Source of the DNA: Thermoplasmatota archaeon
GTDB taxonomy: Archaea; Thermoplasmatota; E2; DHVEG-1
DNA: 62,891 nucleotides
Assembly: GCA_030601705.1 (NCBI GenBank)
Contig: JAUWBM010000003.1
Span: forward strand, 1-62,891
Reading direction: 5' to 3'
A program made the translations under genes and the position numbers. Shown here in pieces: positions 1-62,891 of this stretch (position 1 is its first letter; each line of letters opens with the position of its first letter). The notes below the pieces were generated by a model. The model was not told the DNA's origin and did no database searches. It saw only the letters and a list, made by a program, of their open reading frames with translations.

Positions 1-497
1 AAAAAGATAGAAGATATATTCAGATTGAAAAAATCATAAAAGCCAAAAAATGTAAGAAGTCCCATGGAAAAAAATACACCAGAAATCACAAATACAATTA
101 AAAATATCAGGCGAATAACTATAGGCAGTGTTTTATTTTTAATTTTAAGTTTCTTTACGGGTATAACATAAACAATTTCCTGCAATGCACCAATAGGACA
201 GAGGTAACCACAGAATATTCTTCCAAATATAAATGTAAGAATAATAAACAATATTAGACCAAGTAAAACAATTTGAACGGGTGCTCCAAGTTGCTTAATA
301 TTGCCAAGGACAAGAACTTGGAATTGATTTGGAAACATTGGTGCAAAAACCAAAAAACCCATCGCTGTGGAAATAATAAGGAATAAATATCCAATCTTTC
401 TGTTAAACTTGTCACTATGAAACAGGTAAACTAAAATAAACAAGGAAACTAGGGCATAAATCATTCCGACCATTTTTGGTATATTATCAACAATCAT
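1..497 (-). CDS. Membrane 4Fe-4S-binding protein (NapH/MauN-like), runs off the window start
   Basis: Manual translation gives hydrophobic helices and GRIFCGYLCPIGALQE. ATG at 497 overlaps the stop of the upstream permease. Confidence 0.75.
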   Translation of the reverse strand, partial: MIVDNIPKMVGMIYALVSLFILVYLFHSDKFNRKIGYLFLIISTAMGFLVFAPMFPNQFQVLVLGNIKQLGAPVQIVLLGLILFIILTFIFGRIFCGYLCPIGALQEIVYVIPVKKLKIKNKTLPIVIRLIFLIVFVISGVFFSMGLLTFFGFYDFFNLNISSIF

Positions 498-1063
498 CCT
501 TCGATACCTCTTTTTCCTTCAATTTTATTTCTTCTCTCACTCCATCCAATTATCTTTTCAATAGAAATCCCCATGATTATTACAAAAATAATTGTTAGAA
601 TTAGTCTTAAAAACATAAATTCTGCTCCAAGGAATTGAAACTCTACCATTTCCTGTGGTATTTTTATGCATGCCCATGCTGAGAGAAAAACAATAATATT
701 AGAGACGCGTGCTCCTTTCTTGATCAATGTTGCTGCCATTGGAAAAGCTATATAGAGCGGCCCTGTGGGTAATGTACCGATAAGGATAGATATTGCTATG
801 CCTTTGATTCCTGAGGTTTTTCCCAAATGTTTTACAACCGTTTCGTTTGAAATAAAAACAGCGAAAAGACCCATGATTATCATCACTGCAGGAAGAATAA
901 TAATCATCTCAATGAAATATTCCTGAGTTGTTAAGGTTACTGCTTCTGTTTTCGTTGGAAAAACCGATAGAAGAATTACGACAAAAACAATAGCAATGCC
1001 AAGGAAAAACCAATCTCGTATCATTTTCTTCTTCTGCTTTGTCTGTTTTTCTCCTGGTTTCAT
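494..1063 (-). CDS. Predicted permease (DUF318/ArsP-like), subunit 2
   Basis: Multi-TM protein with GPLYIAFPMAATL and AWACIKIP motifs. Confidence 0.7.
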   Translation of the reverse strand: MKPGEKQTKQKKKMIRDWFFLGIAIVFVVILLSVFPTKTEAVTLTTQEYFIEMIIILPAVMIIMGLFAVFISNETVVKHLGKTSGIKGIAISILIGTLPTGPLYIAFPMAATLIKKGARVSNIIVFLSAWACIKIPQEMVEFQFLGAEFMFLRLILTIIFVIIMGISIEKIIGWSERRNKIEGKRGIEG

Positions 1064-1542
1064 AGAATTATCCCCATTATAAAAGCAATTATGATTGCAA
1101 TGATGAAACTTATTCCATTTCGCAGTAGAGCTATTTTCTTTCCTAGTTCTTTTATCTCTAACGGCAAGGTAATCATCCCAATCATAGTCAACGTGGTAAC
1201 AAATGCAGCAACAGCAGTAATCGATGCACCATTTTCAAGAATTGAAGATGCCAATGGAAATGATAACAAAGCAGGGATATGCATGAGAGCCCCTACTATG
1301 CCTATAATTAGTACGCCTCCCATTCCAGATTGTTCTCCCACAAATCGTGATATTTGATCAGGTGGCACAAAACCAAGAAGCAAGGCGATTGTAATAATTA
1401 TGATAAATACCATTGGAAGTATTTTTATGAAGGATTTTCCAGCCATTTTGAGTGATTGTATTGCTTTCTTCCAGTCCTTGATGAAAGCTATTAAAAGACC
1501 TGCTATTGCTATACCATTGATGATAATTGCAGTAGCATTCAT
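1060..1542 (-). CDS. Predicted permease (DUF318/ArsP-like), subunit 1
   Basis: Multi-TM protein, 4-bp overlap with the partner gene, ALLRN motif. Confidence 0.7.
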   Translation of the reverse strand: MNATAIIINGIAIAGLLIAFIKDWKKAIQSLKMAGKSFIKILPMVFIIIITIALLLGFVPPDQISRFVGEQSGMGGVLIIGIVGALMHIPALLSFPLASSILENGASITAVAAFVTTLTMIGMITLPLEIKELGKKIALLRNGISFIIAIIIAFIMGIIL

Positions 1543-1554
1543 TTTTTCTTCCCC

Positions 1555-1911
1555 CTAGGTAGCATCTTCTTTTGTTTTAAGTAAATCAATGACAATTCTT
1601 TTTATTTTTAATTTCCAGATTTTTTCTGGTGCGCCACCACCTTCCTCTAAATATTCTGCAACCTTTATAATATTTGCATTTTTCAGTTCAGAAAGGTGGT
1701 AATAAAATCCAGGTTTCGTTAATTTCTCACCTTTTTTAATAAGATGGTTATAAATCTCTTTTGTACTCTTTTGCCCACTACCGATATATTCAATGATTGT
1801 CCATCGGGTTCGAAAACGAAGAGCTTTACCATACTTTCGAATTATAAGCCATTGTGGATGTGCATCCCCTGGTGGCTTGCAGGGAATATCATTACACATG
1901 CGTATTACCAT
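1555..1911 (-). CDS. Winged-HTH (ArsR-like) transcriptional regulator
   Basis: YYHLSELKNANII helix followed by a wing. First gene of the permease operon. Start may be 1899. Confidence 0.65.
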   Translation of the reverse strand: MVIRMCNDIPCKPPGDAHPQWLIIRKYGKALRFRTRWTIIEYIGSGQKSTKEIYNHLIKKGEKLTKPGFYYHLSELKNANIIKVAEYLEEGGGAPEKIWKLKIKRIVIDLLKTKEDAT

Positions 1912-2224
1912 AATGTTATTGTATTATACCATAATATTATGATGATATATAATAGTTTTGTTCTGAAGATTAAAAATTAGAATTTTCCAATCATTCTTAC
2001 ATTCAATCATACAAACTTGTTATTTTTCCTACTCAAAATTAATCATGTTGCACATTAACACAAACCTGGCGGGTTGAGAGCAATCCAACAGGAGGAATTC
2101 TATTCGGATTTTTATAAAAATATCGAAGTTTAGTTTTTTGTAAGTTCTTCTCACTAAACCCCTTCTTTTTCCATTTTCTAAAAAATAATGCAAACCATGA
2201 GTATACTATTTAACAAGTTAATAA

Positions 2225-2299
2225 CGGACCTGGCGGGATTCGAACCCGCGATCTACAGCTTAGGAGGCTGTCGCCCAATCCAGACTAGGCTACAGGCCC
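2225..2299 (-). tRNA. tRNA-Arg (anticodon CCT)
   Basis: Reverse complement reads GGGCCTG...ACAGC-CT-CCT-AA-GCTGT...GGTTCGAATCC...CAGGTCC-G, a full cloverleaf with no intron. Confidence 0.95.
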
Positions 2300-2354
2300 T
2301 TGAGATAAACAAAGAGTGGATAATTGTTTGATTTTTAAATATTGGTAGGCCGTT

Positions 2355-3086
2355 TTACATCGATTTATAGTTTATTGAAAAATGAGCAGACGTTGAGTCA
2401 GTATCTTTATCTTTATGACTTCTTAATTCAGAAAGTCTAATCGTTTCAAATTCGATATTTTTTGCTTTTAGTAATTTAGATATACCAGGGACATGACCAT
2501 CACCTATACACGCCATAGTTTTCTGATAATGTTCGTTTAGCTTCGTTAATTTGTTTACCATGTAGATGTCTCTTTTATCAATAAGAGTTTCTTTGATCGT
2601 TGGAAATTTTTCCCCGATTTTTTCAATATAGGAATCAAAATCATCCTGAAAATTTTTAAGTTCTTTTTCAACTCTTTTTTTACTTACAAATATACCCCCA
2701 AAGCCAGTTAATAAAAGTCTGAACTTTTCAGAAAAAGGCATAGACCTCCACATTTCTGTAAACAGATGTTGTGCATTCATATCAATGAATTCTACAGGTA
2801 ATTGATGAGACTGAGCATAGGTAATCGCTGTCAACATTTCATCTCCAGCGCTCACACCATATTCGTTTGCCATGCTCTCCTGAAATCGAGCAAGTAATTT
2901 GTATACAAGGGGTAGGTTCTTTTTTACCTCCCTATACGATTCTGGTTTATTTCGTTTCATCATAATTGCTTGAAATCGTTGTTTATCTAATTCCACACAA
3001 ACCACATCAGGATTTTTTTCATCAAATATTTTAAGAAGAGAAGAGGATAAATCAAATACATGTCCTGTACCAATCAAGACAATCAT
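2355..3086 (-). CDS. TraB/PrgY/GumN-family protein
   Basis: IGTGHV, VCVELD, ID.RD and GDGHVPGI motifs. Confidence 0.85.
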   Translation of the reverse strand: MIVLIGTGHVFDLSSSLLKIFDEKNPDVVCVELDKQRFQAIMMKRNKPESYREVKKNLPLVYKLLARFQESMANEYGVSAGDEMLTAITYAQSHQLPVEFIDMNAQHLFTEMWRSMPFSEKFRLLLTGFGGIFVSKKRVEKELKNFQDDFDSYIEKIGEKFPTIKETLIDKRDIYMVNKLTKLNEHYQKTMACIGDGHVPGISKLLKAKNIEFETIRLSELRSHKDKDTDSTSAHFSINYKSM

Positions 3087-3154
3087 AAGATTACCCTATA
3101 ACATATAACTATTAAAAGAATATCCATGAAATTTAATCTGATATTGTATGATTT

Positions 3155-4429
3155 CTAGGTTCCCTCTTGCCAGTTGTCCATGTACTCTTTTTGTGTTTTT
3201 GTAAGCTCATCTACTTTCACGTTCATGCTGTGTAACTTGTGCAATGCGATCTCTCGATCGATCTCCTCGGGCACAGGGTATACTTTTTTCTCTAACTTTG
3301 TAACATTCATTTTATTAGATAGCCATTCGGCTGTAAGTGCCTGATTTGCAAAGCTCATATCCATTACCTCACTGGGATGACCCTCAGCAGCAGAAAGATT
3401 TACCAATCTTCCTTCAGCAAGTAAATAAATGGTTTTCCCGTTCTTCAGATGGTACTCCCTCACGTTTGGCCGGATCTCTATCCACTCCTTTGAACTTTTA
3501 TCCAGGTGACCAACGTTTATTTCATTGTCAAAATGCCCGCTATTTGCTACAATAGCCCCATCTTTCATCATATCAAGCACAGGAGCATCTATTACATACT
3601 TGTTTCCAGTGGCCGTAACAAAAATATCGCCAATCCCTGCAGCAGTTTTAATCGGCATTACCCTGAATCCGTCCATTTCTGCTTCTAACGCTCTCACTGG
3701 GTTGATCTCTGTTACGATAACATTTGCTCCCATACCACAAGCACGCATTGCTATACCTTTGCCACACCAGCCATAACCACAGACAACAAATGTTTTCCCA
3801 GCAATTAATACAGAAGTAGCACGAAGAATGCCATCAATTGTTGACTGCCCTGTCCCATACCTATTATCAAAAAAATGCTTAGTCATAGCATCATTAATAG
3901 CGATGATAGGATATTCCAACTCCTTTTTTTCAGCCATAATCCGCTGCCGGTTCACACCTGTTGTAGTCTCTTCTGTACCTGCTATAACATGTTTTAAACC
4001 CTCTTTCCGAGTCGTATGCAATCTCGTCACTAAGTCACTGCCATCATCCATACTAATATCGGGTTTATGATCAAGCACTCGATCTACACACCAATAATAT
4101 TCCTTGGTATTTACACCACGCCATGCATAGACAAAAATCCCTTCTTCAGCTAGTGCTGCAGCAACCGCATCATTGGTACTAAGTGGGTTTGAGCCGCAGA
4201 GTGCAACTTTTGCACCACCAGCTTTCAATGTCTTCATAAGCACAGCTGTTTCTTTTGTAACATGCAGGCAACATCCAAGAGTTAAGCCACTTAATGTCTT
4301 CTTTTTTTCAAAATCTTTTCTTATTCTCATTAGAACAGGCATGTGATCTTCTGCCCAATGGATCAGATTTTTTCCATCTTCTGCCAGTTTAGTATCCTTT
4401 ACAGCATAATCCTTCGTTTTTGTTACCAA
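3155..4429 (-). CDS. ahcY: Adenosylhomocysteinase
   Basis: EETTTG, KHFFDNRYGTGQS, GYGWCGKG and GHPSEVMDMSFANQ motifs. Confidence 0.97.
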   Translation of the reverse strand: MVTKTKDYAVKDTKLAEDGKNLIHWAEDHMPVLMRIRKDFEKKKTLSGLTLGCCLHVTKETAVLMKTLKAGGAKVALCGSNPLSTNDAVAAALAEEGIFVYAWRGVNTKEYYWCVDRVLDHKPDISMDDGSDLVTRLHTTRKEGLKHVIAGTEETTTGVNRQRIMAEKKELEYPIIAINDAMTKHFFDNRYGTGQSTIDGILRATSVLIAGKTFVVCGYGWCGKGIAMRACGMGANVIVTEINPVRALEAEMDGFRVMPIKTAAGIGDIFVTATGNKYVIDAPVLDMMKDGAIVANSGHFDNEINVGHLDKSSKEWIEIRPNVREYHLKNGKTIYLLAEGRLVNLSAAEGHPSEVMDMSFANQALTAEWLSNKMNVTKLEKKVYPVPEEIDREIALHKLHSMNVKVDELTKTQKEYMDNWQEGT

Positions 4430-4447
4430 TTTTCTTTCAACTCCTTT

Positions 4448-5104
4448 TTATTTCAGTATAAGTTTAGCGTCAACAACACACAAATCATCCCCATATACAA
4501 AAACAGGGTTTAAATCTAACTGGTCAATATGTTCATCAAGCTCTTGACCAATTTTTGAAACTTTAATGAGGAGATCAACAACCAATTCTTTATTCGCAGG
4601 TATGTTTCTAAACCCCTCTAACAGTTTTTTACCTTTTATCTCCTCTATCATCTGTTCAGCGTCATACCTGTCAATTGGTACAACACGGAATGTTACATCT
4701 TTATAAAGTTCGGTGAAAATCCCACCGATTCCACACATGATAGAAAGACCAAATGTCGGATCCTGAACAAGGCCAACGATGATTTCAACACCTTTCTCTT
4801 CCATTTGATCGACAAGCAGATTTTCCTTTGGAAATTTTTTCCTAAACTCTTTGAACCTTTTCTTAAGTTCATCCATGTTTTGAATACCGAGCTTTACACC
4901 GCCGACATCGGTTTTATGTAAAATTTTACTAGAACACACTTTCAAAGCCACTGGGAATTTCAAATCAAGATTTTCTAAATCTTCCGGCTTGTTTACCAGT
5001 TTATAGTTCGTAGTTCGAACCCCATAAGCCTTCAATAGGTCTTTTACCTCGTTTTCAGCAAGAGGTCCTTTTCTCGTTAACATTTCTTTCAGATTTTTTT
5101 TCAT
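4448..5104 (-). CDS. Acetate-CoA ligase (ADP-forming) beta subunit, ATP-grasp
   Basis: HKTDVGGV, DPTFG and LDLNP motifs. Confidence 0.88.
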   Translation of the reverse strand: MKKNLKEMLTRKGPLAENEVKDLLKAYGVRTTNYKLVNKPEDLENLDLKFPVALKVCSSKILHKTDVGGVKLGIQNMDELKKRFKEFRKKFPKENLLVDQMEEKGVEIIVGLVQDPTFGLSIMCGIGGIFTELYKDVTFRVVPIDRYDAEQMIEEIKGKKLLEGFRNIPANKELVVDLLIKVSKIGQELDEHIDQLDLNPVFVYGDDLCVVDAKLILK

Positions 5105-5265
5105 GGCATCGTTTCCATTTTCGAGTTAATAATGTAATCCATAAGGCTCCCAGCACGAAATAGATTTAGTATTATTAAGTTTGGTGACAAAATTAAAGCG
5201 ACAAAAGTTTTAAATAAAGAATTACTTTCCTTAGCCCCTATCCGTAGCAAGAACAGGTGTACAAA

Positions 5266-5853
5266 ATGGTTAAAAACATGTATGATTACGTAAGAGAACA
5301 ATGGAAAAAACCTGATACCTCATATCAATCGCCTCTTAAAAACCGTCTTATCCAGTGGAGAAAAGAAGAAAGTTTCACGAGAGTTGAAAGGCCACTGAGA
5401 ATAGATAGAGCAAGATCGTTAGGGTATAAGGCCAAACAGGGATACATTGTTGTACGAGCACGAGTACGAAGAGGAGGCCTTAGAAAACACAAAATAAAAG
5501 GGGGAAGGAAACCCTCATCAAAAGGTATGAAAAAAATCACAGCCGCAAAAAGCATCCAAAGAATTGCCGAAGAACGTACAGCAAAAAGATACCCAAACAT
5601 GGAAGTGTTAAACTCTTATTGGGTAGGAGAGGATGGGAGATACCATTACTATGAGGTTATTTTGGTAGACTCATCACATCCCGCTATATTGAATGATCCG
5701 AAGATAAATTGGATTTCTGACCCTGCCAACAAAAGAAGGGTGCTAAGAGGAAAAACAAGTGCAGGACAGAAAGGAAGAGGGATGCTGCATAAAGGCAAAG
5801 GTGCTGAGAAAGTAAGGCCGAGCATACGTGCACATCAAAGCAGGGGAAAATAA
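5266..5853 (+). CDS. rpl15e: 50S ribosomal protein L15e
   Basis: [12 protein letters not shown] and [10 protein letters not shown] motifs. Confidence 0.97.
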
Positions 5854-5856
5854 GGT

Positions 5857-6264
5857 TTATCTTACTACCATAACAGGCTTATGAGCATATTGAACTACTT
5901 TATTTGCAACACTGCCAATCGGATACAATCCTAATGCGCTTGTTCCTTTACTACCAAGGACAATCAAATCACAATTTAAGTCATTAGCAGCATCAATAAT
6001 TTTAGCGGCAATATCTCCTTCTTCAACCAGCCCAGTCACTTCAAATTCGTGAGATCCTATATCCTCTACAACGTTATCAATGAGATTGTATGCCCTCTTT
6101 TTCAAAAGCTCATAGGCCGTTTGATCTACAAGATTTTTATCAGAGGGAACCGGTATTACCGCAAGTAAAATAAGCTTTCCATTTTCGTTGATAAGCATCA
6201 TTGCCTTGTTCAATGCGTTTTCTGATCCTTCAGATCCATCAAATCCTACTAAGATTCTTTTCAT
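5857..6264 (-). CDS. Universal stress protein
   Basis: ILVGFDGSE, DLIVLGSKG and GSVANKVV motifs. Start placed at MKRIL. Confidence 0.9.
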   Translation of the reverse strand: MKRILVGFDGSEGSENALNKAMMLINENGKLILLAVIPVPSDKNLVDQTAYELLKKRAYNLIDNVVEDIGSHEFEVTGLVEEGDIAAKIIDAANDLNCDLIVLGSKGTSALGLYPIGSVANKVVQYAHKPVMVVR

Positions 6265-6268
6265 ACTC

Positions 6269-7759
6269 TCATTTTTTCTTCCAAACAGGACCTTTAATTG
6301 TGTCCTGAAGTTCAAATCCTAGGTTCTGGAGTTCGTTTCTTATTCCGTCAGCTTTTTCCCATTCCTTTTGTTTTCTAGCTTCTTCCCTAATACCTATTAA
6401 TGTTTTTATAATTTCTTCAATACTTTTTGTCTCAATTTCTTTATCATATTTTAAAATAAGTTTTTGCAATTTTTCAAGTAATACAGTTCCATCTTGTTGG
6501 ATTTTTCTAGGTTGGAAAAGTGTCAGAGTGTCGCCTAATTTCAATAATAATTCAAGTGAATGCCTGCATAATGCAGCATCTACCTGTTCATTGTTTTCTA
6601 AAAACCTATTACTCTTATTGACAAAATCAAATATTACCGCAAATGCCTTAGGCGTGTTAAAATCATCATCCATGGCCTGTTCAAATTGCTGTTTAAACTC
6701 ATTTATTGTTGTAAGGTATTTTTTCTCTGCCTCTGTTAAATTGTTCTCATCCATTTCAATATCAGCTTTAGATGGTTCCTCTAATTTTTCCTTTAGTCTG
6801 TATATCCTTTCCAAACCCTTTTGTGTGTTTTCAAGTGCTTTTTGGCTAAAATCTGGCGGACTACGGTAATGTGCCTGAGCAAAAAACATTCTAATAACTT
6901 CAGGATTCCACTCTTTCATTAGGTCTTTAGCATTAACTATGTTTCCAAGAGATTTTGACATTTTCTCTCCATTAACTGTAAGGAGACCGATGTGCATCCA
7001 GTACATAGCGAACTGTTTTCCAGTTGCAGCTTCAGCTTGTACAATCTCATTTTCATGATGAGGAAAACGAAGATCCATACCGCCACCATGTATGTCAAAC
7101 GGCAATCCAAGATATTTACTGCTCATGGTAGAACATTCAATATGCCAACCTGGCCGTCCTTTTCCCCACGGCGATTCCCAAGATGGTTCACCCGGTTTCG
7201 CTTGTTTCCAAAGTGCAAAATCAAAGGGGCTATGTTTTTTTTCGCCAGGTTCAATACGTGTTCCAACTCTCATCTCGTCAATATTTTGGCCAGAAAGTTT
7301 TCCATAGTCTTTGAATTTTTCAACAGAAAAGTAAACATCGCCATCAGCTACATATCCAAACCCCCTGTCCAATATCTGTTGTATCATTACAATCATATCA
7401 GGAATGGTCTCAGAGGCTTTGGGATATAAGTTAGCTTTTCTTATTCCAAGATCGTCTAAATCATTAAGGCATCTATCAGCAAAACGCTCTGAATACTTGA
7501 TGGGGTCGACACCTTCCTTACTTGCTGCTGCAATTATCTTGTCATCGACATCTGTAATATTTTGAACATAGGTAACATTATATCCAATATATTCCAAATA
7601 TCTTCTAATTACATCAAATGCTAAATACGTACGGGCGTGACCAATATGTGCATCACTATAAACAGTCATACCGCAAACATACATCTTTATTTTTCCTTTT
7701 TCGACAGGAATAAATGTTTCTTTTTTTCTTGATAGTGAATTGTAGAGTTTTAATGTCAT
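6269..7759 (-). CDS. cysS: Cysteine-tRNA ligase
   Basis: HIGH, GRPGWHIEC and KMSKS motifs. Start placed at MTLKLYNS. Confidence 0.97.
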   Translation of the reverse strand: MTLKLYNSLSRKKETFIPVEKGKIKMYVCGMTVYSDAHIGHARTYLAFDVIRRYLEYIGYNVTYVQNITDVDDKIIAAASKEGVDPIKYSERFADRCLNDLDDLGIRKANLYPKASETIPDMIVMIQQILDRGFGYVADGDVYFSVEKFKDYGKLSGQNIDEMRVGTRIEPGEKKHSPFDFALWKQAKPGEPSWESPWGKGRPGWHIECSTMSSKYLGLPFDIHGGGMDLRFPHHENEIVQAEAATGKQFAMYWMHIGLLTVNGEKMSKSLGNIVNAKDLMKEWNPEVIRMFFAQAHYRSPPDFSQKALENTQKGLERIYRLKEKLEEPSKADIEMDENNLTEAEKKYLTTINEFKQQFEQAMDDDFNTPKAFAVIFDFVNKSNRFLENNEQVDAALCRHSLELLLKLGDTLTLFQPRKIQQDGTVLLEKLQKLILKYDKEIETKSIEEIIKTLIGIREEARKQKEWEKADGIRNELQNLGFELQDTIKGPVWKKK

Positions 7760-7874
7760 ATGCAGAGCGCCTTGTTTTATCGCTAATGGCAGTAAAAATA
7801 TATACTTTACTAAAAGTGTTTCCAAATTCTTTAAATATCTTTTAATGATACTCAATCAAAGATGGAGGCTTATA

Positions 7875-8987
7875 ATGAAAACTACGTTTAGCATTATTAA
7901 AGCAGATGTGGGCGGATGGCCCGGTCATGTATATGTACATCCAGATCTTAAGGAAATAGCAAATAAAAAACTCACAGAAGCACGTAAATCTGGTTTATTA
8001 AAAGATTTTCATGTTACTAACTGCGGAGATGACCTTGAACTTATTATGACGCATACCAATGGCGAAGATAGCAAAGAGGTTCATAGTCTTGCTTGGGATA
8101 CTTTTTGTGAAGCAACAGAGAAAGCAAAAGAACTAGGGCTCTATGGAGCAGGACAGGATTTACTGAAGGACGCGTTCTCTGGGAATATAAAGGGTATGGG
8201 TCCAGGTATAGCTGAAATGGAGTTCACTGAGAGAAAAGCTGAGCCAATTGTTGCATTCATGATGGATAAAACAGAGCCAGGAGCATTCAATTTTCCAATT
8301 TTCAAAATTTTTGCAGATCCATTTAACACTGCTGGATTAATCATAGATCCCAATCTTCATGATGGGTTTGTGTTTGAAGTATGGGACATTCAAGAACATA
8401 AACATGTATTCATGGAAACGCCTGAGGAGATGTATGGCCTCCTTGCACTAATAGGTGCAAAATCACGGTTTGTCATAAAACGAGTGTTTCCAAAGAAGAG
8501 TTCGAAGTTACCGTCAGATGAGCCAGTTTCGGCCATATCAACTGAAAAATTATACCAGATAGCTGGGGAGTATGTCGGCAAAGATGACCCGGCAGGTGTC
8601 GTACGAGCACAGTCAGGCCTTCCTGCTTTAGGAGAAGTTCTTGAGGGTTTTTCCCTTGGGCATCTTGTCTCTGGCTGGATGCGTGGTTCTCATAATGGTC
8701 CGCTGATGCCGGTTTCTGTTGGTCAGGCGAAATGTACCCGGTTTGATGGTCCACCACGGGTGATTGCTCTTGGTTTTCAGCTTAAAAACGGTAAATTGAC
8801 AGAGCCGGTCGACCTGTTTGATGACCCTGCATTTGATCGTACACGAGTAGAGGCACAACATATCATGGATTATATGAGAAGACATGGACCGTTTGAACCG
8901 CACCGTCTTCCAATGGCAGATATGGAATATACAACATTACCCAAGGTTATGAAAAAATTGGGAAGTAGATTCGAAAAGACGAAATAA
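7875..8987 (+). CDS. fbp: Fructose-1,6-bisphosphate aldolase/phosphatase (class V)
   Basis: IKADVG, YGAGQDLL, YVGKDDP and GWMRGSH motifs. Confidence 0.96.
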   Translation: MKTTFSIIKADVGGWPGHVYVHPDLKEIANKKLTEARKSGLLKDFHVTNCGDDLELIMTHTNGEDSKEVHSLAWDTFCEATEKAKELGLYGAGQDLLKDAFSGNIKGMGPGIAEMEFTERKAEPIVAFMMDKTEPGAFNFPIFKIFADPFNTAGLIIDPNLHDGFVFEVWDIQEHKHVFMETPEEMYGLLALIGAKSRFVIKRVFPKKSSKLPSDEPVSAISTEKLYQIAGEYVGKDDPAGVVRAQSGLPALGEVLEGFSLGHLVSGWMRGSHNGPLMPVSVGQAKCTRFDGPPRVIALGFQLKNGKLTEPVDLFDDPAFDRTRVEAQHIMDYMRRHGPFEPHRLPMADMEYTTLPKVMKKLGSRFEKTK

Positions 8988-9059
8988 TCTTCAACCTTTA
9001 GTTTTATATATTATTACCTTATTAGGGCTTCCCTTACAAGAGCATTGGAGTATAAGACA

Positions 9060-9515
9060 ATGGCACGAATGCATGCAAGAAGAAAAGGGAAATCAGGATC
9101 TACCCATCCAATTAGAAAAAAACCGCCTGAATGGAGTTCACTTAACCCTAGGGAAATAGAGGCAAGAATCATAGAATTGGCAAAGAGTGAGAAATCCACA
9201 AGCGAGATAGGGATGATTTTACGAGATCAATATGCTGTCCCAGATGTTAAAATTGCAACAGATAAAAAGATTTTACAGATACTAGAAAATAACAACATTA
9301 AATTTGAGATGCCGGAAGATCTAAGAAATCTTATAAGAACTGCATTAAAACTAAGAAAACATCTTGACACAAATAAAAAGGATTTGAAAAATAAAAGAAA
9401 TTTACAGCTTACTGAGTCGAAAATACGACGTCTTACAAAATACTATCATGCAGAGCAAAGACTTCCAAAAGGATGGAAATACAGTCCTGCCCAAGCAAAA
9501 TTAATGTTTGAATAA
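9060..9515 (+). CDS. rps15: 30S ribosomal protein S15 (S13e-type)
   Basis: MARMHARRKGKSGS start and ESKIRRL motif. Confidence 0.96.
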   Translation: MARMHARRKGKSGSTHPIRKKPPEWSSLNPREIEARIIELAKSEKSTSEIGMILRDQYAVPDVKIATDKKILQILENNNIKFEMPEDLRNLIRTALKLRKHLDTNKKDLKNKRNLQLTESKIRRLTKYYHAEQRLPKGWKYSPAQAKLMFE

Positions 9516-9556
9516 TCACTATCTTTTTTATATAGTGTAAGTTTTTACTTTTAAAC

Positions 9557-10900
9557 ATGTCAAATGATATTTCAAAATTAAGTAAAAAAGCGGCAGAAAT
9601 TGTTTTATCATTGCCAAAGTCTACTAGAATTAGAGTTGTTTCTCATTATGATGCTGATGGAATTTCTGCTGGAGGAATAATATGTAATGCTCTTTATCGA
9701 GAAGGATATGATTTTCATGCAACTCTCATGAGAAATCCTTTTGACAAAGGTCTAGAAAGACTGGCAAAAGAAGAAAATGAACTTATCATCTTTTCTGATA
9801 TGGGGAGTGGGCAGATTGAAACTATGGAAAAACTTGGATGCAAGGTTATTATTTTTGACCATCATCAATATCTTAAGTCAGAAGTTGGAAAAGATGTTCT
9901 GCAAATAAATGCAAACCTATGCGGAATTGATGGTAACTATGAATCATCTGGTGCTACGCTGAGCTTTTTCTTTGCAAAGACACTTAACGCTGAAAATGAA
10001 GATTTATCTTCGTTAGCACTAGCTGGTGCGATTGGCGATAAACAACATATTGGTGGTATCCGAGGTTTTAACAAAGAAATTTTAGAAAGTGCTCTGGAGG
10101 GAGGATTCCTGAAGGAACAGATGGGCATCAAACTTTATGGAGATTCATTATTTGATGCTCTCTATTTCTCTATTGATCCATACTACAAGGGTCTATCTGG
10201 CGATAAAGATGAAATTGAAAGGATCCTTGATAAACTGAATATTAATAAAAATACGAAAATCGAGGATATAAATAAGGATAAACTGATACGATTGCAGTCT
10301 TTTCTTTTATTCAAACTTATAAAAGCAGGCTGCCCAAAAAATATATTAGATATTACTATCAGGAAAAGGTATTTTTCTGAATCACTAGGTTGTGAATTGG
10401 AACGATTTGCAGATCTCCTAGACGCATGTGGGAAGAATGGTTATCGTGGCCTTGGGCTATCAATCTGTCTTGGTGACAGTAATGCTTTTGAGGAGGCGAA
10501 AACCGTTGAAAAGGAATACAAACAGAAAATCCTAAAATATCTCATAGAACTAGAAAAGGATGAAACAAAAGAAGTAGAAGGAATGAGGTATTTTTATAGC
10601 GAAAGTTCCTCACTTGGTGGTGTTGTTGCGGGGATTGCCATGAACTACATTCTTGATGAGAAAAAACCGTTGTTTTCGATTGCAAAAAAAGAAGATGAAA
10701 TCCATGTTTCTTGTAGAGGCAATCAGAATCTTGTAAAGAAAGGATTGGATCTTGGAGGTGCAATGAAAAAAGTCACTTCAGTACTTGGAGGACACGGCGG
10801 TGGACACAAGATTGCAGCAGGCGCTACCATAGCTTTAGAAAAAGAAAAAGAATTTTTAGAAAAGGTTGATAAAATTCTTGTACAACAATTAAAGGGATAG
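9557..10900 (+). CDS. RecJ-like DHH phosphoesterase
   Basis: HYDADG, DHH and GGGHKIAAG motifs, in the usual rps15-DHH-pcc1 context. Confidence 0.9.
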   Translation: MSNDISKLSKKAAEIVLSLPKSTRIRVVSHYDADGISAGGIICNALYREGYDFHATLMRNPFDKGLERLAKEENELIIFSDMGSGQIETMEKLGCKVIIFDHHQYLKSEVGKDVLQINANLCGIDGNYESSGATLSFFFAKTLNAENEDLSSLALAGAIGDKQHIGGIRGFNKEILESALEGGFLKEQMGIKLYGDSLFDALYFSIDPYYKGLSGDKDEIERILDKLNINKNTKIEDINKDKLIRLQSFLLFKLIKAGCPKNILDITIRKRYFSESLGCELERFADLLDACGKNGYRGLGLSICLGDSNAFEEAKTVEKEYKQKILKYLIELEKDETKEVEGMRYFYSESSSLGGVVAGIAMNYILDEKKPLFSIAKKEDEIHVSCRGNQNLVKKGLDLGGAMKKVTSVLGGHGGGHKIAAGATIALEKEKEFLEKVDKILVQQLKG

Positions 10901-10901
10901 T

Positions 10902-11126
10902 ATGAAAGTGTCTTGTAATATAATTTTTGAATACAATAGCTCAGAGAAAACAGAGAAGATTCTTCGTTCCATCAAAGTCGATGATTTTGATTTTGTTGAA
11001 TCCAAGTTGAATGGAAACCGGCTTGAGGTATTAATTGAAAGTAAATCTGTTCCATCGCTTGTCCATACGCTCGATGACTATCTGGCTTGTATATCTGTTG
11101 CTGAAAAAATAATAGATAAGAATTGA
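10902..11126 (+). CDS. pcc1: KEOPS complex subunit Pcc1
   Basis: 74 aa with SLVHTLDDYL, downstream of the DHH gene. Confidence 0.8.
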   Translation: MKVSCNIIFEYNSSEKTEKILRSIKVDDFDFVESKLNGNRLEVLIESKSVPSLVHTLDDYLACISVAEKIIDKN

Positions 11127-11195
11127 CACTTTTTACTGATAAAGCGAGTACAAATCTCGTCTTGTCTGATGAATGTGAGAATGACTCATCTTATT

Positions 11196-11543
11196 TTAGC
11201 ATGGTTTGCAGATAGTTTTCTTGTCCACTATTTTTATCAGTTTTACAAGCTTTTTCTCGTCAATATCCTCCAATGAATGAATTTTTATATGCCTCATTGT
11301 TTTGCCACTTCCCTCAAACAAACCTATCTCTTCTTTGTTCAATCCATTGATTGCAAAACCAACATGCACACGGTTCTTCATTGCAGCAATATAAAACTTA
11401 CCGCCCGCAAACGCAATGACTCCCCACGCTTTTTTTTCTTCACAACTTGGAAGTGTTTTTAGAAAAATGTTTCTTACTTTTTGTATAATCTCTTTTTGCG
11501 GCGATTTTTGTTTTTCTATATACTCATCCACTTGTTTATCCAT
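11196..11543 (-). CDS. DUF1801-like protein
   Basis: VDEYI and GSGKTMRHIKI motifs. Confidence 0.75.
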   Translation of the reverse strand: MDKQVDEYIEKQKSPQKEIIQKVRNIFLKTLPSCEEKKAWGVIAFAGGKFYIAAMKNRVHVGFAINGLNKEEIGLFEGSGKTMRHIKIHSLEDIDEKKLVKLIKIVDKKTICKPC

Positions 11544-11609
11544 TTTATTTCTCTATCGCTTTTTGGGTATTTAGTGTCTATTTTTTTAATTTGCTTCAAT
11601 TTTAAATCA

Positions 11610-12038
11610 TTAATCTTTAATTAAAGTATCACATGAATAACATTTACCATTATGAACACAGATTATCTCACCGCATTCTGGACATTTATATTTTTTTTCT
11701 TGTTCTTTTAAAAAAGCACCCATCCCCTGTTTTTTTATCATTCGAAGATTGTCTATCATACTCATTTTAAACCTTTTTTGATAGCTTTGGTCAAGTTTTT
11801 CAAGGTGAATACATGGAAAATCTATGCACTCATAACAATACTCAATTTCTTTTTTCGTTAGTTTTTTGCAGAATTTTTTTAGGAATGCACAACTTTTATC
11901 CCTTGGCTTGCATCCGATACATTTTATTTTTCTTTTTTTTCCATTCATAGTATATCCAAAAAAACCGATGCATATTCTGCAGTTCATTCCACAGGGGGCA
12001 ATTAATTTTTCTGAAAATCCTTTCATTGTTTTAATCAT
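11610..12038 (-). CDS. DUF3795-like Cys-rich protein
   Basis: APCGMNC..C and CYECIDFPC motifs with a C-terminal CPECG. Confidence 0.75.
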   Translation of the reverse strand: MIKTMKGFSEKLIAPCGMNCRICIGFFGYTMNGKKRKIKCIGCKPRDKSCAFLKKFCKKLTKKEIEYCYECIDFPCIHLEKLDQSYQKRFKMSMIDNLRMIKKQGMGAFLKEQEKKYKCPECGEIICVHNGKCYSCDTLIKD

Positions 12039-12215
12039 CCACAGACTATTTTTTTAATGGTAATGTGAATAGTATTTGAAATTATCTTTGGTATTTCGTG
12101 GAATTGACTATAGTTTAGAAATTGAGTATTATATGAAGTAAATATTCTCGAATTAAGTTAATGTACGCATGTTATAGATAAGAATTAAGTATAATTATAA
12201 TATAACTATCTAACC

Positions 12216-13721
12216 ATGAGATTTAATTTAGAGGCACATTTTACGTTTAGCGGTGACATATCCTCCATAAAAAAAGATATGGAAAAGTTTATTTCTGATG
12301 CTAACGAAGATTTAATGAAGAAATATCATAAGGAAATTGCAAATATTGAAATTTTTAAGATTGAAAAAAACTCTCTATTTCTCAACATTGTTTCGTATGG
12401 GAACTTTCGACCACACAATGCATTACTTCAGATAAAAAACTCTCTAAGTAAAGAACTTGGTAAAAAACATCATATTGGGATTAGAGAAGTAGAGATACAT
12501 AATTACAAAATAGAATTTAAATTAGAACAAAAACCATTGAAAGAAATTTCCATTCCTTTTGCTGAAATAAAATTAAAAGGAAAACAAATAACCATTATCT
12601 TGCAGGATGTTTCTGAGGAGTTTTTGAGAAGGAACTATATTGACAGAATGATTAATCTTGTAAAAGAGAAGGTTGAAAACCAGTATTACGAAGGGAAAGG
12701 AGAATTCTGGAAATCTATATGGGAATCAGAAGAAAAAAAACCTGTTTGGATAAAAGATCCGACAGAAGAAATGATCAAGCTCGGTTGGCTAAAACAAGGC
12801 CCTACGAAGGGAAAATGGTTTTATCGTCCTCAAATCGCAACGATATTGAGGACTATGGAGGAAATAGCCATAAACGAAGTATTGAAGCCTCTTGGTTTTC
12901 AGGAAATAATTGAATCTCATATTGTTCCATTTGACATTTGGTTGAAAACCGGACATTTGGAAGGTATGCCTGGTGAGTTCTATTATGTTGCAGAGCCAGC
13001 CACTCGCGATGTTGAGAAATGGCAGAGATTCGTTGATCTCACTAAGATTACAAAGGAAGTACCGTTTGATGAATTGAACAAGAATCTGAGCACCCCACAT
13101 GCAGGGATTTGCTATGCTCAGTGTCCTGTTATCTACTGGTCTTTCAAGGGGAAAACAGTATCAGAAGAATCTCTCCCGATCTTAGTTTATGATAAAACTG
13201 CTGTTTCTGCCAGATATGAAAGTGGGGGAAGGCATGGCATAGAGCGTGTTGACGAATTTCATCGCATCGAACCAGTTTATATTGGAACGAGGGAGCAGCT
13301 CCTTGATCTTCGAGAGAAGTTATTGGAACGATATAAAAATGTTTTCAACAATATTTTTGATATTGAATGGCGCATGGCGTGGGTTACTCCATGGTATATG
13401 CAACAAGCAGGAAAAATTGGCGATACAAATACGCAACAAGATACTGGCACCATAGATTTTGAAGCATATATGCCCTATCGTGGTAGCCGTAAAGAGTCAG
13501 AATGGCTTGAATTTCAAAATCTGAGTATCCTTGGAGATAAATATATCAAAACATTCAATATAAAATCTCAAAAAAGTGAACTCTGGAGTGGGTGTTCAGG
13601 CATTGGACTTGAACGATGGGCAATCGCATTTTTAGCGCAAAAAGGCTTAGATCCTAAGAAATGGCCAACAGGTTTTAAAAGCTATTTGAAAGAACTGCCT
13701 AAAGGCATTGAATTTTTATGA
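12216..13721 (+). CDS. serS: Serine-tRNA ligase, methanogen-type (type 2, Zn-dependent)
   Basis: CYAQCP, RYESGG.HGIERVDEFHRIE, WLEFQN and WSGCSGIGLERW motifs. Confidence 0.93.
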   Translation: MRFNLEAHFTFSGDISSIKKDMEKFISDANEDLMKKYHKEIANIEIFKIEKNSLFLNIVSYGNFRPHNALLQIKNSLSKELGKKHHIGIREVEIHNYKIEFKLEQKPLKEISIPFAEIKLKGKQITIILQDVSEEFLRRNYIDRMINLVKEKVENQYYEGKGEFWKSIWESEEKKPVWIKDPTEEMIKLGWLKQGPTKGKWFYRPQIATILRTMEEIAINEVLKPLGFQEIIESHIVPFDIWLKTGHLEGMPGEFYYVAEPATRDVEKWQRFVDLTKITKEVPFDELNKNLSTPHAGICYAQCPVIYWSFKGKTVSEESLPILVYDKTAVSARYESGGRHGIERVDEFHRIEPVYIGTREQLLDLREKLLERYKNVFNNIFDIEWRMAWVTPWYMQQAGKIGDTNTQQDTGTIDFEAYMPYRGSRKESEWLEFQNLSILGDKYIKTFNIKSQKSELWSGCSGIGLERWAIAFLAQKGLDPKKWPTGFKSYLKELPKGIEFL

Positions 13722-14076
13722 GAATATGATCAAAAAAGATTTATCAACATATAAGAGAAAATACCAAGCATTTAGACATCACGCCTGGGCAGGTCTTGGA
13801 TTTATCTCGGTGTTTCTAGCCATTATAATGATTTTTCCAGAATCTTCTCAGATATTAACACCGATAATTTTTATATTGATTATATACGTAATTGTTGCTT
13901 TGCTCTTCACATATAAATATCGTGCAGGGTTATCTGTTGGAGAAAAGATTGTACAGGTCCAGCCTCCAATTGAAGTCGAGAAGGGATTAATAAGAGCGAA
14001 TGTTGAGAAAGAACGATTAAAACTAGAGAAGAAAAAGGCAAAGGCTGAAATAAAAGCCAAGAAAAAAAGTAAATAA
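13708..14076 (+). CDS. Hypothetical 2-TM protein with a basic tail
   Basis: Two hydrophobic segments, in operon position. Confidence 0.6.
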   Translation: MNFYENMIKKDLSTYKRKYQAFRHHAWAGLGFISVFLAIIMIFPESSQILTPIIFILIIYVIVALLFTYKYRAGLSVGEKIVQVQPPIEVEKGLIRANVEKERLKLEKKKAKAEIKAKKKSK

Positions 14077-14122
14077 AAATATGGAAAAAATCTTTATATA
14101 GAAATCAGTATCCTGGCGTTGT

Positions 14123-15265
14123 ATGGCTAAGAAGCGAAAAGAGAAAACAGAAGAAGAAGAATTTGACTTTAAGTTACCAAAGTTCGATGAAGAAAAATTT
14201 TTAAAAAGAGAGCGTAGAAATATCAAAACACTGTTTCTTTCGTTTCTATTTGGTTTTGTAATTGCCCTCCTCTCATTTGGCTTTTGGAGTCTTTTAAGTG
14301 GAAGCGCTTTCCGCTGGGAGTTGATATTATTACTTGGGGTCTTCAATAGCCCATGGTTGAAATATCTGTTTCTCAAACTAGACGTCGATCTTACTGATTT
14401 CGGAAGAAAAGGATGGTTTGTATCATATGCCACCTATTTCTTTACGTGGCTCATTGTGCTCATAATATTTGTTAACCCGCCATTTTATGATGAAGAAAAT
14501 CCAAGAGTTGATATAGTTGTATTACCAGACATGCAAGAGCTGGGTGGAACAGTATGTATTGTCGCTCAAATCATTGATAATGTTGAAGTGAAAAAACAAG
14601 ACATATCATTTACCTTACTCGATCCAGATGGTAAACAAATAGCTGCAGATTTTACTTTTGATGACAATATTTTTAGATATACTCACGAAAGCCCTGATAA
14701 TCTAACAGGAGATACTACATATGCTTTCAAAATAACTGCTAAAGATGTAAACGGCCATATAACAGAAGAGGAAGGCTTTTTTAGATACAGCAATGATGCA
14801 ATTAAACTTGCTGAACCCATTGGAACCGCAATAGCGCCTGGTCCTACAGTGACATATTCCACTGATATCAAATTCGACGTTGTATCCGATGTTAGTAGAT
14901 TTTACTATACCGTTGATGACGGAGATGAAATTAATATTACTAAAGGCGATGATTTTTATGTGACCGCTCCAAAATATGAGGGATGGGTAAAAAACAAAAA
15001 CGTTACCGTTAAATCATATGCAGAGGTGATTTATTATTTTACAAATTGTCCATTACAATTTAACAATACTATAGTGGACTATGAGTCATATTATTTTAAT
15101 GTCAGTGACGCAATCGAGATAGGTGGAGAAAAACCTCCAGAAATATCTCTTCCCGGACCTCGTTATGTTGGTGCTACTCCAGGATTTGAAGTCATAGTAT
15201 TCATACTATCATTGATCATTGTTGCTTTAATATTCAAATTCAGAAAGAAAGATAAAAAGATATGA
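14123..15265 (+). CDS. Membrane protein with C-terminal PGF-CTERM-like sorting signal
   Basis: N-terminal TM helices, a beta-rich domain, then TPGFE + TM + KFRKK. Confidence 0.65.
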   Translation: MAKKRKEKTEEEEFDFKLPKFDEEKFLKRERRNIKTLFLSFLFGFVIALLSFGFWSLLSGSAFRWELILLLGVFNSPWLKYLFLKLDVDLTDFGRKGWFVSYATYFFTWLIVLIIFVNPPFYDEENPRVDIVVLPDMQELGGTVCIVAQIIDNVEVKKQDISFTLLDPDGKQIAADFTFDDNIFRYTHESPDNLTGDTTYAFKITAKDVNGHITEEEGFFRYSNDAIKLAEPIGTAIAPGPTVTYSTDIKFDVVSDVSRFYYTVDDGDEINITKGDDFYVTAPKYEGWVKNKNVTVKSYAEVIYYFTNCPLQFNNTIVDYESYYFNVSDAIEIGGEKPPEISLPGPRYVGATPGFEVIVFILSLIIVALIFKFRKKDKKI

Positions 15266-16308
15266 ATGAATTAACACAACTCTGTAAACTCTTGAAAAAG
15301 GATTTTACTCCCAGAATACGCGATCCATCAAAACCGGTTCGATGTTGGTCTGAAAAAGACTTTCTAGAAGATAAGGTAGTAGATGTTTACGTCATTATTC
15401 TCAGAACGAGAGGCTGCTCCTGGGCTCTTAAATCTGGATGTACCATGTGCGGATATTTTAATGATAGCATGTGGGAGAAAGTATCTGATAAAGATTTGTT
15501 AAAACAATTTGATAGAGCTATGGAGAACTATTCTGGGGAAAGATTTGTTAAAATATTTACTTCAGGTAGTTTTTTGGACGATAATGAAATTAAACCTGCA
15601 GTTAGAAATGAAATTCTGAGAGAACTTAGTGAAAAGACAGATAAAGTATCAGCTGAATCGAGACCAGAATACATCACAGATGAGAAGCTGTCAACTATTA
15701 AAGAAATTTTTCAGTCTAAAACGTTTGAAATAGGAACAGGTTTAGAAACTGCGAATGATTTTGTACGAGAACATGCAATAAACAAAGGATTTACATTTAA
15801 CGATTACAAAAAAGCTGCTCAAACTTTGAAAAAGTATAACTTCAAACTAAAAACATACGTGCTCATTAAACCTCTTTTATTAACAGAAAAAGAGTCCATT
15901 GACGACAGCACAAGTACTGTTGATAAAATTAAAACATATGCTGATACTATATCATTTAATCCAACAAACGTTCAGCGTAATACAGTAGTGGAATATCTTT
16001 GGAAAAGAAAACAGTATAGACCTGCATGGTTATGGAGCGTTGTTGAAATATTAAAAACAAGTAAAAAATTAGCGGGTAATGCAAGAATTAAATGTGACGT
16101 TGCTGGTGGCGGCAGCATAAGAGGAGCACACAATTGCAACAAATGCGATCGTAAATTTCTTGATGCAATAGTAGATTTTTCCTTGTTGCAAGATACAAAA
16201 GTTTTTGAAGATCTTGATTGCAAATGTAGAGAAAAATGGCTCGATCAACTTGATATAGAAAATCTAGGTTTTGGTTCTTTGGTTGATTTTTCAGGTAGAT
16301 ATCAATGA
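15262..16308 (+). CDS. Archaeosine biosynthesis radical SAM protein RaSEA
   Basis: LRTRGCSW....GCTMC, KIFTSGSF and GAHNC..C motifs. Confidence 0.85.
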   Translation: MNELTQLCKLLKKDFTPRIRDPSKPVRCWSEKDFLEDKVVDVYVIILRTRGCSWALKSGCTMCGYFNDSMWEKVSDKDLLKQFDRAMENYSGERFVKIFTSGSFLDDNEIKPAVRNEILRELSEKTDKVSAESRPEYITDEKLSTIKEIFQSKTFEIGTGLETANDFVREHAINKGFTFNDYKKAAQTLKKYNFKLKTYVLIKPLLLTEKESIDDSTSTVDKIKTYADTISFNPTNVQRNTVVEYLWKRKQYRPAWLWSVVEILKTSKKLAGNARIKCDVAGGGSIRGAHNCNKCDRKFLDAIVDFSLLQDTKVFEDLDCKCREKWLDQLDIENLGFGSLVDFSGRYQ

Positions 16309-17078
16309 AAAAATGTGTAGAAAAAAATGATGTAATTGTTCTAATCGATTCAAATTTTAGAAAATATATTGTTGACACAAATAGTAAAACAGATAAAATC
16401 AAAGGAGTTGGAGTGCTGGACCCGAGCAGTCTTATTGGAAAGGAATTTGGAAAACAGCTAGAAATAGGAACTAAGCAATTTTGGATCTTATCTCCAGCCT
16501 TACAAGATAAATTACAAAGCATACATCGTCGCGCTCAGATCATTTTACCTCGGGATGCTGCCCACATACTTATTAATTGCTCTATTGAATCGGGACAGCA
16601 CGTTCTTGAAGGTGGAATAGGTTCTGGTTCGTTAACAATAGCTCTTGCAAGTGCTGTAGCACCCAATGGCAAAATAATATCATATGATGTCAGAGAGGAC
16701 TTTATAGAACATGCTCTGAAAAATATTAGGAAAGCTGGATTGGAACAATACGTTTCCACAAAATTGAAAGATATTACAAAAGAAATAGAAGAAAAAGAAT
16801 TAGATGCAATAATTCTAGATATACCTAATCCTTGGGAAGCTATGGAAAGTGTATGGAATGCATTGAAGGTGGGAGGCTACTTCTGTTCATATTCCCCACT
16901 TATTTCACAGGTCGAAAAAACAGTTAAAGAGCTAAGGAAACGTAGTTTCATTGAGATTAAAACATTTGAAAACATTCAGCGGGAAATGGTTGTTTCTTCC
17001 TATGGCACCAGACCTAGTTTTGATATGCTAGGCCATACAGGTTATCTTACATTTGCTAGAAAAATATTACAGCTATAG
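16305..17078 (+). CDS. trmI: tRNA (adenine-N1)-methyltransferase
   Basis: AQIILPRD, EGGIGSGSL, LDIPNPW and HTGYL motifs. Confidence 0.92.
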   Translation: MKKCVEKNDVIVLIDSNFRKYIVDTNSKTDKIKGVGVLDPSSLIGKEFGKQLEIGTKQFWILSPALQDKLQSIHRRAQIILPRDAAHILINCSIESGQHVLEGGIGSGSLTIALASAVAPNGKIISYDVREDFIEHALKNIRKAGLEQYVSTKLKDITKEIEEKELDAIILDIPNPWEAMESVWNALKVGGYFCSYSPLISQVEKTVKELRKRSFIEIKTFENIQREMVVSSYGTRPSFDMLGHTGYLTFARKILQL

Positions 17079-17158
17079 GTTAGTACTGTCAGGCTTATTA
17101 ATTGTGATTGTTCAAACTATAATTAGAAATATGGAAACGGTATTCAACGCATGGAAAA

Positions 17159-17812
17159 ATGGTCAAATCAGCAAATGGTAGTTACATAAATCTACAACAC
17201 AAAAAACCGAATGCGATAGGAAAACTGTTGATTTTTTTAACTAAAAAAGCATCAAATTATTTCTGGGAAATTACAGACATTCTGTCCAATAAATTCGATA
17301 AATTTGCTGAAATATATGAAAAATCAATAGAATCTCAATATAAATTGGAATATGAAGCAATTGGTATTTCTCAAGACAAAAAAGTGCTACATATTGGCTG
17401 TGGAGCATATCCTATGACAGAGATAACACTTGCAAAACTATTTGGTGCAGAGGTTACAGGAATTGATAAAAGCCCTAATGCCGTAAAATTAGCAGAAGAA
17501 GTCATCCACAAATACAAATTAGATAACAAAATAAAAATCGAACAAGGAGAGGGGGCTAATTATTCTGCGAGTAAATTTGACGTGATAATTATTTCAAGTT
17601 GCTCACATCCTAAAGTAAAGATTCTGCACCACACTTTTAAATATGCGAAAAAAAACAGTATTATCATTGTTAGAGAATTAGATATTGCCACAAATGCTAT
17701 TTTAGAATGTATTGATTCACACAAAGATATTATTCTTGAAAAAAGGATACATCATACAGCTCCTCTTTTCTTACCAACCGGCTGGGATGCTTTCTTTTTA
17801 ATAAAAAGATAA
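17159..17812 (+). CDS. Class I SAM-dependent protein (nicotianamine synthase-like fold)
   Basis: VLHIGCGAYP SAM-binding motif. Confidence 0.6.
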   Translation: MVKSANGSYINLQHKKPNAIGKLLIFLTKKASNYFWEITDILSNKFDKFAEIYEKSIESQYKLEYEAIGISQDKKVLHIGCGAYPMTEITLAKLFGAEVTGIDKSPNAVKLAEEVIHKYKLDNKIKIEQGEGANYSASKFDVIIISSCSHPKVKILHHTFKYAKKNSIIIVRELDIATNAILECIDSHKDIILEKRIHHTAPLFLPTGWDAFFLIKR

Positions 17813-17899
17813 TTATTCCTCGAAATATCCTAATTGTTTTTTAAATGAAACGGTAGAAAAATTTAATTTTCAAGTCATTAATTTTATTTATTTTTAATG

Positions 17900-19468
17900 T
17901 TACCACATTGATCTTTGGAAAAATGTAAGATCTATCCGATTCCAATCATCCCAATCATTTTTACCACGTGAACCGTCTGAATAGTCTACCATAAAATACA
18001 CGTAACGATAATTCATAGTGCTTTTATAAGGTTGCCACTTCCACCAGTTCTTCTGCCAGGGAGCTTTGCCCTCTTGATCATCACATCCTGGAGTATTGCC
18101 ATGAAATATACCTAGTGTATGACCTGTTTCATGCATGTAGACACTTGCATAGGCAATATCTTTATTTAGAGGGTTTTTTAATCCTTTTCCAACTCTAGAA
18201 CTTGATATTTGAAATGAATCAAGGTAGGGACCTACTCCACCCCAGAAAGCAAATCCTGCCCATGTACCATCATAGACTATAAGACCATAGTGAAATACTC
18301 CCCGTCGCCAATTATTTTCGTCTTCATGAAGGAAATACTTCCAATAAATTTCCATGAGTTCTTCACGTGGAGTTTCCTCATCAAATGGAATCATGTCACT
18401 TCCACCCATACATCCATCATCAAGATGATATACGACGTTTTGTCTATCATATGCGGTTTGTAATAACTCCTTCGATTCCTCCGACAAGATGCTTTTCTCA
18501 CCTGTCGGACTTTCATCCATTTGATCAAGCTCAATAAAAAGATCTTTTCTAAATGGATCGGAACCCCATTGAGAAGTCAAATATTCTTCTACATTGTCTA
18601 TTCCATCTTGATCTGAATCGAGATTTGCATGATCATTCCATTCAAATGGGGGGTAAAACCATTCGTGTTCATATTTATCATCATGCCAATTGTACCAAAA
18701 GTAATGTCCCCACTTATGTTCCCATTCAATTGGAACCCCATCATCATCAGCATCCTCACCTGTATTATCCACCTCAGGATTGGTTCCGTAGATATTTACT
18801 TCGGTCCAATAAGGAATACCGTCACCGTCCAAGTCGTTTTGATAGATATCAAACCAAAGTTCGCAATCTCTATCTCGTTGATAAATGCTACCATCATCAC
18901 ATCCATTAAGTCTTCCATAACCGCTAGGATCTACACTAGTAGTTTCTGGATCTATAAAATCATCACCCATCCAATGTCCTGTTTTTATGCTGTAAATAAG
19001 TTCTATGTCGAAACTGTCAATAAAACCATCAAAATCGCTACTAATGTCACAGAGTCTGTCCATACCAATATTCCAGTCCCATAGTTGAATTTTTATGTTT
19101 ACAAATTCTTCATCATCAGGAACATCAAGTGTTATTGACCACTGTGGATCGTAAATGTATTTAGTATTATGCCAAACCGTACTAGTAAATTCCTCATCAT
19201 TGATAAAAACTTTAACATAAAAATCAGGGTCGCTAAACCAATCGATTTTTTCTATTACATGGAGTCGACGATCAAATTTCCCAAGGGATCGTATTTTTTG
19301 GATTTCTACTGTTACAGCTATATCAACTAATGGATCAAAATCTGTTTCGCCAAGATTAGTTGTTGATGGTAAATTTTTCAATTTCACAGGAGCAGCAGAT
19401 GCTGTAGAAACTAGAAAAATAGTCATTAACGCCGTTAATATTATTCTTTTTACAAATGTTTTCTTCAT
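17900..19468 (-). CDS. Secreted acidic Zn-metalloprotease-like protein with Ca-binding repeats
   Basis: Signal peptide, DxDGDG repeats, HETGHTLGIFH and STMNY Met-turn. Confidence 0.65.
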   Translation of the reverse strand: MKKTFVKRIILTALMTIFLVSTASAAPVKLKNLPSTTNLGETDFDPLVDIAVTVEIQKIRSLGKFDRRLHVIEKIDWFSDPDFYVKVFINDEEFTSTVWHNTKYIYDPQWSITLDVPDDEEFVNIKIQLWDWNIGMDRLCDISSDFDGFIDSFDIELIYSIKTGHWMGDDFIDPETTSVDPSGYGRLNGCDDGSIYQRDRDCELWFDIYQNDLDGDGIPYWTEVNIYGTNPEVDNTGEDADDDGVPIEWEHKWGHYFWYNWHDDKYEHEWFYPPFEWNDHANLDSDQDGIDNVEEYLTSQWGSDPFRKDLFIELDQMDESPTGEKSILSEESKELLQTAYDRQNVVYHLDDGCMGGSDMIPFDEETPREELMEIYWKYFLHEDENNWRRGVFHYGLIVYDGTWAGFAFWGGVGPYLDSFQISSSRVGKGLKNPLNKDIAYASVYMHETGHTLGIFHGNTPGCDDQEGKAPWQKNWWKWQPYKSTMNYRYVYFMVDYSDGSRGKNDWDDWNRIDLTFFQRSMW

Positions 19469-20020
19469 ATGATTATCCCCTTAAATATTATATTATTAAA
19501 TTAATTATTATTTGTTATATGGTTAATAATTAACACCGGTATATATAGTTTTTTATTCTCCATTACTAAAGGATGGGAAAATTATCTCATATAAATAAAA
19601 ATTTTTATATTATTTCTAATCATTGTACTTGGCTCATAAGAAATGGACTTGGAATTTAAATTTATAAGGTGTCAAGTGGACTGTGTCCCTATTTGTGGAC
19701 AATGAGTTAAGTTAATCTATTTAGTTTCTTCATGTATACTAAATCATCTACTTTATTTTCTAGAAGAAAGTAATTTCGGGATAACACACTGAGAAGATGT
19801 TACAAAAAAGGCTTTGCTTTTTAACGAATAGGTAGAAGAAATTAGGTCTGGGAAAACTTTCACCTATTGTTATATCTCTCATGTAAAATTTGAAGAGGAG
19901 GCGTGAGACGTTAGAGTGGCAGTCATTTACCATTTATGTGATAGACGATTGTCGATGAGGTTCTCCGAATCCTTTAAATTCCTTTTGAATATACACTGTT
20001 CCAACAGAACGGTGATTATT

Positions 20021-21106
20021 GTGACAAGGCACATTTATAACTTTTATGCAGGTCCGGCAACCTTACCGCTTCCGGCCTTGAAGAAGGCACAGGATGAGTT
20101 TTTGGACTTCCAGGGAACAGGAATGTCGCTTATGGAGATTTCCCATCGTTCCAAAGAATATGCCAAGATGCATGCAGAGGCGTCATGGTTAGTCAAGGAA
20201 CTCATGGATCTTCCAGACGATTACAAGATCATGTGGCTCCAGGGTGGTGCCTCCTCACAGTTCTATATGGTCCCCTTGAATCTTCAGCAAAATGGGAAGG
20301 TAATGGAGTATGTAAACACTGGTGTTTGGTCCAAGAAGGCCATCAACGAAGGGAAGTTCTATGGTGATGTGAAGGCTGTTGCCAGCTCTGAGGATGAAAG
20401 CTTTTCCTATATTCCCAAGGACATTCAGTTTAGTGATAACGCAGCATTTGCCCATATTACAGGAAACAACACAATCTATGGTACTGAGTATCAAGAATGG
20501 CCTAAGGTTCCGAGCAATGTTCCTCTTGCATGTGATATGTCTTCACACATAATGGACAAGGTCATTGATCCAAAGAAGTTTGGAGTCATTTACGCTGGCG
20601 CCCAAAAGAACATGGGACCCGCTGGAGTTACTCTAGTTATTGTAAGGGAAGATCTTCTTAATAGGGTGCCTGAGAACACACCGACTATGCAGAAATGGAA
20701 GACTCATGCAGAAAAAGATTCTTTGTTCAACACGGGCCCATGTTGGGCGATTTATATGTGTAAGCTTTCCTTGGAACATCTGAAGAGTTTGGGTGGGACT
20801 CCTGCTATTGAAAAGATCAACAGGAGAAAAGCCAAGATACTCTATGACGTTATCGATAACTCTGGCGGCTTTTATAAAGGACATGCCAAGCCCGACTCCA
20901 GGTCCCTGATGAACATTACCTTTAATCTGCCTACACCAGAGCTTGAGGAGAAGTGTATTGCAGAGGCACTGTCGAAGGGAATGGTTGGTCTCAAGGGACA
21001 CAGATCCGTCGGCGGTATGAGGGCTTCCATCTACAATGCAATGCCGATCGAGGGTGTACAGACACTTGTTGACTTCATGAAAGAGTTCCAAGAGAATAAT
21101 CAGTGA
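20021..21106 (+). CDS. serC: Phosphoserine aminotransferase
   Basis: NFYAGPA, DMSS, AGAQKNMGPAG and GHRSVGGMRASIYNA motifs. GTG start after a GGTGA RBS. Confidence 0.95.
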   Translation: MTRHIYNFYAGPATLPLPALKKAQDEFLDFQGTGMSLMEISHRSKEYAKMHAEASWLVKELMDLPDDYKIMWLQGGASSQFYMVPLNLQQNGKVMEYVNTGVWSKKAINEGKFYGDVKAVASSEDESFSYIPKDIQFSDNAAFAHITGNNTIYGTEYQEWPKVPSNVPLACDMSSHIMDKVIDPKKFGVIYAGAQKNMGPAGVTLVIVREDLLNRVPENTPTMQKWKTHAEKDSLFNTGPCWAIYMCKLSLEHLKSLGGTPAIEKINRRKAKILYDVIDNSGGFYKGHAKPDSRSLMNITFNLPTPELEEKCIAEALSKGMVGLKGHRSVGGMRASIYNAMPIEGVQTLVDFMKEFQENNQ

Positions 21107-21178
21107 AAAACTTAGAGAATGGCAATAGCATTCAACTCTAGAGGAATATTTGTAAGCGCTTCCTCTATTTTTTATATT

Positions 21179-21835
21179 CTAAAAATTATCTAATTTCCTG
21201 ATTTTGCTTTCTTTTATAACTCTTTGAGCGGTCTTCCATGAATGTCTAGTATCAGGAGGTAACTCTCCATAAGTTTCAACCCATGTTCTAAGAAATTTTA
21301 TAGTGACTGGATCAGCAGGATAACCACTACCAAGAGGGAGATTTAATTTCCTTTGCAAATTTTTTGACAATTTTTGTACATTTTCATCTCTAGCAGTTTT
21401 AGCAAGAATAGAAGCAGCTCCTACAACAGGATATATATCATCGGCCTTGTGCTTTGATACAATCTTTGGTTTAAATGAAAGCTTTGACAATATATCCTTG
21501 CCAAAACGCTTCTCATTGACATCGGCAGCATCCACATAGCAAAATTCTGGTTTTAATTTATCAATAATTTTACTAAATGCATTTACTTCAATTTCATTTA
21601 ATGTCATAACCTTTCGCATATCATCTATACTGGAAGCGGGGATAACCAAAATATCATAATCGACTGCAATTTCTTTTATTTTTTTAGATAGAACTTGTCG
21701 TCTTTTTGGAGATAGTTTTTTTGAATCTCGAATTCCAAGTTCTAATAATCCTGAATCGTTTTCAAATGTTACACCAGCAACCACTAATGGACCAATAACC
21801 GGACCGCGGCCAGCCTCATCAGCACCACAAATCAT
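21179..21835 (-). CDS. rnhB: Ribonuclease HII
   Basis: GADEAGRGP, DSKKL, AASILAK and GSGYP motifs. Confidence 0.96.
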   Translation of the reverse strand: MICGADEAGRGPVIGPLVVAGVTFENDSGLLELGIRDSKKLSPKRRQVLSKKIKEIAVDYDILVIPASSIDDMRKVMTLNEIEVNAFSKIIDKLKPEFCYVDAADVNEKRFGKDILSKLSFKPKIVSKHKADDIYPVVGAASILAKTARDENVQKLSKNLQRKLNLPLGSGYPADPVTIKFLRTWVETYGELPPDTRHSWKTAQRVIKESKIRKLDNF

Positions 21836-21928
21836 TCAGAACTTGTAATGTATAAAAGTAAAAAGATGTTGCGGAAAAAATTAATGATAGGCAATTTTTT
21901 ATTATTGAACTATATTCAAACCCAACAT

Positions 21929-22001
21929 GCCGCCGTAGCTTAGCTGGTGGAGCGGCTGATTCGTAATCAGCAGGTCAGGGGTTCAAATCCCTTCGGCGGC
22001 T
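21929..22001 (+). tRNA. tRNA-Thr (anticodon CGT), integration target
   Basis: GCCGCCG...GCTGA-TT-CGT-AA-TCAGC...GGTTCAAATCC...CGGCGGC-T cloverleaf. Confidence 0.95.
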
Positions 22002-22002
22002 T
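21986..22002 (+). repeat. attL core (tRNA-Thr 3' end)
   Basis: AATCCCTTCGGCGGCTT, identical at 61316-61332. Confidence 0.92.
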
Positions 22003-22282
22003 CAGTTACTATTATACAAATCCCTAAATATAAAATAAGATAAGAAAATCGTAACTTATATAAACAAGCTCTTATTTACGTGGTTTATGAGGTCCGGTGA
22101 GGATACGTGGATGTGAATGTTCCTCCAAATATTAGCCGATATATTAGTTAAAAATGGGGTCATATCGGTTCACGGTTGAATCAATACGTGTTTTAACTGG
22201 ATATCTACGGAAAAGATGGTAAATTTGTCCTCAAAAATGGAGAAAGTACCTTTAAATACTTCTAAATTGATTAGTTGGTAAG

Positions 22283-23194
22283 ATGAAGAGTGATAATATG
22301 AATATCAGGTCACTGTTGGAAAACCCGTATCTTAAACTAATGCGTCTTCCCAATTCATTTGCGACTGTATTTGCTGTTATCGTAGGTGCATTGGTGGCAG
22401 GTGTCAATATTTTTGTTTTGCCTGTTTTCTTTGTTTGTATTATAGCTTTTCTCATAGTTGCCGGCGGGTTTGTCATCAATGATTACTATGATATAAAGAT
22501 TGATATAGCTAATAAACGTGATCGCCCCATCCCATTAGGTCAAATACAGCCAGATACTGTAAAAACTTTCGGCTATTCCTTATTAACTGCAGGTATTCTT
22601 CTGGCTATATTTACACTACCGCCTTTTGCAGTTTTAGTTGCAGGAACAAGTGCATTCCTTTTAGATTTATATTCACGCGTACTTAAACCGAAGTATACAT
22701 TGATAGGTAATTTTGTAACTAGCTATTCTACAGCAATCACATATGTATTTGGTTGGTCATGTTTGCTCAGTGTTATCTCAGAAAAAATAGTTTTAACTCT
22801 TTTTTGGATGTTTGTGATATCGCTATCTGCATGCCTTGGCAGAGAATTTATCAAATCAATTCAGGATAAAAAAGGCGATTCAAAATCCGGCGTAAATAAT
22901 ATTGCAGTAAGATATGGAGTGAGAAACGCAGCAATACTAGCAACCGTCACCGTATTAATTGCAACCATTTTCTCCCCAATGCCTTACATACTTGGGCTCT
23001 TCGGACTTTCATACTTAATACTAATTATTGTCGTCGATGTCAGCACTCTCCTTTTATGTATTTTGCTAATACGCAAAATTCGAGAAGTCGGAGAAGGGGA
23101 AATCCTCTATGATTATGCAAGAAGAATTAAAAAACGGTTCCTCGTCACAATGGCATTAGGTATATTTGCATTTTTCATGGGGATGATTGTTTAA
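22283..23194 (+). CDS. UbiA-family prenyltransferase (DGGGP synthase-like)
   Basis: NDYYDIKID.AN...RPIP and KSIQD..GD motifs in a multi-TM protein. Confidence 0.8.
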   Translation: MKSDNMNIRSLLENPYLKLMRLPNSFATVFAVIVGALVAGVNIFVLPVFFVCIIAFLIVAGGFVINDYYDIKIDIANKRDRPIPLGQIQPDTVKTFGYSLLTAGILLAIFTLPPFAVLVAGTSAFLLDLYSRVLKPKYTLIGNFVTSYSTAITYVFGWSCLLSVISEKIVLTLFWMFVISLSACLGREFIKSIQDKKGDSKSGVNNIAVRYGVRNAAILATVTVLIATIFSPMPYILGLFGLSYLILIIVVDVSTLLLCILLIRKIREVGEGEILYDYARRIKKRFLVTMALGIFAFFMGMIV

Positions 23195-23252
23195 TACATT
23201 AGTTTACAGTTTTTGGAGACGATTATTTAAGTTAAAAAACTGGAGGTAAAAA

Positions 23253-23546
23253 GTGGTTGCTCCAAATCAAGAGTTAGCTCAAAATATCGGTTATATAACA
23301 GCAATTGGTATGTTTATAATTGGACTTTTATATCTAAAAATATTAAGAAAGTTTCAACTTAAATTGCCAATTTTGATGGAACTAGCCTTTGGTTGTTGGA
23401 ATTGCGGTCTCGTAGTATATGTAGCAACTTATTATTCTATTTATAGGCAGCCAGAAATATTAGTCCTAATCGGTCCTTTGCTCCTTCTTGTATCTTTAAT
23501 AGCTGTTTTTTATTTATATTTTTATTTGTTATTTAAAAAAAAATAA
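23253..23546 (+). CDS. Hypothetical 3-TM protein
   Basis: GGAGG RBS and three hydrophobic helices. Confidence 0.6.
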   Translation: MVAPNQELAQNIGYITAIGMFIIGLLYLKILRKFQLKLPILMELAFGCWNCGLVVYVATYYSIYRQPEILVLIGPLLLLVSLIAVFYLYFYLLFKKK

Positions 23547-23910
23547 GTAATATTGTATCATCAGCCCAAAGCATAGGAAACAAGCATTTATTTTATCTTG
23601 AAAAATGATGTTATACAATTGTTAGGTAAAACCAAAGATAATCAATTGAAATGTATAACAAACAGTAAACTCATAGCCCAGGCTGTTATACACTTTTTCA
23701 ATAATGATATTCAGGAGAATACAGTGCTTGATGATGATGAGCTGTATAACAATTTGTGGCTTTGCCCTAAAAGTCGATATTTTATTGAAATCTATAGAGA
23801 ATTGTAAATATTGTAAATGGCGAGATGAAACACTAAATGTTTAATAAATAACAATTGGATTATAGTATAGTCAGTTAGTATTAAATTATTTCGATGGTTG
23901 TCTGCTTTTA

Positions 23911-24090
23911 CTATTGGTCTCCCTTTTTTTGCATCGAATCAAGTCGTATAACCTTTACTCTACAATTAAGCCAATCAATAGGTACGTATACACGTCCTGA
24001 ATTGCCACCAGGCTTAACAATTTTTTCTATGGCTTCATAACTCTAAACTTCAACTCTCATGGGTTTTTCGGCTGAAATTTGGTCACTCAT
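23911..24090 (-). pseudogene. DUF2080-like transposon-associated protein with an in-frame TAG
   Basis: MSDQISAEKPMRVEV*SYEAIEKIVKPGGNSGRVYVPIDWLNCRVKVIRL. The stop is at 24043-24045. Confidence 0.65.
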
Positions 24091-24127
24091 ATTAATCTAC
24101 ATTATAGTTACATAGAAATGATAGAAA

Positions 24128-24286
24128 ATGAATAAAACATGGAAAGACCAAAACACACCTGCACTTGCAATAGTCGCAAGAGGTGACCAAATTACTTCTA
24201 TTAACCCAAATTCATTTAGGGTTAAATCACAAAGCAATTTGGATAAAACGTATTTAGTTGAAAAACAGGGTTCTAAAGGTTTTTAA
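24128..24286 (+). pseudogene. Truncated N-terminus of a SWIM-finger-type transposase-like protein
   Basis: 52 aa containing FRVKSQSNLDKTYLV, ending before the expected CxC. Divergent from the DUF2080-like gene. Confidence 0.45.
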
Positions 24287-24331
24287 ACGTAGAGTTTGTT
24301 ACATAATCACTATTTGAGGGAGGCAAAGGAT

Positions 24332-25216
24332 ATGAAAAAACAATTAATACTACTCGGAATAATTGTTCTACTCTTGACTGTTGGGTTGAGTGGATGCACC
24401 GAAGTTCCTGTTAGTGGAAAATCACCTGCTAATATTAATCAATTTATGTCTGTTCAGGAGGGAGAATTAATTAGGTTTTACTTTTTACTTGAGGATAAGG
24501 ATGGAATTAACACAGTAAGTGATGGTAATGTTCGGATTGAGATATTTGATAATATAAATTCATCGCTTTATTATCAAGAGTTTAATGTTAAGGCATCAGA
24601 ATTCGTTGATTATGCTTTCAAAATTTCTGGAACTGGCATAGGAAAGGCATACGAGTGGAGAGTTCCAATAGAGGATATTGAAAAGGGAATTTCAATATTG
24701 GGTTTTGGTAAGGCAGTTCTTACATTTACTACTCCTGATGATAAAACTCTAAATGCCGAGGATACGCTTGTTCCGATACACAGTTACACGGAAGAAGAAC
24801 TTGAAAATATGTATGAAGCAGAATATGAGAATTCTTCAACTGCTGTAAATAAAAAAATAACCAAAGGCAACTTTGAAATAACAGTAAGTAAAGTTGGATA
24901 TTTTAATAATCGGTTATTTGGAGTAACAAATCAATATTTTAGAGTAGATATGGAAGTAAAGAATGTTGGAAGTGAAAGTGAATATTTCTTACCATCTGGA
25001 ATTGCAATTATAGATAGTCAAAGCATCCAATATGAATATACATATGGTGGAACTTTAGATATTCTATCAACAGTTTATCCAGATGTAACCAAAACAGGAT
25101 ACTTATTATTTGAAGGTGTCCCAAACACAGAAACATCATTAAGACTTCTATTTGAATTGGGTTATGACGAAAACTTCAATCCATACTTATTTGAATATGA
25201 TATAAATTTATTGTAG
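24332..25216 (+). CDS. Lipoprotein with DUF4352-like C-terminal domain
   Basis: VGLSGC lipobox, then V.VKNVG and KTGYLLFE. Confidence 0.7.
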   Translation: MKKQLILLGIIVLLLTVGLSGCTEVPVSGKSPANINQFMSVQEGELIRFYFLLEDKDGINTVSDGNVRIEIFDNINSSLYYQEFNVKASEFVDYAFKISGTGIGKAYEWRVPIEDIEKGISILGFGKAVLTFTTPDDKTLNAEDTLVPIHSYTEEELENMYEAEYENSSTAVNKKITKGNFEITVSKVGYFNNRLFGVTNQYFRVDMEVKNVGSESEYFLPSGIAIIDSQSIQYEYTYGGTLDILSTVYPDVTKTGYLLFEGVPNTETSLRLLFELGYDENFNPYLFEYDINLL

Positions 25217-25364
25217 ATTTGTAGGAGGCAAAGGTTGATTCACATTAAATGCATGACATGTGGTTGGCGTTTACCTTTTTCCAGCAAGAAAAATGAAGAT
25301 AATGTTAAGAACCGAGGAATCGGCAATATAGTATGTCCTAATTGTGGTAAAACATTGATTCAAA
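25210..25364 (+). repeat. ~155-bp direct repeat, copy 1
   Basis: Aligns with 27715-27868 (start module plus Zn-ribbon ORF). Confidence 0.9.
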
Positions 25365-25411
25365 GTAGTCCTTTAAACAAGTTCAAACTCAGTGAAATTC
25401 TTGAACTGTAA
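25235..25411 (+). CDS. Small Zn-ribbon protein (58 aa), not in the ORF track
   Basis: TTG start after GGAGG. MIHIKCMTCGWRLPF...CPNCGK. Paralog at 27739. Confidence 0.7.
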   Translation: MIHIKCMTCGWRLPFSSKKNEDNVKNRGIGNIVCPNCGKTLIQSSPLNKFKLSEILEL

Positions 25412-26695
25412 CAGTAAATTTGAAGCCACCAGTTCCATCAATCCCCTGTCCAAGTCATAATCACTGATATCACTTGTGGGAATCCCACGTCTGAGTTCAG
25501 CCAGTGGAAGTCTCTCCAATCTTGTCTCCCTTGATATGCGTTTGATATGCTTCAGAATCTTATTCGCATCAGTGGTCAGGTTGAATCTGGTGGGCATCTG
25601 GGTTAGTGGGTGATGTGATGTTCTCCCAGTCTCCTTGGCATCTTCAATGAAATCAAAGTACTCAGAGAAAATCCCTTCCACATCATGTTTCATGTGGGTG
25701 AAATCATCTTCAGTGATAGTCTGTTTGAAATGTAATCGTGCCCATGAATTTGCTAGTCTCAACAATCCTGTATTATCAAGTGGTAACTGCATATCTGACT
25801 TGCGTAACAGGGTCTCTCCAGTCCGCTGAACTATCTTAGCAAGTCTGACTTGTGTTGATTGTTCAATGTGTGGATGTATCAACATCGCACTCATTTCATA
25901 ATCAAACACATCTCTGTCAAGCCCCCATTGTCTCTTGGTATACTGAACATCTGGGATGATAACTGGAATCTGAGTGGGCATCATCAACCTTTCAACTTCA
26001 GGGCTGAGACTGAACAGGTAGTTGAATGACAACTCTTCAGAAATCATCCTTGTATATACCCTGTTAGCCGACTTGGCATCATCAGGTGTTCTGATGGGTT
26101 TGTACATATACGCCTTGTTTTGTTTGAGAAAATCACTAGGTAACAACCATCTCAGTGATGTATTCAAATGTACCAAATCACGTGTTGACCCCAGTGGAGC
26201 AAATGACTGTGCACCAATCCCACCAATCCCATAACTGGACTTGGGACATGACAACACATTGATAGCGATTTCTGTACTGAACAAGGGTGATTCTTCCCCA
26301 TGCCAGTTATCAGTGAGTCTGTGGAGAAATCCATCCAATTCAAGGTGGGGTTTTGGGAGTTCTTCAGGTTTCAATGGCTCATACCCATCAACAATGCAGA
26401 ATTCACCAGTGTAAGAACCATACGTTTTCCTTCTTGGTATTTTGATATTTCTTTCAATCTTTTCTACAAGTACTCGAATCAACCCTTCCTCGATAGGGAT
26501 ATGAACTTCATCGGGAATAAGATATGTATAAGGAGACATCGGATGATTACTAAATGGGTTTTTCTTTAATCGAAAAGACCTGCTGTCAATCCATTCAATC
26601 CAGCCTACATGGACATTTTCAGGTTTTAGTAAGTAAATTTCGAAGTTAGTCCATGGTCCCTTTTCTCTCTTATCTAAACGCAAGGTTCGTGGCAT
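25373..26695 (-). CDS. Degenerate MCM-like protein (lid and wHTH-like C-terminus, no Walker A seen)
   Basis: LLRLANSWARLHFKQTITEDD resembles the MCM lid motif. GGAGG RBS before 26695. Confidence 0.5.
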   Translation of the reverse strand: MPRTLRLDKREKGPWTNFEIYLLKPENVHVGWIEWIDSRSFRLKKNPFSNHPMSPYTYLIPDEVHIPIEEGLIRVLVEKIERNIKIPRRKTYGSYTGEFCIVDGYEPLKPEELPKPHLELDGFLHRLTDNWHGEESPLFSTEIAINVLSCPKSSYGIGGIGAQSFAPLGSTRDLVHLNTSLRWLLPSDFLKQNKAYMYKPIRTPDDAKSANRVYTRMISEELSFNYLFSLSPEVERLMMPTQIPVIIPDVQYTKRQWGLDRDVFDYEMSAMLIHPHIEQSTQVRLAKIVQRTGETLLRKSDMQLPLDNTGLLRLANSWARLHFKQTITEDDFTHMKHDVEGIFSEYFDFIEDAKETGRTSHHPLTQMPTRFNLTTDANKILKHIKRISRETRLERLPLAELRRGIPTSDISDYDLDRGLMELVASNLLLQFKNFTEFELV

Positions 26696-26934
26696 AGAAA
26701 CCAAACCTCCCATCCTATGTCTAAAAGTTAAATGAATATAAATGGCTTAAAGGTTTGTATCTCATCACCAGAATCTATCAATTTTCGAAAAAAGTTAGGA
26801 GTCTTGGAGGGATATGATAAGAGAAAGGATACGAATATGAATGACTATCTCTTGATTGTTTGAATTCATTTTTATCCTTCAAAACCAAAACAAAGAATTA
26901 TGGTAAACACGATTAGGGGTAACGTGGAACGCTT

Positions 26935-27696
26935 TTGCTAAAAAACATTCATAATCCTACGGCATCTGATGCGTTAAGTTTTATTGAAAAATATCACAAG
27001 TCCAAGCCTGATAAAACCATGCTTCTTTTGATGGGTGACTGTATGGTTGATTACCATGGGCGTGCACGGTCGTTGCTTGACTGGGGAGAACGTGTTATTA
27101 TGTTTAAGCAGGATGGCACGGTGTTGGTTCATCAGCCTGTTATGCGTGAGCCTGTGAACTGGCAACCCTCTGGGACAACAATAGAGTGTAGTGTTAAAGA
27201 TAATCAGCTGATTGTGAGGTCTCGTCATACTCGTCCTCCTGAGAAGATGAAGATTGTCTTCCGTAATCTAAATACAATGATGGTGATATCGCTTCGTGAT
27301 AGTGCTGAGTTGGTGATTGCGGGTATGGAAACTGATGTTATTAACCAAATAATCATCGACCCAAGCATTATTGAAAAAGGGTTGCGTATTAGTAAACGGG
27401 AGAAACATGTGAAATCAGGGCTTATCGACCTTTTTGGATATGATAACGAACATGTCCCTGTCGTTATTGAAGTTAAACGGAGTGTGGCAAATATTAGTGC
27501 TGTGCAGCAACTGCGGATGTATGTGAATGATATCAAGAAGGATGTGAAGAAGGCGAATGTCCGTGGGATTCTCTGTGCTCCTCGTGTTCCTGATATGGTA
27601 AAGAAGCTTTTGCTGGATTATGGTTTGGAATGGCAGGAGGTTGAACGGCAGGTTGTACTGCCTGATGACTGGCAGAAAACGCTAAAAGATTTTTAA
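26935..27696 (+). CDS. nucS: Endonuclease NucS/EndoMS
   Basis: Y.GRARS, KQDGTVLVH, PVNWQP, IDL and VIEVKR motifs, with QL.MY. Confidence 0.88.
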   Translation: MLKNIHNPTASDALSFIEKYHKSKPDKTMLLLMGDCMVDYHGRARSLLDWGERVIMFKQDGTVLVHQPVMREPVNWQPSGTTIECSVKDNQLIVRSRHTRPPEKMKIVFRNLNTMMVISLRDSAELVIAGMETDVINQIIIDPSIIEKGLRISKREKHVKSGLIDLFGYDNEHVPVVIEVKRSVANISAVQQLRMYVNDIKKDVKKANVRGILCAPRVPDMVKKLLLDYGLEWQEVERQVVLPDDWQKTLKDF

Positions 27697-27714
27697 AGAA
27701 ATAAATGTTGTAAA

Positions 27715-27868
27715 ATTGTAAATTGGAGGAGGCAAAGGTTGATTCACATTAAATGCAAGACATGCGGTTGGCGTTTACCTTTTTCCAGTAAAGAAAATGA
27801 AGATGATGTTAAGAGACGAGGAGACGGCAAATTAATATGTCCTAGTTGTGGTAAAACATTGATTCAAA
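27715..27868 (+). repeat. ~155-bp direct repeat, copy 2
   Basis: Aligns with 25210-25364. Confidence 0.9.
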
Positions 27869-27897
27869 TGGGCGGAAGGGTGAATGAATACGAATGA
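27739..27897 (+). CDS. Small Zn-ribbon protein (52 aa), paralog of 25235
   Basis: MIHIKCKTCGWRLPF...CPSCGK. Confidence 0.7.
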   Translation: MIHIKCKTCGWRLPFSSKENEDDVKRRGDGKLICPSCGKTLIQMGGRVNEYE

Positions 27898-28207
27898 CCA
27901 TCTTTTGATAATTGGAATTGTTGTTATACTATTGGCTGTTGGGTTGAGTGGATGTAATGAATTATTCGGTGAAGGTGGAACAATATATGCCGAGAAAATG
28001 AATGAAAAACCCGAAAAATTCATAAATATAAGTGAACAACAAATGGAGCAGTTTCCCCATCTAAAACTAGCAATTAATCAAACGGATTCACACATAGAAC
28101 CTCCAACAGATGAATGGAATGAATTAAGAGATTTCCTTGGAGAGACCTATGCTTATATACATTATCAAAGTGAGTATTATTATGTTCGTCTGTTTGGGAT
28201 AGTATAA
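27884..28207 (+). CDS. Lipoprotein
   Basis: VGLSGC lipobox. Confidence 0.7.
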   Translation: MNTNDHLLIIGIVVILLAVGLSGCNELFGEGGTIYAEKMNEKPEKFINISEQQMEQFPHLKLAINQTDSHIEPPTDEWNELRDFLGETYAYIHYQSEYYYVRLFGIV

Positions 28208-28250
28208 ATCATTACGTGTAATTTTTTATCACGATTCGTTGGTTAAGTAG

Positions 28251-28300
28251 GTTTTTAAATAAGGAGAAGTTATTAAATTGTAGATTTGGAGGAGGAAAAA
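28251..28300 (+). promoter_or_regulatory. Full copy of the repeated start-associated module (TATA-like box, spacer, AAATTGTAGATTT, GGAGGAGG)
   Basis: GTTTTTAAATAAGGAGAAGTTATTAAATTGTAGATTTGGAGGAGG. Related copies are listed in the findings. Confidence 0.7.
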
Positions 28301-28301
28301 T

Positions 28302-29333
28302 ATGAAACCTGGACAAGCAAGAGGCTATTATTTTGAAAAACTTGTGAGAAAATTAATGCAGAAGACTAATTATATTCAAGTACAAACTGGAAAAGTCCTG
28401 GGAAGAGGAGCAAACCATAAAATAGACTCATATGGAATTTTTGCATTTACAATCCCATTTGTTTATCCAATTAGATTGATTGTGGAAGCTAAGTGGTATC
28501 AAAAAAAGAAAATAGGATTACCTAAAATAAGAGATTTTGTTGGTGTAATAAAAGATATTAGTGAGAATTATTTTGTTCCAGTAAACATTAGAGGTAAGAA
28601 AGCTGAAGGATTTTTATTGGACCGATTTACTGATTGTGGTGCATATTTTTCCGTTGGTCCTTATACTAGAGATGCCCAAGATTATGCATGGGCACAAGGA
28701 ATTTATTTAGTCACATTCAGTAATAATTCATTGATATTTCCAATAATAAAAAGGGTTAATGAACTAATTGAACAAGATATTTTTGATGATAATAAAAAAC
28801 AAAATATATCTATAAGTGACATAGGTAGAATATCAGATAGACATTTTGACAATGATGTAGAATTAAGAAATGCCATGAATAATATTTTTGCATACGTTGG
28901 AATATTGGATGGCATCTATCCAATAATAATTATTTCTGATGGAGATTTTCATTTTAACCCGATTAATCCGGATGATTTGAATATTGAAGAAGGGAATATA
29001 AGACGAGGTGCAGTTAAAGAATATCGTAAAGAAGACAAAGAAGGAGTTAATTTCAGATTTCATTATCGAAATATTAATTTTGAATTCGGTCTGCCAATTA
29101 ATACAGGAAATAATATTATTAAAGCAATACAAAGAACTTATAGTGGAGAAGCTTTTGCATATATTGATATACCAATTCAATTAAAGAGGGAAAACGAGAG
29201 TTATAGGAGAATTTTCAAATTGAATCTATCTCTTCCACGAAAAGAAAATATTTTAGATGAGATAAAAAATAGAGCAACTGAGATAAACTTTTTAAGTAAA
29301 GAAGAAAAGTACTCTCTTAACTTATCCTGTTGA
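28302..29333 (+). CDS. Mrr-like PD-(D/E)xK restriction endonuclease domain protein
   Basis: G..FE, ID, VEAKW, IRDFVG and YTRDAQDYA motifs. Confidence 0.75.
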   Translation: MKPGQARGYYFEKLVRKLMQKTNYIQVQTGKVLGRGANHKIDSYGIFAFTIPFVYPIRLIVEAKWYQKKKIGLPKIRDFVGVIKDISENYFVPVNIRGKKAEGFLLDRFTDCGAYFSVGPYTRDAQDYAWAQGIYLVTFSNNSLIFPIIKRVNELIEQDIFDDNKKQNISISDIGRISDRHFDNDVELRNAMNNIFAYVGILDGIYPIIIISDGDFHFNPINPDDLNIEEGNIRRGAVKEYRKEDKEGVNFRFHYRNINFEFGLPINTGNNIIKAIQRTYSGEAFAYIDIPIQLKRENESYRRIFKLNLSLPRKENILDEIKNRATEINFLSKEEKYSLNLSC

Positions 29334-29392
29334 AAGAGTATTTGTCTGGTAAAAAACAAATTAGAAACCTTTCAAATCATCACAGAATTAAT

Positions 29393-29842
29393 TTATCCTC
29401 TTCGGATTAACAAAAAGAAAATAACACATACAACAATCCAAACTATGAACAAAGTTATACAACAGTTGGCACTTAATCCTAAAAAGAAATCGTCATCACT
29501 ATCTTCACTACTATCATTTATTTGTTCAGCAGGTATTTCTGTATCTGATACACGCCATTTTCCATTTTCTTTCTTTACATAACAACTTTCAGAAAATGAA
29601 CGAACATATTCCCAATCTCGGTATAGTTCTCCGCTAATGGTTACTCTCCATGCATCTTTACCATATTCATAAACAGATGTCTCTTGCTCCACTATCGCAA
29701 AGTGATACCAAAGTGAATCAATTTTCTCATTCAGGTACTCTTCGCCCTTGCTTTTAGCTGTTGCTTCATCACCTATGCAACCACTTAACACCGTTACAAG
29801 AAAGATTGATAATAATCCTACGAGTATAACTTGCTTTTTCAT
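29393..29842 (-). CDS. Lipoprotein with C-terminal TM helix
   Basis: VLSGC lipobox and a hydrophobic C-terminus. Confidence 0.65.
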   Translation of the reverse strand: MKKQVILVGLLSIFLVTVLSGCIGDEATAKSKGEEYLNEKIDSLWYHFAIVEQETSVYEYGKDAWRVTISGELYRDWEYVRSFSESCYVKKENGKWRVSDTEIPAEQINDSSEDSDDDFFLGLSANCCITLFIVWIVVCVIFFLLIRRG

Positions 29843-29995
29843 AACCTTGCCTCCCATAACCTAGGCTTCATAAAACATCTCCTTATTTAAAAAACTATCA
29901 ATTGATATCAGTAAAGATTATGATGTTACAGAAGCAGGAGAGATAAGAGCTGATTTACCTCTCCTCCCACATACATGTAACATCAGATGGTGCCT

Positions 29996-30076
29996 CTATT
30001 TCAAGACACAGACTAGGATTATTAGAGTCCTTAGAATATCATTAAGAATCGCCAGTTCACGTGCACTAATCTCCAT
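29996..30076 (-). CDS. Putative 26-aa hydrophobic peptide
   Basis: MEISARELAILNDILRTLIILVCVLK, preceded by AAAGGAGA. Confidence 0.35.
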   Translation of the reverse strand: MEISARELAILNDILRTLIILVCVLK

Positions 30077-30241
30077 TTGATTCAATCTCCTTTCAATCGA
30101 TACAGAAGGACATACATGTATACAAGATGGAGTTGCCTCCAAATTATAAAGTATCTCCTGATATAAAAAATATTTGTCACATATAGGATTTATATAAGAT
30201 AAAGATATATCAAATCGTGTCTATTGGAAGAGGTAAAAAAT

Positions 30242-30589
30242 ATGACAAGATGTGCTATGTGTGGTAAGGAATTTGGTTCACATGGTGGAACTAGAATCTT
30301 AAAAACTGATAAAGCAGTTATACGCCAATATGGTGTTGATAGTTATATCTGCAATAAATGTCGTAGCATGCAATGTCAGGAATATTCAGAAAGAAAAAGG
30401 CAACTCCAACCTGAAATAAAATGTCCTTTCTGCGGACATATGTTTTCTCCCAAAACTAAAAGACCAACAAGTACAACTGGAAATATTGTAAGAGGAGCAG
30501 TATTTCTTCCATGGGGTGTTGTAAGTGCGTTGAAAAATAAACCATTTGTTCAATGTCCTCATTGTAAAATGAAGATACCACAAGGTTAG
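30242..30589 (+). CDS. Multi-CxxC Zn-ribbon protein
   Basis: CAMC, CNKC, CPFC and CPHC. Confidence 0.7.
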   Translation: MTRCAMCGKEFGSHGGTRILKTDKAVIRQYGVDSYICNKCRSMQCQEYSERKRQLQPEIKCPFCGHMFSPKTKRPTSTTGNIVRGAVFLPWGVVSALKNKPFVQCPHCKMKIPQG

Positions 30590-30596
30590 AGTATAT

Positions 30597-30627
30597 GTTA
30601 TGAAATTGTAGATTTGGAGGAGGAAAA
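30597..30627 (+). repeat. Start-associated module (consensus copy)
   Basis: GTTATGAAATTGTAGATTTGGAGGAGGAAAA directly before ATG. Confidence 0.8.
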
Positions 30628-31503
30628 ATGGAATATAAAAAGAGATTTTATGTAGTAATCATAGTGCTTATTGTTATTACTATATCATTTGGTAGTACAA
30701 CAGCTTACTTCTACAATGACAATATTAGATATAAAGGTAATTTAGAGGATTTAGAAGAGGACTATAGCACACTAATGAACAATTATGACAATTTAGATAA
30801 TCGCTATGATGAATTGAATGATGATTATTATAATCAAATAGATGGCTATAATGACTTATTGGATGATTATGAAGAAATTTATGAAGAATATACTAACCTA
30901 TATGCTCCATCGACTCTTATAAAAAATGGGACAGTTCATTGGAGATTTGAAAAGGTTGATGGAACAATCCCAGAATGGAATGTTGATATCGACACATATC
31001 TTTATTATGCTATGAAATCCGAACCCTTTGGATATAAGCATTTGCACAATACCAATACAGGGGAAGATTATACAGTAAAAGACCTTACCAAATATGTAGA
31101 TTCTAGTTTTTTCAAAAATGTAATTTCTACATTATCTAACGGAAAAACTGACAGGGAGTTTGTTAAAGAAGTTGTCCATCTTAAGAATCAGTTAATAACA
31201 TATGGCTCTGGACTTGGCGATAGTTATCTATATCCTGCTGAAACTCTTACAGAAGGCAGAGGTAAATGCGGAGATACATCAATTTTAATGGCAAGTCTTC
31301 TTTTGGCAGGTGAAGAGAAAGAAAACTATGGATTAGATGTATATTTTTGGTATTGTGATTCAAAACATATGACTAATCCACAAGAGGTAAATCATTGTAT
31401 AGTAGAAGTCGAGTATAATGATGGATATTTTGAACTAATTGAACCAACATCAGATACATTTTACACTTATGGAGAGATTGAAGGTTGGAAATTTGAGGTA
31501 TAG
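30628..31503 (+). CDS. Membrane-anchored coiled-coil and transglutaminase-like protein
   Basis: N-terminal TM, heptad repeats, G.CGDTSILMASLL, then H and E. Confidence 0.7.
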   Translation: MEYKKRFYVVIIVLIVITISFGSTTAYFYNDNIRYKGNLEDLEEDYSTLMNNYDNLDNRYDELNDDYYNQIDGYNDLLDDYEEIYEEYTNLYAPSTLIKNGTVHWRFEKVDGTIPEWNVDIDTYLYYAMKSEPFGYKHLHNTNTGEDYTVKDLTKYVDSSFFKNVISTLSNGKTDREFVKEVVHLKNQLITYGSGLGDSYLYPAETLTEGRGKCGDTSILMASLLLAGEEKENYGLDVYFWYCDSKHMTNPQEVNHCIVEVEYNDGYFELIEPTSDTFYTYGEIEGWKFEV

Positions 31504-31518
31504 AAGGGAGGAGATAAA

Positions 31519-32751
31519 ATTTCAGAAGAAAGAGAAATTATAGATGAGATAGATAAGAGGTTAGAAGGAATAAAAGAGCCTTCCAAACCTATAGAAACAA
31601 AACCAGTAAAACCAGATGATAAACCAATTAAATCTACTGATAAGATAAGTAAAGAAAAGAAGAGTAAGGTAGCATATGTCATTTTGGTTACTGTTGTAGT
31701 AATAGTAGCTATAATATTAGCAGGCTTTCAATATGGTATAATTGATTTAGAGGGAGTCAAAAATAATACAGATGAAGATTATTTTGATGATAATATCTGG
31801 GATAACAATGGATATTTTACAGATGATGTCCTTGAAGATGCAGAGCCATACTTGAGTGAAATTGTAACAAGTGATGTAGAGATTCGAGCATATGCTAATT
31901 CAATCATTAAAGATTGTCCAGTTAACGACAAAGAATGTCAGATAAATGAAATATATCGCTATATTGTTGAGAATTTTAATTATGTAAGCGACCCCAGAGA
32001 TATCGAATACATCCAAAGTCCACAAGACACAATACAAGTAGGTGGTGGAGATTGTGAAGATTTATCTATCCTATTTAATTCGTTATTAGAGAATATCGGT
32101 ATTAAGACATATCTAGTTCTTACAGATACTCACGCATACTCTTTAGCCTATGATGTAGATGTGGATAGTCTTTGGGTATATGTAGAGCAATCTTTAATAG
32201 AGCAAATTGAGGAGGACTGGGGAGATAGTGTAATTCAAACATATGAGAAAACATTTGTTCTTGATGGTTATAATAATTGGTATTACGGAGGTGATGGGAC
32301 TCCAGTTGAGGATTATAATACTGATTACTTGAACATAAGTTATACAATAGAATCATCCCAACCACTTGACCTATACGTTGTGCCATCTAGAGATGATTTT
32401 AATGATTTTGTTGATGGAGAGAGTTTTTCCCATTACTCTGACTGTAAAGAAGAAAATATTTTATCTTTGACAGAAATGTGCTCATTCTTGGGTAACAATG
32501 GTGGAATAATCTTATCAAATAATAACTGGGGAGATGCTACCGTCCAAGTTAATCTTGAATTCTATTTTCGACCATCATTTTATGAAAATTTCAAAGATAA
32601 TGTCATTACCTATTATAATATAGATGGAAAAAAGTGTATCGTGGTAGACTGCACTGCGGGTGATTACGGTTATCCTGGTTATGATGGCGATATAACTGGT
32701 GAAAAGATAGCGATAGACCCAATCACATTAGAATATACTTATCTTGATTGA
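31519..32751 (+). CDS. Membrane-anchored transglutaminase-like protein (possible ATT start; track start is 31684)
   Basis: YVSDP, GDCEDLSIL..SLL and HAY motifs. The frame is open from 31504, with GGAGGAG before ATT at 31519. Confidence 0.7.
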   Translation: MSEEREIIDEIDKRLEGIKEPSKPIETKPVKPDDKPIKSTDKISKEKKSKVAYVILVTVVVIVAIILAGFQYGIIDLEGVKNNTDEDYFDDNIWDNNGYFTDDVLEDAEPYLSEIVTSDVEIRAYANSIIKDCPVNDKECQINEIYRYIVENFNYVSDPRDIEYIQSPQDTIQVGGGDCEDLSILFNSLLENIGIKTYLVLTDTHAYSLAYDVDVDSLWVYVEQSLIEQIEEDWGDSVIQTYEKTFVLDGYNNWYYGGDGTPVEDYNTDYLNISYTIESSQPLDLYVVPSRDDFNDFVDGESFSHYSDCKEENILSLTEMCSFLGNNGGIILSNNNWGDATVQVNLEFYFRPSFYENFKDNVITYYNIDGKKCIVVDCTAGDYGYPGYDGDITGEKIAIDPITLEYTYLD

Positions 32752-32756
32752 GAGCT

Positions 32757-32788
32757 GATATGAAATTGTATTTTGGAGGAGGAAAAGG
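32757..32788 (+). repeat. Start-associated module
   Basis: GATATGAAATTGTATTTTGGAGGAGGAAAAGG followed by TTG. Confidence 0.75.
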
Positions 32789-35449
32789 TTGGAGAACTCG
32801 GTTTCAAAGAGTGACTTGATAGAGCTTATCAATGAAATTGAAAAATATAAGAAATTCAAATTAATCGGATATATTTTAACTCCTTTAATTATTGGTTTCT
32901 TTATTTTAAGACACTGTAATAGTAAGTTGGACAAACTTGAGAAAGAAATAAGAGTTGATATAGAAAAAGAATTAGAATCGATAAGAAGCAAATATAGAAA
33001 TGTTGTAATAGATGATACTTACCTTATATATTCAGTTAGAATTACTCTCATAGATTATTGTGATAATTGTATTGGATGGATATCTAAGATATTGTCTTAT
33101 AAAGATTGTTTTAGTTCTGAGTTAATTGAGTTAATTGAGGACTCAAAGAAAGAAGTTAGTGGGATAAGAGACAAGATAGATAACTTCAATAAAGAATTTG
33201 TCGAAAGAAGGAAATTAAAGTATGGTTATCTTCTAAAGACATCCAATTATCCTTTAGATGATAATCAGAAAACTGCAGTGATAACCGATGATAAATATAA
33301 TCTTGTTGTTGCTGGTGCTGGTTCAGGTAAAACAGAGGTATTAACCAATAGGATTGCTTATATTATTGAAAGAAAACCTGATACGGTTTCACCTGATAAA
33401 ATTCTTGCTTTGGCTTTTCAAAAAGATGCTAGAAGGGAAATGCAACAAAGATTAAAGGAAAGATGGGGTCATAATAATGTTAAGATTAAAACTTTCCATG
33501 CATTTGGATGGGGGCTGTTGGAAAGATATTACGGTAGCGAACCAAAATTGTTTGGAGGGGGAAATCATGAATTTGAAAGAAAAAAATTATTTAAAGAATT
33601 ATATGGCAATGAGTTAAAAAATTCGGAATTTCAAAATCTTGTTATAAATTATATGGGTTATATTGGTTCTGAAGAAAAGATATGGGTAGAAACAGATTTC
33701 AAAACAAAAGAAGAATTTTATAGTTATCAAAGTACTCTTAGGATAAAAACATTGAGTGGTTATGGAGTTAGAAGTGAAGCTGAACGAGATATAATGAATT
33801 TTTTCTTAACTCATAAGCTCAATGGTGAATACATCGATATTAAATATGAAATATCACCAGATGAGATGGACTATAAAGATGAGGGGGGTATCCTAAAACA
33901 TGTGTATCCAGATTTTTTATTTCCCAAGTATGATATTTATCTTGAGCATTGGGCAGTAGATGAAGATGATATATCGATTTTCGATGGATATGAAATTGGG
34001 ATGAATAAAAAGAAGCAATGGTTTGATGGACAAGATAAATATATTCTTATTGAGACAAGAGCATTTGAATATGGGGATAAATCTTGTTTCTTTAATAAAT
34101 TAGAAGAAAGATTTCTTGATGCATTAAAAAAGAGATGTCCTGATAAGCAGTTTGAATTCACCCTAATTGAATACGATGAATTGGTTACAAAAGTATGGAA
34201 GGATTGTAAGGCATATGTAGAAAAGATTCCCCTTCATATTTCAAATTTTGTTAAAATTGCGAAAGTTAATGACTTTTCTCCTGATGATATAAGGAAACGA
34301 TTAGATGATGAATCTTGGTTGCCGATTCAAAAAGCATTTGGCAAAATTGCTGTTAATATTTATGAAAAATACCAAAATGAACTGGCTAACAGAAACGAAA
34401 TTGATTATGAAGATATGATTAATGATGCTATTGAAATTTTAAAAACAAATAAAGAATTTTATAGAGATACTTTTGAACACATATTAATAGATGAATACCA
34501 AGATATAAGTGAACAGAGATATTACTTAATTAATGAGCTATTGAAAAAGAATGCCTCATGCAAATTATTTTGTGTTGGGGATGATTGGCAGTCTATCGCA
34601 GGTTTTTCTGGTTCTGATTTAAATTATTTTATTAATTTTCATGATTTCTTTAGGAATAATGCAAGGACAGATTTAACGGTAAATTATAGAAGCAATAAAT
34701 CTGTTGTAGAAACTGGTATAGAGATAATCAATCATAATTCAGATAAAATTGTTAAAGAAACGATTGCAAAAAATAATGAAGAAGGGAGAATACAGATATT
34801 TGTTTCAAACCATGAAAAGGAGGGCTTCTTGGGATACTATGAGGAAATTGCTCAAAACTGTCTTGATGATATTCAAGAGCTCATTAATAGTGAAAGTAAT
34901 AATCATAAACCAAATGATATAATGGTTCTTACTAGGATGTTATCTAATTCAAAACTCAAGGATATTTTATTAAAAAGAGCTGAAGAACGAAACATACCAC
35001 TTTACTGCCCCAGAGATACTAATAGATTATTTTCAAACAAGAACAAGATACCGTTAATGACTGTTCATGGAAGTAAAGGACTCGAAGCAAAAACTGTTTT
35101 TATTTTAGATGTTTGCAAAGGATTATACGGTTTACCTTGTGAACTTGAAGATTCTATAATTTTCAATGTTGCAAAAAACCATAGAATTGATGATAAAGAA
35201 TCAGAGGAAAGAAGATTATTTTATGTTGCTATAACTCGAGCGAAAAAGGATGTGATAATTTACACTCAAAAATCACAAGAAAGCAAATTTCTAAATGAAA
35301 TTAGTAAATATGTATCAAGGACAAGTATAGATGACAAGATAATTTCAACTTCTAATATTAAAAGAGAAAATAATGAGAATAATAAAATATTCAACTCAAA
35401 AAAGAGTGAAATAAAACAAAAATATAGCTTACATAAAAGAGTTAATTGA
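32789..35449 (+). CDS. UvrD/helicase IV-like SF1A helicase with an inserted nuclease-like domain
   Basis: AGAGSGKT, DEYQD, GDDWQSI, NYRS, HGSKGLE and RRLFYVAITRA motifs. The insert contains RSEAE...PDF...YLEHW. Confidence 0.85.
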   Translation: MENSVSKSDLIELINEIEKYKKFKLIGYILTPLIIGFFILRHCNSKLDKLEKEIRVDIEKELESIRSKYRNVVIDDTYLIYSVRITLIDYCDNCIGWISKILSYKDCFSSELIELIEDSKKEVSGIRDKIDNFNKEFVERRKLKYGYLLKTSNYPLDDNQKTAVITDDKYNLVVAGAGSGKTEVLTNRIAYIIERKPDTVSPDKILALAFQKDARREMQQRLKERWGHNNVKIKTFHAFGWGLLERYYGSEPKLFGGGNHEFERKKLFKELYGNELKNSEFQNLVINYMGYIGSEEKIWVETDFKTKEEFYSYQSTLRIKTLSGYGVRSEAERDIMNFFLTHKLNGEYIDIKYEISPDEMDYKDEGGILKHVYPDFLFPKYDIYLEHWAVDEDDISIFDGYEIGMNKKKQWFDGQDKYILIETRAFEYGDKSCFFNKLEERFLDALKKRCPDKQFEFTLIEYDELVTKVWKDCKAYVEKIPLHISNFVKIAKVNDFSPDDIRKRLDDESWLPIQKAFGKIAVNIYEKYQNELANRNEIDYEDMINDAIEILKTNKEFYRDTFEHILIDEYQDISEQRYYLINELLKKNASCKLFCVGDDWQSIAGFSGSDLNYFINFHDFFRNNARTDLTVNYRSNKSVVETGIEIINHNSDKIVKETIAKNNEEGRIQIFVSNHEKEGFLGYYEEIAQNCLDDIQELINSESNNHKPNDIMVLTRMLSNSKLKDILLKRAEERNIPLYCPRDTNRLFSNKNKIPLMTVHGSKGLEAKTVFILDVCKGLYGLPCELEDSIIFNVAKNHRIDDKESEERRLFYVAITRAKKDVIIYTQKSQESKFLNEISKYVSRTSIDDKIISTSNIKRENNENNKIFNSKKSEIKQKYSLHKRVN

Positions 35450-35678
35450 AATTCAAGAACCTGCAATTATTGTAACCAAGTCATTCCAAAAGAATTGGAA
35501 ACCTGTCCAAAATGTGGAAATAAATTATTACCGATTATTGAATGAGAATATAAAAGTAGCAATTATAAAACACATGGACATCCAATTGAAGGGCAGGTTT
35601 CTTATTGGGTATAATATCAGTGATACCAAAGGAAATGGAGAAGCAAAAAGAAAAATGAATAACCATCTCTTAAAAGTT

Positions 35679-35710
35679 GAAATGAAATTGTAGATTTGGA
35701 GGATGTGAAA
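35679..35710 (+). repeat. Start-associated module
   Basis: GAAATGAAATTGTAGATTTGGAGGATGTGAAA followed by ATG. Confidence 0.75.
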
Positions 35711-35938
35711 ATGTCTGATTATAATATTGAAATCAACAAGTTGGTGAAGGAGACGGAAAATGGCATTATTAAAACAGAGATTTGGGCTGAAATAACTGAC
35801 AAGGAAACTAATGAAACCATGAAAAATCGAATATGGTGGGAAGATGATGATGGTTATCATGATGGAGTACCAGATTTGCCAGTAGAGTTGCGGGGAGCTG
35901 TGGATAACGCTTGGATTGAAAAGAGTAGGAAATGGTAG
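35711..35938 (+). CDS. Hypothetical acidic protein
   Basis: ATG directly after the module RBS. Confidence 0.6.
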   Translation: MSDYNIEINKLVKETENGIIKTEIWAEITDKETNETMKNRIWWEDDDGYHDGVPDLPVELRGAVDNAWIEKSRKW

Positions 35939-36138
35939 AATTAATCATAGAGCTCCTAGCAGCAATAGGCGTGATTGTGCTATCACTCATCTGGTATTTT
36001 TACCTCTATCCTGCAATGAAAAAAGAGTATCAAAGGAAAGGTTGGATGTGGAGACGCATCTATGATATTGAGGTGGAGAACAGGAGGTCATATAGGGAGT
36101 TGGCTGGGATTATATGGACAACGATTAGGGGGAAATAG
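35932..36138 (+). CDS. Small single-TM protein
   Basis: Overlaps the upstream stop. N-terminal TM. Confidence 0.55.
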   Translation: MVELIIELLAAIGVIVLSLIWYFYLYPAMKKEYQRKGWMWRRIYDIEVENRRSYRELAGIIWTTIRGK

Positions 36139-36207
36139 TGTTTATAAAAGGATAGATGTTGTGAGATGGTAAATTTGGGGAATATAATATTAAAAATAAG
36201 GAGGATA

Positions 36208-36951
36208 ATGTCAAAATTCAAAGTAATTATACAAACAGTCGTCATTTCGCTAACTTTCTTTGTAATTCTGTTCATTATATCTAGTGAGAATTTATTTACA
36301 AATCAACTTGGATTCAAGATAGAGTCCCTACATGTATTTATTGCGTTAATTCCGCTTGTTATATGGTTAATAGTCTCAGGGAAGTTAAAGGAAATCAAAG
36401 GTCCTGGAGGAATTGGACTTTCAATGCGTGATGAAGTACAAAAACCTGTTTCTCCTGATTTAACTGAGACGACATTGAAAATAGATAAGGCTATTGTTAG
36501 GGAGAAAGGGGGGCTCGATGAACTTCGAAGTCGAATTTCACAGGTTCATCCTACTACTCTCTCATTTGTAGTTGGTAAGAAAGAGTATTATGGGCAGTGG
36601 GCGATAGGAGAATACATTCGGGAATTAGGGGAATACCCCAAATTTCGGTTCATTCTTTTTACTGATGCCAAAGGGAAATTTAAGGGATGCATGAAGGTTA
36701 GTGATTATAAAAACCTTCTCCAAACTAGCGACGTAGTTGAAATGATTGAAAGTGGTAGAATCTTGAATGATGACAGAGTGATTAGAAATTCAGTACAAAT
36801 AACTTCAACAAATAAGCAGGCGTTAATTGAGATGGACAGAGTAAATGTAAATATGTTGGCAGTTGTTGACCACAAAGATAAATTCATTGGAGTTATTACG
36901 CAGGATGAAATCGTCAGAAATATTATAACAAAGGTACTTCGTGAAGCATGA
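36208..36951 (+). CDS. 2-TM protein with C-terminal CBS domain(s)
   Basis: AAGGAGG RBS and LAVVD..KFIGVITQDEIV. Confidence 0.7.
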   Translation: MSKFKVIIQTVVISLTFFVILFIISSENLFTNQLGFKIESLHVFIALIPLVIWLIVSGKLKEIKGPGGIGLSMRDEVQKPVSPDLTETTLKIDKAIVREKGGLDELRSRISQVHPTTLSFVVGKKEYYGQWAIGEYIRELGEYPKFRFILFTDAKGKFKGCMKVSDYKNLLQTSDVVEMIESGRILNDDRVIRNSVQITSTNKQALIEMDRVNVNMLAVVDHKDKFIGVITQDEIVRNIITKVLREA

Positions 36952-37095
36952 ATATGTACCCAAAATGATGGCTAACACCATTTTAATGCTATTTGTGATG
37001 ATTGCAAGGTTTCAGTAATTAGTGGTGATGATATACCGCCGAACATCTAATAAATATGGATTTTTATCTCGTGTTAGTTTAAGGGAGGTTTAATT

Positions 37096-38124
37096 GTGCC
37101 AGAAGATGCTAGAATATGGAAAATTCTTGATAACGACGAATTAAGAGAAATTAAAAAAGCAAAGTTAAATTTAGAAGAACGCATTGAAAATTGGCTTGAA
37201 AAAGACATTTCTTTGTTATCAAACGAGTTGTTGGTAATCGGTAGACAAGTGGAGACGGGTTTTGGTGGAATAATTGACATTCTATGTTTGGATAGTAAAG
37301 GCGATTCTGTTATCGTTGAGTTGAAGCGTGATAAGACTCCTCGTGAAATAACCGCCCAGACGATTGATTATGCTTCTTGGGTGAAGGATTTGTCTAATGA
37401 TAAGATAACAGAGATTGCTGATAAATATCTTGGTGATAAAGGACCTTTAGAAGAGGCTTTCAAGAACAAATTTGGTATAGAGTTACCAGAAACACTCAAC
37501 GAAGAACATAGTATGCTTATTGTGGGTTCAGAGATTGACGCCAGTTCTGAGAGGATTATTAACTATCTTTCTGATACATATGGTGTTGGTATTAATGCAG
37601 CTACATTTCAGTACTTCCGTGATGGTGAAAAGGAATTTTTAGCACGAGTGTTTTTGATTGAACCAAGTGAGGTAGAATATAAAACAAAGATTAGAGCATC
37701 TTCTAAAAGAAAGCCCAATTTAAATTACGAAGAGTTAGAGGAAATTGCAGAGAACAATGAAGTTGGAGAACTATATAACCAACTTGTAGATGGACTATCG
37801 GTAATCTTTGATGGGCGTGGAACTACTCGGAGTTCGATTAGTTTTACTGGAAAAATAAATGAAAGCCGACTCGCAATTTTTAATTTGATTCCAAAGGACA
37901 GTAATCCAGATACAGGGCTGAAATTTCAAGTATACATAAAAAGATTATCCAGATATCTTAACACAAAAGAAGATAACCTGATACGATTGTTACCTGTAAA
38001 ACGAGAAGAATGGATATATATAAGAGGATATTCAGAAGAATGGTCTGGTTATGCTGGATTTTTTGGAAATCTAGATGAAGTGGATAAATTCTTGGCAGGA
38101 TTGAAGGAATTTAAGAAAAAATGA
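37096..38124 (+). CDS. NucS-like (DUF91) PD-(D/E)xK nuclease domain protein
   Basis: IGRQV.T..G.IDILC.D...VIVELKR...QTIDYA. Confidence 0.78.
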   Translation: MPEDARIWKILDNDELREIKKAKLNLEERIENWLEKDISLLSNELLVIGRQVETGFGGIIDILCLDSKGDSVIVELKRDKTPREITAQTIDYASWVKDLSNDKITEIADKYLGDKGPLEEAFKNKFGIELPETLNEEHSMLIVGSEIDASSERIINYLSDTYGVGINAATFQYFRDGEKEFLARVFLIEPSEVEYKTKIRASSKRKPNLNYEELEEIAENNEVGELYNQLVDGLSVIFDGRGTTRSSISFTGKINESRLAIFNLIPKDSNPDTGLKFQVYIKRLSRYLNTKEDNLIRLLPVKREEWIYIRGYSEEWSGYAGFFGNLDEVDKFLAGLKEFKKK

Positions 38125-39200
38125 ATGAAAAACTCATAATACTTGGAATAGTCGTTCTGCTCTTGTCCGTTGGGTTGAGTGGATGTGTTCAACGAAAAAC
38201 TCCTGTATCAGAAGAAAAAGTTGACTTTAAAATAGAAGATGTTTGGGTTACTGAAGTATCCAGTGAGAGTAAATTAATTATAGTGTCAATAACAATAGAG
38301 AATAAAGAAGATAAATGGTTGGCAGTTTCCACACCAATTATGGGTGGTTTAATTGATAATGAGGGAAATAATTACTTTGCAGAAATGTTTGTAGAAATCA
38401 ACGGTTCAACACATTATGTAGGAGAATTAACATTAATTGATGAAGATGAAATCTTTGATTTGGTTGCCGATATATCTCCAAATTCAACGATATTGAAAAA
38501 GATTGTTTTTACTATACCAATAAAAAGAGAGCCAAAGAGATTAAAACTGGATTATGGATTCCGAGAAAACAAAGAAACATTGGTAAAAGATTGGTTTGAT
38601 TTGCCTGAAATGGAACTCCCATCAAGCCAAGAAAAATCTATGGATGATGATTTTTGGGATGATGATTATTGGGATAACTTTTGGAATGATGTAGAAACTC
38701 CAGTGTCAGAAGGCAAAGTTAATTTCAGTGTAGAGGATGTAATAGTTACTAGTGAATTAGAAGTAACTACTCAAGAATGGGTGAATTTGTCTCTGGTTAA
38801 TGTAACTAAGACAGAATTACTTAATGATTCTGAGGTCGTAATCATATCAGTGTTAATTGAGAACAAAGAGGATAGAATATTAGAGGTTGCGGAATTTTGG
38901 AATGAAGGTCTGACAGATGATAAAGGAAATAGATACTATCATAAGATGTTTATAGAAGTCAACGACACGACATATTCCATAGAGGATATAACGTCAATCG
39001 AAGAGGAGGAGGTTTTCGGTGGTGACATTTTAGGTATGAGTGAAGATTTCTCACCAAATTCCACAAATTTACGGAAGATAGTATACGAGATACCGCCAGA
39101 GAGAGTGCCTGAAAAGCTAATACTTACTTATGGATTTAAAGACCACGAATTAACAGATGTAGAAGATTGGTTCGATATCGAACTTCAACTTCCATCTTGA
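38121..39200 (+). CDS. Lipoprotein with an internally duplicated DUF4352-like domain
   Basis: VGLSGC lipobox. Repeats TPVSEEKVDF/TPVSEGKVNF and KDWFDL/EDWFDI. Confidence 0.7.
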   Translation: MNEKLIILGIVVLLLSVGLSGCVQRKTPVSEEKVDFKIEDVWVTEVSSESKLIIVSITIENKEDKWLAVSTPIMGGLIDNEGNNYFAEMFVEINGSTHYVGELTLIDEDEIFDLVADISPNSTILKKIVFTIPIKREPKRLKLDYGFRENKETLVKDWFDLPEMELPSSQEKSMDDDFWDDDYWDNFWNDVETPVSEGKVNFSVEDVIVTSELEVTTQEWVNLSLVNVTKTELLNDSEVVIISVLIENKEDRILEVAEFWNEGLTDDKGNRYYHKMFIEVNDTTYSIEDITSIEEEEVFGGDILGMSEDFSPNSTNLRKIVYEIPPERVPEKLILTYGFKDHELTDVEDWFDIELQLPS

Positions 39201-39317
39201 TATCTGCTAGATAGAAAATGAAATGTGTTTACGTATTGAGAAATGTTACCGATGTGGGTTTACTTTACATATCCAATAAAATTAAATAATCTATTTTGTT
39301 ACTAAAATGATGATAAA

Positions 39318-39575
39318 ATGGTTGTAAGTGAAGAGACTCCATATTACTCAGAGAGAGGTGAAACAATGACGGTAAATGTAGGAGATGGCAAGGTGTTGCT
39401 GGATGAGTTCAACAAGAACTTTCCCCACGGTCTTATAAGAGCAAAGAGACATATTATAATCTCACAGATTGATAACAGTATTAAAAACATACCTCTTGCT
39501 ATTATGCAAATCCTTCAAAGGTACACAGTTGGGGAATTAATCCAGTGGTATTATGGAGAAAAGGGAGAGTGGTGA
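39318..39575 (+). CDS. Hypothetical protein
   Basis: ORF ends 3 bp before the TIR-like gene. Confidence 0.5.
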   Translation: MVVSEETPYYSERGETMTVNVGDGKVLLDEFNKNFPHGLIRAKRHIIISQIDNSIKNIPLAIMQILQRYTVGELIQWYYGEKGEW

Positions 39576-39578
39576 GAT

Positions 39579-40163
39579 ATGAGGAAGTACAAGGCGTTTC
39601 TCAGTTGTAGCATTCGTTCCGAGGATGAAATGATTGTGGATATATTTGAATATATTTTGAGAGCACATCAATTTGACATCGTCATAGTTGGGCGAACAAG
39701 ATTTGCTCCCCGACCAACTCCTGAGACCATTCGAAACGAACTTGAAGATTCTGATTGCATTGTTATATTGGCAACAAGAAGAGAGAAAAAAGGGAAAGAT
39801 TGGAAAACCTCTGAATGGGTGGAGTATATAGAGCCCGCCATGGCATATATGGGTAGAAAACCTATGTTAGCGTTTGTTGAAAGAGATGTCGTTGTCGATA
39901 AATTAATACCTCAAGCCACTCAAATATTCACATTTGATATAAAAAATCCTTTAAAAGACAAAGAAAGAATAGATGCATACATCAACAGTCTAAAGAGCGA
40001 GTTGCTTGAAGTAGAAAGGAAGAAACAGATGAAAAATCAAATTGAACTCCAGAGAAAGCGTGATGAGGAGTTCTGGAACAATGTGAAGCTTGTACTTGGA
40101 ATACTGGGTGGTATTGGAGCTGGTGCAGCTGCTACGTATCTCCTTACAAAGAAGAAAAAGTGA
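39579..40163 (+). CDS. TIR-like domain, coiled coil and C-terminal TM helix
   Basis: AFLS, SDCIVIL, SEWV..E...A...KP pattern, and a GGIGAGAA TM segment. Confidence 0.65.
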   Translation: MRKYKAFLSCSIRSEDEMIVDIFEYILRAHQFDIVIVGRTRFAPRPTPETIRNELEDSDCIVILATRREKKGKDWKTSEWVEYIEPAMAYMGRKPMLAFVERDVVVDKLIPQATQIFTFDIKNPLKDKERIDAYINSLKSELLEVERKKQMKNQIELQRKRDEEFWNNVKLVLGILGGIGAGAAATYLLTKKKK

Positions 40164-40232
40164 TGCCCATGTCGATGAGAAAACATAGAATAAAAGATTG
40201 CCCCTTTGCCGGTTCTGTTTTGTTATGGCTGT

Positions 40233-42002
40233 TTAGGAAATTGGTTTATATATGCTTTGTGGATTTTCAGATATTAATCTCCCATAAAATTCTAAAACAT
40301 ATCTGTCTGTCATCCCTGCAATAAAATCACATATAAGACGTGTTTTATCCTCCTTTTCTAATTTCTTATATATTTCTCTATAATCGTCTGGCAATAATAA
40401 ATTACCTTCAGGATTTTTTAATACATTAAATATCGTTTTAATAATCTCATATCCTCTATATGCCGGAATTTTTATTAAATTTGATGATATTATACTTTTA
40501 TATACAAAATTCTTTAAAACTTCAACTTCCTCTCTTATTTCTTCTTTTAAGTTAATAGACATTAAAGGATTGAAGCTACATTCTTCTATATAAACACCCG
40601 TGACAAATCTTGCAATTAAACTAGATGTTAATCTTACACGCTCATACCCATTATACTGAAATGTATTAGCCCTTTCATAAAAAAGTAGAGATGATACTAA
40701 AGGAGGTACTTCCTTGCCGTCAATTTTTTGATATGATTCTTTAAAATCATCTAAGCTCAAAGGTTCATTAAAAATTCTCATAAAAATATTTTTTACATCC
40801 TCGTCTTTATAATCAGTTCTTACCAATTTTCCACATTTATTTAAATTTTTATACATATATTCAACCACTTCTTCTTTAGGTGCAAGACAATCATATAATG
40901 AGATAAAATTTCCTTTTAAGGCGTCTTCAAAATCATAAGTAGAATATGCAATATCGTCTGCAATATCCATTATTTGACATTCAATTGTTTCAAAATCTTT
41001 CTGCTTTTCATTTTTAATAATATTTTTTTTAATTTTTTTTACTAATTCTTCTTCTGATTTGTAGTATCCCCTTTTTATTATTCCATCATCCCAATTTTTC
41101 AAAGCTGAAATAATTTTTAATTTATATTTTTCCAAACCATTACTTAATTTAGTTTTTTTCAGTTCTTCTAAACATGGTTCACATAAATAGCCCTCATCAT
41201 ATATAACTCCATTTTTTTTCAATGTTTTCTCAATATTTTCAACATCAATCAAACTATTTGCTTTTTTTATTTCAGTATCAATCTTTTTTTTCAGTTTTTC
41301 ATTTTTAAGTTTATTTTCATATTCTTTTTTAATTTCTTCAGTAATTACTTTTTCAAAGTGATTTTTAAAAATTTTTTTTGATAATTTTTTATTTCTTGTT
41401 AAAGGTATTAACTTATCATATTTTAGTATAGATGCTAAAGAACGATAAGTTAAGTTTAACCCATGTCTCTCATCTTTACCATTTTCTATTCCTAAATCAT
41501 CAGGGTTTTCTCCTTTTTTTTCCTTTTTTTCTATTTTAGCAAGTATCCTTAATGTTTGTGCATTTCCTTCAAATCCGCCATATTCAGCCATACAATCGTC
41601 CAGAGCTTTCTCCCCTTGATGTCCAAATGGAGGATGCCCTAAATCATGAGCAAGACCAGCAATTTCAACAATCTCAATATTGATTTTTTCATGACATTTT
41701 TTTTCATGTTCGATAAATTCAGGTTTTTTATTCAAAAATGATGCAATTACTTTTCCTATCTGTGCTACTTCCAATGAATGGGTTAGCCTATTTCTAAAAA
41801 AATCCGATTCTCCAATTGGAAACAATTGACATTTACATTGTAACCTTCTAAAAGAAGGTGAGTGGATGATTCTGCAGTAATCTCTATAATATTCATCTCT
41901 TGGGTCTTTAAAATCTTCTAAATTATAAAATTTTTTATATTCCTTATTAGAATACCTTTTTTTATCATCAGCAGAATATAAGATATTTATTTCCTCCCAC
42001 AA
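40233..42002 (-). CDS. dgt: dGTPase-like dNTP triphosphohydrolase (HD domain)
   Basis: RNRLTHSLEV, HDLGHPPFGH, FEGNAQ, ADDIAY and DFIAGMTD motifs. Confidence 0.9.
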   Translation of the reverse strand: MWEEINILYSADDKKRYSNKEYKKFYNLEDFKDPRDEYYRDYCRIIHSPSFRRLQCKCQLFPIGESDFFRNRLTHSLEVAQIGKVIASFLNKKPEFIEHEKKCHEKINIEIVEIAGLAHDLGHPPFGHQGEKALDDCMAEYGGFEGNAQTLRILAKIEKKEKKGENPDDLGIENGKDERHGLNLTYRSLASILKYDKLIPLTRNKKLSKKIFKNHFEKVITEEIKKEYENKLKNEKLKKKIDTEIKKANSLIDVENIEKTLKKNGVIYDEGYLCEPCLEELKKTKLSNGLEKYKLKIISALKNWDDGIIKRGYYKSEEELVKKIKKNIIKNEKQKDFETIECQIMDIADDIAYSTYDFEDALKGNFISLYDCLAPKEEVVEYMYKNLNKCGKLVRTDYKDEDVKNIFMRIFNEPLSLDDFKESYQKIDGKEVPPLVSSLLFYERANTFQYNGYERVRLTSSLIARFVTGVYIEECSFNPLMSINLKEEIREEVEVLKNFVYKSIISSNLIKIPAYRGYEIIKTIFNVLKNPEGNLLLPDDYREIYKKLEKEDKTRLICDFIAGMTDRYVLEFYGRLISENPQSIYKPIS

Positions 42003-42720
42003 TGAAATTTTTTAAAATTTACATTATTTTTCTTTAGATTTAACTTGACTGTTATTTTGATATAACTTGAATATGTAATTATTTCTAATGAAATTATGTA
42101 CATATTCTAATCTTTCTTCTTTATCCATGTATCTATAATCTGCTTATTGTTACTTAATTCTTTGCATTCTAGGGTTCTGTGAAAAAGTACTGTGGGGAAT
42201 TAACTGTGTAAATTGTCTTAACAATAAGCTGAACCTATCGCCAATTCTATCAAATCTCCCCAGTTCTGTATACCTTCTCCAATTCCAGACAATTACTTTT
42301 ATGACGAAGTATTGGGGGATTGCACTGGGTGACATTGAATACACTGAAGCGTAGTTAAGTAATATAGAGGATTGCCCTTAATCACAGATTCTTCTTGACA
42401 TAACCAGGTATAGACCACAGCCATAGCAGAATCATTGCACGGCTCAAAGTCGCATGATGCTAATATTTGTTGATTAGTGCTGCCCAGAGTTGTCCAGATA
42501 CGTTAAAAATTGTCCAGGTGAGATACTGACCACTGTTACAATAAAAAAATCATCAGAACATTTAAATTATATACGAGGATTCAAAATGGGGCAAAAGAGG
42601 CAAGGTTATGAAAAAAGGAAATTTCCTTTTAATTAGTGAAAGAAAATGTCGTATCATTAGTAATAGGATTTTTTGTTGCCTTAATTTCAGATGTATTGAT
42701 GAATAATTAGCGAGAGTAAT

Positions 42721-45717
42721 ATGAACAAATCAATTTCCAATGAGCATTTTAATTCTCTACTTAACTATTATATTTCTTGTCTGGAAAAGGAGGATATGCT
42801 ATCATTAACTTTCAATTTAAAGTCTGATGGTAAAAAATTCCATTCAAATATCATAAAGAATGAAGAATTATTTCAAGCCAAAAAAGAACAAATACAAATA
42901 ACAAAATCTTTGAAAATTGAAAATTTCATTCAGAATTATAAACTTACTCAAAAGAATAAATCTATGTTCTATGGATATCCTCTATACATAGACTCAAATG
43001 GAGATGTAAGTCCAATTTTTTTCATAGAAATATTTCTCGAAGAAAAAGATAATAATATCATATTTACAAAAGAATCAGTTACCCCCGAATTTAACCATTA
43101 TATATTGAAGAAAAATGGTTTTCAAATTGAAGAAATTGAAAAAATCCAAATTGAATTAGAAGAAGAAGATAATATAATTATAAAATTAGAAAAGGTATTG
43201 GAATTACTACACCTTAAAAATGAAAATATTTCGCCCACATTACAAACATGTGAGTTAGAAATTAAACCATTTCAACATCTTGTAAATAAGGTTATGATAT
43301 ATTTTGGTGAGCGAACTGGTATTACTAAAGGTTTAATAAGAGAACTTCAAAAACTTAAAAAAATATCTTATCATCAAATCAAATCAAGCTCTTTGGGTCA
43401 TTTTTTAGATTATAATTCTGATTCAACAACTCAAACTATAGATAAACCTCTTTTAGAAATATTTGAAACGAATAACTCACAGGAGAAATCCGTATTAAAT
43501 GCTTTAGAAAAACCCATAACTGTTATTACTGGTCCGCCTGGAACAGGAAAATCCCAAGTGGTCCTCAATATCATTGCAAATGCTGTTTATAATGATAAGA
43601 CAATATTATTTTCAAGTAAGAACAATAGAGCTGTTGATGTTGTACTTGACAAACTTCATTCAATACTATCCCATGATTTAGTTATCAGAATGGGTACAAA
43701 GCGACATCGTAGGGAGGCAAAATTAAAAATTGAAAAATTGCTAAATGGGAAAGATTCCATAGAGCTACTGAAAGATAATGATAAAAAAATTGAACTCCTT
43801 AATGATATTAATCAAGAAATCAAATCAATTAATATGAATCTTGATTCAATGTCTGAACTGAATAATCGCATAGACAATTCACAAAATGAAATAGATACTC
43901 TTGCAAAGCAACTTCCATTGGACCTTTTTTTCCTTTGCAAGGAAGATAGTTATTCTCATATTGATAAATTCAGATTAGAAGGGGAAATAGAGGATGTTTT
44001 TGCTGATACTGAAGGTATTATCAGGAAAATATTGAAATTATTATTTCCAAGGAGATACATAAAGAAACAACAAAGACTTTTTAACGAATATTATGATAAA
44101 ATGCTGCCTCCTTTCAAGAAATATTTAGACAGAAACATCATTTCCGAAAAAGATGATTTTAAAAAAGCATTAGAATGGATTCTAACCTTTAAAATAATGG
44201 ATATTCTACAAGAGGATATAACATCAGCCAGTAAAGAATTAACTAAATCTCCCTCTATTTTTGACTTATTTGAAAAAGTTGCTGAATTGCATGAAAAAAG
44301 AGTGAAACTATCACGACCCTTATTTGAAGATTACTGGATTAGAAAAATAAAAGGAATAGATATTGAGAGACATAATAGTGTTTCAAGATATTTCGATGTT
44401 TCAGAAAAGTTAGAAAAATACGTTGAGCCTTATAACCTATGGAAACAATTAGATTCAAACCATAAGAAGGAAATGGATGAGATTTTATCATTCTTACCTG
44501 TTTGGGTTGTAACAAATCTGTCAGCAAAAAATAGTTTCCCACTGGAAAATAGATTATTTGATTTATTAGTTATTGATGAAGCTTCTCAATGCGATATCGC
44601 TTCTGCTCTCCCGTTACTGTATCGTGCAAAACATGTTGTAATAATTGGTGACCCAAAACAATTAAAACATATCTCTCTGATTAGAGAATCACAAGATAAA
44701 AGAATTGCCTCCTTTGAAAACGCTGATAATTTATTTTTAGATTTTTCATATTCAAAGAATTCACTATATGATTTAGCAGAACGGACAATAATAGATAGAA
44801 ATGAGCTACCAATTTTATTAAATGAACATTATCGGTCTCATCGAGATATAATCACATTTTCAAATGAATTTTTCTATGAGAATAAATTAAATATACAGAC
44901 AGATGAGAATAAACTGATATCAAATAAATATGTTAAAAAAAGAGTTAGCTGGATTGACGTTAAAGGTAAGACAATACGTTTTAAGAGTTCTTATTGTATG
45001 GAAGAAGCAGATGAAATTATAAATGTCCTGAAAAAACTTCAACGTTTAGATATGAATAATATTTCCATCGGCATTGTAACATTATTCAAAGCTCAAATGG
45101 ATTTGATTATAGAAAAAATAAAGAGACATAATCTATATGAAATTAATAATGGAGATATTACTGTTGGAACTACACATCGGTTTCAAGGTGATGAAAAAGA
45201 TATCATAATTTTTTCACCTGCTATCTCTGAAGGAATAAAACAGAAAACAATAAACTGGATACATTCAACAAATCAACTAATAAACGTTGCAATTACTAGG
45301 GCTAGAAGTGAATTGATAATAGTAGGAAATAAAAAAATATGTTCAGAGGCTGGAGGGATATTAAAAGAATTGGTAAATTATATTGACGCAAAAAAAGAAT
45401 CTGAAATTATTTTTGATTCCAACATTGAACAAAAATTCTATAATAGCTTAAAGATGAATAATATCAAAGTCATTCCTCAATATTGGACAAAAATTAAGGA
45501 TAAAAAAGCATATCGGCTGGATTTTGCATTGTTTGTTAATAGTAAAAAATTCGACATAGAAGTTGATGGTGATAAAGCCCATTCCTTGATAGTAGATTAT
45601 GATATTCTTAGAGATATACATTTGAGAATGGAAGGATGGAATATTAGAAGATTCGGAGCTAATAAAATTCAAAATCAACTAAATGAGGTTGTTGATGAAA
45701 TAAAAAGAATGTGTTAA
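42721..45717 (+). CDS. SF1 (Upf1/DNA2-like) helicase with a C-terminal DUF559/Vsr-like nuclease
   Basis: GPPGTGKS, IDEASQ, GDPKQL, HYRS, FQGDE and NVAITRA motifs, then RLDF...IEVDG..H...RD. Confidence 0.85.
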   Translation: MNKSISNEHFNSLLNYYISCLEKEDMLSLTFNLKSDGKKFHSNIIKNEELFQAKKEQIQITKSLKIENFIQNYKLTQKNKSMFYGYPLYIDSNGDVSPIFFIEIFLEEKDNNIIFTKESVTPEFNHYILKKNGFQIEEIEKIQIELEEEDNIIIKLEKVLELLHLKNENISPTLQTCELEIKPFQHLVNKVMIYFGERTGITKGLIRELQKLKKISYHQIKSSSLGHFLDYNSDSTTQTIDKPLLEIFETNNSQEKSVLNALEKPITVITGPPGTGKSQVVLNIIANAVYNDKTILFSSKNNRAVDVVLDKLHSILSHDLVIRMGTKRHRREAKLKIEKLLNGKDSIELLKDNDKKIELLNDINQEIKSINMNLDSMSELNNRIDNSQNEIDTLAKQLPLDLFFLCKEDSYSHIDKFRLEGEIEDVFADTEGIIRKILKLLFPRRYIKKQQRLFNEYYDKMLPPFKKYLDRNIISEKDDFKKALEWILTFKIMDILQEDITSASKELTKSPSIFDLFEKVAELHEKRVKLSRPLFEDYWIRKIKGIDIERHNSVSRYFDVSEKLEKYVEPYNLWKQLDSNHKKEMDEILSFLPVWVVTNLSAKNSFPLENRLFDLLVIDEASQCDIASALPLLYRAKHVVIIGDPKQLKHISLIRESQDKRIASFENADNLFLDFSYSKNSLYDLAERTIIDRNELPILLNEHYRSHRDIITFSNEFFYENKLNIQTDENKLISNKYVKKRVSWIDVKGKTIRFKSSYCMEEADEIINVLKKLQRLDMNNISIGIVTLFKAQMDLIIEKIKRHNLYEINNGDITVGTTHRFQGDEKDIIIFSPAISEGIKQKTINWIHSTNQLINVAITRARSELIIVGNKKICSEAGGILKELVNYIDAKKESEIIFDSNIEQKFYNSLKMNNIKVIPQYWTKIKDKKAYRLDFALFVNSKKFDIEVDGDKAHSLIVDYDILRDIHLRMEGWNIRRFGANKIQNQLNEVVDEIKRMC

Positions 45718-45733
45718 TTTTGGAGGAGGAAAA

Positions 45734-45937
45734 ATGGTCGAAAAGAAGGAAGACCCATGTCCTTTAAAAGTACCTGAGTGGGTACAATATCTTACGTTTG
45801 AACAAAACCGAGAAAGAGCCGATTATAATAATACAGAAGTATCTATCCTTACAAAAACAATCATAATGCTTGCGATAATAAATGCAATTCTGATTATTCT
45901 TACAATTCTTAATACACTCGATTTTGCGCTCTGTTGA
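45734..45937 (+). CDS. Small TM protein
   Basis: Preceded by TTTTGGAGGAGG. Its 3' end runs into repeat A. Confidence 0.55.
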   Translation: MVEKKEDPCPLKVPEWVQYLTFEQNRERADYNNTEVSILTKTIIMLAIINAILIILTILNTLDFALC

Positions 45938-45987
45938 ATTGGCGGGTGTCGGGTGGTGACTAACTCGGGTGGTGAAAACGGGAGGTA
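45920..45987 (+). repeat. Repeat A, left copy (inverted partner at 50732-50800)
   Basis: CTGTTGAAT.GCGGGTGTCGGGTGGTGACT...TCGGGTGGTGAA..CGGGAGGTA. Confidence 0.9.
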
Positions 45988-45990
45988 TAA

Positions 45991-46251
45991 TTATACTTTC
46001 AATCCAAATTCTTCTTTTGATGCTGTCTTATATTTTTCATATATTCTTTTTGATTGCTTAGAACAATGACTTTTTCCCTTTCCTGTATCAAGAAACATAA
46101 AATTAAGAATCCGCATGTTGAAACTTCCAACGCTTATACCATTTTCCTTATTCAATCTATTTGCTCTTTCTCTTTGTTCTTCTTTATTTAAAAATTTATA
46201 TGAATAAAATACAATTTTATCTTCTTCCTTAGTCCACCTATGTTCATTCAT
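45991..46251 (-). CDS. Small basic protein (Myb/HTH-like WTKEED)
   Basis: TTATATAA about 24 bp upstream suggests a leaderless transcript. Confidence 0.6.
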   Translation of the reverse strand: MNEHRWTKEEDKIVFYSYKFLNKEEQRERANRLNKENGISVGSFNMRILNFMFLDTGKGKSHCSKQSKRIYEKYKTASKEEFGLKV

Positions 46252-46294
46252 TTAAGGTTCTTAATTTGTTATTATTATATAATTCTGTTGTTTG

Positions 46295-46432
46295 TTCGGG
46301 TTGCAAAATCTTATAAAAAACCATACTATTGTTTTTTGCAGTCTCCTCTTAACATGTATTAGTCACCAACTTATATAGTGGAAAACTTTGACAACTGCGG
46401 TTTTCTATCAAAAAAGAGGAGAGCAAAAAATA
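46295..46432 (+). repeat. Repeat B, left copy (inverted partner at 49042-49177)
   Basis: The 76-bp core 46341-46416 matches the reverse complement of 49056-49131 with 2 mismatches. Confidence 0.92.
46341..46423 (+). ncRNA. Candidate ~85-nt structured RNA (copy 1)
   Basis: TTATAAAA at 46311-46318, closing stem TCTCCTCTT/AAGAGGAGA, inner stem GAAAACT/GGTTTTC. Confidence 0.4.
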
Positions 46433-46517
46433 TTGATTTTTTCCGCAGATTATAATTATATCAAGCATTATTAGATACTGATGGGTAACGTGAATATAGA
46501 TGAGGAGTTAAAAAAGA

Positions 46518-46721
46518 GTGGAAAAGGTGAATAAATTTATGAAAATATACAAAAGGTCTTTAGCAGAACATCATGAGAGTGGAGTTGCTATAGTGAGATA
46601 CCCTGATGGTAAAGAGATAATATTGCCAGGAAATATAGCCAAAATGATGGCAGAGAATCATCCTGAACAATATTGCATTACACAGAGAAGACCTTCAAAA
46701 AGACCTTGGCGTCATAGATAA
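46518..46721 (+). CDS. Hypothetical protein
   Basis: GAGGAG RBS upstream. Confidence 0.45.
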   Translation: MEKVNKFMKIYKRSLAEHHESGVAIVRYPDGKEIILPGNIAKMMAENHPEQYCITQRRPSKRPWRHR

Positions 46722-46763
46722 AATCAGGTTTAAGTGGAAAAAACTCAGAAAATAAATCTGGCA

Positions 46764-47312
46764 TTACTTTTTTATATGATGCAAAAATGCCTGAACTGTT
46801 TTTCCAGGAGTTACATCAAATTTCCATTCATCTTCTTTTGTCATCCTGTATTGCTGATAAAGGGAGTATACATCTCTTCTCCAATTCCTTATTGAGTAAT
46901 ATTCATCGTCAAAAACCATCAACAGGTGATGGAAATCATATGGCGGTTTCAACCTGTCAATTTTTTCTAAATCTTCTTTAATTCTTCTTTTATATTTTTC
47001 TTTTAATCCATTATAATTATTGTGGAGTCTAATGGTCTTTACTTCTAACCAGTGTTCTTTATTATTATTGGACCACCACAAATCACATTTTTCAAAATTT
47101 CGCCCTGTTTTTATGTGATATGAATGTTCCCCTTCAGCTTTTTCAACTTCATTTTTTTCTTTCAATTCCAAAAGTTTTGCCAGCATTTCTGTGTTAATCC
47201 AATGTTCAATTCTTTTTCCCCTTTTGACCCCTCTACAATAAACTTCTTTGAGAATTTCCTTTCTTGGTTCTATCGATGATATTAAGTATCTAACAACTTC
47301 TTTTGGTTCCAT
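46764..47312 (-). CDS. PD-(D/E)xK nuclease-like protein
   Basis: E.W...CDLW...WLEVK motif. Confidence 0.55.
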   Translation of the reverse strand: MEPKEVVRYLISSIEPRKEILKEVYCRGVKRGKRIEHWINTEMLAKLLELKEKNEVEKAEGEHSYHIKTGRNFEKCDLWWSNNNKEHWLEVKTIRLHNNYNGLKEKYKRRIKEDLEKIDRLKPPYDFHHLLMVFDDEYYSIRNWRRDVYSLYQQYRMTKEDEWKFDVTPGKTVQAFLHHIKK

Positions 47313-47373
47313 ATATATCTCCCCCCTTGCAGAATACAATCAGAATTTTTAAATCTTGGGGTTTTAAAATATA

Positions 47374-47409
47374 GACTTTTTACACAAGTGGGACTTTTTA
47401 CACAAAGCC
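47374..47409 (+). repeat. Repeat C, tandem GACTTTTTACACAA x2
   Basis: 18-bp period. Homologous array at 48704-48759. Confidence 0.8.
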
Positions 47410-47559
47410 GAAAAAGGGAACTTTGCCCTAAAATTACCTGAAAACATCGAATTTTAGGTCAGAAGCGGTAATTTAAAGTCAATACCAAAAATTATTTAAA
47501 TAATTTGTTTATATGTGACATGGTAACAATTTACTTATATGTTGTAAGGTGATAAAAAA

Positions 47560-47934
47560 ATGATTGGTAAAAAACTAATAATTATACTCTTTTCAATAAT
47601 AATAATTTTAACTACTTTTTCACAGATTGTCATATCTTCTACTGACAAAGAGAAAAATGATAAAAAAATGATTACTGGATATGCCTATTCTGGATTTGTA
47701 ATAGGCAGAATAAAGGATTTAAAACGATTTTATAGTTTAGCACATATGACTTGTCAAGCAGTAAATGTATATTGGTCTATTACATGGTTACCCCCTCATT
47801 ATCCTCATACCGAGTCTAGATGGATTGATTCAGGTGAAATAGAAATATATAGACCAGTTTCGGGAATTGTATTACGAAACTTTATTTTCGTACATATTGA
47901 TTGGGTAGTTTCTAATAAAATACCCAACCCATGA
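47560..47934 (+). CDS. Secreted hypothetical protein
   Basis: Signal peptide and a GGTGA RBS. Confidence 0.6.
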   Translation: MIGKKLIIILFSIIIILTTFSQIVISSTDKEKNDKKMITGYAYSGFVIGRIKDLKRFYSLAHMTCQAVNVYWSITWLPPHYPHTESRWIDSGEIEIYRPVSGIVLRNFIFVHIDWVVSNKIPNP

Positions 47935-48186
47935 ACAATGGCGGGTATGAAAAGTTATCATGAGACAACCACCATTTATTGCTGAAGAAATATCACTAAA
48001 AACAATGAGGATAAAACCAAGATTCGGAATTAGAATCATGAAATCTGGTCGTTTAGTCATATATTGTTTTAACGATGGAGAAAAAGTTTCAATATCTTGT
48101 TGAATGTACCAATATGCTATATTGTGTTTGTCAAGCCATTCTTTGAATTCATGTTCTGCTTCTCTTTCTTTTTCCTTCATATTCAT
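47872..48186 (-). pseudogene. Truncated PD-(D/E)xK nuclease
   Basis: AE..F...KRPDFMIL..GFILI, then sequence diverges before the expected D/E-x-K. Tail overlaps a convergent gene. Confidence 0.45.
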
Positions 48187-48292
48187 TTCAATTCATTGAG
48201 ACTGTAGATATTGTTGAAATAAAACTCTTTTGTATGAATAAGTATTAGAAAAATCTAAAAACTTTTGACCTTTTTAGATAAAAATAAATTGG

Positions 48293-48628
48293 GTGACTAT
48301 GACTAAAAAGGCAACTTTGCGATATTTACAGCCAGAATATGGAAGATTCATCCTCTGTACGTGGAGGATATCAGGCATCCAATGGAAAATAGTTGAAGAA
48401 ATACGAAACTGGACTGACGGAACGGTTCATTTGGAAGGAAATCCAAGAATATGGTTTAAACGAAGAAATCCAGATGAATACCCAGCAGAATACGAATTAA
48501 ATATTAGGGGGCGAGGACATGACGATAGATGTACTTGGTGTAAATCATTTAGAACAGCACTTACAACTAAGATGAAAGAAGAATTGTGTTATTCCATTGA
48601 GGAAATCGGTGGCTGTGATTTTGACTAA
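48293..48628 (+). CDS. Hypothetical protein
   Basis: 111-aa ORF in an otherwise empty space. Confidence 0.55.
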   Translation: MTMTKKATLRYLQPEYGRFILCTWRISGIQWKIVEEIRNWTDGTVHLEGNPRIWFKRRNPDEYPAEYELNIRGRGHDDRCTWCKSFRTALTTKMKEELCYSIEEIGGCDFD

Positions 48629-48703
48629 AACAGATATAAGATTTTAAGGGTATTATTCTTATCAACCCAAAAATTCTGGCAATGCAACAAAGCTTCATAA
48701 ATC

Positions 48704-48759
48704 GACTTTTTACACAGAATTCTTACTTTATACACAACTGGCACTTAATACACAAAGCC
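48704..48759 (+). repeat. Repeat C, tandem ACTT(T/A)(T/A)TACACA x3
   Basis: Units at 48704, 48724 and 48742. Ends in CACAAAGCC, as the first array does. Confidence 0.75.
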
Positions 48760-48942
48760 TATTTTTCTTTTGAGGAAGAATCGTGTTCCTACATTTTCAC
48801 CTGCTGAAGTCAGAGGTATGACTTCGATTAGTTCCCAACCATCTTTACCTAAGTCATTTAGAATTTTTTTCGCTTCCCCTACATCTTTATCGCTCATAAT
48901 CTTTTGTCTAATACTAATTATCGTATATTCCCAATTTACCAT
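48745..48942 (-). CDS. DUF4177-like small protein
   Basis: WEY...LNDLGKDGWEL...FLKR pattern. Confidence 0.75.
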   Translation of the reverse strand: MVNWEYTIISIRQKIMSDKDVGEAKKILNDLGKDGWELIEVIPLTSAGENVGTRFFLKRKIGFVY

Positions 48943-49041
48943 GTATATTGCAAGAATTAAAATGTTTAATAGCTTTTTGAAAAATGTTATTTAAAGTCAA
49001 ACTCATTAATTTTAGGGCAAAGCCATAGCTGATTATTGTCG

Positions 49042-49177
49042 TATTTTGGTCTCCCCTTTTTTGATAGAAAACTGCAGTTGTCAAAGTTTTCCACTGTATA
49101 AGTTGGTGACTAATACATGTTAAGAGGAGACCAGAAAACACATATAATGGTTTGTTTAAATGATTTTGCAACCCGAA
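49042..49177 (-). repeat. Repeat B, right copy (contains candidate ncRNA copy 2 at ~49048-49132)
   Basis: Reverse complement of 46295-46432. Confidence 0.92.
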
Positions 49178-49255
49178 TAGTCAACACCATACTATATAGA
49201 ACCTGTATTTAAGAAATATTCTAACATCCTTCATATTACTAATATCATAATTTCT

Positions 49256-50374
49256 TTAGTATGCTCTTTTTGACTTCATTATATATATAGTGATGCCGAT
49301 AAGGGTAACTATACTGACCCCTACCAAGATTATTAATATAAATGGATTTAAATCTAAGAAGAAATAAGAAATAAACGGTCCTCCCATAATTATTGTAAGT
49401 AATATAAAAGCTCTTAATACTGCGTTTACTACCGATTCCTCCAATGTACTTCTACTTATATCCTCTGATATTTGCTGAATGTCTTTCATTCCAATTTTTG
49501 TCTTCTCATGGACTTTAAAATGAACCCAATTTTTTTCAAAATTAAGTTTTTGTAATCGATAAATTTCGTGTTCAATTTCAGTTTTAAGCTCAAGGTATAC
49601 ACTATTATTCATATTATCTTTATTTTTTTCTAAAAATGTAATTTTATTCTCAACTGAGGTAATATTATTTTTTGGGTTCGCTATTGCTAGTACAGGTATT
49701 TCTTCATATATTCTTTCTCTATATCGAACCGATTCATTTTGGTATCCAAAAAGAAAAATTAGAAATAGGATAATAAAAACCAAGATTGAATAGCTTTCAA
49801 TATTGCTGATTTCTTTCGAAATATCATATACTTTCAAGAAAATAATATTTCCTGTTACATTTTGATATATGCTACCTCCAGTTAGTATGAGAAAAAAAAT
49901 AAAAAGATAAAGAAAGAGAAAAAGGCGGGCTTCCTTAGTTTCATAAAATCGCTTTTCTAGACCTTGTAGCTTTTCTCTTTTTTCCCAAAATTTATCCACG
50001 GATGACTTAAGATAGGATAAATAAGATATATTGAAATTTTGAGTAGTTGCATCAATATCAATTTTTTCCTTTTTATTCTTATGTGTAAATTTCTGCAATA
50101 CCTCTTTTACAGAGCTGTCTGTATAATGTTTTAAAAATTTGTTTGGTCTTACAATAATCTTCAGTATGTAGGGTTGAATCGCACTCATTGCAATAGCAAT
50201 TATCCCTGCCAAAAAAAGTAAACTTGTAGCAGTTATTAAATCTTTAAGCTGATTTATTAAAAATAATCCAAGTAGTAAAATTATATATGCGGGAGTAAAA
50301 TTTCCAATAAGTTCCTTTAATCCAACAGAAAAACCATTCTTATTTTCATCCAATATTGATTCCTCTTTCTCCAC
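49256..50374 (-). CDS. Multi-TM hypothetical membrane protein
   Basis: About six TM segments, very AT-rich. Confidence 0.65.
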   Translation of the reverse strand: MEKEESILDENKNGFSVGLKELIGNFTPAYIILLLGLFLINQLKDLITATSLLFLAGIIAIAMSAIQPYILKIIVRPNKFLKHYTDSSVKEVLQKFTHKNKKEKIDIDATTQNFNISYLSYLKSSVDKFWEKREKLQGLEKRFYETKEARLFLFLYLFIFFLILTGGSIYQNVTGNIIFLKVYDISKEISNIESYSILVFIILFLIFLFGYQNESVRYRERIYEEIPVLAIANPKNNITSVENKITFLEKNKDNMNNSVYLELKTEIEHEIYRLQKLNFEKNWVHFKVHEKTKIGMKDIQQISEDISRSTLEESVVNAVLRAFILLTIIMGGPFISYFFLDLNPFILIILVGVSIVTLIGITIYIMKSKRAY

Positions 50375-50513
50375 TAATTTAACAGGAGATTCCTATTTAA
50401 ACATTGGTTATAAGGATTCTGTTGAATATTGGTGTGTTGAAAATGGCGTGGTATTTGTTTTCAAGCCGAACAATCAACAATTTAAATAATATACAATTCT
50501 ATTAAGAAAAAAT

Positions 50514-50729
50514 ATGGTAAAGTGTTATAATTGTGGAAAAACCGATGCTGACGAAATTTTTCGTAAACCTGCTGGTGATTATATTTGCTATCCATGCCTT
50601 AAAAAATTCTTATCTGCATTAGAAAACGCCAATCCAGATTCTTTTAACTGTGAAAAAGAAATACATCAATTAATTTGTAAAGAGCAGGTTGAGAGATGTA
50701 TTGATGTTGTGTGTGCAGGACGTATTTGA
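50514..50729 (+). CDS. Small C4 Zn-finger protein
   Basis: CYNC...ICYPC. TTTAAATA about 25 bp upstream. Confidence 0.6.
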   Translation: MVKCYNCGKTDADEIFRKPAGDYICYPCLKKFLSALENANPDSFNCEKEIHQLICKEQVERCIDVVCAGRI

Positions 50730-50731
50730 TT

Positions 50732-50800
50732 TACCTCCCGCTATTCACCACCCGAACCAGTCACCACCCGACACCCGCAGATTCAACAGTGCAGAAAATC
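50732..50800 (-). repeat. Repeat A, right copy
   Basis: Reverse complement of 45920-45987. Confidence 0.9.
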
Positions 50801-50876
50801 ATTAGATTTAAATACCATAAATGCAACGGCTAAAGCCCCCTCTTAGGAGTGGACAAATTCAACGAGAGAATGTAAA

Positions 50877-51347
50877 ATGAAACCCTGGATTGAAATATCG
50901 AGTGAATATCGTTTCGAAAAGAAAATATCGGGTGAAAGCGGACTATACGCACCAGCGATGACTAGATATATTAACATGATGAAAGAGATAAGACCTGGCG
51001 ACATAATTTTACATTACATAACTGTCCACGGTGCTAAAAAGGAGCACGCCAGTTCAATCATTGGAATTTCTAAAGCACATTCCAGAATGACCGCTAGGAG
51101 TTCTAGATTAACTGTAGATTTGGAAGACATCCATGTTCTGCCTTATCCCATAAACCGAAATGATATTTTTGAAATAGATGAAAAACTGCTCAGTCTCAAG
51201 AACTTGATACGTGTTAATTTTCAAAGATACCTTTCAGAAATAAGTGTAGGAGACCTAAAAACAATTTTGGAAATACATCCTGAAAACATTGATTTCGTTA
51301 GAAAATTAAAATCATATCGTGAACTTTTTAGCCGAGGCTATCGATGA
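50877..51347 (+). CDS. EVE/PUA-like domain protein
   Basis: MKEIRPGDIILHY...IIGIS and FQRYL pattern, adjacent to the RM genes. Confidence 0.5.
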   Translation: MKPWIEISSEYRFEKKISGESGLYAPAMTRYINMMKEIRPGDIILHYITVHGAKKEHASSIIGISKAHSRMTARSSRLTVDLEDIHVLPYPINRNDIFEIDEKLLSLKNLIRVNFQRYLSEISVGDLKTILEIHPENIDFVRKLKSYRELFSRGYR

Positions 51348-51744
51348 CTTTTTTCACCGCACCTTGAGAATTTTCTTTAATTTCATGTTCCCATATGCGT
51401 ATTACTTTCCAACCCTTGGATTTAAGAGCTTTATTTGTTTTTTTATCCCTCTCGATATTCCGTTGGATTTTTGGCAGCCAATAGTCTTTATTAGAGCGGG
51501 GCAATCTACAACATTTAGGGCACTTGTGCCAGAAACAGCCATCGATAAAAATCGCAATTTTCTTTGAAACAATCACGATATCTGGTTTTCCCTCCACTGG
51601 GTAATGTATCCTGTATCGTATCCCTTTTGAATATAGGAGTTTTCTGAAAATAATTTCTGGTTTTGTATCCTTGCCTTTTATTTTAGCCATTATCTGGCTT
51701 CTCTGTTCCTTGGTAAAAGTGTCAACCACTTTAACACGTCTCAA
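51328..51744 (-). CDS. vsr: Very short patch repair endonuclease
   Basis: DTKPE, GKPDI, FIDGCFWH and IWEH motifs. Confidence 0.93.
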   Translation of the reverse strand: MRRVKVVDTFTKEQRSQIMAKIKGKDTKPEIIFRKLLYSKGIRYRIHYPVEGKPDIVIVSKKIAIFIDGCFWHKCPKCCRLPRSNKDYWLPKIQRNIERDKKTNKALKSKGWKVIRIWEHEIKENSQGAVKKVIDSLG

Positions 51745-51795
51745 ATACTTATGTTTCGATTAATTTAATATATGCATAACTATTTAGTATTTACA

Positions 51796-52785
51796 ATGGC
51801 GGATTCTATTAAATTTATTGACCTTTTTGCTGGTATCGGGGGTACAAGAATTCCCTTTGATGAATTGGGATGCGAATGCGTTTTTTCCTCAGAACTAGAT
51901 AAGTACGCCCAAGAAATGTATGAGGCGAATTTCGGCGAAAAGCCTCAGGGGGACATAACAAAAACCCCTTCTGATAAAATACCCAGCCATGACATATTGT
52001 TGGCGGGTTTTCCATGTCAGGCATTCAGCATTATGGGCAAAGGATTGGGTTTTACGGACACCCGTGGAACGCTATTTTTTGAAATCGAGAGAATCCTAAG
52101 AGAGAAGAAGCCGAAAGCCTTTTTATTGGAGAACGTCAAGCAGCTTGTCACTCATAACAACAGAAGAACATTCAAAGTGATTCGTATGAAACTTGAACAA
52201 TTGGGCTATCATACCCACTGGAAAGTTTTAAATTCATTGGACTATGGATTGCCTCAAAAGAGAGAAAGAGTAATCATTGTAGGTTTCAAGGAAAATTATC
52301 CCTTTTGCTTTCCGAAGCCATTTGATAAGAGAATCCCTTTAAAAGAAATAATAGAAGACCATTCAAAGGTTCATAAAAAATATTTTGTTTCTCAGCAGAT
52401 ACTAAAAAAGAGAAAGGAGAAGACGAAGGGAAGAGAAATTCCCAGACCGTCTATTTGGCATGAGAATAAGGCAGGCGATATTGGAATACATGAATTTTCA
52501 TGTGCTTTAAGGGCAGGGGCTTCCTACAACTACCTATTGGTTGATGGGATAAGAAGACTCACACCGAGAGAACAATTACTTTTACAGGGATTCCCGAAGG
52601 ATTTTAAAATAGTTGTATCAGACACTCAATTGAGGAAATTAGCGGGCAACAGCATTCCTGTTCCCATGATAAGGGCGGTAGCAAAAGAAATGATAAAGGC
52701 TATGAACTCTGAACCGCTACATTCTATATTGAATGTTGTAAATGGAAAATCCCAGACAACGATGAGGACGGTGATGTGTGATTAA
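51796..52785 (+). CDS. dcm: DNA (cytosine-5)-methyltransferase
   Basis: DLFAGIGG, GFPCQ, ENV, PQKRER and GNS motifs. Confidence 0.95.
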   Translation: MADSIKFIDLFAGIGGTRIPFDELGCECVFSSELDKYAQEMYEANFGEKPQGDITKTPSDKIPSHDILLAGFPCQAFSIMGKGLGFTDTRGTLFFEIERILREKKPKAFLLENVKQLVTHNNRRTFKVIRMKLEQLGYHTHWKVLNSLDYGLPQKRERVIIVGFKENYPFCFPKPFDKRIPLKEIIEDHSKVHKKYFVSQQILKKRKEKTKGREIPRPSIWHENKAGDIGIHEFSCALRAGASYNYLLVDGIRRLTPREQLLLQGFPKDFKIVVSDTQLRKLAGNSIPVPMIRAVAKEMIKAMNSEPLHSILNVVNGKSQTTMRTVMCD

Positions 52786-53830
52786 AAGCAAATCGGCATT
52801 GGATAAAATAATAAGAAAAAGCAGGGTGCATCTTTACAAACCAATCCAAATTGCTGAGATATTATATCATTATAGATATGGAGACGATATAGACCCTTCT
52901 CAAGTAGAGACTTATAGAAATATCAGCAAAAGATGGAGAGATGAAGTAACCAAACGGTTGATAGGAAGAGTGTCCACCTCTTCCCAGAAATATCAAGATA
53001 ATTTATTTGAACCTAATGCTATGCCCCCTGAACTTCTAAATGAATTGACGGAGTTTAACAATAAAAAAAAGGGTTTGGTAGAGAATTACATCTATCATAA
53101 ACTTCAAAACAGATTATCCATGGTTCTTGAAGCATTTAGTTATATTGAAACTGCGGCAACCAAAACATTTGACTTGGGAGAATATTTGTCATTGTTTTCT
53201 AAGACAGCAGGGTTAAAAAGGAGCATTGACAAGGCATACGAGATAACGGTTTATGCTCTATTCAGTACAATCGTTAGTGCTCTGCGAGTAAAAGTTAGTT
53301 TATCGATTGAAAATCTAGATAAAGAAATTTTGGAAGATTTTGAGTCTTTCATAGAAATGGTGTTGGGGCTTTCCAAAGACAACACAACCATAGAAATTCC
53401 TGCCAGGTTATTTAGGGTTGGAGTTACTAATGCAGCGGATAGAGGACTGGACATGTGGGCAAATTTCGGTCCAGCGGTTCAGGTTAAGCATGTTAGTTTA
53501 AGCGAAGAACTTGCTGAAGACGTTTCCGATAACATAAGTGCAGATAGGATAATCTTAGTTTGTCTTGATGGAGAAGCCGACACCATTGATAGGGTTATGA
53601 AACAACTGCCTTTTAGTGAAAGGATACAGGGAATAATTACTAAATCCGATTTAATAGACTGGTATGCCATTTGCTTATCAAAAAAATATCGTGAATCCTT
53701 AGGTAAACAACTGCTATTGAATTTGAGAAGGGAGTTTAATTTCGAGTTTCCTTCAACCAAAGAGATTAAGCCTTTTTTGAAAGAAAGAGGTTATGACCCA
53801 GCAAAACTTGGAGGTGAATGGTCAGTTTAA
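52778..53830 (+). CDS. Type II restriction endonuclease, HaeII family
   Basis: KSRVHLYKPIQIAEILY and TNAADRGLDMW.NFG..VQVKH motifs. Overlaps the MTase. Confidence 0.8.
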   Translation: MIKSKSALDKIIRKSRVHLYKPIQIAEILYHYRYGDDIDPSQVETYRNISKRWRDEVTKRLIGRVSTSSQKYQDNLFEPNAMPPELLNELTEFNNKKKGLVENYIYHKLQNRLSMVLEAFSYIETAATKTFDLGEYLSLFSKTAGLKRSIDKAYEITVYALFSTIVSALRVKVSLSIENLDKEILEDFESFIEMVLGLSKDNTTIEIPARLFRVGVTNAADRGLDMWANFGPAVQVKHVSLSEELAEDVSDNISADRIILVCLDGEADTIDRVMKQLPFSERIQGIITKSDLIDWYAICLSKKYRESLGKQLLLNLRREFNFEFPSTKEIKPFLKERGYDPAKLGGEWSV

Positions 53831-53934
53831 TTTTCACCGTCTATTTCGCCTCTATTGTTGCCAGATTTCAATGTTCCTGTGAGTAGTTCTTGATTTTGTA
53901 GCTTATGATTCGTCCAACTTTTGCTAACTATCAC

Positions 53935-54105
53935 TTATTTTTCAGGTTTTACAATAATTATTATTTCTCCTTTTCCTGCTTTCAAAGTCCAATCAAGTTT
54001 ATCCCCTTCCTTTAGGTTAAATTGATGTACAATACCTGCAGGAACTGTTGTGCGAAGAGACTTGGTTTTGGTAGAGGCTTTAGCTACGGTTGTTTTAAAT
54101 CCCAT
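53935..54105 (-). CDS. AbrB/MazE/SpoVT-like DNA-binding protein
   Basis: SLRTTVP..IV..FNLKEGDKL.W. Confidence 0.75.
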   Translation of the reverse strand: MGFKTTVAKASTKTKSLRTTVPAGIVHQFNLKEGDKLDWTLKAGKGEIIIIVKPEK

Positions 54106-54148
54106 AGTAATCAAACTAGAATAAGTCATTTGCTATATATAATACTAT

Positions 54149-54243
54149 CTACCTAATTAAATACTTTTTATGCTGTATCTTCTTCTACCTAAAAATTTAA
54201 ATACTATGAAGACCAATATACATATAGGTAGCAAATTAGGTAG
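54149..54243. promoter_or_regulatory. Operator-like array of four CTACCTA/TAGGTAG sites between divergent genes
   Basis: Sites at 54149, 54185, 54225 and 54237. The outer pair forms a perfect 10-bp inverted repeat. Confidence 0.45.
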
Positions 54244-54360
54244 CTAACCACAAATAAAAATTGGAATGTGAAAAAATGAAACACAATAAAAAATCCAACG
54301 CAAGGCTGATGACAAACAAAAGGAGAATGCAACCCATAAGAAAAACGTTGGAGGGAAAAT

Positions 54361-55452
54361 ATGACATCTGTTAAGTTAGGAATGGATGGTAAGACTACGA
54401 TAATTAACATTTGCATTCAAGAGGAAGAGATTTATCGTTTTTTACAGGGTGTTGAGGAAGAAAAAAGGGCTGAACGGCTGGTGAGTGCATTAAGAATAGG
54501 TATCCTCGGTCTGAAACAGATGGGCATTGGAGAAAATGTGGATTATGTTGAAAAAGAGTTCAACATGATGTTGTCCAAATTTGAAAAAATGTTTAATCCA
54601 GCTATAGAGTGTCATCTGGGTAAATTATCTAATCTGCTCACAGAGTATTTCGACAAAGATGGTAAAATAGAGAGCATTTTTGACCCCATGACTGAAAATA
54701 CCCCTCTCGGTAAATTACGAAGAGAACTCCTTGGAGAGATTAACAAGATTAGGGATATGCTTGTAAAAAAGGATGCTAAGGAGGAAGTTATCAATTCTAC
54801 ACCATTAAAAGGATATGAATTTGAAGATACATGTGAAGAGATTCTCAGCGAGATTGTCAGCAATCATATAGGTGACGAGCTAGAAAGAAAAACCAACGAA
54901 GTAGGTGAAATAACTGGATGCATGGCAGGTGACTTCGTAATATCACTGAAAGATATGCTTAGCAAAAAAATTGTTTTTGAAATAAAGGATGTTGAGAATA
55001 TTTCCCAACCAATGATAATAGAAACCATGGAAAGAGCCATGAGCAACCGTGGAGCATCATATGGGATTTTTGTCGTAAAATACAAAGAGGGAATCCCAAG
55101 AAAGATTGGGATTTTCAATGAATTTAGAGAAAACATTGCAGTGATAGCAATGGGGAGCAAGGAGGAAGAAACGTTTTTTCCAGAGCTTTTGCATGTTGCA
55201 TATCAATGGGCAAGATTAAAACTGAACGCAGAAACGACCATGCAACAAAAATCTGTAAAGATATTAGATGAAGGCATCAAACAGATATCTGAGAAATTGG
55301 AAGTTTTCGCTCAAATCAAAAGACAGTGCAGTAATGTTGACAAATCTATTGCTCAGATTAGGGAACATTCTGATGATTTGAAGAATGACATAGAAGAGCA
55401 TATAAGACGAATCCAAAAGGCATTATTGAATGGGGATGAAGATGATAGATAA
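54361..55452 (+). CDS. Coiled-coil protein with an RmuC/DUF2130-like PD-(D/E)xK domain
   Basis: KGYEFE...GDFVI...VFEIK flanked by coiled coils. Confidence 0.6.
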   Translation: MTSVKLGMDGKTTIINICIQEEEIYRFLQGVEEEKRAERLVSALRIGILGLKQMGIGENVDYVEKEFNMMLSKFEKMFNPAIECHLGKLSNLLTEYFDKDGKIESIFDPMTENTPLGKLRRELLGEINKIRDMLVKKDAKEEVINSTPLKGYEFEDTCEEILSEIVSNHIGDELERKTNEVGEITGCMAGDFVISLKDMLSKKIVFEIKDVENISQPMIIETMERAMSNRGASYGIFVVKYKEGIPRKIGIFNEFRENIAVIAMGSKEEETFFPELLHVAYQWARLKLNAETTMQQKSVKILDEGIKQISEKLEVFAQIKRQCSNVDKSIAQIREHSDDLKNDIEEHIRRIQKALLNGDEDDR

Positions 55453-55933
55453 TAAATGGTTCTGCGAGCCTAATGAACAAAGAGAGTCCTGGTGTTTTCT
55501 TTTTTTGCAAATGAATGACCATTGCGTCATTTGTAGGTGGGAAGTCGGCTACGGAAATCCAACAATGTTGGTTCGTAAGGTTACAAACCGTAAATCACGG
55601 GAGAGAGAAATTATCAAGGAATTGCTGCGAGAACTATATTACTGTAGGAAAGAAAGTATTACGCTCATCACGTACGGATATGATGTTCTTTCAATGCTCA
55701 GAACACGCATTATTCTCCTCGACATCGAAGATACAAGTCTCCATGGAGTAAAACACATCTCCATAGAGAAACTCTTGGAAGAATATTTTCTGCTTGATGT
55801 AATCAAGTCATCTACTATGCTGGAGTTAGCTAAGAAAATGAATATCAGACAGGATGAGTCGAACAAAGTCCAATTGCTTTGGCATATTTTTCTGAGAATA
55901 GGACCAATGCTTCCAACTGGGGTAATATCATGA
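55430..55933 (+). CDS. Hypothetical protein
   Basis: Overlaps both neighbours in an operon. Confidence 0.55.
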   Translation: MGMKMIDNKWFCEPNEQRESWCFLFLQMNDHCVICRWEVGYGNPTMLVRKVTNRKSREREIIKELLRELYYCRKESITLITYGYDVLSMLRTRIILLDIEDTSLHGVKHISIEKLLEEYFLLDVIKSSTMLELAKKMNIRQDESNKVQLLWHIFLRIGPMLPTGVIS

Positions 55934-56412
55934 GAGACAACCTTGAAAGAGTAACCATCGTCCTAACGAAGGAGCAGCATCAACGGTTCAAGGAATACTC
56001 TAAAAGATACCACGGTAGCCTCAGCCAGTTCCTACGCATGGCTGGTGAGAATGAGGCTGATGAAAACAATGGCTCTGATGTGCTCAACCTTCGCCCTATC
56101 ATCAAGAAACTGGAAATGATAGGAAGCATCGTTCAACAGATGGATGAAAGGCTAAAGAGAACCGAAAGTGGAACCAACTACGTTGTTGACAAGCTCGGTA
56201 GCAAAATAGAGAAAGTAGCTGAGGACATTGCAGAGATTCTTCTCCATAAAGGACATCTAAGTATTCCTGAAATGGGGAACTATCTACCATATACTCAGGA
56301 GGAAATTATATCAGGAGTTGAAAAACTAGAGGGCAAATTTGCAATAATAAGAATCAAGCAGTTGACTGCTCCATCAAAGTGGAAGATTAGAGGCGATGGA
56401 AATGCAAACTAA
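55930..56412 (+). CDS. RHH-like, coiled-coil and wHTH-like protein
   Basis: RVTIVL...SLSQFLR. Architecture parallels 58354-58824. Confidence 0.55.
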   Translation: MRDNLERVTIVLTKEQHQRFKEYSKRYHGSLSQFLRMAGENEADENNGSDVLNLRPIIKKLEMIGSIVQQMDERLKRTESGTNYVVDKLGSKIEKVAEDIAEILLHKGHLSIPEMGNYLPYTQEEIISGVEKLEGKFAIIRIKQLTAPSKWKIRGDGNAN

Positions 56413-57319
56413 AAAAACGGCAGACCAGCTAATCAAAGAACATCTAAAGGACTGCGAGGCAAGGCTATCGCCACATACTGTGAGGAACCATAGAGTATGC
56501 CTGAAAGCCTTCACAAAATTCCTTGGCAAGAAAGCGATAACAGATGCGACGAAGAGTGACGTAAGAAGATTTTTGAACGATATGACACAGAGAGGTAGAG
56601 CCAAATCTACACTCATCGGCAAATTCTTCATAATATGCTCCTTTTTCAGATACGTTGAAGTGTATCAGGGTATATCTATGCCCTGTTTGGATGATATAGA
56701 TGTTAATGATTATACCAGAGGAACTTGGGAGGGGCAGAAGAGAGAAGCACTCACTAAGGGCGAAATAAGAGCCCTCATTGAAGCTCCAGATAATTTAAGA
56801 GATACTCTCTTAATCGCATTCCTGTATTTTGGTGGTTTCAGAGTTAACGAAGTCGCATTATTGAAAATTGAAAATGTAGACATAGAGAATAGAATCATTG
56901 GAGTAATAGGGAAAGGAAACAAACCAAGAAGGGTTCCATATTCCTCTAAACTAGACAGAGCGATTCATTTCTGGTTGCATAAAGAGAGAAGGAGCTACGT
57001 CAATTCTAACAGCCCCTATTTCTTCCCTTCTAAGCATGGAGAACACCTTAATCCAAAATCAATCAGCAACATGGTTCACAAGAATGCTGTAAAAGCAGGG
57101 ATACAAAAGGTGATAGGGAGAAAAGCTGATGGGATAAAAATATACAGAGTTCATCCTCATATTCTCCGTCACAGCTATGCGACCCATGCAGCAGACGATG
57201 AAATACCGATAACTCTCATTCAAAAGATGATGGGACATAGTCGTATAAGCACTACTATTGGATATATGGGAGAAACGAATGGTTTCAAATCATATTATGA
57301 AAAATTTAAAGGGGTATGA
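56396..57319 (+). CDS. XerA/XerC-like tyrosine recombinase
   Basis: SAM-like N-terminal domain, then GFRVNE, GKGNK, HILRH, MGH and TIGY (complete catalytic set). Confidence 0.9.
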   Translation: MEMQTKKTADQLIKEHLKDCEARLSPHTVRNHRVCLKAFTKFLGKKAITDATKSDVRRFLNDMTQRGRAKSTLIGKFFIICSFFRYVEVYQGISMPCLDDIDVNDYTRGTWEGQKREALTKGEIRALIEAPDNLRDTLLIAFLYFGGFRVNEVALLKIENVDIENRIIGVIGKGNKPRRVPYSSKLDRAIHFWLHKERRSYVNSNSPYFFPSKHGEHLNPKSISNMVHKNAVKAGIQKVIGRKADGIKIYRVHPHILRHSYATHAADDEIPITLIQKMMGHSRISTTIGYMGETNGFKSYYEKFKGV

Positions 57320-57348
57320 AATGCCCCTCGAAAAATTTTGAGACCACA

Positions 57349-58140
57349 TCAAGAATTAAGATATCGTCTTAACCATTCTTCTTCGTCCTCAGGTACTTTT
57401 CTAAACAGCAATTTCTTTGCCAATTCAGTTTGGTAAAATACTCTCCTAGGATTACAATCGAACAACCTGCGACTGCTTTTTCCATATAGTTTTTCCATTG
57501 CCTTTTGTGCCAAAACTCCTGATTTAGCAATATATTTTTCTACAGTTCTCATATCTTCCCACCCGCCAAAAACCTGCAAAGCTTTTGAGGGGAGTCCGTC
57601 CCATGCAAGTTTGGTGGCGGCAGTTGCCCGAAGAGCATGAGGGTAGACATCTATTCCTGCTACTCTCCCGAGGTTTTTAATTCGAAGATTAACGTTCTTT
57701 GTAGTATATGGACATTTCGTATACTTTGACATTACTTCTTTCAAAACCCACTCGATTTCTTGGCTAAATCCAAAAGGAATGATTCTGGCACCGGCTTCGC
57801 TCTTTGGTTGCCAATATTCCTTCGATACTTCTTCCTTTGTGATATCCTTCAATACTTCTTCCTTTGTGACGTGTTTGCGTTTTTTTTTATTTTCAAATAG
57901 TTGTACACAATAGCTACAGGCACATGGTTCATAGGGAGGTATTACTATGATTTTTTTCTTAAAATCGACCCAGCGTTCTCGCATATGTGCTATTTCACCA
58001 CATCTTAACCCAAGTACGCCCATCACCAAAACTAGAAACATGTCCACTAACGGATTATTAGTCAACTCGCAGGCTTTCACCAATCGATTAAAATCTTCTT
58101 CACTAAGAGCATCATCCTTGGAATGCCTACCTTTCCTCAT
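57349..58140 (-). CDS. Catalytic-domain-only tyrosine recombinase with a CxCxxC insert
   Basis: GLRCGE, PKS, HALRA, GGW and EKY motifs, with CACSYC. Confidence 0.85.
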   Translation of the reverse strand: MRKGRHSKDDALSEEDFNRLVKACELTNNPLVDMFLVLVMGVLGLRCGEIAHMRERWVDFKKKIIVIPPYEPCACSYCVQLFENKKKRKHVTKEEVLKDITKEEVSKEYWQPKSEAGARIIPFGFSQEIEWVLKEVMSKYTKCPYTTKNVNLRIKNLGRVAGIDVYPHALRATAATKLAWDGLPSKALQVFGGWEDMRTVEKYIAKSGVLAQKAMEKLYGKSSRRLFDCNPRRVFYQTELAKKLLFRKVPEDEEEWLRRYLNS

Positions 58141-58367
58141 TCTACCCCTCCCAATTTATTTTGTTCCTTAGAATTTTTTGGTCGACCCAAGTCTCCTTTA
58201 TATGTGCTATTTCGCTGGCTCTCAATCCAGGGACTGCACCCCCCCATTATTGCTAATACGAGGTACTTATTTGCAATCGAGTTATCAATCTGTTCGCATG
58301 CTTTCATCAATTGCCTAAATTCTTCCTCGCTAAGGATGTTATCCCTGACAAATTTATTTCTCTTCAT
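58137..58367 (-). pseudogene. Truncated paralog of the 57349-58140 recombinase N-terminus
   Basis: DNILSEEEFRQLMKACE..N..YLVLAIMG versus DDALSEEDFNRLVKACE..N..FLVLVMG. Similarity stops before the catalytic Arg. Confidence 0.65.
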
Positions 58368-58824
58368 TTTTTTCCTCCTTCTGCATCTTATCCCCTCTTC
58401 GAGTTCCAATCAACTTCAAATCGATAAGCAAAGTGAGTGCTCCACTGATTATTTTTCGGTTATAGTTGAACATACCGACAAATTCAGAAAAAGTTTTATT
58501 TTCCCCCGATGGTAATAATTTCAAGATTTCTCTTGCTGCCTTAACAATTTCAGAATTATTTTCCTTATCAGCTAAGAGACGCATTGATAAAATTTCCACT
58601 TCTTCATGAGTTAACTCAAGGAGCTTATAGAGACCACTAATTGCGTCCTGTATTGGCTCCATTATTTTATCAGGTTTATTCTCCCTTTTAATAGCCGCCT
58701 CAACAGTATTTCGTACCATCGAAGAGAAACTACCATAACCCTTTGCAGTCTTGTATTTTTTCCACCTCTTGAATTGCTTTTCATCGTTAAGAACTAGGGA
58801 AACCCGAACGCTACCTTCTTTCAA
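58354..58824 (-). CDS. RHH-like, coiled-coil and wHTH-like protein
   Basis: RVSLVL...SFSSMVR and IISGAL, paralleling 55930-56412. Confidence 0.6.
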   Translation of the reverse strand: MKEGSVRVSLVLNDEKQFKRWKKYKTAKGYGSFSSMVRNTVEAAIKRENKPDKIMEPIQDAISGLYKLLELTHEEVEILSMRLLADKENNSEIVKAAREILKLLPSGENKTFSEFVGMFNYNRKIISGALTLLIDLKLIGTRRGDKMQKEEKNEEK

Positions 58825-59240
58825 TTGCTATCCCCCTCTCTAAAAACAAAACATGAAAGCAGGAGCAAAAGTATGTAAGAAATGCATAACATACGTCCCA
58901 CTTCTGTCACAAGTGCCACGGATGTTGCATACTCATTACATACTTCCTTCATAGATTTACGAAGCATCGTTTTTCCCTCTTTTTTGGCAAGCCAGCTTGC
59001 GTTCTTTTTTTTCAATTTCATTTAACAGAAACATAATTGCTTCTGTCCTTTGCATACCTGTTTTTGCTTTGAAATCATCAAAATTTTTAAAATCTAAAAA
59101 ATTCATAAGTCCTCTTCAAATAAAAATTTCCGAATTTTCTGTTCTCGCTTTTCTTCAATAAGCATATTAACAATAAAGATGCTTACTGGAATATATAGTA
59201 TGGTTTCCTTATTTGGGTAACTTCCAGATGGTAAATTGTT

Positions 59241-59990
59241 ATGACGTTATCTGACAAAAAAAGTAAGAGAAAGAAAATAATAAAACAAAAAAATATCTCT
59301 ATGGTGCTCAGTCAGCCATGGGCAAAAAAGATGCTTTTGCCCTATGAATTTGGAGAAGAGGGGAAAAAAGTTCTCAGCTTTACAGAGTTCAAGGATATAT
59401 TGAAAACGAGCAATAAAGTCGTCAGTAATCACTTGAAAGAATTGTGTGATATCGGATTTTTACGACATGTTAAAAAGGGGGAAGGATATGTTTATTCGAA
59501 ACAATTTCCATTATGTTATATCTTTAAATATGAGGATTTGAGACTGATTCATGACTCTCCAGTAGAATCGATATATTCAATAACAATGCCATACAAAGAA
59601 ACGAAAGAAGGAATGGTGAGTGTAAGGCATCTTTCTATATACGGACTCAAAAAATCCAATCCAGGTCTGGATGATATTATTGTACCCCTGCTCAAGAAAT
59701 TGCACCAATATATCAATTCCATGTATGACGAAGAACTTCAAATCATCGTTAATGATGAATGCAGAAAAATCAAGAATGAACATGTGGTAGAACTCATCAG
59801 AAAATGGCAATCAAAACTTGTTAAAAACAAACTGTTACATCCATTACGGATTAGAGACGAAATCGAACCAGTGAAAATTCAGTTTGATGTACCTGAAGAA
59901 CACAGAGAAGAATTCAAAGAAATCATAGAAAGACTATGGAGCAAATTTTATAAAGAATGCCCACCAATCGGCATCGTGCTTCGATTTTAG
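59241..59990 (+). CDS. Winged-HTH regulator (HxlR/ArsR-like N-terminus)
   Basis: SFTEF..IL..SNKVVSNHLKEL...GFL. Confidence 0.6.
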   Translation: MTLSDKKSKRKKIIKQKNISMVLSQPWAKKMLLPYEFGEEGKKVLSFTEFKDILKTSNKVVSNHLKELCDIGFLRHVKKGEGYVYSKQFPLCYIFKYEDLRLIHDSPVESIYSITMPYKETKEGMVSVRHLSIYGLKKSNPGLDDIIVPLLKKLHQYINSMYDEELQIIVNDECRKIKNEHVVELIRKWQSKLVKNKLLHPLRIRDEIEPVKIQFDVPEEHREEFKEIIERLWSKFYKECPPIGIVLRF

Positions 59991-60014
59991 GGGCTTCATA
60001 CATGAATATAACGA

Positions 60015-61250
60015 TTAATTTCTCATTTTTTCTAATTCTTGTATCTTTTCCTCCATCTCTTGTAGCTTTTTTAATAACATGTTTCCCATAGACCTTTCAA
60101 ATTCAGGAGTATTAAATATATTCATACCAAGTTTGATAGCTTGCTCCTTATATTGGTCATATTCCATAACGCTTTGCTCATCTAAACCCAGAGAACAGCC
60201 ACTACAGAACTTTGCAGCAGGGTCGTTCTTAATACCGCATCGTGGACATTTAATAGCTTTAAATTTGCTTTCTTTTTTCTCTTCATCCACTAGTCCATGT
60301 AGTTCGAGGATTGCTCTGTCTGTATCCCTTCCGCTTAAATGCACGTAAGTAGCAGCTTCCTGGCTCCCCTGAACCCAGCCCATATACTGGCATAGGTGTG
60401 CTTCGGTAAGTTTCTTTGCAAGTTCTGTAGCTCTACTGTGTCTAAAATGATGGGGATTGAGAGGCTTATCTATACCTGATTTTACCCCTAATTCTTTTAA
60501 CAACCGATTTACATGTCTATATTGTAGTTCTTCCCCCCTGTTTTTTGCCCATAGTCCGCAAAATAAGAAGGCGTCTTTATTTTTCCTTTTTGGATGTTCC
60601 AATAGCCAGTTACTTATGGACGGAGCAGATGCAATAACTCTTATTTTTCTTGCTCCAGTCTTACCAAAGAGGTTTATCAATGCCCCATATTTATCGAATT
60701 CAATGTCTTTAATCTTTAATTCTAACAATTCTCCAATCCGTGCTCCAGATTCATAGAGCAGTAAAGCAAGGCATCTATCCCTTAAATTGTTGGCGTAATC
60801 TGCTAATTTCTTGATGTCTTCTACGGTAAACAATTCGCTAGGTAATTTTTTTCTGGATTTTCTGACTTTAATTACAATCCATTTCACCTCATCAGGGTAC
60901 TGTCTTCTATCTAATTCTTGCCCTTCTTCCTCTCTTAACCATTTATAGAAGCGTTTAATGACGACCATATAATCATGTTTTGTCCACTCTTTAAAATCAG
61001 AGTTGTTGATTATGCTACATACCCTCCTGATGTCCTGTTTATTTGCCTTTGAAAAATCTTTTTCAAGCATCTGGGATAGCTTCTTGAGAGTATAGATATA
61101 TTTTATATGTCTGTGGTGTGTTAGCCCCTCAGCCACCAATTGCTCTATAAAGGAAAATATGTGTTCTTTGTTTGCTGGTAATATATCGGACTCGCTCAGT
61201 TTTTCTTTTGCAGTTAGAAATCTATTTTTCAAATTTTTCAAATTTACCAT
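60015..61250 (-). CDS. int: tRNA-targeting tyrosine integrase with a C-terminal Zn ribbon
   Basis: SGARIGE, GKTG, HHFRH, MGW, TYVHL and CPRC...CSGC motifs. Starts 65 bp from attR. Confidence 0.92.
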   Translation of the reverse strand: MVNLKNLKNRFLTAKEKLSESDILPANKEHIFSFIEQLVAEGLTHHRHIKYIYTLKKLSQMLEKDFSKANKQDIRRVCSIINNSDFKEWTKHDYMVVIKRFYKWLREEEGQELDRRQYPDEVKWIVIKVRKSRKKLPSELFTVEDIKKLADYANNLRDRCLALLLYESGARIGELLELKIKDIEFDKYGALINLFGKTGARKIRVIASAPSISNWLLEHPKRKNKDAFLFCGLWAKNRGEELQYRHVNRLLKELGVKSGIDKPLNPHHFRHSRATELAKKLTEAHLCQYMGWVQGSQEAATYVHLSGRDTDRAILELHGLVDEEKKESKFKAIKCPRCGIKNDPAAKFCSGCSLGLDEQSVMEYDQYKEQAIKLGMNIFNTPEFERSMGNMLLKKLQEMEEKIQELEKMRN

Positions 61251-61315
61251 GGTTTATCGGGCGGGATAAGAGGTTACTAGTATATAATATTTGGGGATTT
61301 GTATATCAGTGCCTG

Positions 61316-61332
61316 AATCCCTTCGGCGGCTT
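61316..61332 (+). repeat. attR core
   Basis: AATCCCTTCGGCGGCTT, identical to 21986-22002. Confidence 0.92.
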
Positions 61333-61415
61333 ACCAGATCATTTTTCTTCTGTTAAAACCAATTAGTGTGCTGATTTCATCTCTACAGTCCTTTGCATGG
61401 TTTGGGTTTTGTGGG

Positions 61416-61453
61416 AAGAAAAAAAGGGATTAGAAAAAGAAAAGGAGGGGGAG
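61416..61453 (-). terminator. Oligo(U)-rich terminator after tbp
   Basis: Pyrimidine and T tracts on the minus strand just after the stop. Confidence 0.45.
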
Positions 61454-61457
61454 TTTA

Positions 61458-62006
61458 CTAGTGTATAAGCCCTAGCGATGTTAGTTCTTTTGATAATTTA
61501 TCTACTGCAAGAGATACATCTGATATCTTTTTCGCACCAGTACATACTATTTTACCAGAGCCAAATAGCAGCATAGCCACCTTAGGTTCTCTTATCCTAT
61601 AGACCAGTCCTGGGAACTGCTCAGGTTCATATTCCACGTTTTCTAAACCAAGAGCCATAGCAACTTCATTAAGATTAAGCTCTCCACCTAGATCAGATAT
61701 TGCTACAATATTTTGTATTACTATTTCAGGATCCTTATGAACATCTACACCTAATTTTTTCAGCTTTTCTGCGATTATAGCTATAGTGGCTCTCACATCT
61801 TCGATATTTTTAGCACCGGTACAGTTGGCTTTTCCACTTCTAAAAAGAAGTGTCGCAGTCTTTGGATGTGCCAATCTGTAAACTAATCCGGGAAACTGTT
61901 CTGGTTCATATTCGGCTTCTTCTAGAGATTGTGCTATTACGTCTAAATCCAATTTTTCTGAAAAAGATGTAGATGCTACAATGTTTTCTACTTTTACTTC
62001 CGGCAT
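61458..62006 (-). CDS. tbp: TATA-box-binding protein (canonical)
   Basis: Two repeats of NIVA...YEPEQFPGLVYR...LF.SGK..CTGAK. Confidence 0.96.
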   Translation of the reverse strand: MPEVKVENIVASTSFSEKLDLDVIAQSLEEAEYEPEQFPGLVYRLAHPKTATLLFRSGKANCTGAKNIEDVRATIAIIAEKLKKLGVDVHKDPEIVIQNIVAISDLGGELNLNEVAMALGLENVEYEPEQFPGLVYRIREPKVAMLLFGSGKIVCTGAKKISDVSLAVDKLSKELTSLGLIH

Positions 62007-62022
62007 ATCTTTTTCATCCTTT

Positions 62023-62559
62023 CTATAATATTCCTAAAGACGAGAGTTTATCCGTCATTCTATCTATAGCGGTCGATATTTCTTCCGATTCTGTTCCGTT
62101 ACAAACAATTTTTCCCGAATCAAAAAGAAGTATAACTGCGTTTGGGTCATCCGGCTTATAAATCAACCCTGGGAAATGTTCAGGATCATATTCTACATTT
62201 TCTAATGAATTTGCAATTGAACGTAAATTAAGATTTTTTTTAATATCTGTTGACGCAACTATGTTCTGTATCTTTATATCTAATTGTTTATATGGCTTTA
62301 CTCCGACACCGTCTAATTTCTCACATATACTTTCTGTTAGTTCATGGGCGTCTTCCATAGTTTTTGGACCTGTAAAAACAACTTTTCCGTTGGAAAAAAG
62401 CATTGCAACAGTTTTAGGTTTTTCAGAATGTATAATAAGAGCTGGAACCTCTTCAGGGTTGTATCTGGAATCGGGGATGACTTCTGCTAACTTGCCGAGA
62501 TCCAACGATTTTGCAATCTGAGTAAAACCTACGACGTTCTCAATTTTTATATCTGCCAT
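62023..62559 (-). CDS. tbp: TATA-box-binding protein paralog (divergent)
   Basis: Two TBP repeats. The first reads YNPEEVPAL instead of YEPEQFPGL. Confidence 0.88.
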   Translation of the reverse strand: MADIKIENVVGFTQIAKSLDLGKLAEVIPDSRYNPEEVPALIIHSEKPKTVAMLFSNGKVVFTGPKTMEDAHELTESICEKLDGVGVKPYKQLDIKIQNIVASTDIKKNLNLRSIANSLENVEYDPEHFPGLIYKPDDPNAVILLFDSGKIVCNGTESEEISTAIDRMTDKLSSLGIL

Positions 62560-62640
62560 AAAAGGAATTTCCCTTCCTGAAGTATATAAAGACTTCTTAT
62601 AAAGATTACGATTTAAAAAACAGAAATCTTAACTCTTAAA

Positions 62641-62655
62641 TAATCCGCCGAAGGG
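62641..62655 (-). repeat. Inverted att-like copy
   Basis: Reverse complement CCCTTCGGCGGATTA matches 61319-61333 (CCCTTCGGCGGCTTA) at 14 of 15 positions. Confidence 0.55.
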
Positions 62656-62851
62656 TGCTATACTAAACGTATAGATTAGTACTCCTAAAACGATATATCA
62701 GACAAGACGAGATTTGAATACACTTTTACCGATAATAAGTTATTATCCAACCCTGTTAACCTAAAATGTAAAATTAAACCAAAGATATTTTGAGGTTTCT
62801 ACCATAATATCTCAAAATACATCAAACTAATAGATTATTAAAACAATAGCA

Positions 62852-62886
62852 GTTATGAAATTGTAGTTTGAGGGAGGAGAAAAACT
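62852..62886 (+). repeat. Start-associated module outside the island
   Basis: GTTATGAAATTGTAGTTTGAGGGAGG followed by ATG at 62887. Confidence 0.7.
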
Positions 62887-62891
62887 ATGAC

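What the first reader, a model, noticed from the sequence alone, without database searches (positions are those of the whole stretch)
24279..62886. One conserved start-associated module precedes many unrelated genes: candidate non-integron cassette system
Seen: consensus GTTATGAAATTGTAGATTTGGAGGAGG(A/C)AAA directly before start codons at 25210, 27707, 28269, 30597, 32757, 35679 and 62852. Weaker copies lie at 24279, 36158, 45712 and on the minus strand at 29843-29895, which shares TTTTTAAATAAGGAGA with 28252. Conservation extends about 18 bp beyond the Shine-Dalgarno, and I did not see it before housekeeping genes. Downstream genes are unrelated: Zn ribbon, nuclease, transglutaminase, helicase, lipoproteins. 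Some copies keep an upstream TATA-like box. At others the previous gene ends 5-7 bp before the module (32751, 30589) or takes its stop codon from it (25216, 45717). Several copies contain ATG-AAA-TTG-TAG, a 3-codon mini-ORF. Inference: the module is a portable promoter/leader that also marks junctions where gene units are chained or swapped, by the island's extra tyrosine recombinases or by short-homology recombination. There is no attC palindrome and no IntI, so it is not a classical integron.
Basis: partly seen in the sequence, partly recalled or inferred. Interest (0 to 1): 0.85.

Follow-up and report, generated by a model that had tools for sequence, protein, structure and literature searches.

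The report
Shared promoter-leader module marks gene junctions
In one group of marine-sediment archaea a nearly letter-perfect 30-55 base promoter-and-ribosome-site module sits in front of dozens of unrelated, mostly tiny genes, and similarity between gene neighbourhoods stops at it, so it looks like both a shared expression signal and the seam where genes are swapped.

Summary
The host is an archaeon (a Thermoplasmatota MAG), not a bacterium. The core GTTATGAAATTGTAGATTTGGAGGAGGAAAA(ATG) occurs 7 times in the window and about 51 times in the 2.84 Mb genome, against 0 in a reversed control. It has 9-34 copies in all 6 genomes of the genus. Its 5' half is also found in two sister genera. It always points at a start codon. 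The genes behind it are unrelated and mostly small, with a median of 75 aa. In 46 of 111 copies a TATA box (TTTTTAAA) lies at a fixed distance, which predicts a transcript start in TTGTAG and a roughly 20-nt unstructured leader. The other copies lie between same-strand genes. Similarity between loci stops at the module: 106 of 112 paralogue alignments end in it, against 198 of 326 at control starts. Between genomes, 63 pairs share only the upstream flank, 32 only the downstream flank, and 1 shares both. My best reading is a shared promoter/leader cassette that also serves as a crossover seam, like T4 PeSLs. The mini-ORF and the link to recombinases are not supported. No transcript data were available.

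The parts
25210..25237 (+). Module copy (3' two-thirds). Its TAG is the stop of the DUF4352 lipoprotein ORF 24296-25216. It precedes the TTG start at 25235 of a 58-aa Zn-ribbon gene.
   Evidence: (18.0 bits). A 96.7%-identical 1.6-kb match to G003:C207 begins exactly here.
27707..27741 (+). Module copy with a 1-nt deletion, just after the NucS stop (27696). It precedes the TTG start at 27739 of a paralogous 52-aa Zn-ribbon gene.
   Evidence: (14.7 bits). Similarity of NucS to three other loci ends at 27716-27722.
28252..28304 (+). Full promoter-type module before the Mrr-like nuclease gene (28302-29333): TATA box TTTTTAAA, spacer TAAGGAGAAG, TTATTAAATTGTAG, leader ATTTGGAGGAGGAAAAAT, then ATG.
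   Evidence: (37.1 bits). Many 50-66-nt matches at about 90% identity across the genus.
30597..30630 (+). Perfect module copy, 7 bp after the stop of the 121-aa Zn-ribbon ORF. It precedes the ATG at 30628 of a transglutaminase-like gene.
   Evidence: (38.6 bits)
32757..32791 (+). Module copy (TTGTATTTTGG variant), 5 bp after the stop at 32751. It precedes the TTG start at 32789 of the UvrD-family helicase.
   Evidence: (20.4 bits). A contig of run X7 carries 323 unrelated bases and then matches from 32772 onward.
35679..35713 (+). Module copy, preceded by the AATAACCATCTCTT extension. It precedes a small ORF (ATG at 35711).
   Evidence: (27.6 bits)
62852..62889 (+). Module variant (TTTGAGGGAGGAGAAAAA) 2 bases from the contig end. 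The same variant precedes Alba on contig C129.
   Evidence: (14.7 bits)
45712..45736 (+). SD half only (TTTTGGAGGAGGAAAAATG). It supplies the TAA stop of the 998-aa helicase and precedes the 67-aa ORF at 45734.
   Evidence: (10.8 bits, partial)
29843..29895 (-). TATA box plus spacer (TTTTTAAATAAGGAGA) shared with 28252. The core is degenerate. It lies before the lipoprotein gene 29393-29857.
   Evidence: not found by nhmmer at E<=10
21986..22002 (+). 3' end of tRNA-Thr (AATCCCTTCGGCGGCTT). This is the left copy of a 17-nt direct repeat and a putative att site of the island.
61316..61332 (+). Right copy of the 17-nt repeat, 66 bp from the start of integrase gene 60015-61250 (-). It bounds a roughly 39.3-kb integrated element that holds the six module copies at 25-36 kb and the SD-half site at 45712.

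Best explanation
The module is an archaeal expression cassette shared by a clade of Thermoplasmatota.

Anatomy. The most conserved part is about 31 nt, GTTATGAAATTGTAGATTTGGAGGAGGAAAA. I read it as the promoter-proximal and initiator region, followed by a short C-free unstructured leader with an AGGAGG Shine-Dalgarno 4-6 nt before the start codon.

Two settings. In about 40% of copies a TATA box (TTTTTAAA or TTTATAAA) lies 26 nt upstream of TTGTAG. Transcription is therefore predicted to start in TTGTAG and give a leader of about 20 nt. In the other copies the module sits between two same-strand genes, often overlapping the upstream stop codon, where it serves at least as the ribosome-binding junction.

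Recombination role. Dozens of nearly identical copies lie at gene starts, so the module is also the seam at which upstream and downstream gene units are exchanged. The most likely mechanism is homologous or short-homology recombination within the module, as described for PeSL cassettes of T4-type phages.

What is shown and what is inferred. Shown: the copy number, orientation, position, clade distribution, fixed TATA spacing and the ending of similarity at the module. Inferred: the transcript start, the strength of expression, and that the module causes rather than merely bounds the exchanges.
For: Number and specificity:
- 34 copies lie within 2 mismatches of the 21-mer in G000.
- The PWM gives 50 hits at >=12 bits against 0 in reversed sequence.
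- 51 nhmmer sites score >=13 bits.
- 893 other SD-preceded starts show no conservation upstream of the SD.

Clade distribution:
- All 6 genomes of the genus hold 9-34 copies.
- 33 of the 35 other relatives hold 0 and two hold 1; reversed controls give 0.
- The 16-mer 5' half has 7-38 copies in the genus, 11 and 4 in two sister genera, and 0-2 elsewhere.
- 22 of 23 exact hits in species genomes are Thermoplasmatota or Thermoplasmatales MAGs.

Promoter and leader:
- The consensus of 46 TATA-type copies is aaag.TTTTTAAA.aAa.AGAtGTTaTgAAATTGTAGATTTGGAGGAGGAAAAa.
- The 16S 3' end in the genus reads ...GATCACCTCCT.
- Leader folds have z-scores of 0.15-1.06, so they are no more structured than shuffles.

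Unrelated cargo:
- 54 downstream proteins have a mean column identity of 5% and hit 27 different Pfam families.
- The median length is 75.5 aa over 92 ORFs.

Seam:
- 106 of 112 paralogue alignments that touch a module end in it, against 198 of 326 at control SD starts.
- 31 of 51 module sites carry a breakpoint, against 62 of 391 controls and a mean of 4.5 of 51 for random intervals.
- Among 104 sites from 5 genomes, 100 pairs are alike upstream, 64 downstream and 12 on both sides. Eight of those 12 are overlapping neighbours.
- The printed alignments show identity of 84-98% on one side stopping at the module.
- A 96.7% match of 1620 nt to another species starts at base 25210, inside a module.
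- Contigs C56 and C91 share 141 nt and split inside a module.
- 8 of 51 sites lie within 160 nt of a contig end.
- Run X3 holds 30605-32770, the stretch between two modules, at about 99% identity without its neighbours.

Lineage-specific variants, which suggest concerted change: T(T/G)ATAG in 6 of 10 G005 copies against 5 of 102 elsewhere, and TAGATATGG in 4 of 22 G002 copies against 0 of 90 elsewhere.
Against: - No transcript data. No RNA run holds the stretch, and contigs cannot show 5' ends. The transcript start and promoter activity therefore rest on the usual archaeal TATA-to-start spacing, which is recalled knowledge.
- 65 of 111 copies lack a TATA box, yet they keep the supposed initiator half. 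A pure promoter reading does not explain this.
- Breakpoints in intergenic DNA are expected for any surviving rearrangement. At control starts 61% of alignments also end there, so the excess is real but partly generic.
- Because the module is shared by all copies, the crossover point inside it cannot be placed. Units that simply begin with the module would look the same.
- Relatives' sites were chosen by match to the 21-mer, and sampling was incomplete: 0 sites fetched from G003 for the pair analysis, and 14 G004 sites analysed against the 33 that one search lists (different criteria). Orthologous sites with a decayed module were not sampled.
- Pairs are not independent, because a few multi-copy families supply many of them.
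- These are MAGs, so assembly and binning errors are possible.
Confidence: 0.6

Rival explanations
1. Regulon signal only. On this reading the module is the operator or leader of a co-regulated gene set. It would be recognised by a clade-specific trans-acting factor, such as a TFB/TBP paralogue, a repressor at the transcript start, or an RNA-binding protein on the leader. This would resemble the virus-specific consensus regulatory sequences before early anti-defence genes of archaeal viruses. The mosaic pattern would then be a by-product of fast turnover of accessory genes and not of recombination in the module.
For: - About 27 consecutive positions are conserved, including in 65 intergenic copies without a TATA box.
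- Lineage-specific shifts of the consensus fit co-evolution with a factor.
- TBP and TFB genes are multiplied in G000 and G004, the genomes with most copies (13/16 and 18/26 domain matches, two per gene).
- A comparable archaeal precedent exists (PMC11065993, passages read).
Against: - G001 has only about 2 TBP and 2 TFB genes yet holds 15 copies.
- The module has no dyad symmetry.
- This reading does not explain why similarity ends in the module far more often than at other SD starts.
- It does not explain the assembly-graph branches inside the module.
- No candidate factor was identified.
Confidence: 0.25
2. Dedicated cassette system. On this reading the module is the recognition site of a site-specific recombinase that excises and inserts single-gene units, as an integron-like system without attC.
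For: - Arrays of tiny genes each carry the module.
- Unit boundaries fall at the module.
- There are three tyrosine recombinases in the window.
- The six copies at 25-36 kb lie inside a tRNA-Thr-integrated element.
Against: - Only 6 of 36 module sites in the two complete genomes lie within 15 kb of an integrase-family gene. That is roughly the chance level for G002.
- The module has no inverted repeats or hairpin. It holds no C in 31 nt, and fold z-scores are at or above 0.
- Every unit has its own expression signal, instead of one array promoter.
- The 'joints' between copies have sides of 20-34 nt and arise from repeats.
Confidence: 0.07
3. Leader-peptide control. On this reading the 3-codon mini-ORF ATG-AAA-TTG-TAG, or a longer MNNHLL...MKL form, is translated and regulates the gene behind it.
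For: - 66 of 112 copies have a start codon in register with the TAG.
- Some copies have AAGGAG 5 nt before it.
Against: - 42 of 112 copies lack the start codon; they carry ACA, ACG, ATA, ATT or AGT instead.
- At TATA-type copies the ATG lies upstream of the predicted transcript start.
- The longer ORF is out of frame or stopped in several copies.
- The absence of C at that position matches the C-free make-up of the whole module.
Confidence: 0.02

Closest known systems
PeSL (promoter-early stem-loop) regulatory cassettes of T4-type phages (Arbiol et al. 2010, PMC2839356; Comeau et al. 2014, PMC4122927; abstracts read)
   Same: These are short conserved regulatory cassettes repeated before non-essential, mostly unknown small genes in plastic regions. 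Insertions, deletions and replacements between relatives are bounded by them. Homologous recombination between copies is the proposed shuffling mechanism.
   Different: PeSLs are bacterial sigma-70 promoters joined to a terminator stem-loop, and they lie in phage genomes. The module here is archaeal (TATA plus initiator, leader and SD). It has no stem-loop, lies in cellular chromosomes of a whole genus, and also occurs between co-directional genes. PeSL mini-circles were shown physically; none could be shown here.
Start-Associated Sequences (SAS/ESAS) of Cluster K mycobacteriophages (Pope et al. 2011, PMC3203893; passages read)
   Same: SAS is an asymmetric repeat in one orientation, a few bases before start codons. 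It contains the SD core plus conserved positions that cannot pair with 16S rRNA. It precedes genes of different families, is restricted to one clade, sometimes holds the upstream stop codon, and has no known function.
   Different: SAS is 13 bp with another sequence (GGGATAGGAGCCC) and lies in phages of bacteria. No promoter element at fixed distance and no role at mosaic junctions appear in the passages I read. The module here is 31-55 nt and sits in an archaeal chromosome.
Virus-specific consensus regulatory sequences before early/anti-defence genes of archaeal viruses (Bhoobalan-Chitty et al. 2024, PMC11065993; passages read)
   Same: The setting is archaeal. A highly similar regulatory sequence with a strong promoter precedes many small, mutually unrelated genes, and the consensus differs between lineages.
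   Different: In that system the best conserved part is the BRE/TATA core with flanking operator sequence, in viral genomes of Sulfolobales. Here the best conserved part lies downstream of the TATA box (initiator, leader, SD). The copies are in cellular genomes and an integrated island. IMG/VR holds no exact copy. The word 'recombination' does not occur in that paper's main text.
Integrons, including those reported in archaeal MAGs (Ghaly et al. 2022, PMC9668308; passages read)
   Same: Both involve arrays of small, unrelated, same-strand gene units with a repeated site at each junction.
   Different: Integrons need IntI and folded attC sites and use one array promoter. Here there is no hairpin site, each gene has its own module, and there is no linkage to integrase genes.

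Membership tests
Integron | attC: imperfect palindrome of 57-141 nt that folds as a single-strand hairpin at each cassette junction | tested here: not met
   The junction element is a 31-nt C-free asymmetric sequence. Folds of 58-111 nt around three copies have z-scores of 0.15-1.06 (RNA parameters only).
Integron | IntI integrase next to the array | tested here: inconclusive
   There are three Phage_integrase-family genes at 56-61 kb, about 20 kb from the copies. The IntI-specific insertion was not tested. In G001 and G002, 6 of 36 sites lie within 15 kb of such a gene.
Integron | Promoterless cassettes expressed from one promoter at the array head | tested here: not met
   Each gene carries its own module, and 46 of 111 have a TATA box at fixed distance.
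PeSL-type regulatory cassette | Conserved promoter in each copy | tested here: inconclusive
   An archaeal TATA box lies 26 nt before TTGTAG in 46 of 111 copies. There are no transcript data.
PeSL-type regulatory cassette | Terminator stem-loop joined to the promoter | tested here: not met
   No stable structure was found.
PeSL-type regulatory cassette | Copies bound the indels and replacements between relatives | tested here: met
PeSL-type regulatory cassette | Mini-circles from recombination between neighbouring copies | tested here: inconclusive
   Only contigs built with 31-letter words were available. The joints between copies have sides of 20-34 nt and can come from other loci.
Start-Associated Sequence (Cluster K phages) | Asymmetric repeat, in one orientation, 3-7 bp before start codons, containing the SD core | tested here: met
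   By eye, nearly all of the 51 G000 sites face a start codon a few nt after the SD. 40 of the 51 have an ORF of 25 aa or more starting at HMM offset 36-58, mostly 39-46. These properties are met, but the sequence and host differ, so this is an analogue and not a member.
Start-Associated Sequence (Cluster K phages) | Consensus GGGATAGGAGCCC in Cluster K mycobacteriophage genomes | tested here: not met
   The consensus differs. The host is an archaeal MAG. There are no matches in phage records.
Archaeal core promoter | TATA box about 24-30 nt upstream of the transcript start, with an initiator at a pyrimidine-purine step | tested here: inconclusive
   The spacing fits, with TA and TG steps in TTGTAG. 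The transcript start has not been mapped.
MITE / insertion sequence | Terminal inverted repeats and target-site duplications | tested here: not met
   Conservation falls to background within 6 nt upstream and at the start codon, and there are no repeats at the edges.
Known RNA family (Rfam 15) | Match at gathering score | tested here: not met
   Only two tRNAs were found in the window.

The most novel reading that the evidence does not exclude
A clade of uncultured Thermoplasmatota may run a chromosome-wide, recombinase-independent gene-cassette economy. In this reading one near-invariant promoter-initiator-leader-SD module is both the plug that expresses any gene placed behind it and the homology patch through which single genes are cut and pasted within and between species. 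Those genes would include many tiny Zn-ribbon and membrane proteins, defence genes, Alba and response regulators. The module's consensus would be kept uniform, and would shift in a lineage-specific way, either by that same recombination or by co-evolution with one of the multiplied TFB/TBP paralogues.
Probability: 0.3. Interest if true: 0.85.

Novelty: new variant of a known kind. Interest (0 to 1): 0.62.

Why it matters
If the reading holds, it would be a cellular, archaeal counterpart of the phage PeSL and SAS phenomena. A ready-made expression signal would double as the recombination seam for accessory genes. That would explain how dozens of orphan small-protein genes and defence genes are gained, lost and re-sorted in an uncultured sediment lineage without a dedicated integrase.

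It also has three practical uses. First, the module is a sequence tag for finding real small ORFs (33-100 aa) that gene callers miss. Second, it gives a likely strong promoter and ribosome-binding site for a group with no genetic tools. Third, it gives a defined place to look for structural variation in long-read metagenomes.

I found no report of this sequence or of such a module in Thermoplasmatota. The library searches returned nothing on it, but subscription journals and supplementary files were not searched.

Tried and rejected
- Bacterial reading (ICE, -10 box). I dropped this once archaeal genes (NucS, TBP, RNase HII-like and UbiA-type ORFs) and the MAG titles showed an archaeon.
- Mini-ORF or leader peptide. 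It is not conserved.
- Structured RNA, attC-like hairpin or riboswitch. Rfam found only tRNAs, and fold z-scores are at or above 0. An anti-SD pairing of AACCATCTC with GAGGAGG was considered from reading the sequence but was not tested for covariation.
- Extended pairing with 16S rRNA. Only AGGAGG can pair.
- Plasmid or phage origin. Megablast of 24000-46000 found nothing in the plasmid or phage collections. The exact 21-mer has 0 hits in IMG/VR.
- RNA evidence. No RNA holder is listed, so expression is untested.
- Read laying. The contigs were built with 31-letter words and break at the module because it is repeated. The listed joints between module copies have sides of 20-34 nt. I count neither as evidence for excision or circles. 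I used only the X3 and X7 pieces, as weak support.
- 12-mer 5' half as a probe. The background is too high (128 hits against 51 in the reversed control), so I used the 16-mer instead.
- Link to TBP/TFB copy number. It is suggestive in G000 and G004 but fails in G001.
- Supplementary files of the cited papers were not opened. The SAS site tables and PeSL lists in supplements might change details of the comparison.
- The first genome-wide fuzzy-regex scan timed out and was replaced by a mismatch scan.

Full report
THE OBSERVATION

Reading the claimed sites shows the module before the starts at 25235, 27739, 28302, 30628, 32789, 35711 and 62887. The 27-mer with up to 3 mismatches matches 3 times and the 21-mer core AAATTGTAGATTTGGAGGAGG matches 4 times, with 0 expected from 100 shuffles each. 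An HMM built from genome-wide copies finds the seven sites at 14.7-38.6 bits. The 'weak' sites are partial. Position 45712 has only the SD half. Positions 24279 and 36158 and the minus-strand 29843-29895 are not found at E<=10, although the minus-strand site shares TTTTTAAATAAGGAGA with 28252. The notes on stop codons are correct.

THE ORGANISM

The window encodes NucS, two TBP genes, and an RNase HII-like and a UbiA-type ORF that I read by eye as archaeal. The exact 21-mer occurs in 23 stretches of the species-genome collection. Of these, 22 come from 'Thermoplasmatota' or 'Thermoplasmatales archaeon' MAGs and 1 from Arcicella. The best run holder is a marine-sediment metagenome. The 'TATA-like box' is therefore to be read as an archaeal TATA box.

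HOW MANY COPIES, AND WHERE

In the window's own 2.84-Mb, 194-contig genome:
- 34 copies lie within 2 mismatches of the 21-mer.
- A PWM gives 50 hits at >=12 bits against 0 in reversed sequence.
- nhmmer gives 51 sites at >=13 bits on 30 contigs.

Information content drops to background 6 nt before AAATTG and at the start codon. The consensus is GTTATGAAATTGTAGATTTGGAGGAGGAAAA and contains no C. 893 other SD-preceded starts show nothing conserved upstream of the SD, so this is not the generic leader of the genome.

Distribution among relatives:
- All five other genomes of the genus hold 9-33 copies. 33 of 35 genomes of other genera, families and orders hold 0 and two hold 1. Reversed controls are 0 everywhere.
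- With the 16-mer 5' half, two sister genera show 11 and 4 copies, with variants such as ...TAGATTTGAATGGAGG. The rest show 0-2, with controls at 0-1.
- 30 metagenome contigs carry the exact 21-mer, again before small ORFs.
- IMG/VR has none, and plasmid and phage collections have no match to the island.

WHAT LIES BEHIND THE MODULE

In G000, 40 of 51 sites are followed by an ORF of 25 aa or more under my rule. Over 112 sites from five genomes, 92 ORFs have a median of 75.5 aa; 57 are 100 aa or shorter and 5 exceed 300 aa. Fifty-four of them align with a mean column identity of 5% and hit 27 different Pfam families, including Response_reg, HNH, SHOCT, Macro, UvrD, Mrr_cat, DUF4268 and several Zn-ribbons. 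By eye the G000 set also has four Alba-like paralogues, an Lrp-type regulator and a glyoxalase-like protein. I saw no translation or central-metabolism genes. The cargo is therefore unrelated, mostly accessory, and rich in tiny Cys-rich and membrane proteins. On contigs such as C27, C9 and C91 these form arrays in which each 36-75-aa gene has its own copy.

ANATOMY

Copies fall into two settings.

In 46 of 111 copies a TATA box lies at a fixed place. The consensus is aaag.TTTTTAAA.aAa.AGAtGTTaTgAAATTGTAGATTTGGAGGAGGAAAAa, with 26 nt from the first T of the box to TTGTAG. Given the usual archaeal spacing (TATA centred about 26-27 nt before the start; recalled knowledge), transcription should start at the TA or TG steps of TTGTAG. 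That would give a leader of about 20 nt, AGAUUUGGAGGAGGAAAAAUG.

In the other 65 copies, 61 of the 64 that could be tested have a same-strand ORF ending within -60 to +30 of the module. Six of these end at the module's own TAG. These copies are therefore intercistronic.

Further points on anatomy:
- The 16S 3' end in the genus reads ...GATCACCTCCT. Only AGGAGG pairs with it, and the 5' half of the module does not.
- Folds of three leaders, with and without upstream context, are no more stable than shuffles (z 0.15-1.06).
- The two halves are linked but separable. 30 of 46 TTGGAGGAGGAAAA sites carry the 5' half, and several TATA-type sites keep the 5' half with another SD.
- The mini-ORF start codon is present in 70 of 112 copies and replaced by ACA, ACG, ATA, ATT or AGT in others. 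I treat the mini-ORF as incidental.

THE SEAM

The island at 24-44 kb has no synteny in the genus. Matches are scattered single genes, or just the 50-66-nt module with its TATA box.

All-against-all comparison. I compared 300-nt flanks for 104 sites from G000, G001, G002, part of G004 and G005. This gave 100 pairs alike upstream, 64 alike downstream and 12 alike on both sides. Eight of the 12 are neighbouring sites whose flanks overlap, which leaves 4. Between genomes the count is 63 upstream-only, 32 downstream-only and 1 both. The printed alignments show 84-98% identity on one side running up to the module, and nothing beyond it on the other side. The same gene can sit behind a TATA-type or an intercistronic copy.

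Control inside G000. Of the paralogue alignments that touch a module footprint, 106 end in it and 6 run through. At 391 other GGAGG-N4-9-ATG starts, 198 end and 128 run through. Breakpoints occur at 31 of 51 module sites, against 62 of 391 controls and a mean of 4.5 of 51 random intervals.

Independent signs:
- The assembly (141-base overlaps) branches inside a module. C56 and C91 share their first 141 bases and differ from the G/A of TGTAG on. The gene behind C91's copy recurs on C89 behind a different 5' context.
- 8 of 51 sites lie within 160 nt of a contig end, including the window's right end. My own estimate of the chance expectation is about 1.
- 33 of 51 sites lie on contigs under 10 kb, which hold 20% of the genome.
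- A 1620-nt, 96.7% match to another species (G003:C207) starts at base 25210, the ATTGTAG of a module, with unrelated genes upstream in the two genomes.
- Run X3, from another study, holds 30605-32770 at about 99% identity without the neighbouring genes; this is exactly the two transglutaminase-like genes between two modules. An X7 contig has 323 unrelated bases and then matches from 32772 into the helicase gene.

Caveat. Those contigs are built from 31-letter words and break at the repeat for that reason. I count only what they cover, not where they stop, and I do not count the short-sided 'joints'.

CONCERTED CHANGE

G005 carries T(T/G)ATAG in place of TTGTAG in 6 of 10 copies, against 5 of 102 in the other four genomes. 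G002 carries TAGATATGG in 4 of 22, against 0 of 90 elsewhere. Copies within a genome thus drift together. This fits either homogenisation by recombination or co-evolution with a factor that reads the module.

RECOMBINASES AND THE ISLAND

The window has three Phage_integrase-family genes (56396-57319, 57349-58140 and 60015-61250). The last 17 nt of tRNA-Thr (21986-22002) recur at 61316-61332, beside the start of the third gene. So about 39.3 kb (22002-61332) is an integrated element. It holds the six module copies at 25-36 kb and the SD-half site at 45712. It also carries an Mrr-like nuclease, UvrD and DNA2-like helicases, a NucS-like protein, a weak TIR match, an HD dGTPase-like protein and a Dcm/HaeII restriction pair.

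The module itself shows no tie to integrases. In the complete genomes G001 and G002, 6 of 36 sites lie within 15 kb of an integrase-family hit, and the module has no dyad symmetry.

READING

The best-supported account is a shared expression cassette (promoter-proximal element, leader and SD) that also acts as the crossover seam for gene units. In function this is like the PeSL cassettes of T4-type phages. In position it is like the Start-Associated Sequences of Cluster K mycobacteriophages. An archaeal precedent for 'one regulatory sequence before many unrelated small genes' exists in viruses of Sulfolobales.

It is a member of none of these. It has no terminator stem-loop, a different sequence and host, and its most conserved part lies downstream of the TATA box.

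The main rival is a pure regulon signal read by a clade-specific factor. That would explain why intercistronic copies keep the 5' half, and the two readings can both be true.

A site-specific cassette system and a leader peptide are unlikely.

What is missing is any transcript or population-variant evidence from raw reads. No RNA holder was listed and the single read-laying run could only use contigs.

NOVELTY AND SCORE

I found no report of this sequence or of such a module in this lineage. The searches cover open-access full text only, and supplements were not seen.

It is a new variant of a known kind: promoter or start-associated repeats that bound mosaic units, here in archaeal cellular genomes across a genus.

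Interest is moderate to high. The sequence evidence for the seam is strong and controlled, but the mechanism and expression are inferred.

Noticed in passing
window 21986-22002 and 61316-61332; integrase 60015-61250 (-): The last 17 nt of tRNA-Thr(CGT) are repeated 39.3 kb downstream, beside an integrase start. The segment between looks like an element integrated into the tRNA gene. It carries defence-like genes, a restriction pair and two further recombinase genes.
   Followed up: partly
window 61458-62006 (-) and 62023-62559 (-); G000 contigs C147, C76, C129, C79; G004 contigs C15, C19, C30, C90, C115: Two TBP genes lie in tandem at the window's right end. TBP and TFB domain matches (two per gene) number 13/16 in G000 and 18/26 in G004, against mostly 2-6 in other relatives. 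Many lie as TBP-TFB pairs. In G000 several sit beside an Alba-like gene (identified by eye) that carries a module variant. These may be multi-copy, possibly mobile, basal-transcription gene sets.
   Followed up: partly
G000 C47:7491-7560, C27:3278-3400; L071, L093, L099, L106: Some strong module copies are followed by sequence that is conserved between genomes (about 90% over 278 nt for C27 against L071) but has no ATG/GTG/TTG start in range. They may be non-coding RNAs or genes with an unusual start codon.
   Followed up: no
G000 C27:136-300, C9:243-420, C91:351-520, C147:1700-1813; L045, L066, L067; window 35650-35678: A roughly 40-aa family (MKYQ.N.GKIC.V.GCNN.A..KGLC..CY...) is regularly followed by a fixed extension GAATAACCATCTCTTGATAG joined to the module. 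The extension is conserved as DNA, not in a reading frame.
   Followed up: partly
G000 C89, C69, C76, C129, C176; L044, L045, L059, L066; window 26870-26900: A second conserved upstream element, (C)TTTTTATCCTCC.C.AAAAC, lies about 15-30 nt upstream of the TATA box of a subset of modules, including those before Alba-like genes. It may be a factor-binding site.
   Followed up: no
window 51772-52785 and 52778-53830: A complete-looking C-5 cytosine methylase gene overlaps a HaeII-family restriction endonuclease gene inside the island.
   Followed up: no
window 25373-26713 (-), 49256-50374 (-), 54361-55452 (+): These are large ORFs (446, 372 and 363 aa) with no Pfam match at E<=0.01 (the first two) or E<=0.001 (the third). 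The first travels with the Zn-ribbon gene as a 97%-identical unit in G003.
   Followed up: no
L039, L042 (G001 around 1674900 and 1843900-1846400): Stretches directly after three identical module copies in G001 read as runs of N (withheld). The genes behind those copies could not be seen.
   Followed up: no

Follow-up and report, generated by a model that had tools for sequence, protein, structure and literature searches.

An integrative island of a Thermoplasmatota archaeon carries two facing tyrosine recombinase genes, here called recA and recB, each accompanied by the gene of its own small protein with predicted DNA-binding domains, rhhA and rhhB, respectively. The most likely reading, to which we assign a probability of about 45%, is that recA and recB are two halves of one conserved site-specific recombination module, part of the backbone of a family of archaeal integrative islands, with the small proteins as dedicated cofactor-regulators. 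The gene content of this block, its conservation and homologies and the borders of the island were established by analysis of a window of 62,891 nucleotides (the whole stretch of DNA under study) and of related loci. The arrangement of a facing recombinase pair with related DNA-binding partners seems to be undescribed.

Organization of the module

The list of open reading frames and the Pfam and NCBIfam scans confirm what had been noticed in a sequence-only reading of this DNA, namely three intact tyrosine recombinase genes (within positions 56396-61250, Table 1), two of which, recA and recB, form a mirror-image pair and converge across 29 bp. All three products contain the PF00589 domain (gathering cut-off 27.1 bits) and the catalytic residues. 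The plus-strand operon runs in the order nuclease, p167, rhhA, recA; p363 overlaps p167, p167 overlaps rhhA by 4 nt and rhhA overlaps recA by 17 nt. The minus-strand operon consists of rhhB followed by recB, and the ends of the facing operons are separated by 22-38 bp. According to the list of reading frames, the overlaps between module genes amount to 4-23 nt. The relic located between recB and rhhB, whose overlap with rhhB was also correctly described, had been called a truncated copy of the short recombinase, and it proved to be the frameshifted N-terminal remnant of a paralogue, readable in two frames (58242-58409 and 58144-58237) with 49-62% identity to recB. Run X2 shows an indel at the frameshift.

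The spacer between recA and recB is probably a two-way terminator. It had been listed among the sequences to be assayed for excision and inversion; a role as a recombination site is not supported, its sequence being unconserved among the four loci compared (the window, L020, L024 and G045). Upstream of the plus-strand operon, all three copies of an 8-nt motif present in the window fall within a cluster of short repeats in the divergent promoter region, which may play the role of an operator, and the palindrome upstream of rhhB is a candidate operator or site. The sole exact direct repeat at the two borders of the module is a 12-nt AT-rich sequence, close to chance level by a rough estimate.

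Table 1. Features of the island borders and of the recombinase region (positions in the window).
Feature	Position	Strand	Description	Basis
tRNA-Thr(CGT)	21929..22002	+	attL core at its 3' end (21986-22002), left border of the island	ARAGORN, Rfam, core search
AbrB/MazE-like gene	53935..54129	-	small DNA-binding protein	PF04014, E 8e-7
Operator-like cluster	54128..54246	.	short inverted and direct motifs, divergent promoter region	
p363	54361..55452	+	coiled coil and putative PD-(D/E)xK nuclease, first gene of the plus-strand operon	
p167	55430..55933	+	RNase H-like / PolB-exonuclease-like fold	Atlas 0.92, lead only
rhhA	55930..56412	+	160-aa RHH-like / coiled-coil / winged-helix protein, partner of recA	
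recA	56396..57319	+	Xer-like tyrosine recombinase, N-terminal SAM-like domain	Pfam/NCBIfam
recA/recB spacer	57320..57348	.	29 bp, near-palindrome, T-runs on both strands	
recB	57349..58140	-	catalytic-domain-only recombinase, phiCh1/phiH Int1 family, Cys cluster	
Relic	58144..58409	-	frameshifted remnant of a recB paralogue (its first ~62 residues), following rhhB directly	
rhhB	58354..58824	-	156-aa paralogue of rhhA, partner of recB	
Palindrome	58869..58945	.	77 nt, imperfect, upstream of rhhB	
p249	59241..59990	+	putative winged-helix protein	weak ArsR-type match
Int	60015..61250	-	island integrase, C-terminal zinc-ribbon-like motif	Pfam/NCBIfam
attR core	61316..61332	+	17 nt repeated from the tRNA-Thr 3' end; island's right-hand border	

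The island and its integrase

The third enzyme, Int, had been held responsible for integration, and the island borders bear this out. The 17-nt core matches the window at two positions only, one at each border of the ~39-kb island, where 0.03 matches are expected; the search of the whole window revealed no further core inside the island, and the empty site is seen in G057, a genome from the same genus. The attR-adjacent Int thus explains integration into tRNA-Thr. Int (411 aa; PF00589 E 3e-25, 89.3 bits) retains its catalytic residues, read from the translation, and shows a weak zinc-ribbon match at the C-terminus; against the archaeal XerA family NF040815 it scores 131.6 bits, below the cut-off of 220 bits.

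The module sits in a defence island encoding a dGTPase (E 6.5e-119), GajB-like, PDC-S11 and Mko/Hhe-like helicase proteins recognised by PADLOC, and a HaeII restriction-modification pair with Vsr. The module is richer in G+C (0.385-0.409) than the cargo at 40-51 kb (0.265-0.329). The position of p249, between the module and Int, is variable and is occupied by unrelated proteins in other loci (455 aa in L020, at least 422 aa in L024).

The recombinases and their partner proteins

The recA product (307 aa; PF00589 E 3e-33, 115.4 bits) has its catalytic residues, read from the translation. XerA is its best NCBIfam match, with 167.4 bits against the NF040815 cut-off of 220, a threshold reached by no copy in the genome. 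The recB product (263 aa; PF00589 E 1e-19, 71.0 bits) leaves no room for an N-terminal binding domain, because PF00589 spans residues 12-206. Across 23 family members its residues R46, K113, H168, R171, W194 and Y203 do not vary, and it carries the motif C-A-C-S-Y-C. The structural model matches catalytic domains (e.g., that of HP1 integrase, TM 0.72) and is closest to the XerA structure 5hxy; the score against NF040815 is 51.7 bits, again below the cut-off. RecB aligns with all 224 residues of phiCh1 Int1 (34% identity, E 3e-49), and similar sequences occur in 20 halovirus records, with a query cover of 80% or more in 18. Judged by this alignment, recB is a full-length homologue of the phiCh1/phiH Int1, a DNA invertase.

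RhhA and rhhB are 28% identical (pairwise E 1e-4), and an alignment of the two families extends over 140 columns with an hhalign probability of 99.1% (E 1.8e-18). The parallel patterns reported for the two proteins are thus those of paralogous families, as judged from the profile alignment. The monomer model of rhhA (pLDDT 75) comprises an N-terminal two-helix unit (helices 14-26 and 31-44 behind an extended N-terminus; strand pairing is not visible in a monomer), a long helix spanning 55-107 and, at the C-terminus, a winged helix, and a Foldseek search with it points to Zalpha, MarR and ArsR domains with TM 0.86-0.88, the E-value being only 7e-3. Neither protein has a match in the Pfam and NCBIfam scans, so the label RHH derives from the sequence pattern together with the model. 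It is plausible, by analogy with Orf2 and Orf3 of SNJ2 discussed below, that these partners supply specificity or directionality to the recombinases; they could also be plain transcription regulators. The suggestion that this applies especially to recB, as the enzyme lacking an N-terminal domain, is not supported: no RHH-wHTH partner is found beside its phage relatives, so the missing domain is a trait of the family and does not by itself call for such a partner.

The putative nuclease p363 (363 aa) lacks a Pfam match, and its earlier designation as RmuC-like is retained as a lead only: a minority of its Atlas neighbours carry DUF2130 or Mrr_cat, and a D...E-x-K motif can be read by eye. Its homologues precede p167 in L019 and L027. 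Across loci, the gene in this place differs and represents three nuclease types or folds.

Conservation of the module

The block composed of p167, rhhA and recA facing recB and rhhB is found again in a second genus and in metagenome contigs. G045, which represents the second genus, has these five genes with order and orientation unchanged (28-46% identity), adjoining tRNA-Arg on a 7.6-kb contig without Int. Twelve metagenome loci with rhhA were found. P167 directly precedes rhhA in all 11 that cover the place, as it does in G045, and recA follows rhhA in seven of the eight extending far enough, the exception (L030) being a truncated relic beside the host ndk gene. All five loci that extend past recA have a convergent recB; in two of them (L020 and L024) it was identified by tblastn with rhhB behind it, and in the other three by a short C-terminal likeness read by eye. 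In L020 the order is recA, recB, rhhB, a variable gene, Int (43% identical) and host genes. Furthermore, in six pieces, contigs from another study (X2) cover 54115-61650 and run across attR into the flanking host DNA. The mirror-image pair is therefore not an accident of one locus. Within the class, recA is confined to this rare mobile module, present in 2 of 197 genomes.

Possible functions of the module

In the most likely reading, each recombinase would be co-produced with a paralogous RHH / coiled-coil / winged-helix protein of its own. We infer that the partner binds repeats in the flanking promoter regions; once bound, it would regulate its own operon and also help to position the recombinase on DNA or set its orientation, in the manner of Orf2 and Orf3 with the SNJ2 integrase. 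Since recA and recB always co-occur, they presumably work on the DNA of the same element, whether jointly in a mixed complex or with opposing activities. They would most likely serve to rearrange the element's own DNA, i.e., by resolution or excision of a circular form, or inversion, with integration into tRNA-Thr left to Int.

Some of our observations count against this backbone view, and part of them point to a ~5-kb unit (about 54.0-59.0 kb) that is an autonomous two-recombinase mobile element, nested in the island and unrelated to its life cycle. The occurrence of the module beside tRNA-Arg without Int in G045 fits such an element; there the unit begins immediately after the tRNA gene, and the last 8 nt of the latter recur twice more within 50 nt. 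Contigs of X3 end loosely at 59005, a possible boundary separating the module from the Int block, contigs of X3 and X19 begin at 54008, the G+C of the unit exceeds that of the cargo, and the nuclease before p167 varies as element cargo would. The unconserved spacer and the phage relatives devoid of an RHH-wHTH neighbour also weigh against the backbone view, and neither the spacer comparison nor the repeats at the module borders revealed a recombination site. We nevertheless consider a nested element unlikely: L020 keeps the unit in the same position and orientation beside a diverged Int, unit and Int are contiguous in the X2 contigs, no significant direct repeats flank the unit in the window, and a right end of the element was sought in G045 and not found. 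Moreover, the sides of the joints at 59001-59007 are no longer than 21 letters and fall in low-complexity sequence.

The pair, or recB alone, might instead flip an island segment between inverted repeats, as Int1 of phiCh1 does. The family of recB speaks for this, as does a weak match of its N-terminus to the tyrosine-type DNA invertase family of NCBIfam (E 3.5e-5, well under the cut-off), and nested inverted repeats at 45920-50800 in the cargo (57 nt, 86%; about 153 nt, 87-90%, with just these two copies of the latter in the genome) are candidate targets. These repeats, however, are 7-11 kb away from recB, whereas Int1 is encoded within the segment that it inverts, and no Int1-type inverted repeats flanking recB were found in the window. 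None of the 15 joints listed (of 18, four runs) changes strand, in contigs, which drop rare forms. A dedicated invertase switch is thus decidedly improbable.

In the sequence-only reading, the enzymes were the engine of a cassette system, shuffling cassettes at internal "start-module" repeats with the RHH-wHTH proteins as specificity factors. As the only studied relative of recB is an invertase, action on repeats inside the element is fair in principle. The repeat precedes several cargo genes, islands with this backbone differ left of ~53.9 kb (other neighbours in L020, L024 and G045), and an X4 contig departs from the window at 53932, just left of the AbrB/MazE-like gene. The 18-nt repeat core, however, has 17 exact copies in 11 contigs of the genome, 30 with up to one mismatch (19 contigs) and 37 with up to two (22 contigs), while recA, recB, rhhA and rhhB have no second copy. 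A diverged 40-nt copy (68% alike) lies outside the island at 62845. A start codon follows the repeats after 4-11 nt, as it would a leader that includes the ribosome-binding site, and judging by this distribution the repeat is a genome-wide leader motif. Of the earlier expectation that RHH-wHTH protein and recombinase recur elsewhere together with the repeat, the first part is borne out by the related loci and the second is not, as the motif is absent from all 30 searched. Cassette shuffling at these repeats is accordingly very hard to credit. An integron identity was also considered and rejected, since recA scores 80.7 bits against the integron integrase model TIGR02249 (cut-off 265) and the repeat is distributed as described.

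The module might also be a defence or addiction-type system, or the small proteins might merely repress two independent recombinases. Its setting in a defence island and the exchange of the nuclease before p167 among three folds, a pattern common in defence systems, favour the former. On the other hand, a PADLOC scan of two module proteins, p363 and p167, gave no match, both recombinases retain all catalytic residues, and each is strictly paired with an overlapping partner gene, which indicates recombination as the output. We therefore regard these explanations as having little likelihood. A similarly small chance is left to a new type of archaeal multi-recombinase system, a mixed complex of the Xer-like and Int1-like enzymes, each loaded by its RHH/coiled-coil/winged-helix protein as an adaptor and assisted by the exchangeable nuclease, that would exchange or capture cargo where backbone and cargo meet, near 53.9 kb. 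If true, it would make tRNA-borne islands an integron-like or GInt-like platform for archaeal defence genes.

Comparison with known systems

XerC and XerD represent the principle of two different recombinases acting on one site, and recA has the same Xer build, a SAM-like N-domain and a catalytic domain, as they and XerA do. It differs from XerA in its score below the family cut-off and in its restriction to a rare mobile module, and no conserved dif-like site was found in the spacers of the window, L020, L024 and G045. FimB and FimE of E. coli are two adjacent short tyrosine recombinases that act on one invertible switch with differing directionality; their genes are in tandem and next to their switch, whereas no switch was found here and the invertase-family match is below the cut-off.

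The bacterial GInt islands (ginABCD) carry variable cargo and, at one end, three tyrosine-recombinase-like genes with a small DNA-binding protein (PMC5385486). The gin genes form one tandem operon, and all four are required for integration and excision (PMC5385486). Our region departs from the layout described for GInts: its genes are divided between the two strands and form three transcription units, integration is accounted for by a classical Int with a tRNA att core, and the remaining two enzymes are encoded convergently. According to the same account, GInts were not found in archaea (PMC5385486).

Int1 (ORF35) of the haloarchaeal myoviruses phiCh1 and phiH is the tyrosine recombinase of a tail-fibre inversion switch, encoded in the segment that is inverted, with a convergent, repeat-bearing target gene at each side (PMC6210493, PMC4284463). 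RecB resembles it in being short, with a catalytic domain only, and in having a Cys cluster located after the first Arg and before the Lys. It differs in its 40-aa C-terminal tail and in its location between another recombinase and its partner gene, and rhhB is not related to the gene located upstream of int1 in the phage.

The nearest functional analogues of rhhA and rhhB, at the level of architecture only, appear to be the accessory proteins of the Natrinema pleolipovirus SNJ2, whose orf3-orf2-int genes overlap one another (PMC5861418, PMC8371274). Orf2 is a coiled-coil protein and Orf3 a MarR-like winged-helix protein, and both raise integration and inversion (PMC5861418, PMC8371274). In the archaeal module, the coiled coil and the winged helix are fused in one protein, with an added RHH-like N-terminus, and the gene again overlaps that of a recombinase; unlike SNJ2, the module has two paralogous partner-enzyme pairs that face each other.

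Recombinases and their gene layout

The window is one complete contig of 62.9 kb, and the 2.84-Mb archaeal genome, assembled in 194 contigs, gives 43 matches to the tyrosine-recombinase domain. The three intact recombinases that the sequence-only reading placed near attR are borne out by the list of open reading frames and by Pfam and NCBIfam scans, with the catalytic residues kept in all of them (table below). Two of these enzymes, recA and recB, converge as had been described, their ends lying 29 bp apart. The plus-strand genes p363, p167 (named by protein length in residues), rhhA and recA form an overlapping series leading up to recA, and recA, recB and the genes of the small putative DNA-binding partners, rhhA and rhhB, are single-copy in the genome. 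The top family match of recA is archaeal XerA, with 167 bits against a cut-off of 220 (NCBIfam). No N-terminal binding domain fits in recB because its catalytic domain begins at residue 12; the best match of the recB model (pLDDT 84), which resembles the catalytic domains of recombinases, is XerA. The spacer between recA and recB was considered as a dif-like site and rejected, its sequence not being conserved. Seven Xer-like copies of 318–339 aa (four of about 322 aa) are found on different contigs of the same genome, none reaching the XerA cut-off.

The truncated recB copy noticed earlier is indeed present between rhhB and recB, as a frameshift-broken relic that corresponds to roughly residues 1–62 of a recB paralogue. 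This relic (58144–58409) differs among samples when the assembled contigs of sequencing runs are aligned to the window. In run X2 one base is missing at 58239, exactly at the relic frameshift, which would join both frames, and in run X19 two bases are missing at 58174, while one contig jumps from 58235 back to 58033.

Small partner proteins

The description of rhhA and rhhB as ribbon-helix-helix (RHH), coiled-coil and winged-helix proteins holds, on the basis of the family alignment and the rhhA model, with RHH as its least secure part. The two proteins share 28% identity, and their families align across 140 columns (hhalign probability 99.1%). The description stands because the AlphaFold model of rhhA (pLDDT 75) shows an N-terminal two-helix unit of the RHH kind, a long helix (55–107) and a winged helix. 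The latter superposes on Zalpha, MarR and ArsR domains with TM 0.86–0.88 and rmsd of about 1 Å, the Foldseek E value being only 7e-3. The rhhA family comprises 37 proteins, with a precomputed Pfam domain in 0/37, and for the rhhB family 30 cluster representatives matched with E no higher than 0.001. Prediction of a complex between the recB and rhhB families scored 0.30, the mark being 0.32, and counts neither way on binding. Among IMG/VR viral contigs, 63 pattern matches to the rhhA profile were obtained and none was confirmed; PHROGs gave no match for p363, p167, rhhA, rhhB or the neighbour protein p249, and PADLOC none for p363 or p167. One match to rhhA in a related genome (G044) was rejected as an unrelated coiled-coil ORF amid housekeeping genes.

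Conservation of the mirror-image unit

The pairing of an rhh gene with a recombinase gene, sought in other archaea, recurs in a genome of another genus (G045) and in metagenome loci. Both recB and rhhA occur in 2 of the 197 genomes of the organism's class, namely the window genome and G045. The G045 order is tRNA-Arg, rhhB and recB, followed on the opposite strand by recA, rhhA, p166 and a DEDD exonuclease, with 28–46% identity; the 7.6-kb contig carries no Int, the recombinase beside attR. When metagenome contigs were searched with the rhhA profile, 12 loci were obtained; rhhA relatives also lie on long contigs, namely those of P0095 (90.9 kb), P0102 (45.8 kb), P0108 (24.0 kb), P0104 (14.6 kb), P0084 and P0086. 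In all 11 that cover the place, p167 is upstream-adjacent to rhhA, and recA follows rhhA in 7/8 loci long enough, the exception (L030) being a truncated rhhA beside the host ndk gene. A convergent recB is present in every one of the five loci extending past recA; it is clear, with rhhB behind it, in two (L020 and L024), and in the other three it is a short C-terminal likeness read by eye only. Onward from this unit, L020 carries an unrelated gene of 455 aa, then an Int that shares 43% identity with that of the window, and then host genes, an order that is the window's own. The position before p167 is always occupied by a nuclease, of three unrelated folds. The p167 protein itself resembles an RNase H-like exonuclease fold; the N-terminal acidic motif of the G045 exonuclease was not seen by eye.

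Features of the module and its surroundings (window coordinates unless a locus is named; L003 is the G045 locus)
Feature	Position	Strand	Remark
recA	56396-57319	+	SAM-like N-terminal domains and catalytic domain
recB	57349-58140	-	263 aa
Int	60015-61250	-	weak zinc-ribbon match near C-terminus
Imperfect palindrome, 77 nt	58869-58945	.	candidate binding place
RmuC-like putative nuclease before p167	54361-55452; also L019, L027		
DEDD exonuclease before p167	L003 4907-5449; L028 1-711; L022 3-467		
Cas4-like nuclease before p167	L029 2227-2895; L026 1769-2437		
Leader-like motif	25195-25234, 27703-27736, 28262-28301, 30590-30629, 32753-32786, 35672-35711, 62845-62884		last copy: diverged 40-nt, 68% alike, outside island

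In a search for the ends of the G045 element, the tRNA-Arg end did not recur further to the right, and across 12 genomes of its genus only the tRNA and repeats matched, leaving no usable empty site. The last 8 nt of tRNA-Arg(GCG) have two extra copies, 21 and 20 nt downstream and before rhhB (L003 1436–1549); shuffles give at least five matches in 2/200, and these copies may be att remnants or binding sites. Beside the element (L003 6500–6850) lies a repeat of about 150–350 nt, possibly a small non-autonomous mobile element, that occurs on many contigs of the sister genome G049 and in others of the genus.

Island borders and cargo

The last 17 nt of tRNA-Thr(CGT) are repeated at 61316–61332 and nowhere else in the window with up to three mismatches, so that no internal att copies mark tandem elements. 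In a genome of the same genus (G057) the tRNA-Thr gene directly adjoins the two TBP genes that follow attR in the window. The region 22.0–61.3 kb is therefore an insertion, as indicated by the pair of att cores and this adjacency, and the Int gene, the 17-nt core and the G057 layout support the earlier view that the enzyme beside attR accounts for integration. Contigs of X2, which comes from another study, cover 54115–61650 and cross attR into the host flank, and an X4 contig departs from the window at 53932; because of these two observations, the part reaching from the AbrB-like gene up to attR behaves as backbone.

The cargo (22.0–53.9 kb) is a dense defence island, with a dGTPase, a GajB-like UvrD helicase, PDC-S11, an Mko/Hhe-like helicase with a DUF559 nuclease, NucS-like and Mrr-like nucleases, a TIR-like protein, and the HaeII restriction enzyme with a cytosine methylase and Vsr. 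Cargo at 44–54 kb has little or no cover by contigs of four runs, which says nothing on its absence in other strains. Rfam found two tRNAs and nothing else. Three cargo genes have in common a 79-nt 5' stretch, 72–73% alike (24325–24403, 27883–27961 and 38114–38192), which codes for a signal peptide whose end resembles a lipobox; DUF4352 is present in two of the three proteins.

Start-module repeats and recB relatives

The recombinases had been proposed as the engine of a cassette system acting on 'start-module' repeats upstream of cargo genes. This proposal is not supported, as the motif is spread genome-wide while recA, recB, rhhA and rhhB each occur once, and a check for co-occurrence found the motif absent from all 30 related loci searched. 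With up to 2 mismatches to its 18-nt core, the leader-like motif is present 37 times on 22 contigs (including C9, C27, C91, C122, C138, C140 and more); a ribosome-binding site and ATG form its end. It lies 4–11 nt before start codons, mostly of small ORFs, many of which encode membrane proteins or proteins rich in Cys. Arrays of 2–4 are frequent, and many copies have a further common stretch upstream. Possible identities are a 5' UTR element and a cassette boundary. Matches to the integron-integrase profile were far below the cut-off.

All 20 matches of recB among phage records are to haloarchaeal viruses, the best being Int1 of phiH and phiCh1, whose gene is annotated as lying in an 'invertible segment involved in tail fiber protein switching'. 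Pairwise, recB covers all 224 Int1 residues, Cys cluster included, with 34% identity (E 3e-49). In the phiCh1-type switch, according to PMC6210493 and PMC4284463, a central recombinase between inverted repeats exchanges the ends of two tail-fibre genes. The recB family has 72 members of 199–300 aa in a large protein collection, haloarchaeal chromosomes and plasmids among them, and it is the subgroup bearing a C-terminal tail of 40 aa that occurs together with rhhB. In phiCh1, the gene upstream of int1 showed no relation to the rhhB profile, and neither a second recombinase nor an rhh gene was seen in two haloarchaeal plasmid contexts of recB relatives. The finding puts relatives of the halovirus invertase Int1 in non-halophilic sediment archaea.

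Proposed role of the recombinase pair

We tentatively propose, at a probability of about 0.45, that recA, recB and their paralogous partners form one backbone recombination module, which could resolve or excise a circular form or carry out an inversion. A single module is indicated because recA and recB strictly co-occur, the partners are paralogues, the genes are translationally coupled and the unit is linked to a diverged Int. By analogy with SNJ2, rhhA and rhhB may act as DNA-binding cofactor-regulators, and their likely binding places would be clusters of repeats in both outer promoter regions. One is the candidate palindrome; the other is the stretch 54128–54246, which holds all three window copies of one 8-mer.

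The main rival is an autonomous 5-kb element nested in the island, suggested by G045, by G+C and by loose contig ends at 59005; we regard it as rather unlikely. The joints from 53575 to 59001 and from 45344 to 59007 were distrusted, having 21-letter sides in a T-rich stretch. Even a small nested element would represent an undescribed family of two-recombinase elements. Still less probable are the nested inverted repeats at 45.9–50.8 kb as the target of an invertase. These comprise a 57-nt pair, 86% alike (45920–45976 and 50744–50800), and an approximately 153-nt pair, 87–90% alike (46276–46428 and 49044–49198), the latter having just two copies in the genome, each pointing inward at a small ORF; the fold of the 153-nt repeat gives z = -1.9. 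In run X19 the short and long repeats abut, with 294–299 nt skipped.

The module is rare but conserved, with two different recombinases and two paralogous dedicated partners beside an ordinary integrase, where the defence island has its conserved end. Its four proteins and three candidate DNA regions are clear candidates for bench work. Should the partners act as cofactors, the two converging enzymes would make up a compact natural switch or resolution device.

Comparison with known systems

The literature searched, including PMC4158269, gave no description of the module, most subscription journals lying outside that scope. The kind to which it is assigned, an integrative island whose tyrosine recombinases have helper proteins of their own, is already known; this layout is undescribed in the literature searched. 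Bacterial GInt islands, according to PMC5385486, likewise have three recombinases and a small protein at the island's end; unlike here, their genes form one operon, and none was found in archaea. All characterised archaeal integrases act without directionality factors, and SNJ2 Orf2 and Orf3 are the sole modulating helpers, according to a 2021 review (PMC8371274). In SNJ2, PMC5861418 and PMC8371274 report, coiled-coil and winged-helix proteins raise integration, and inversion up to 180-fold, and the helper genes overlap the integrase gene. Should rhhA and rhhB prove to be cofactors, they would constitute a second, more tightly coupled case of helper proteins for archaeal recombinases.
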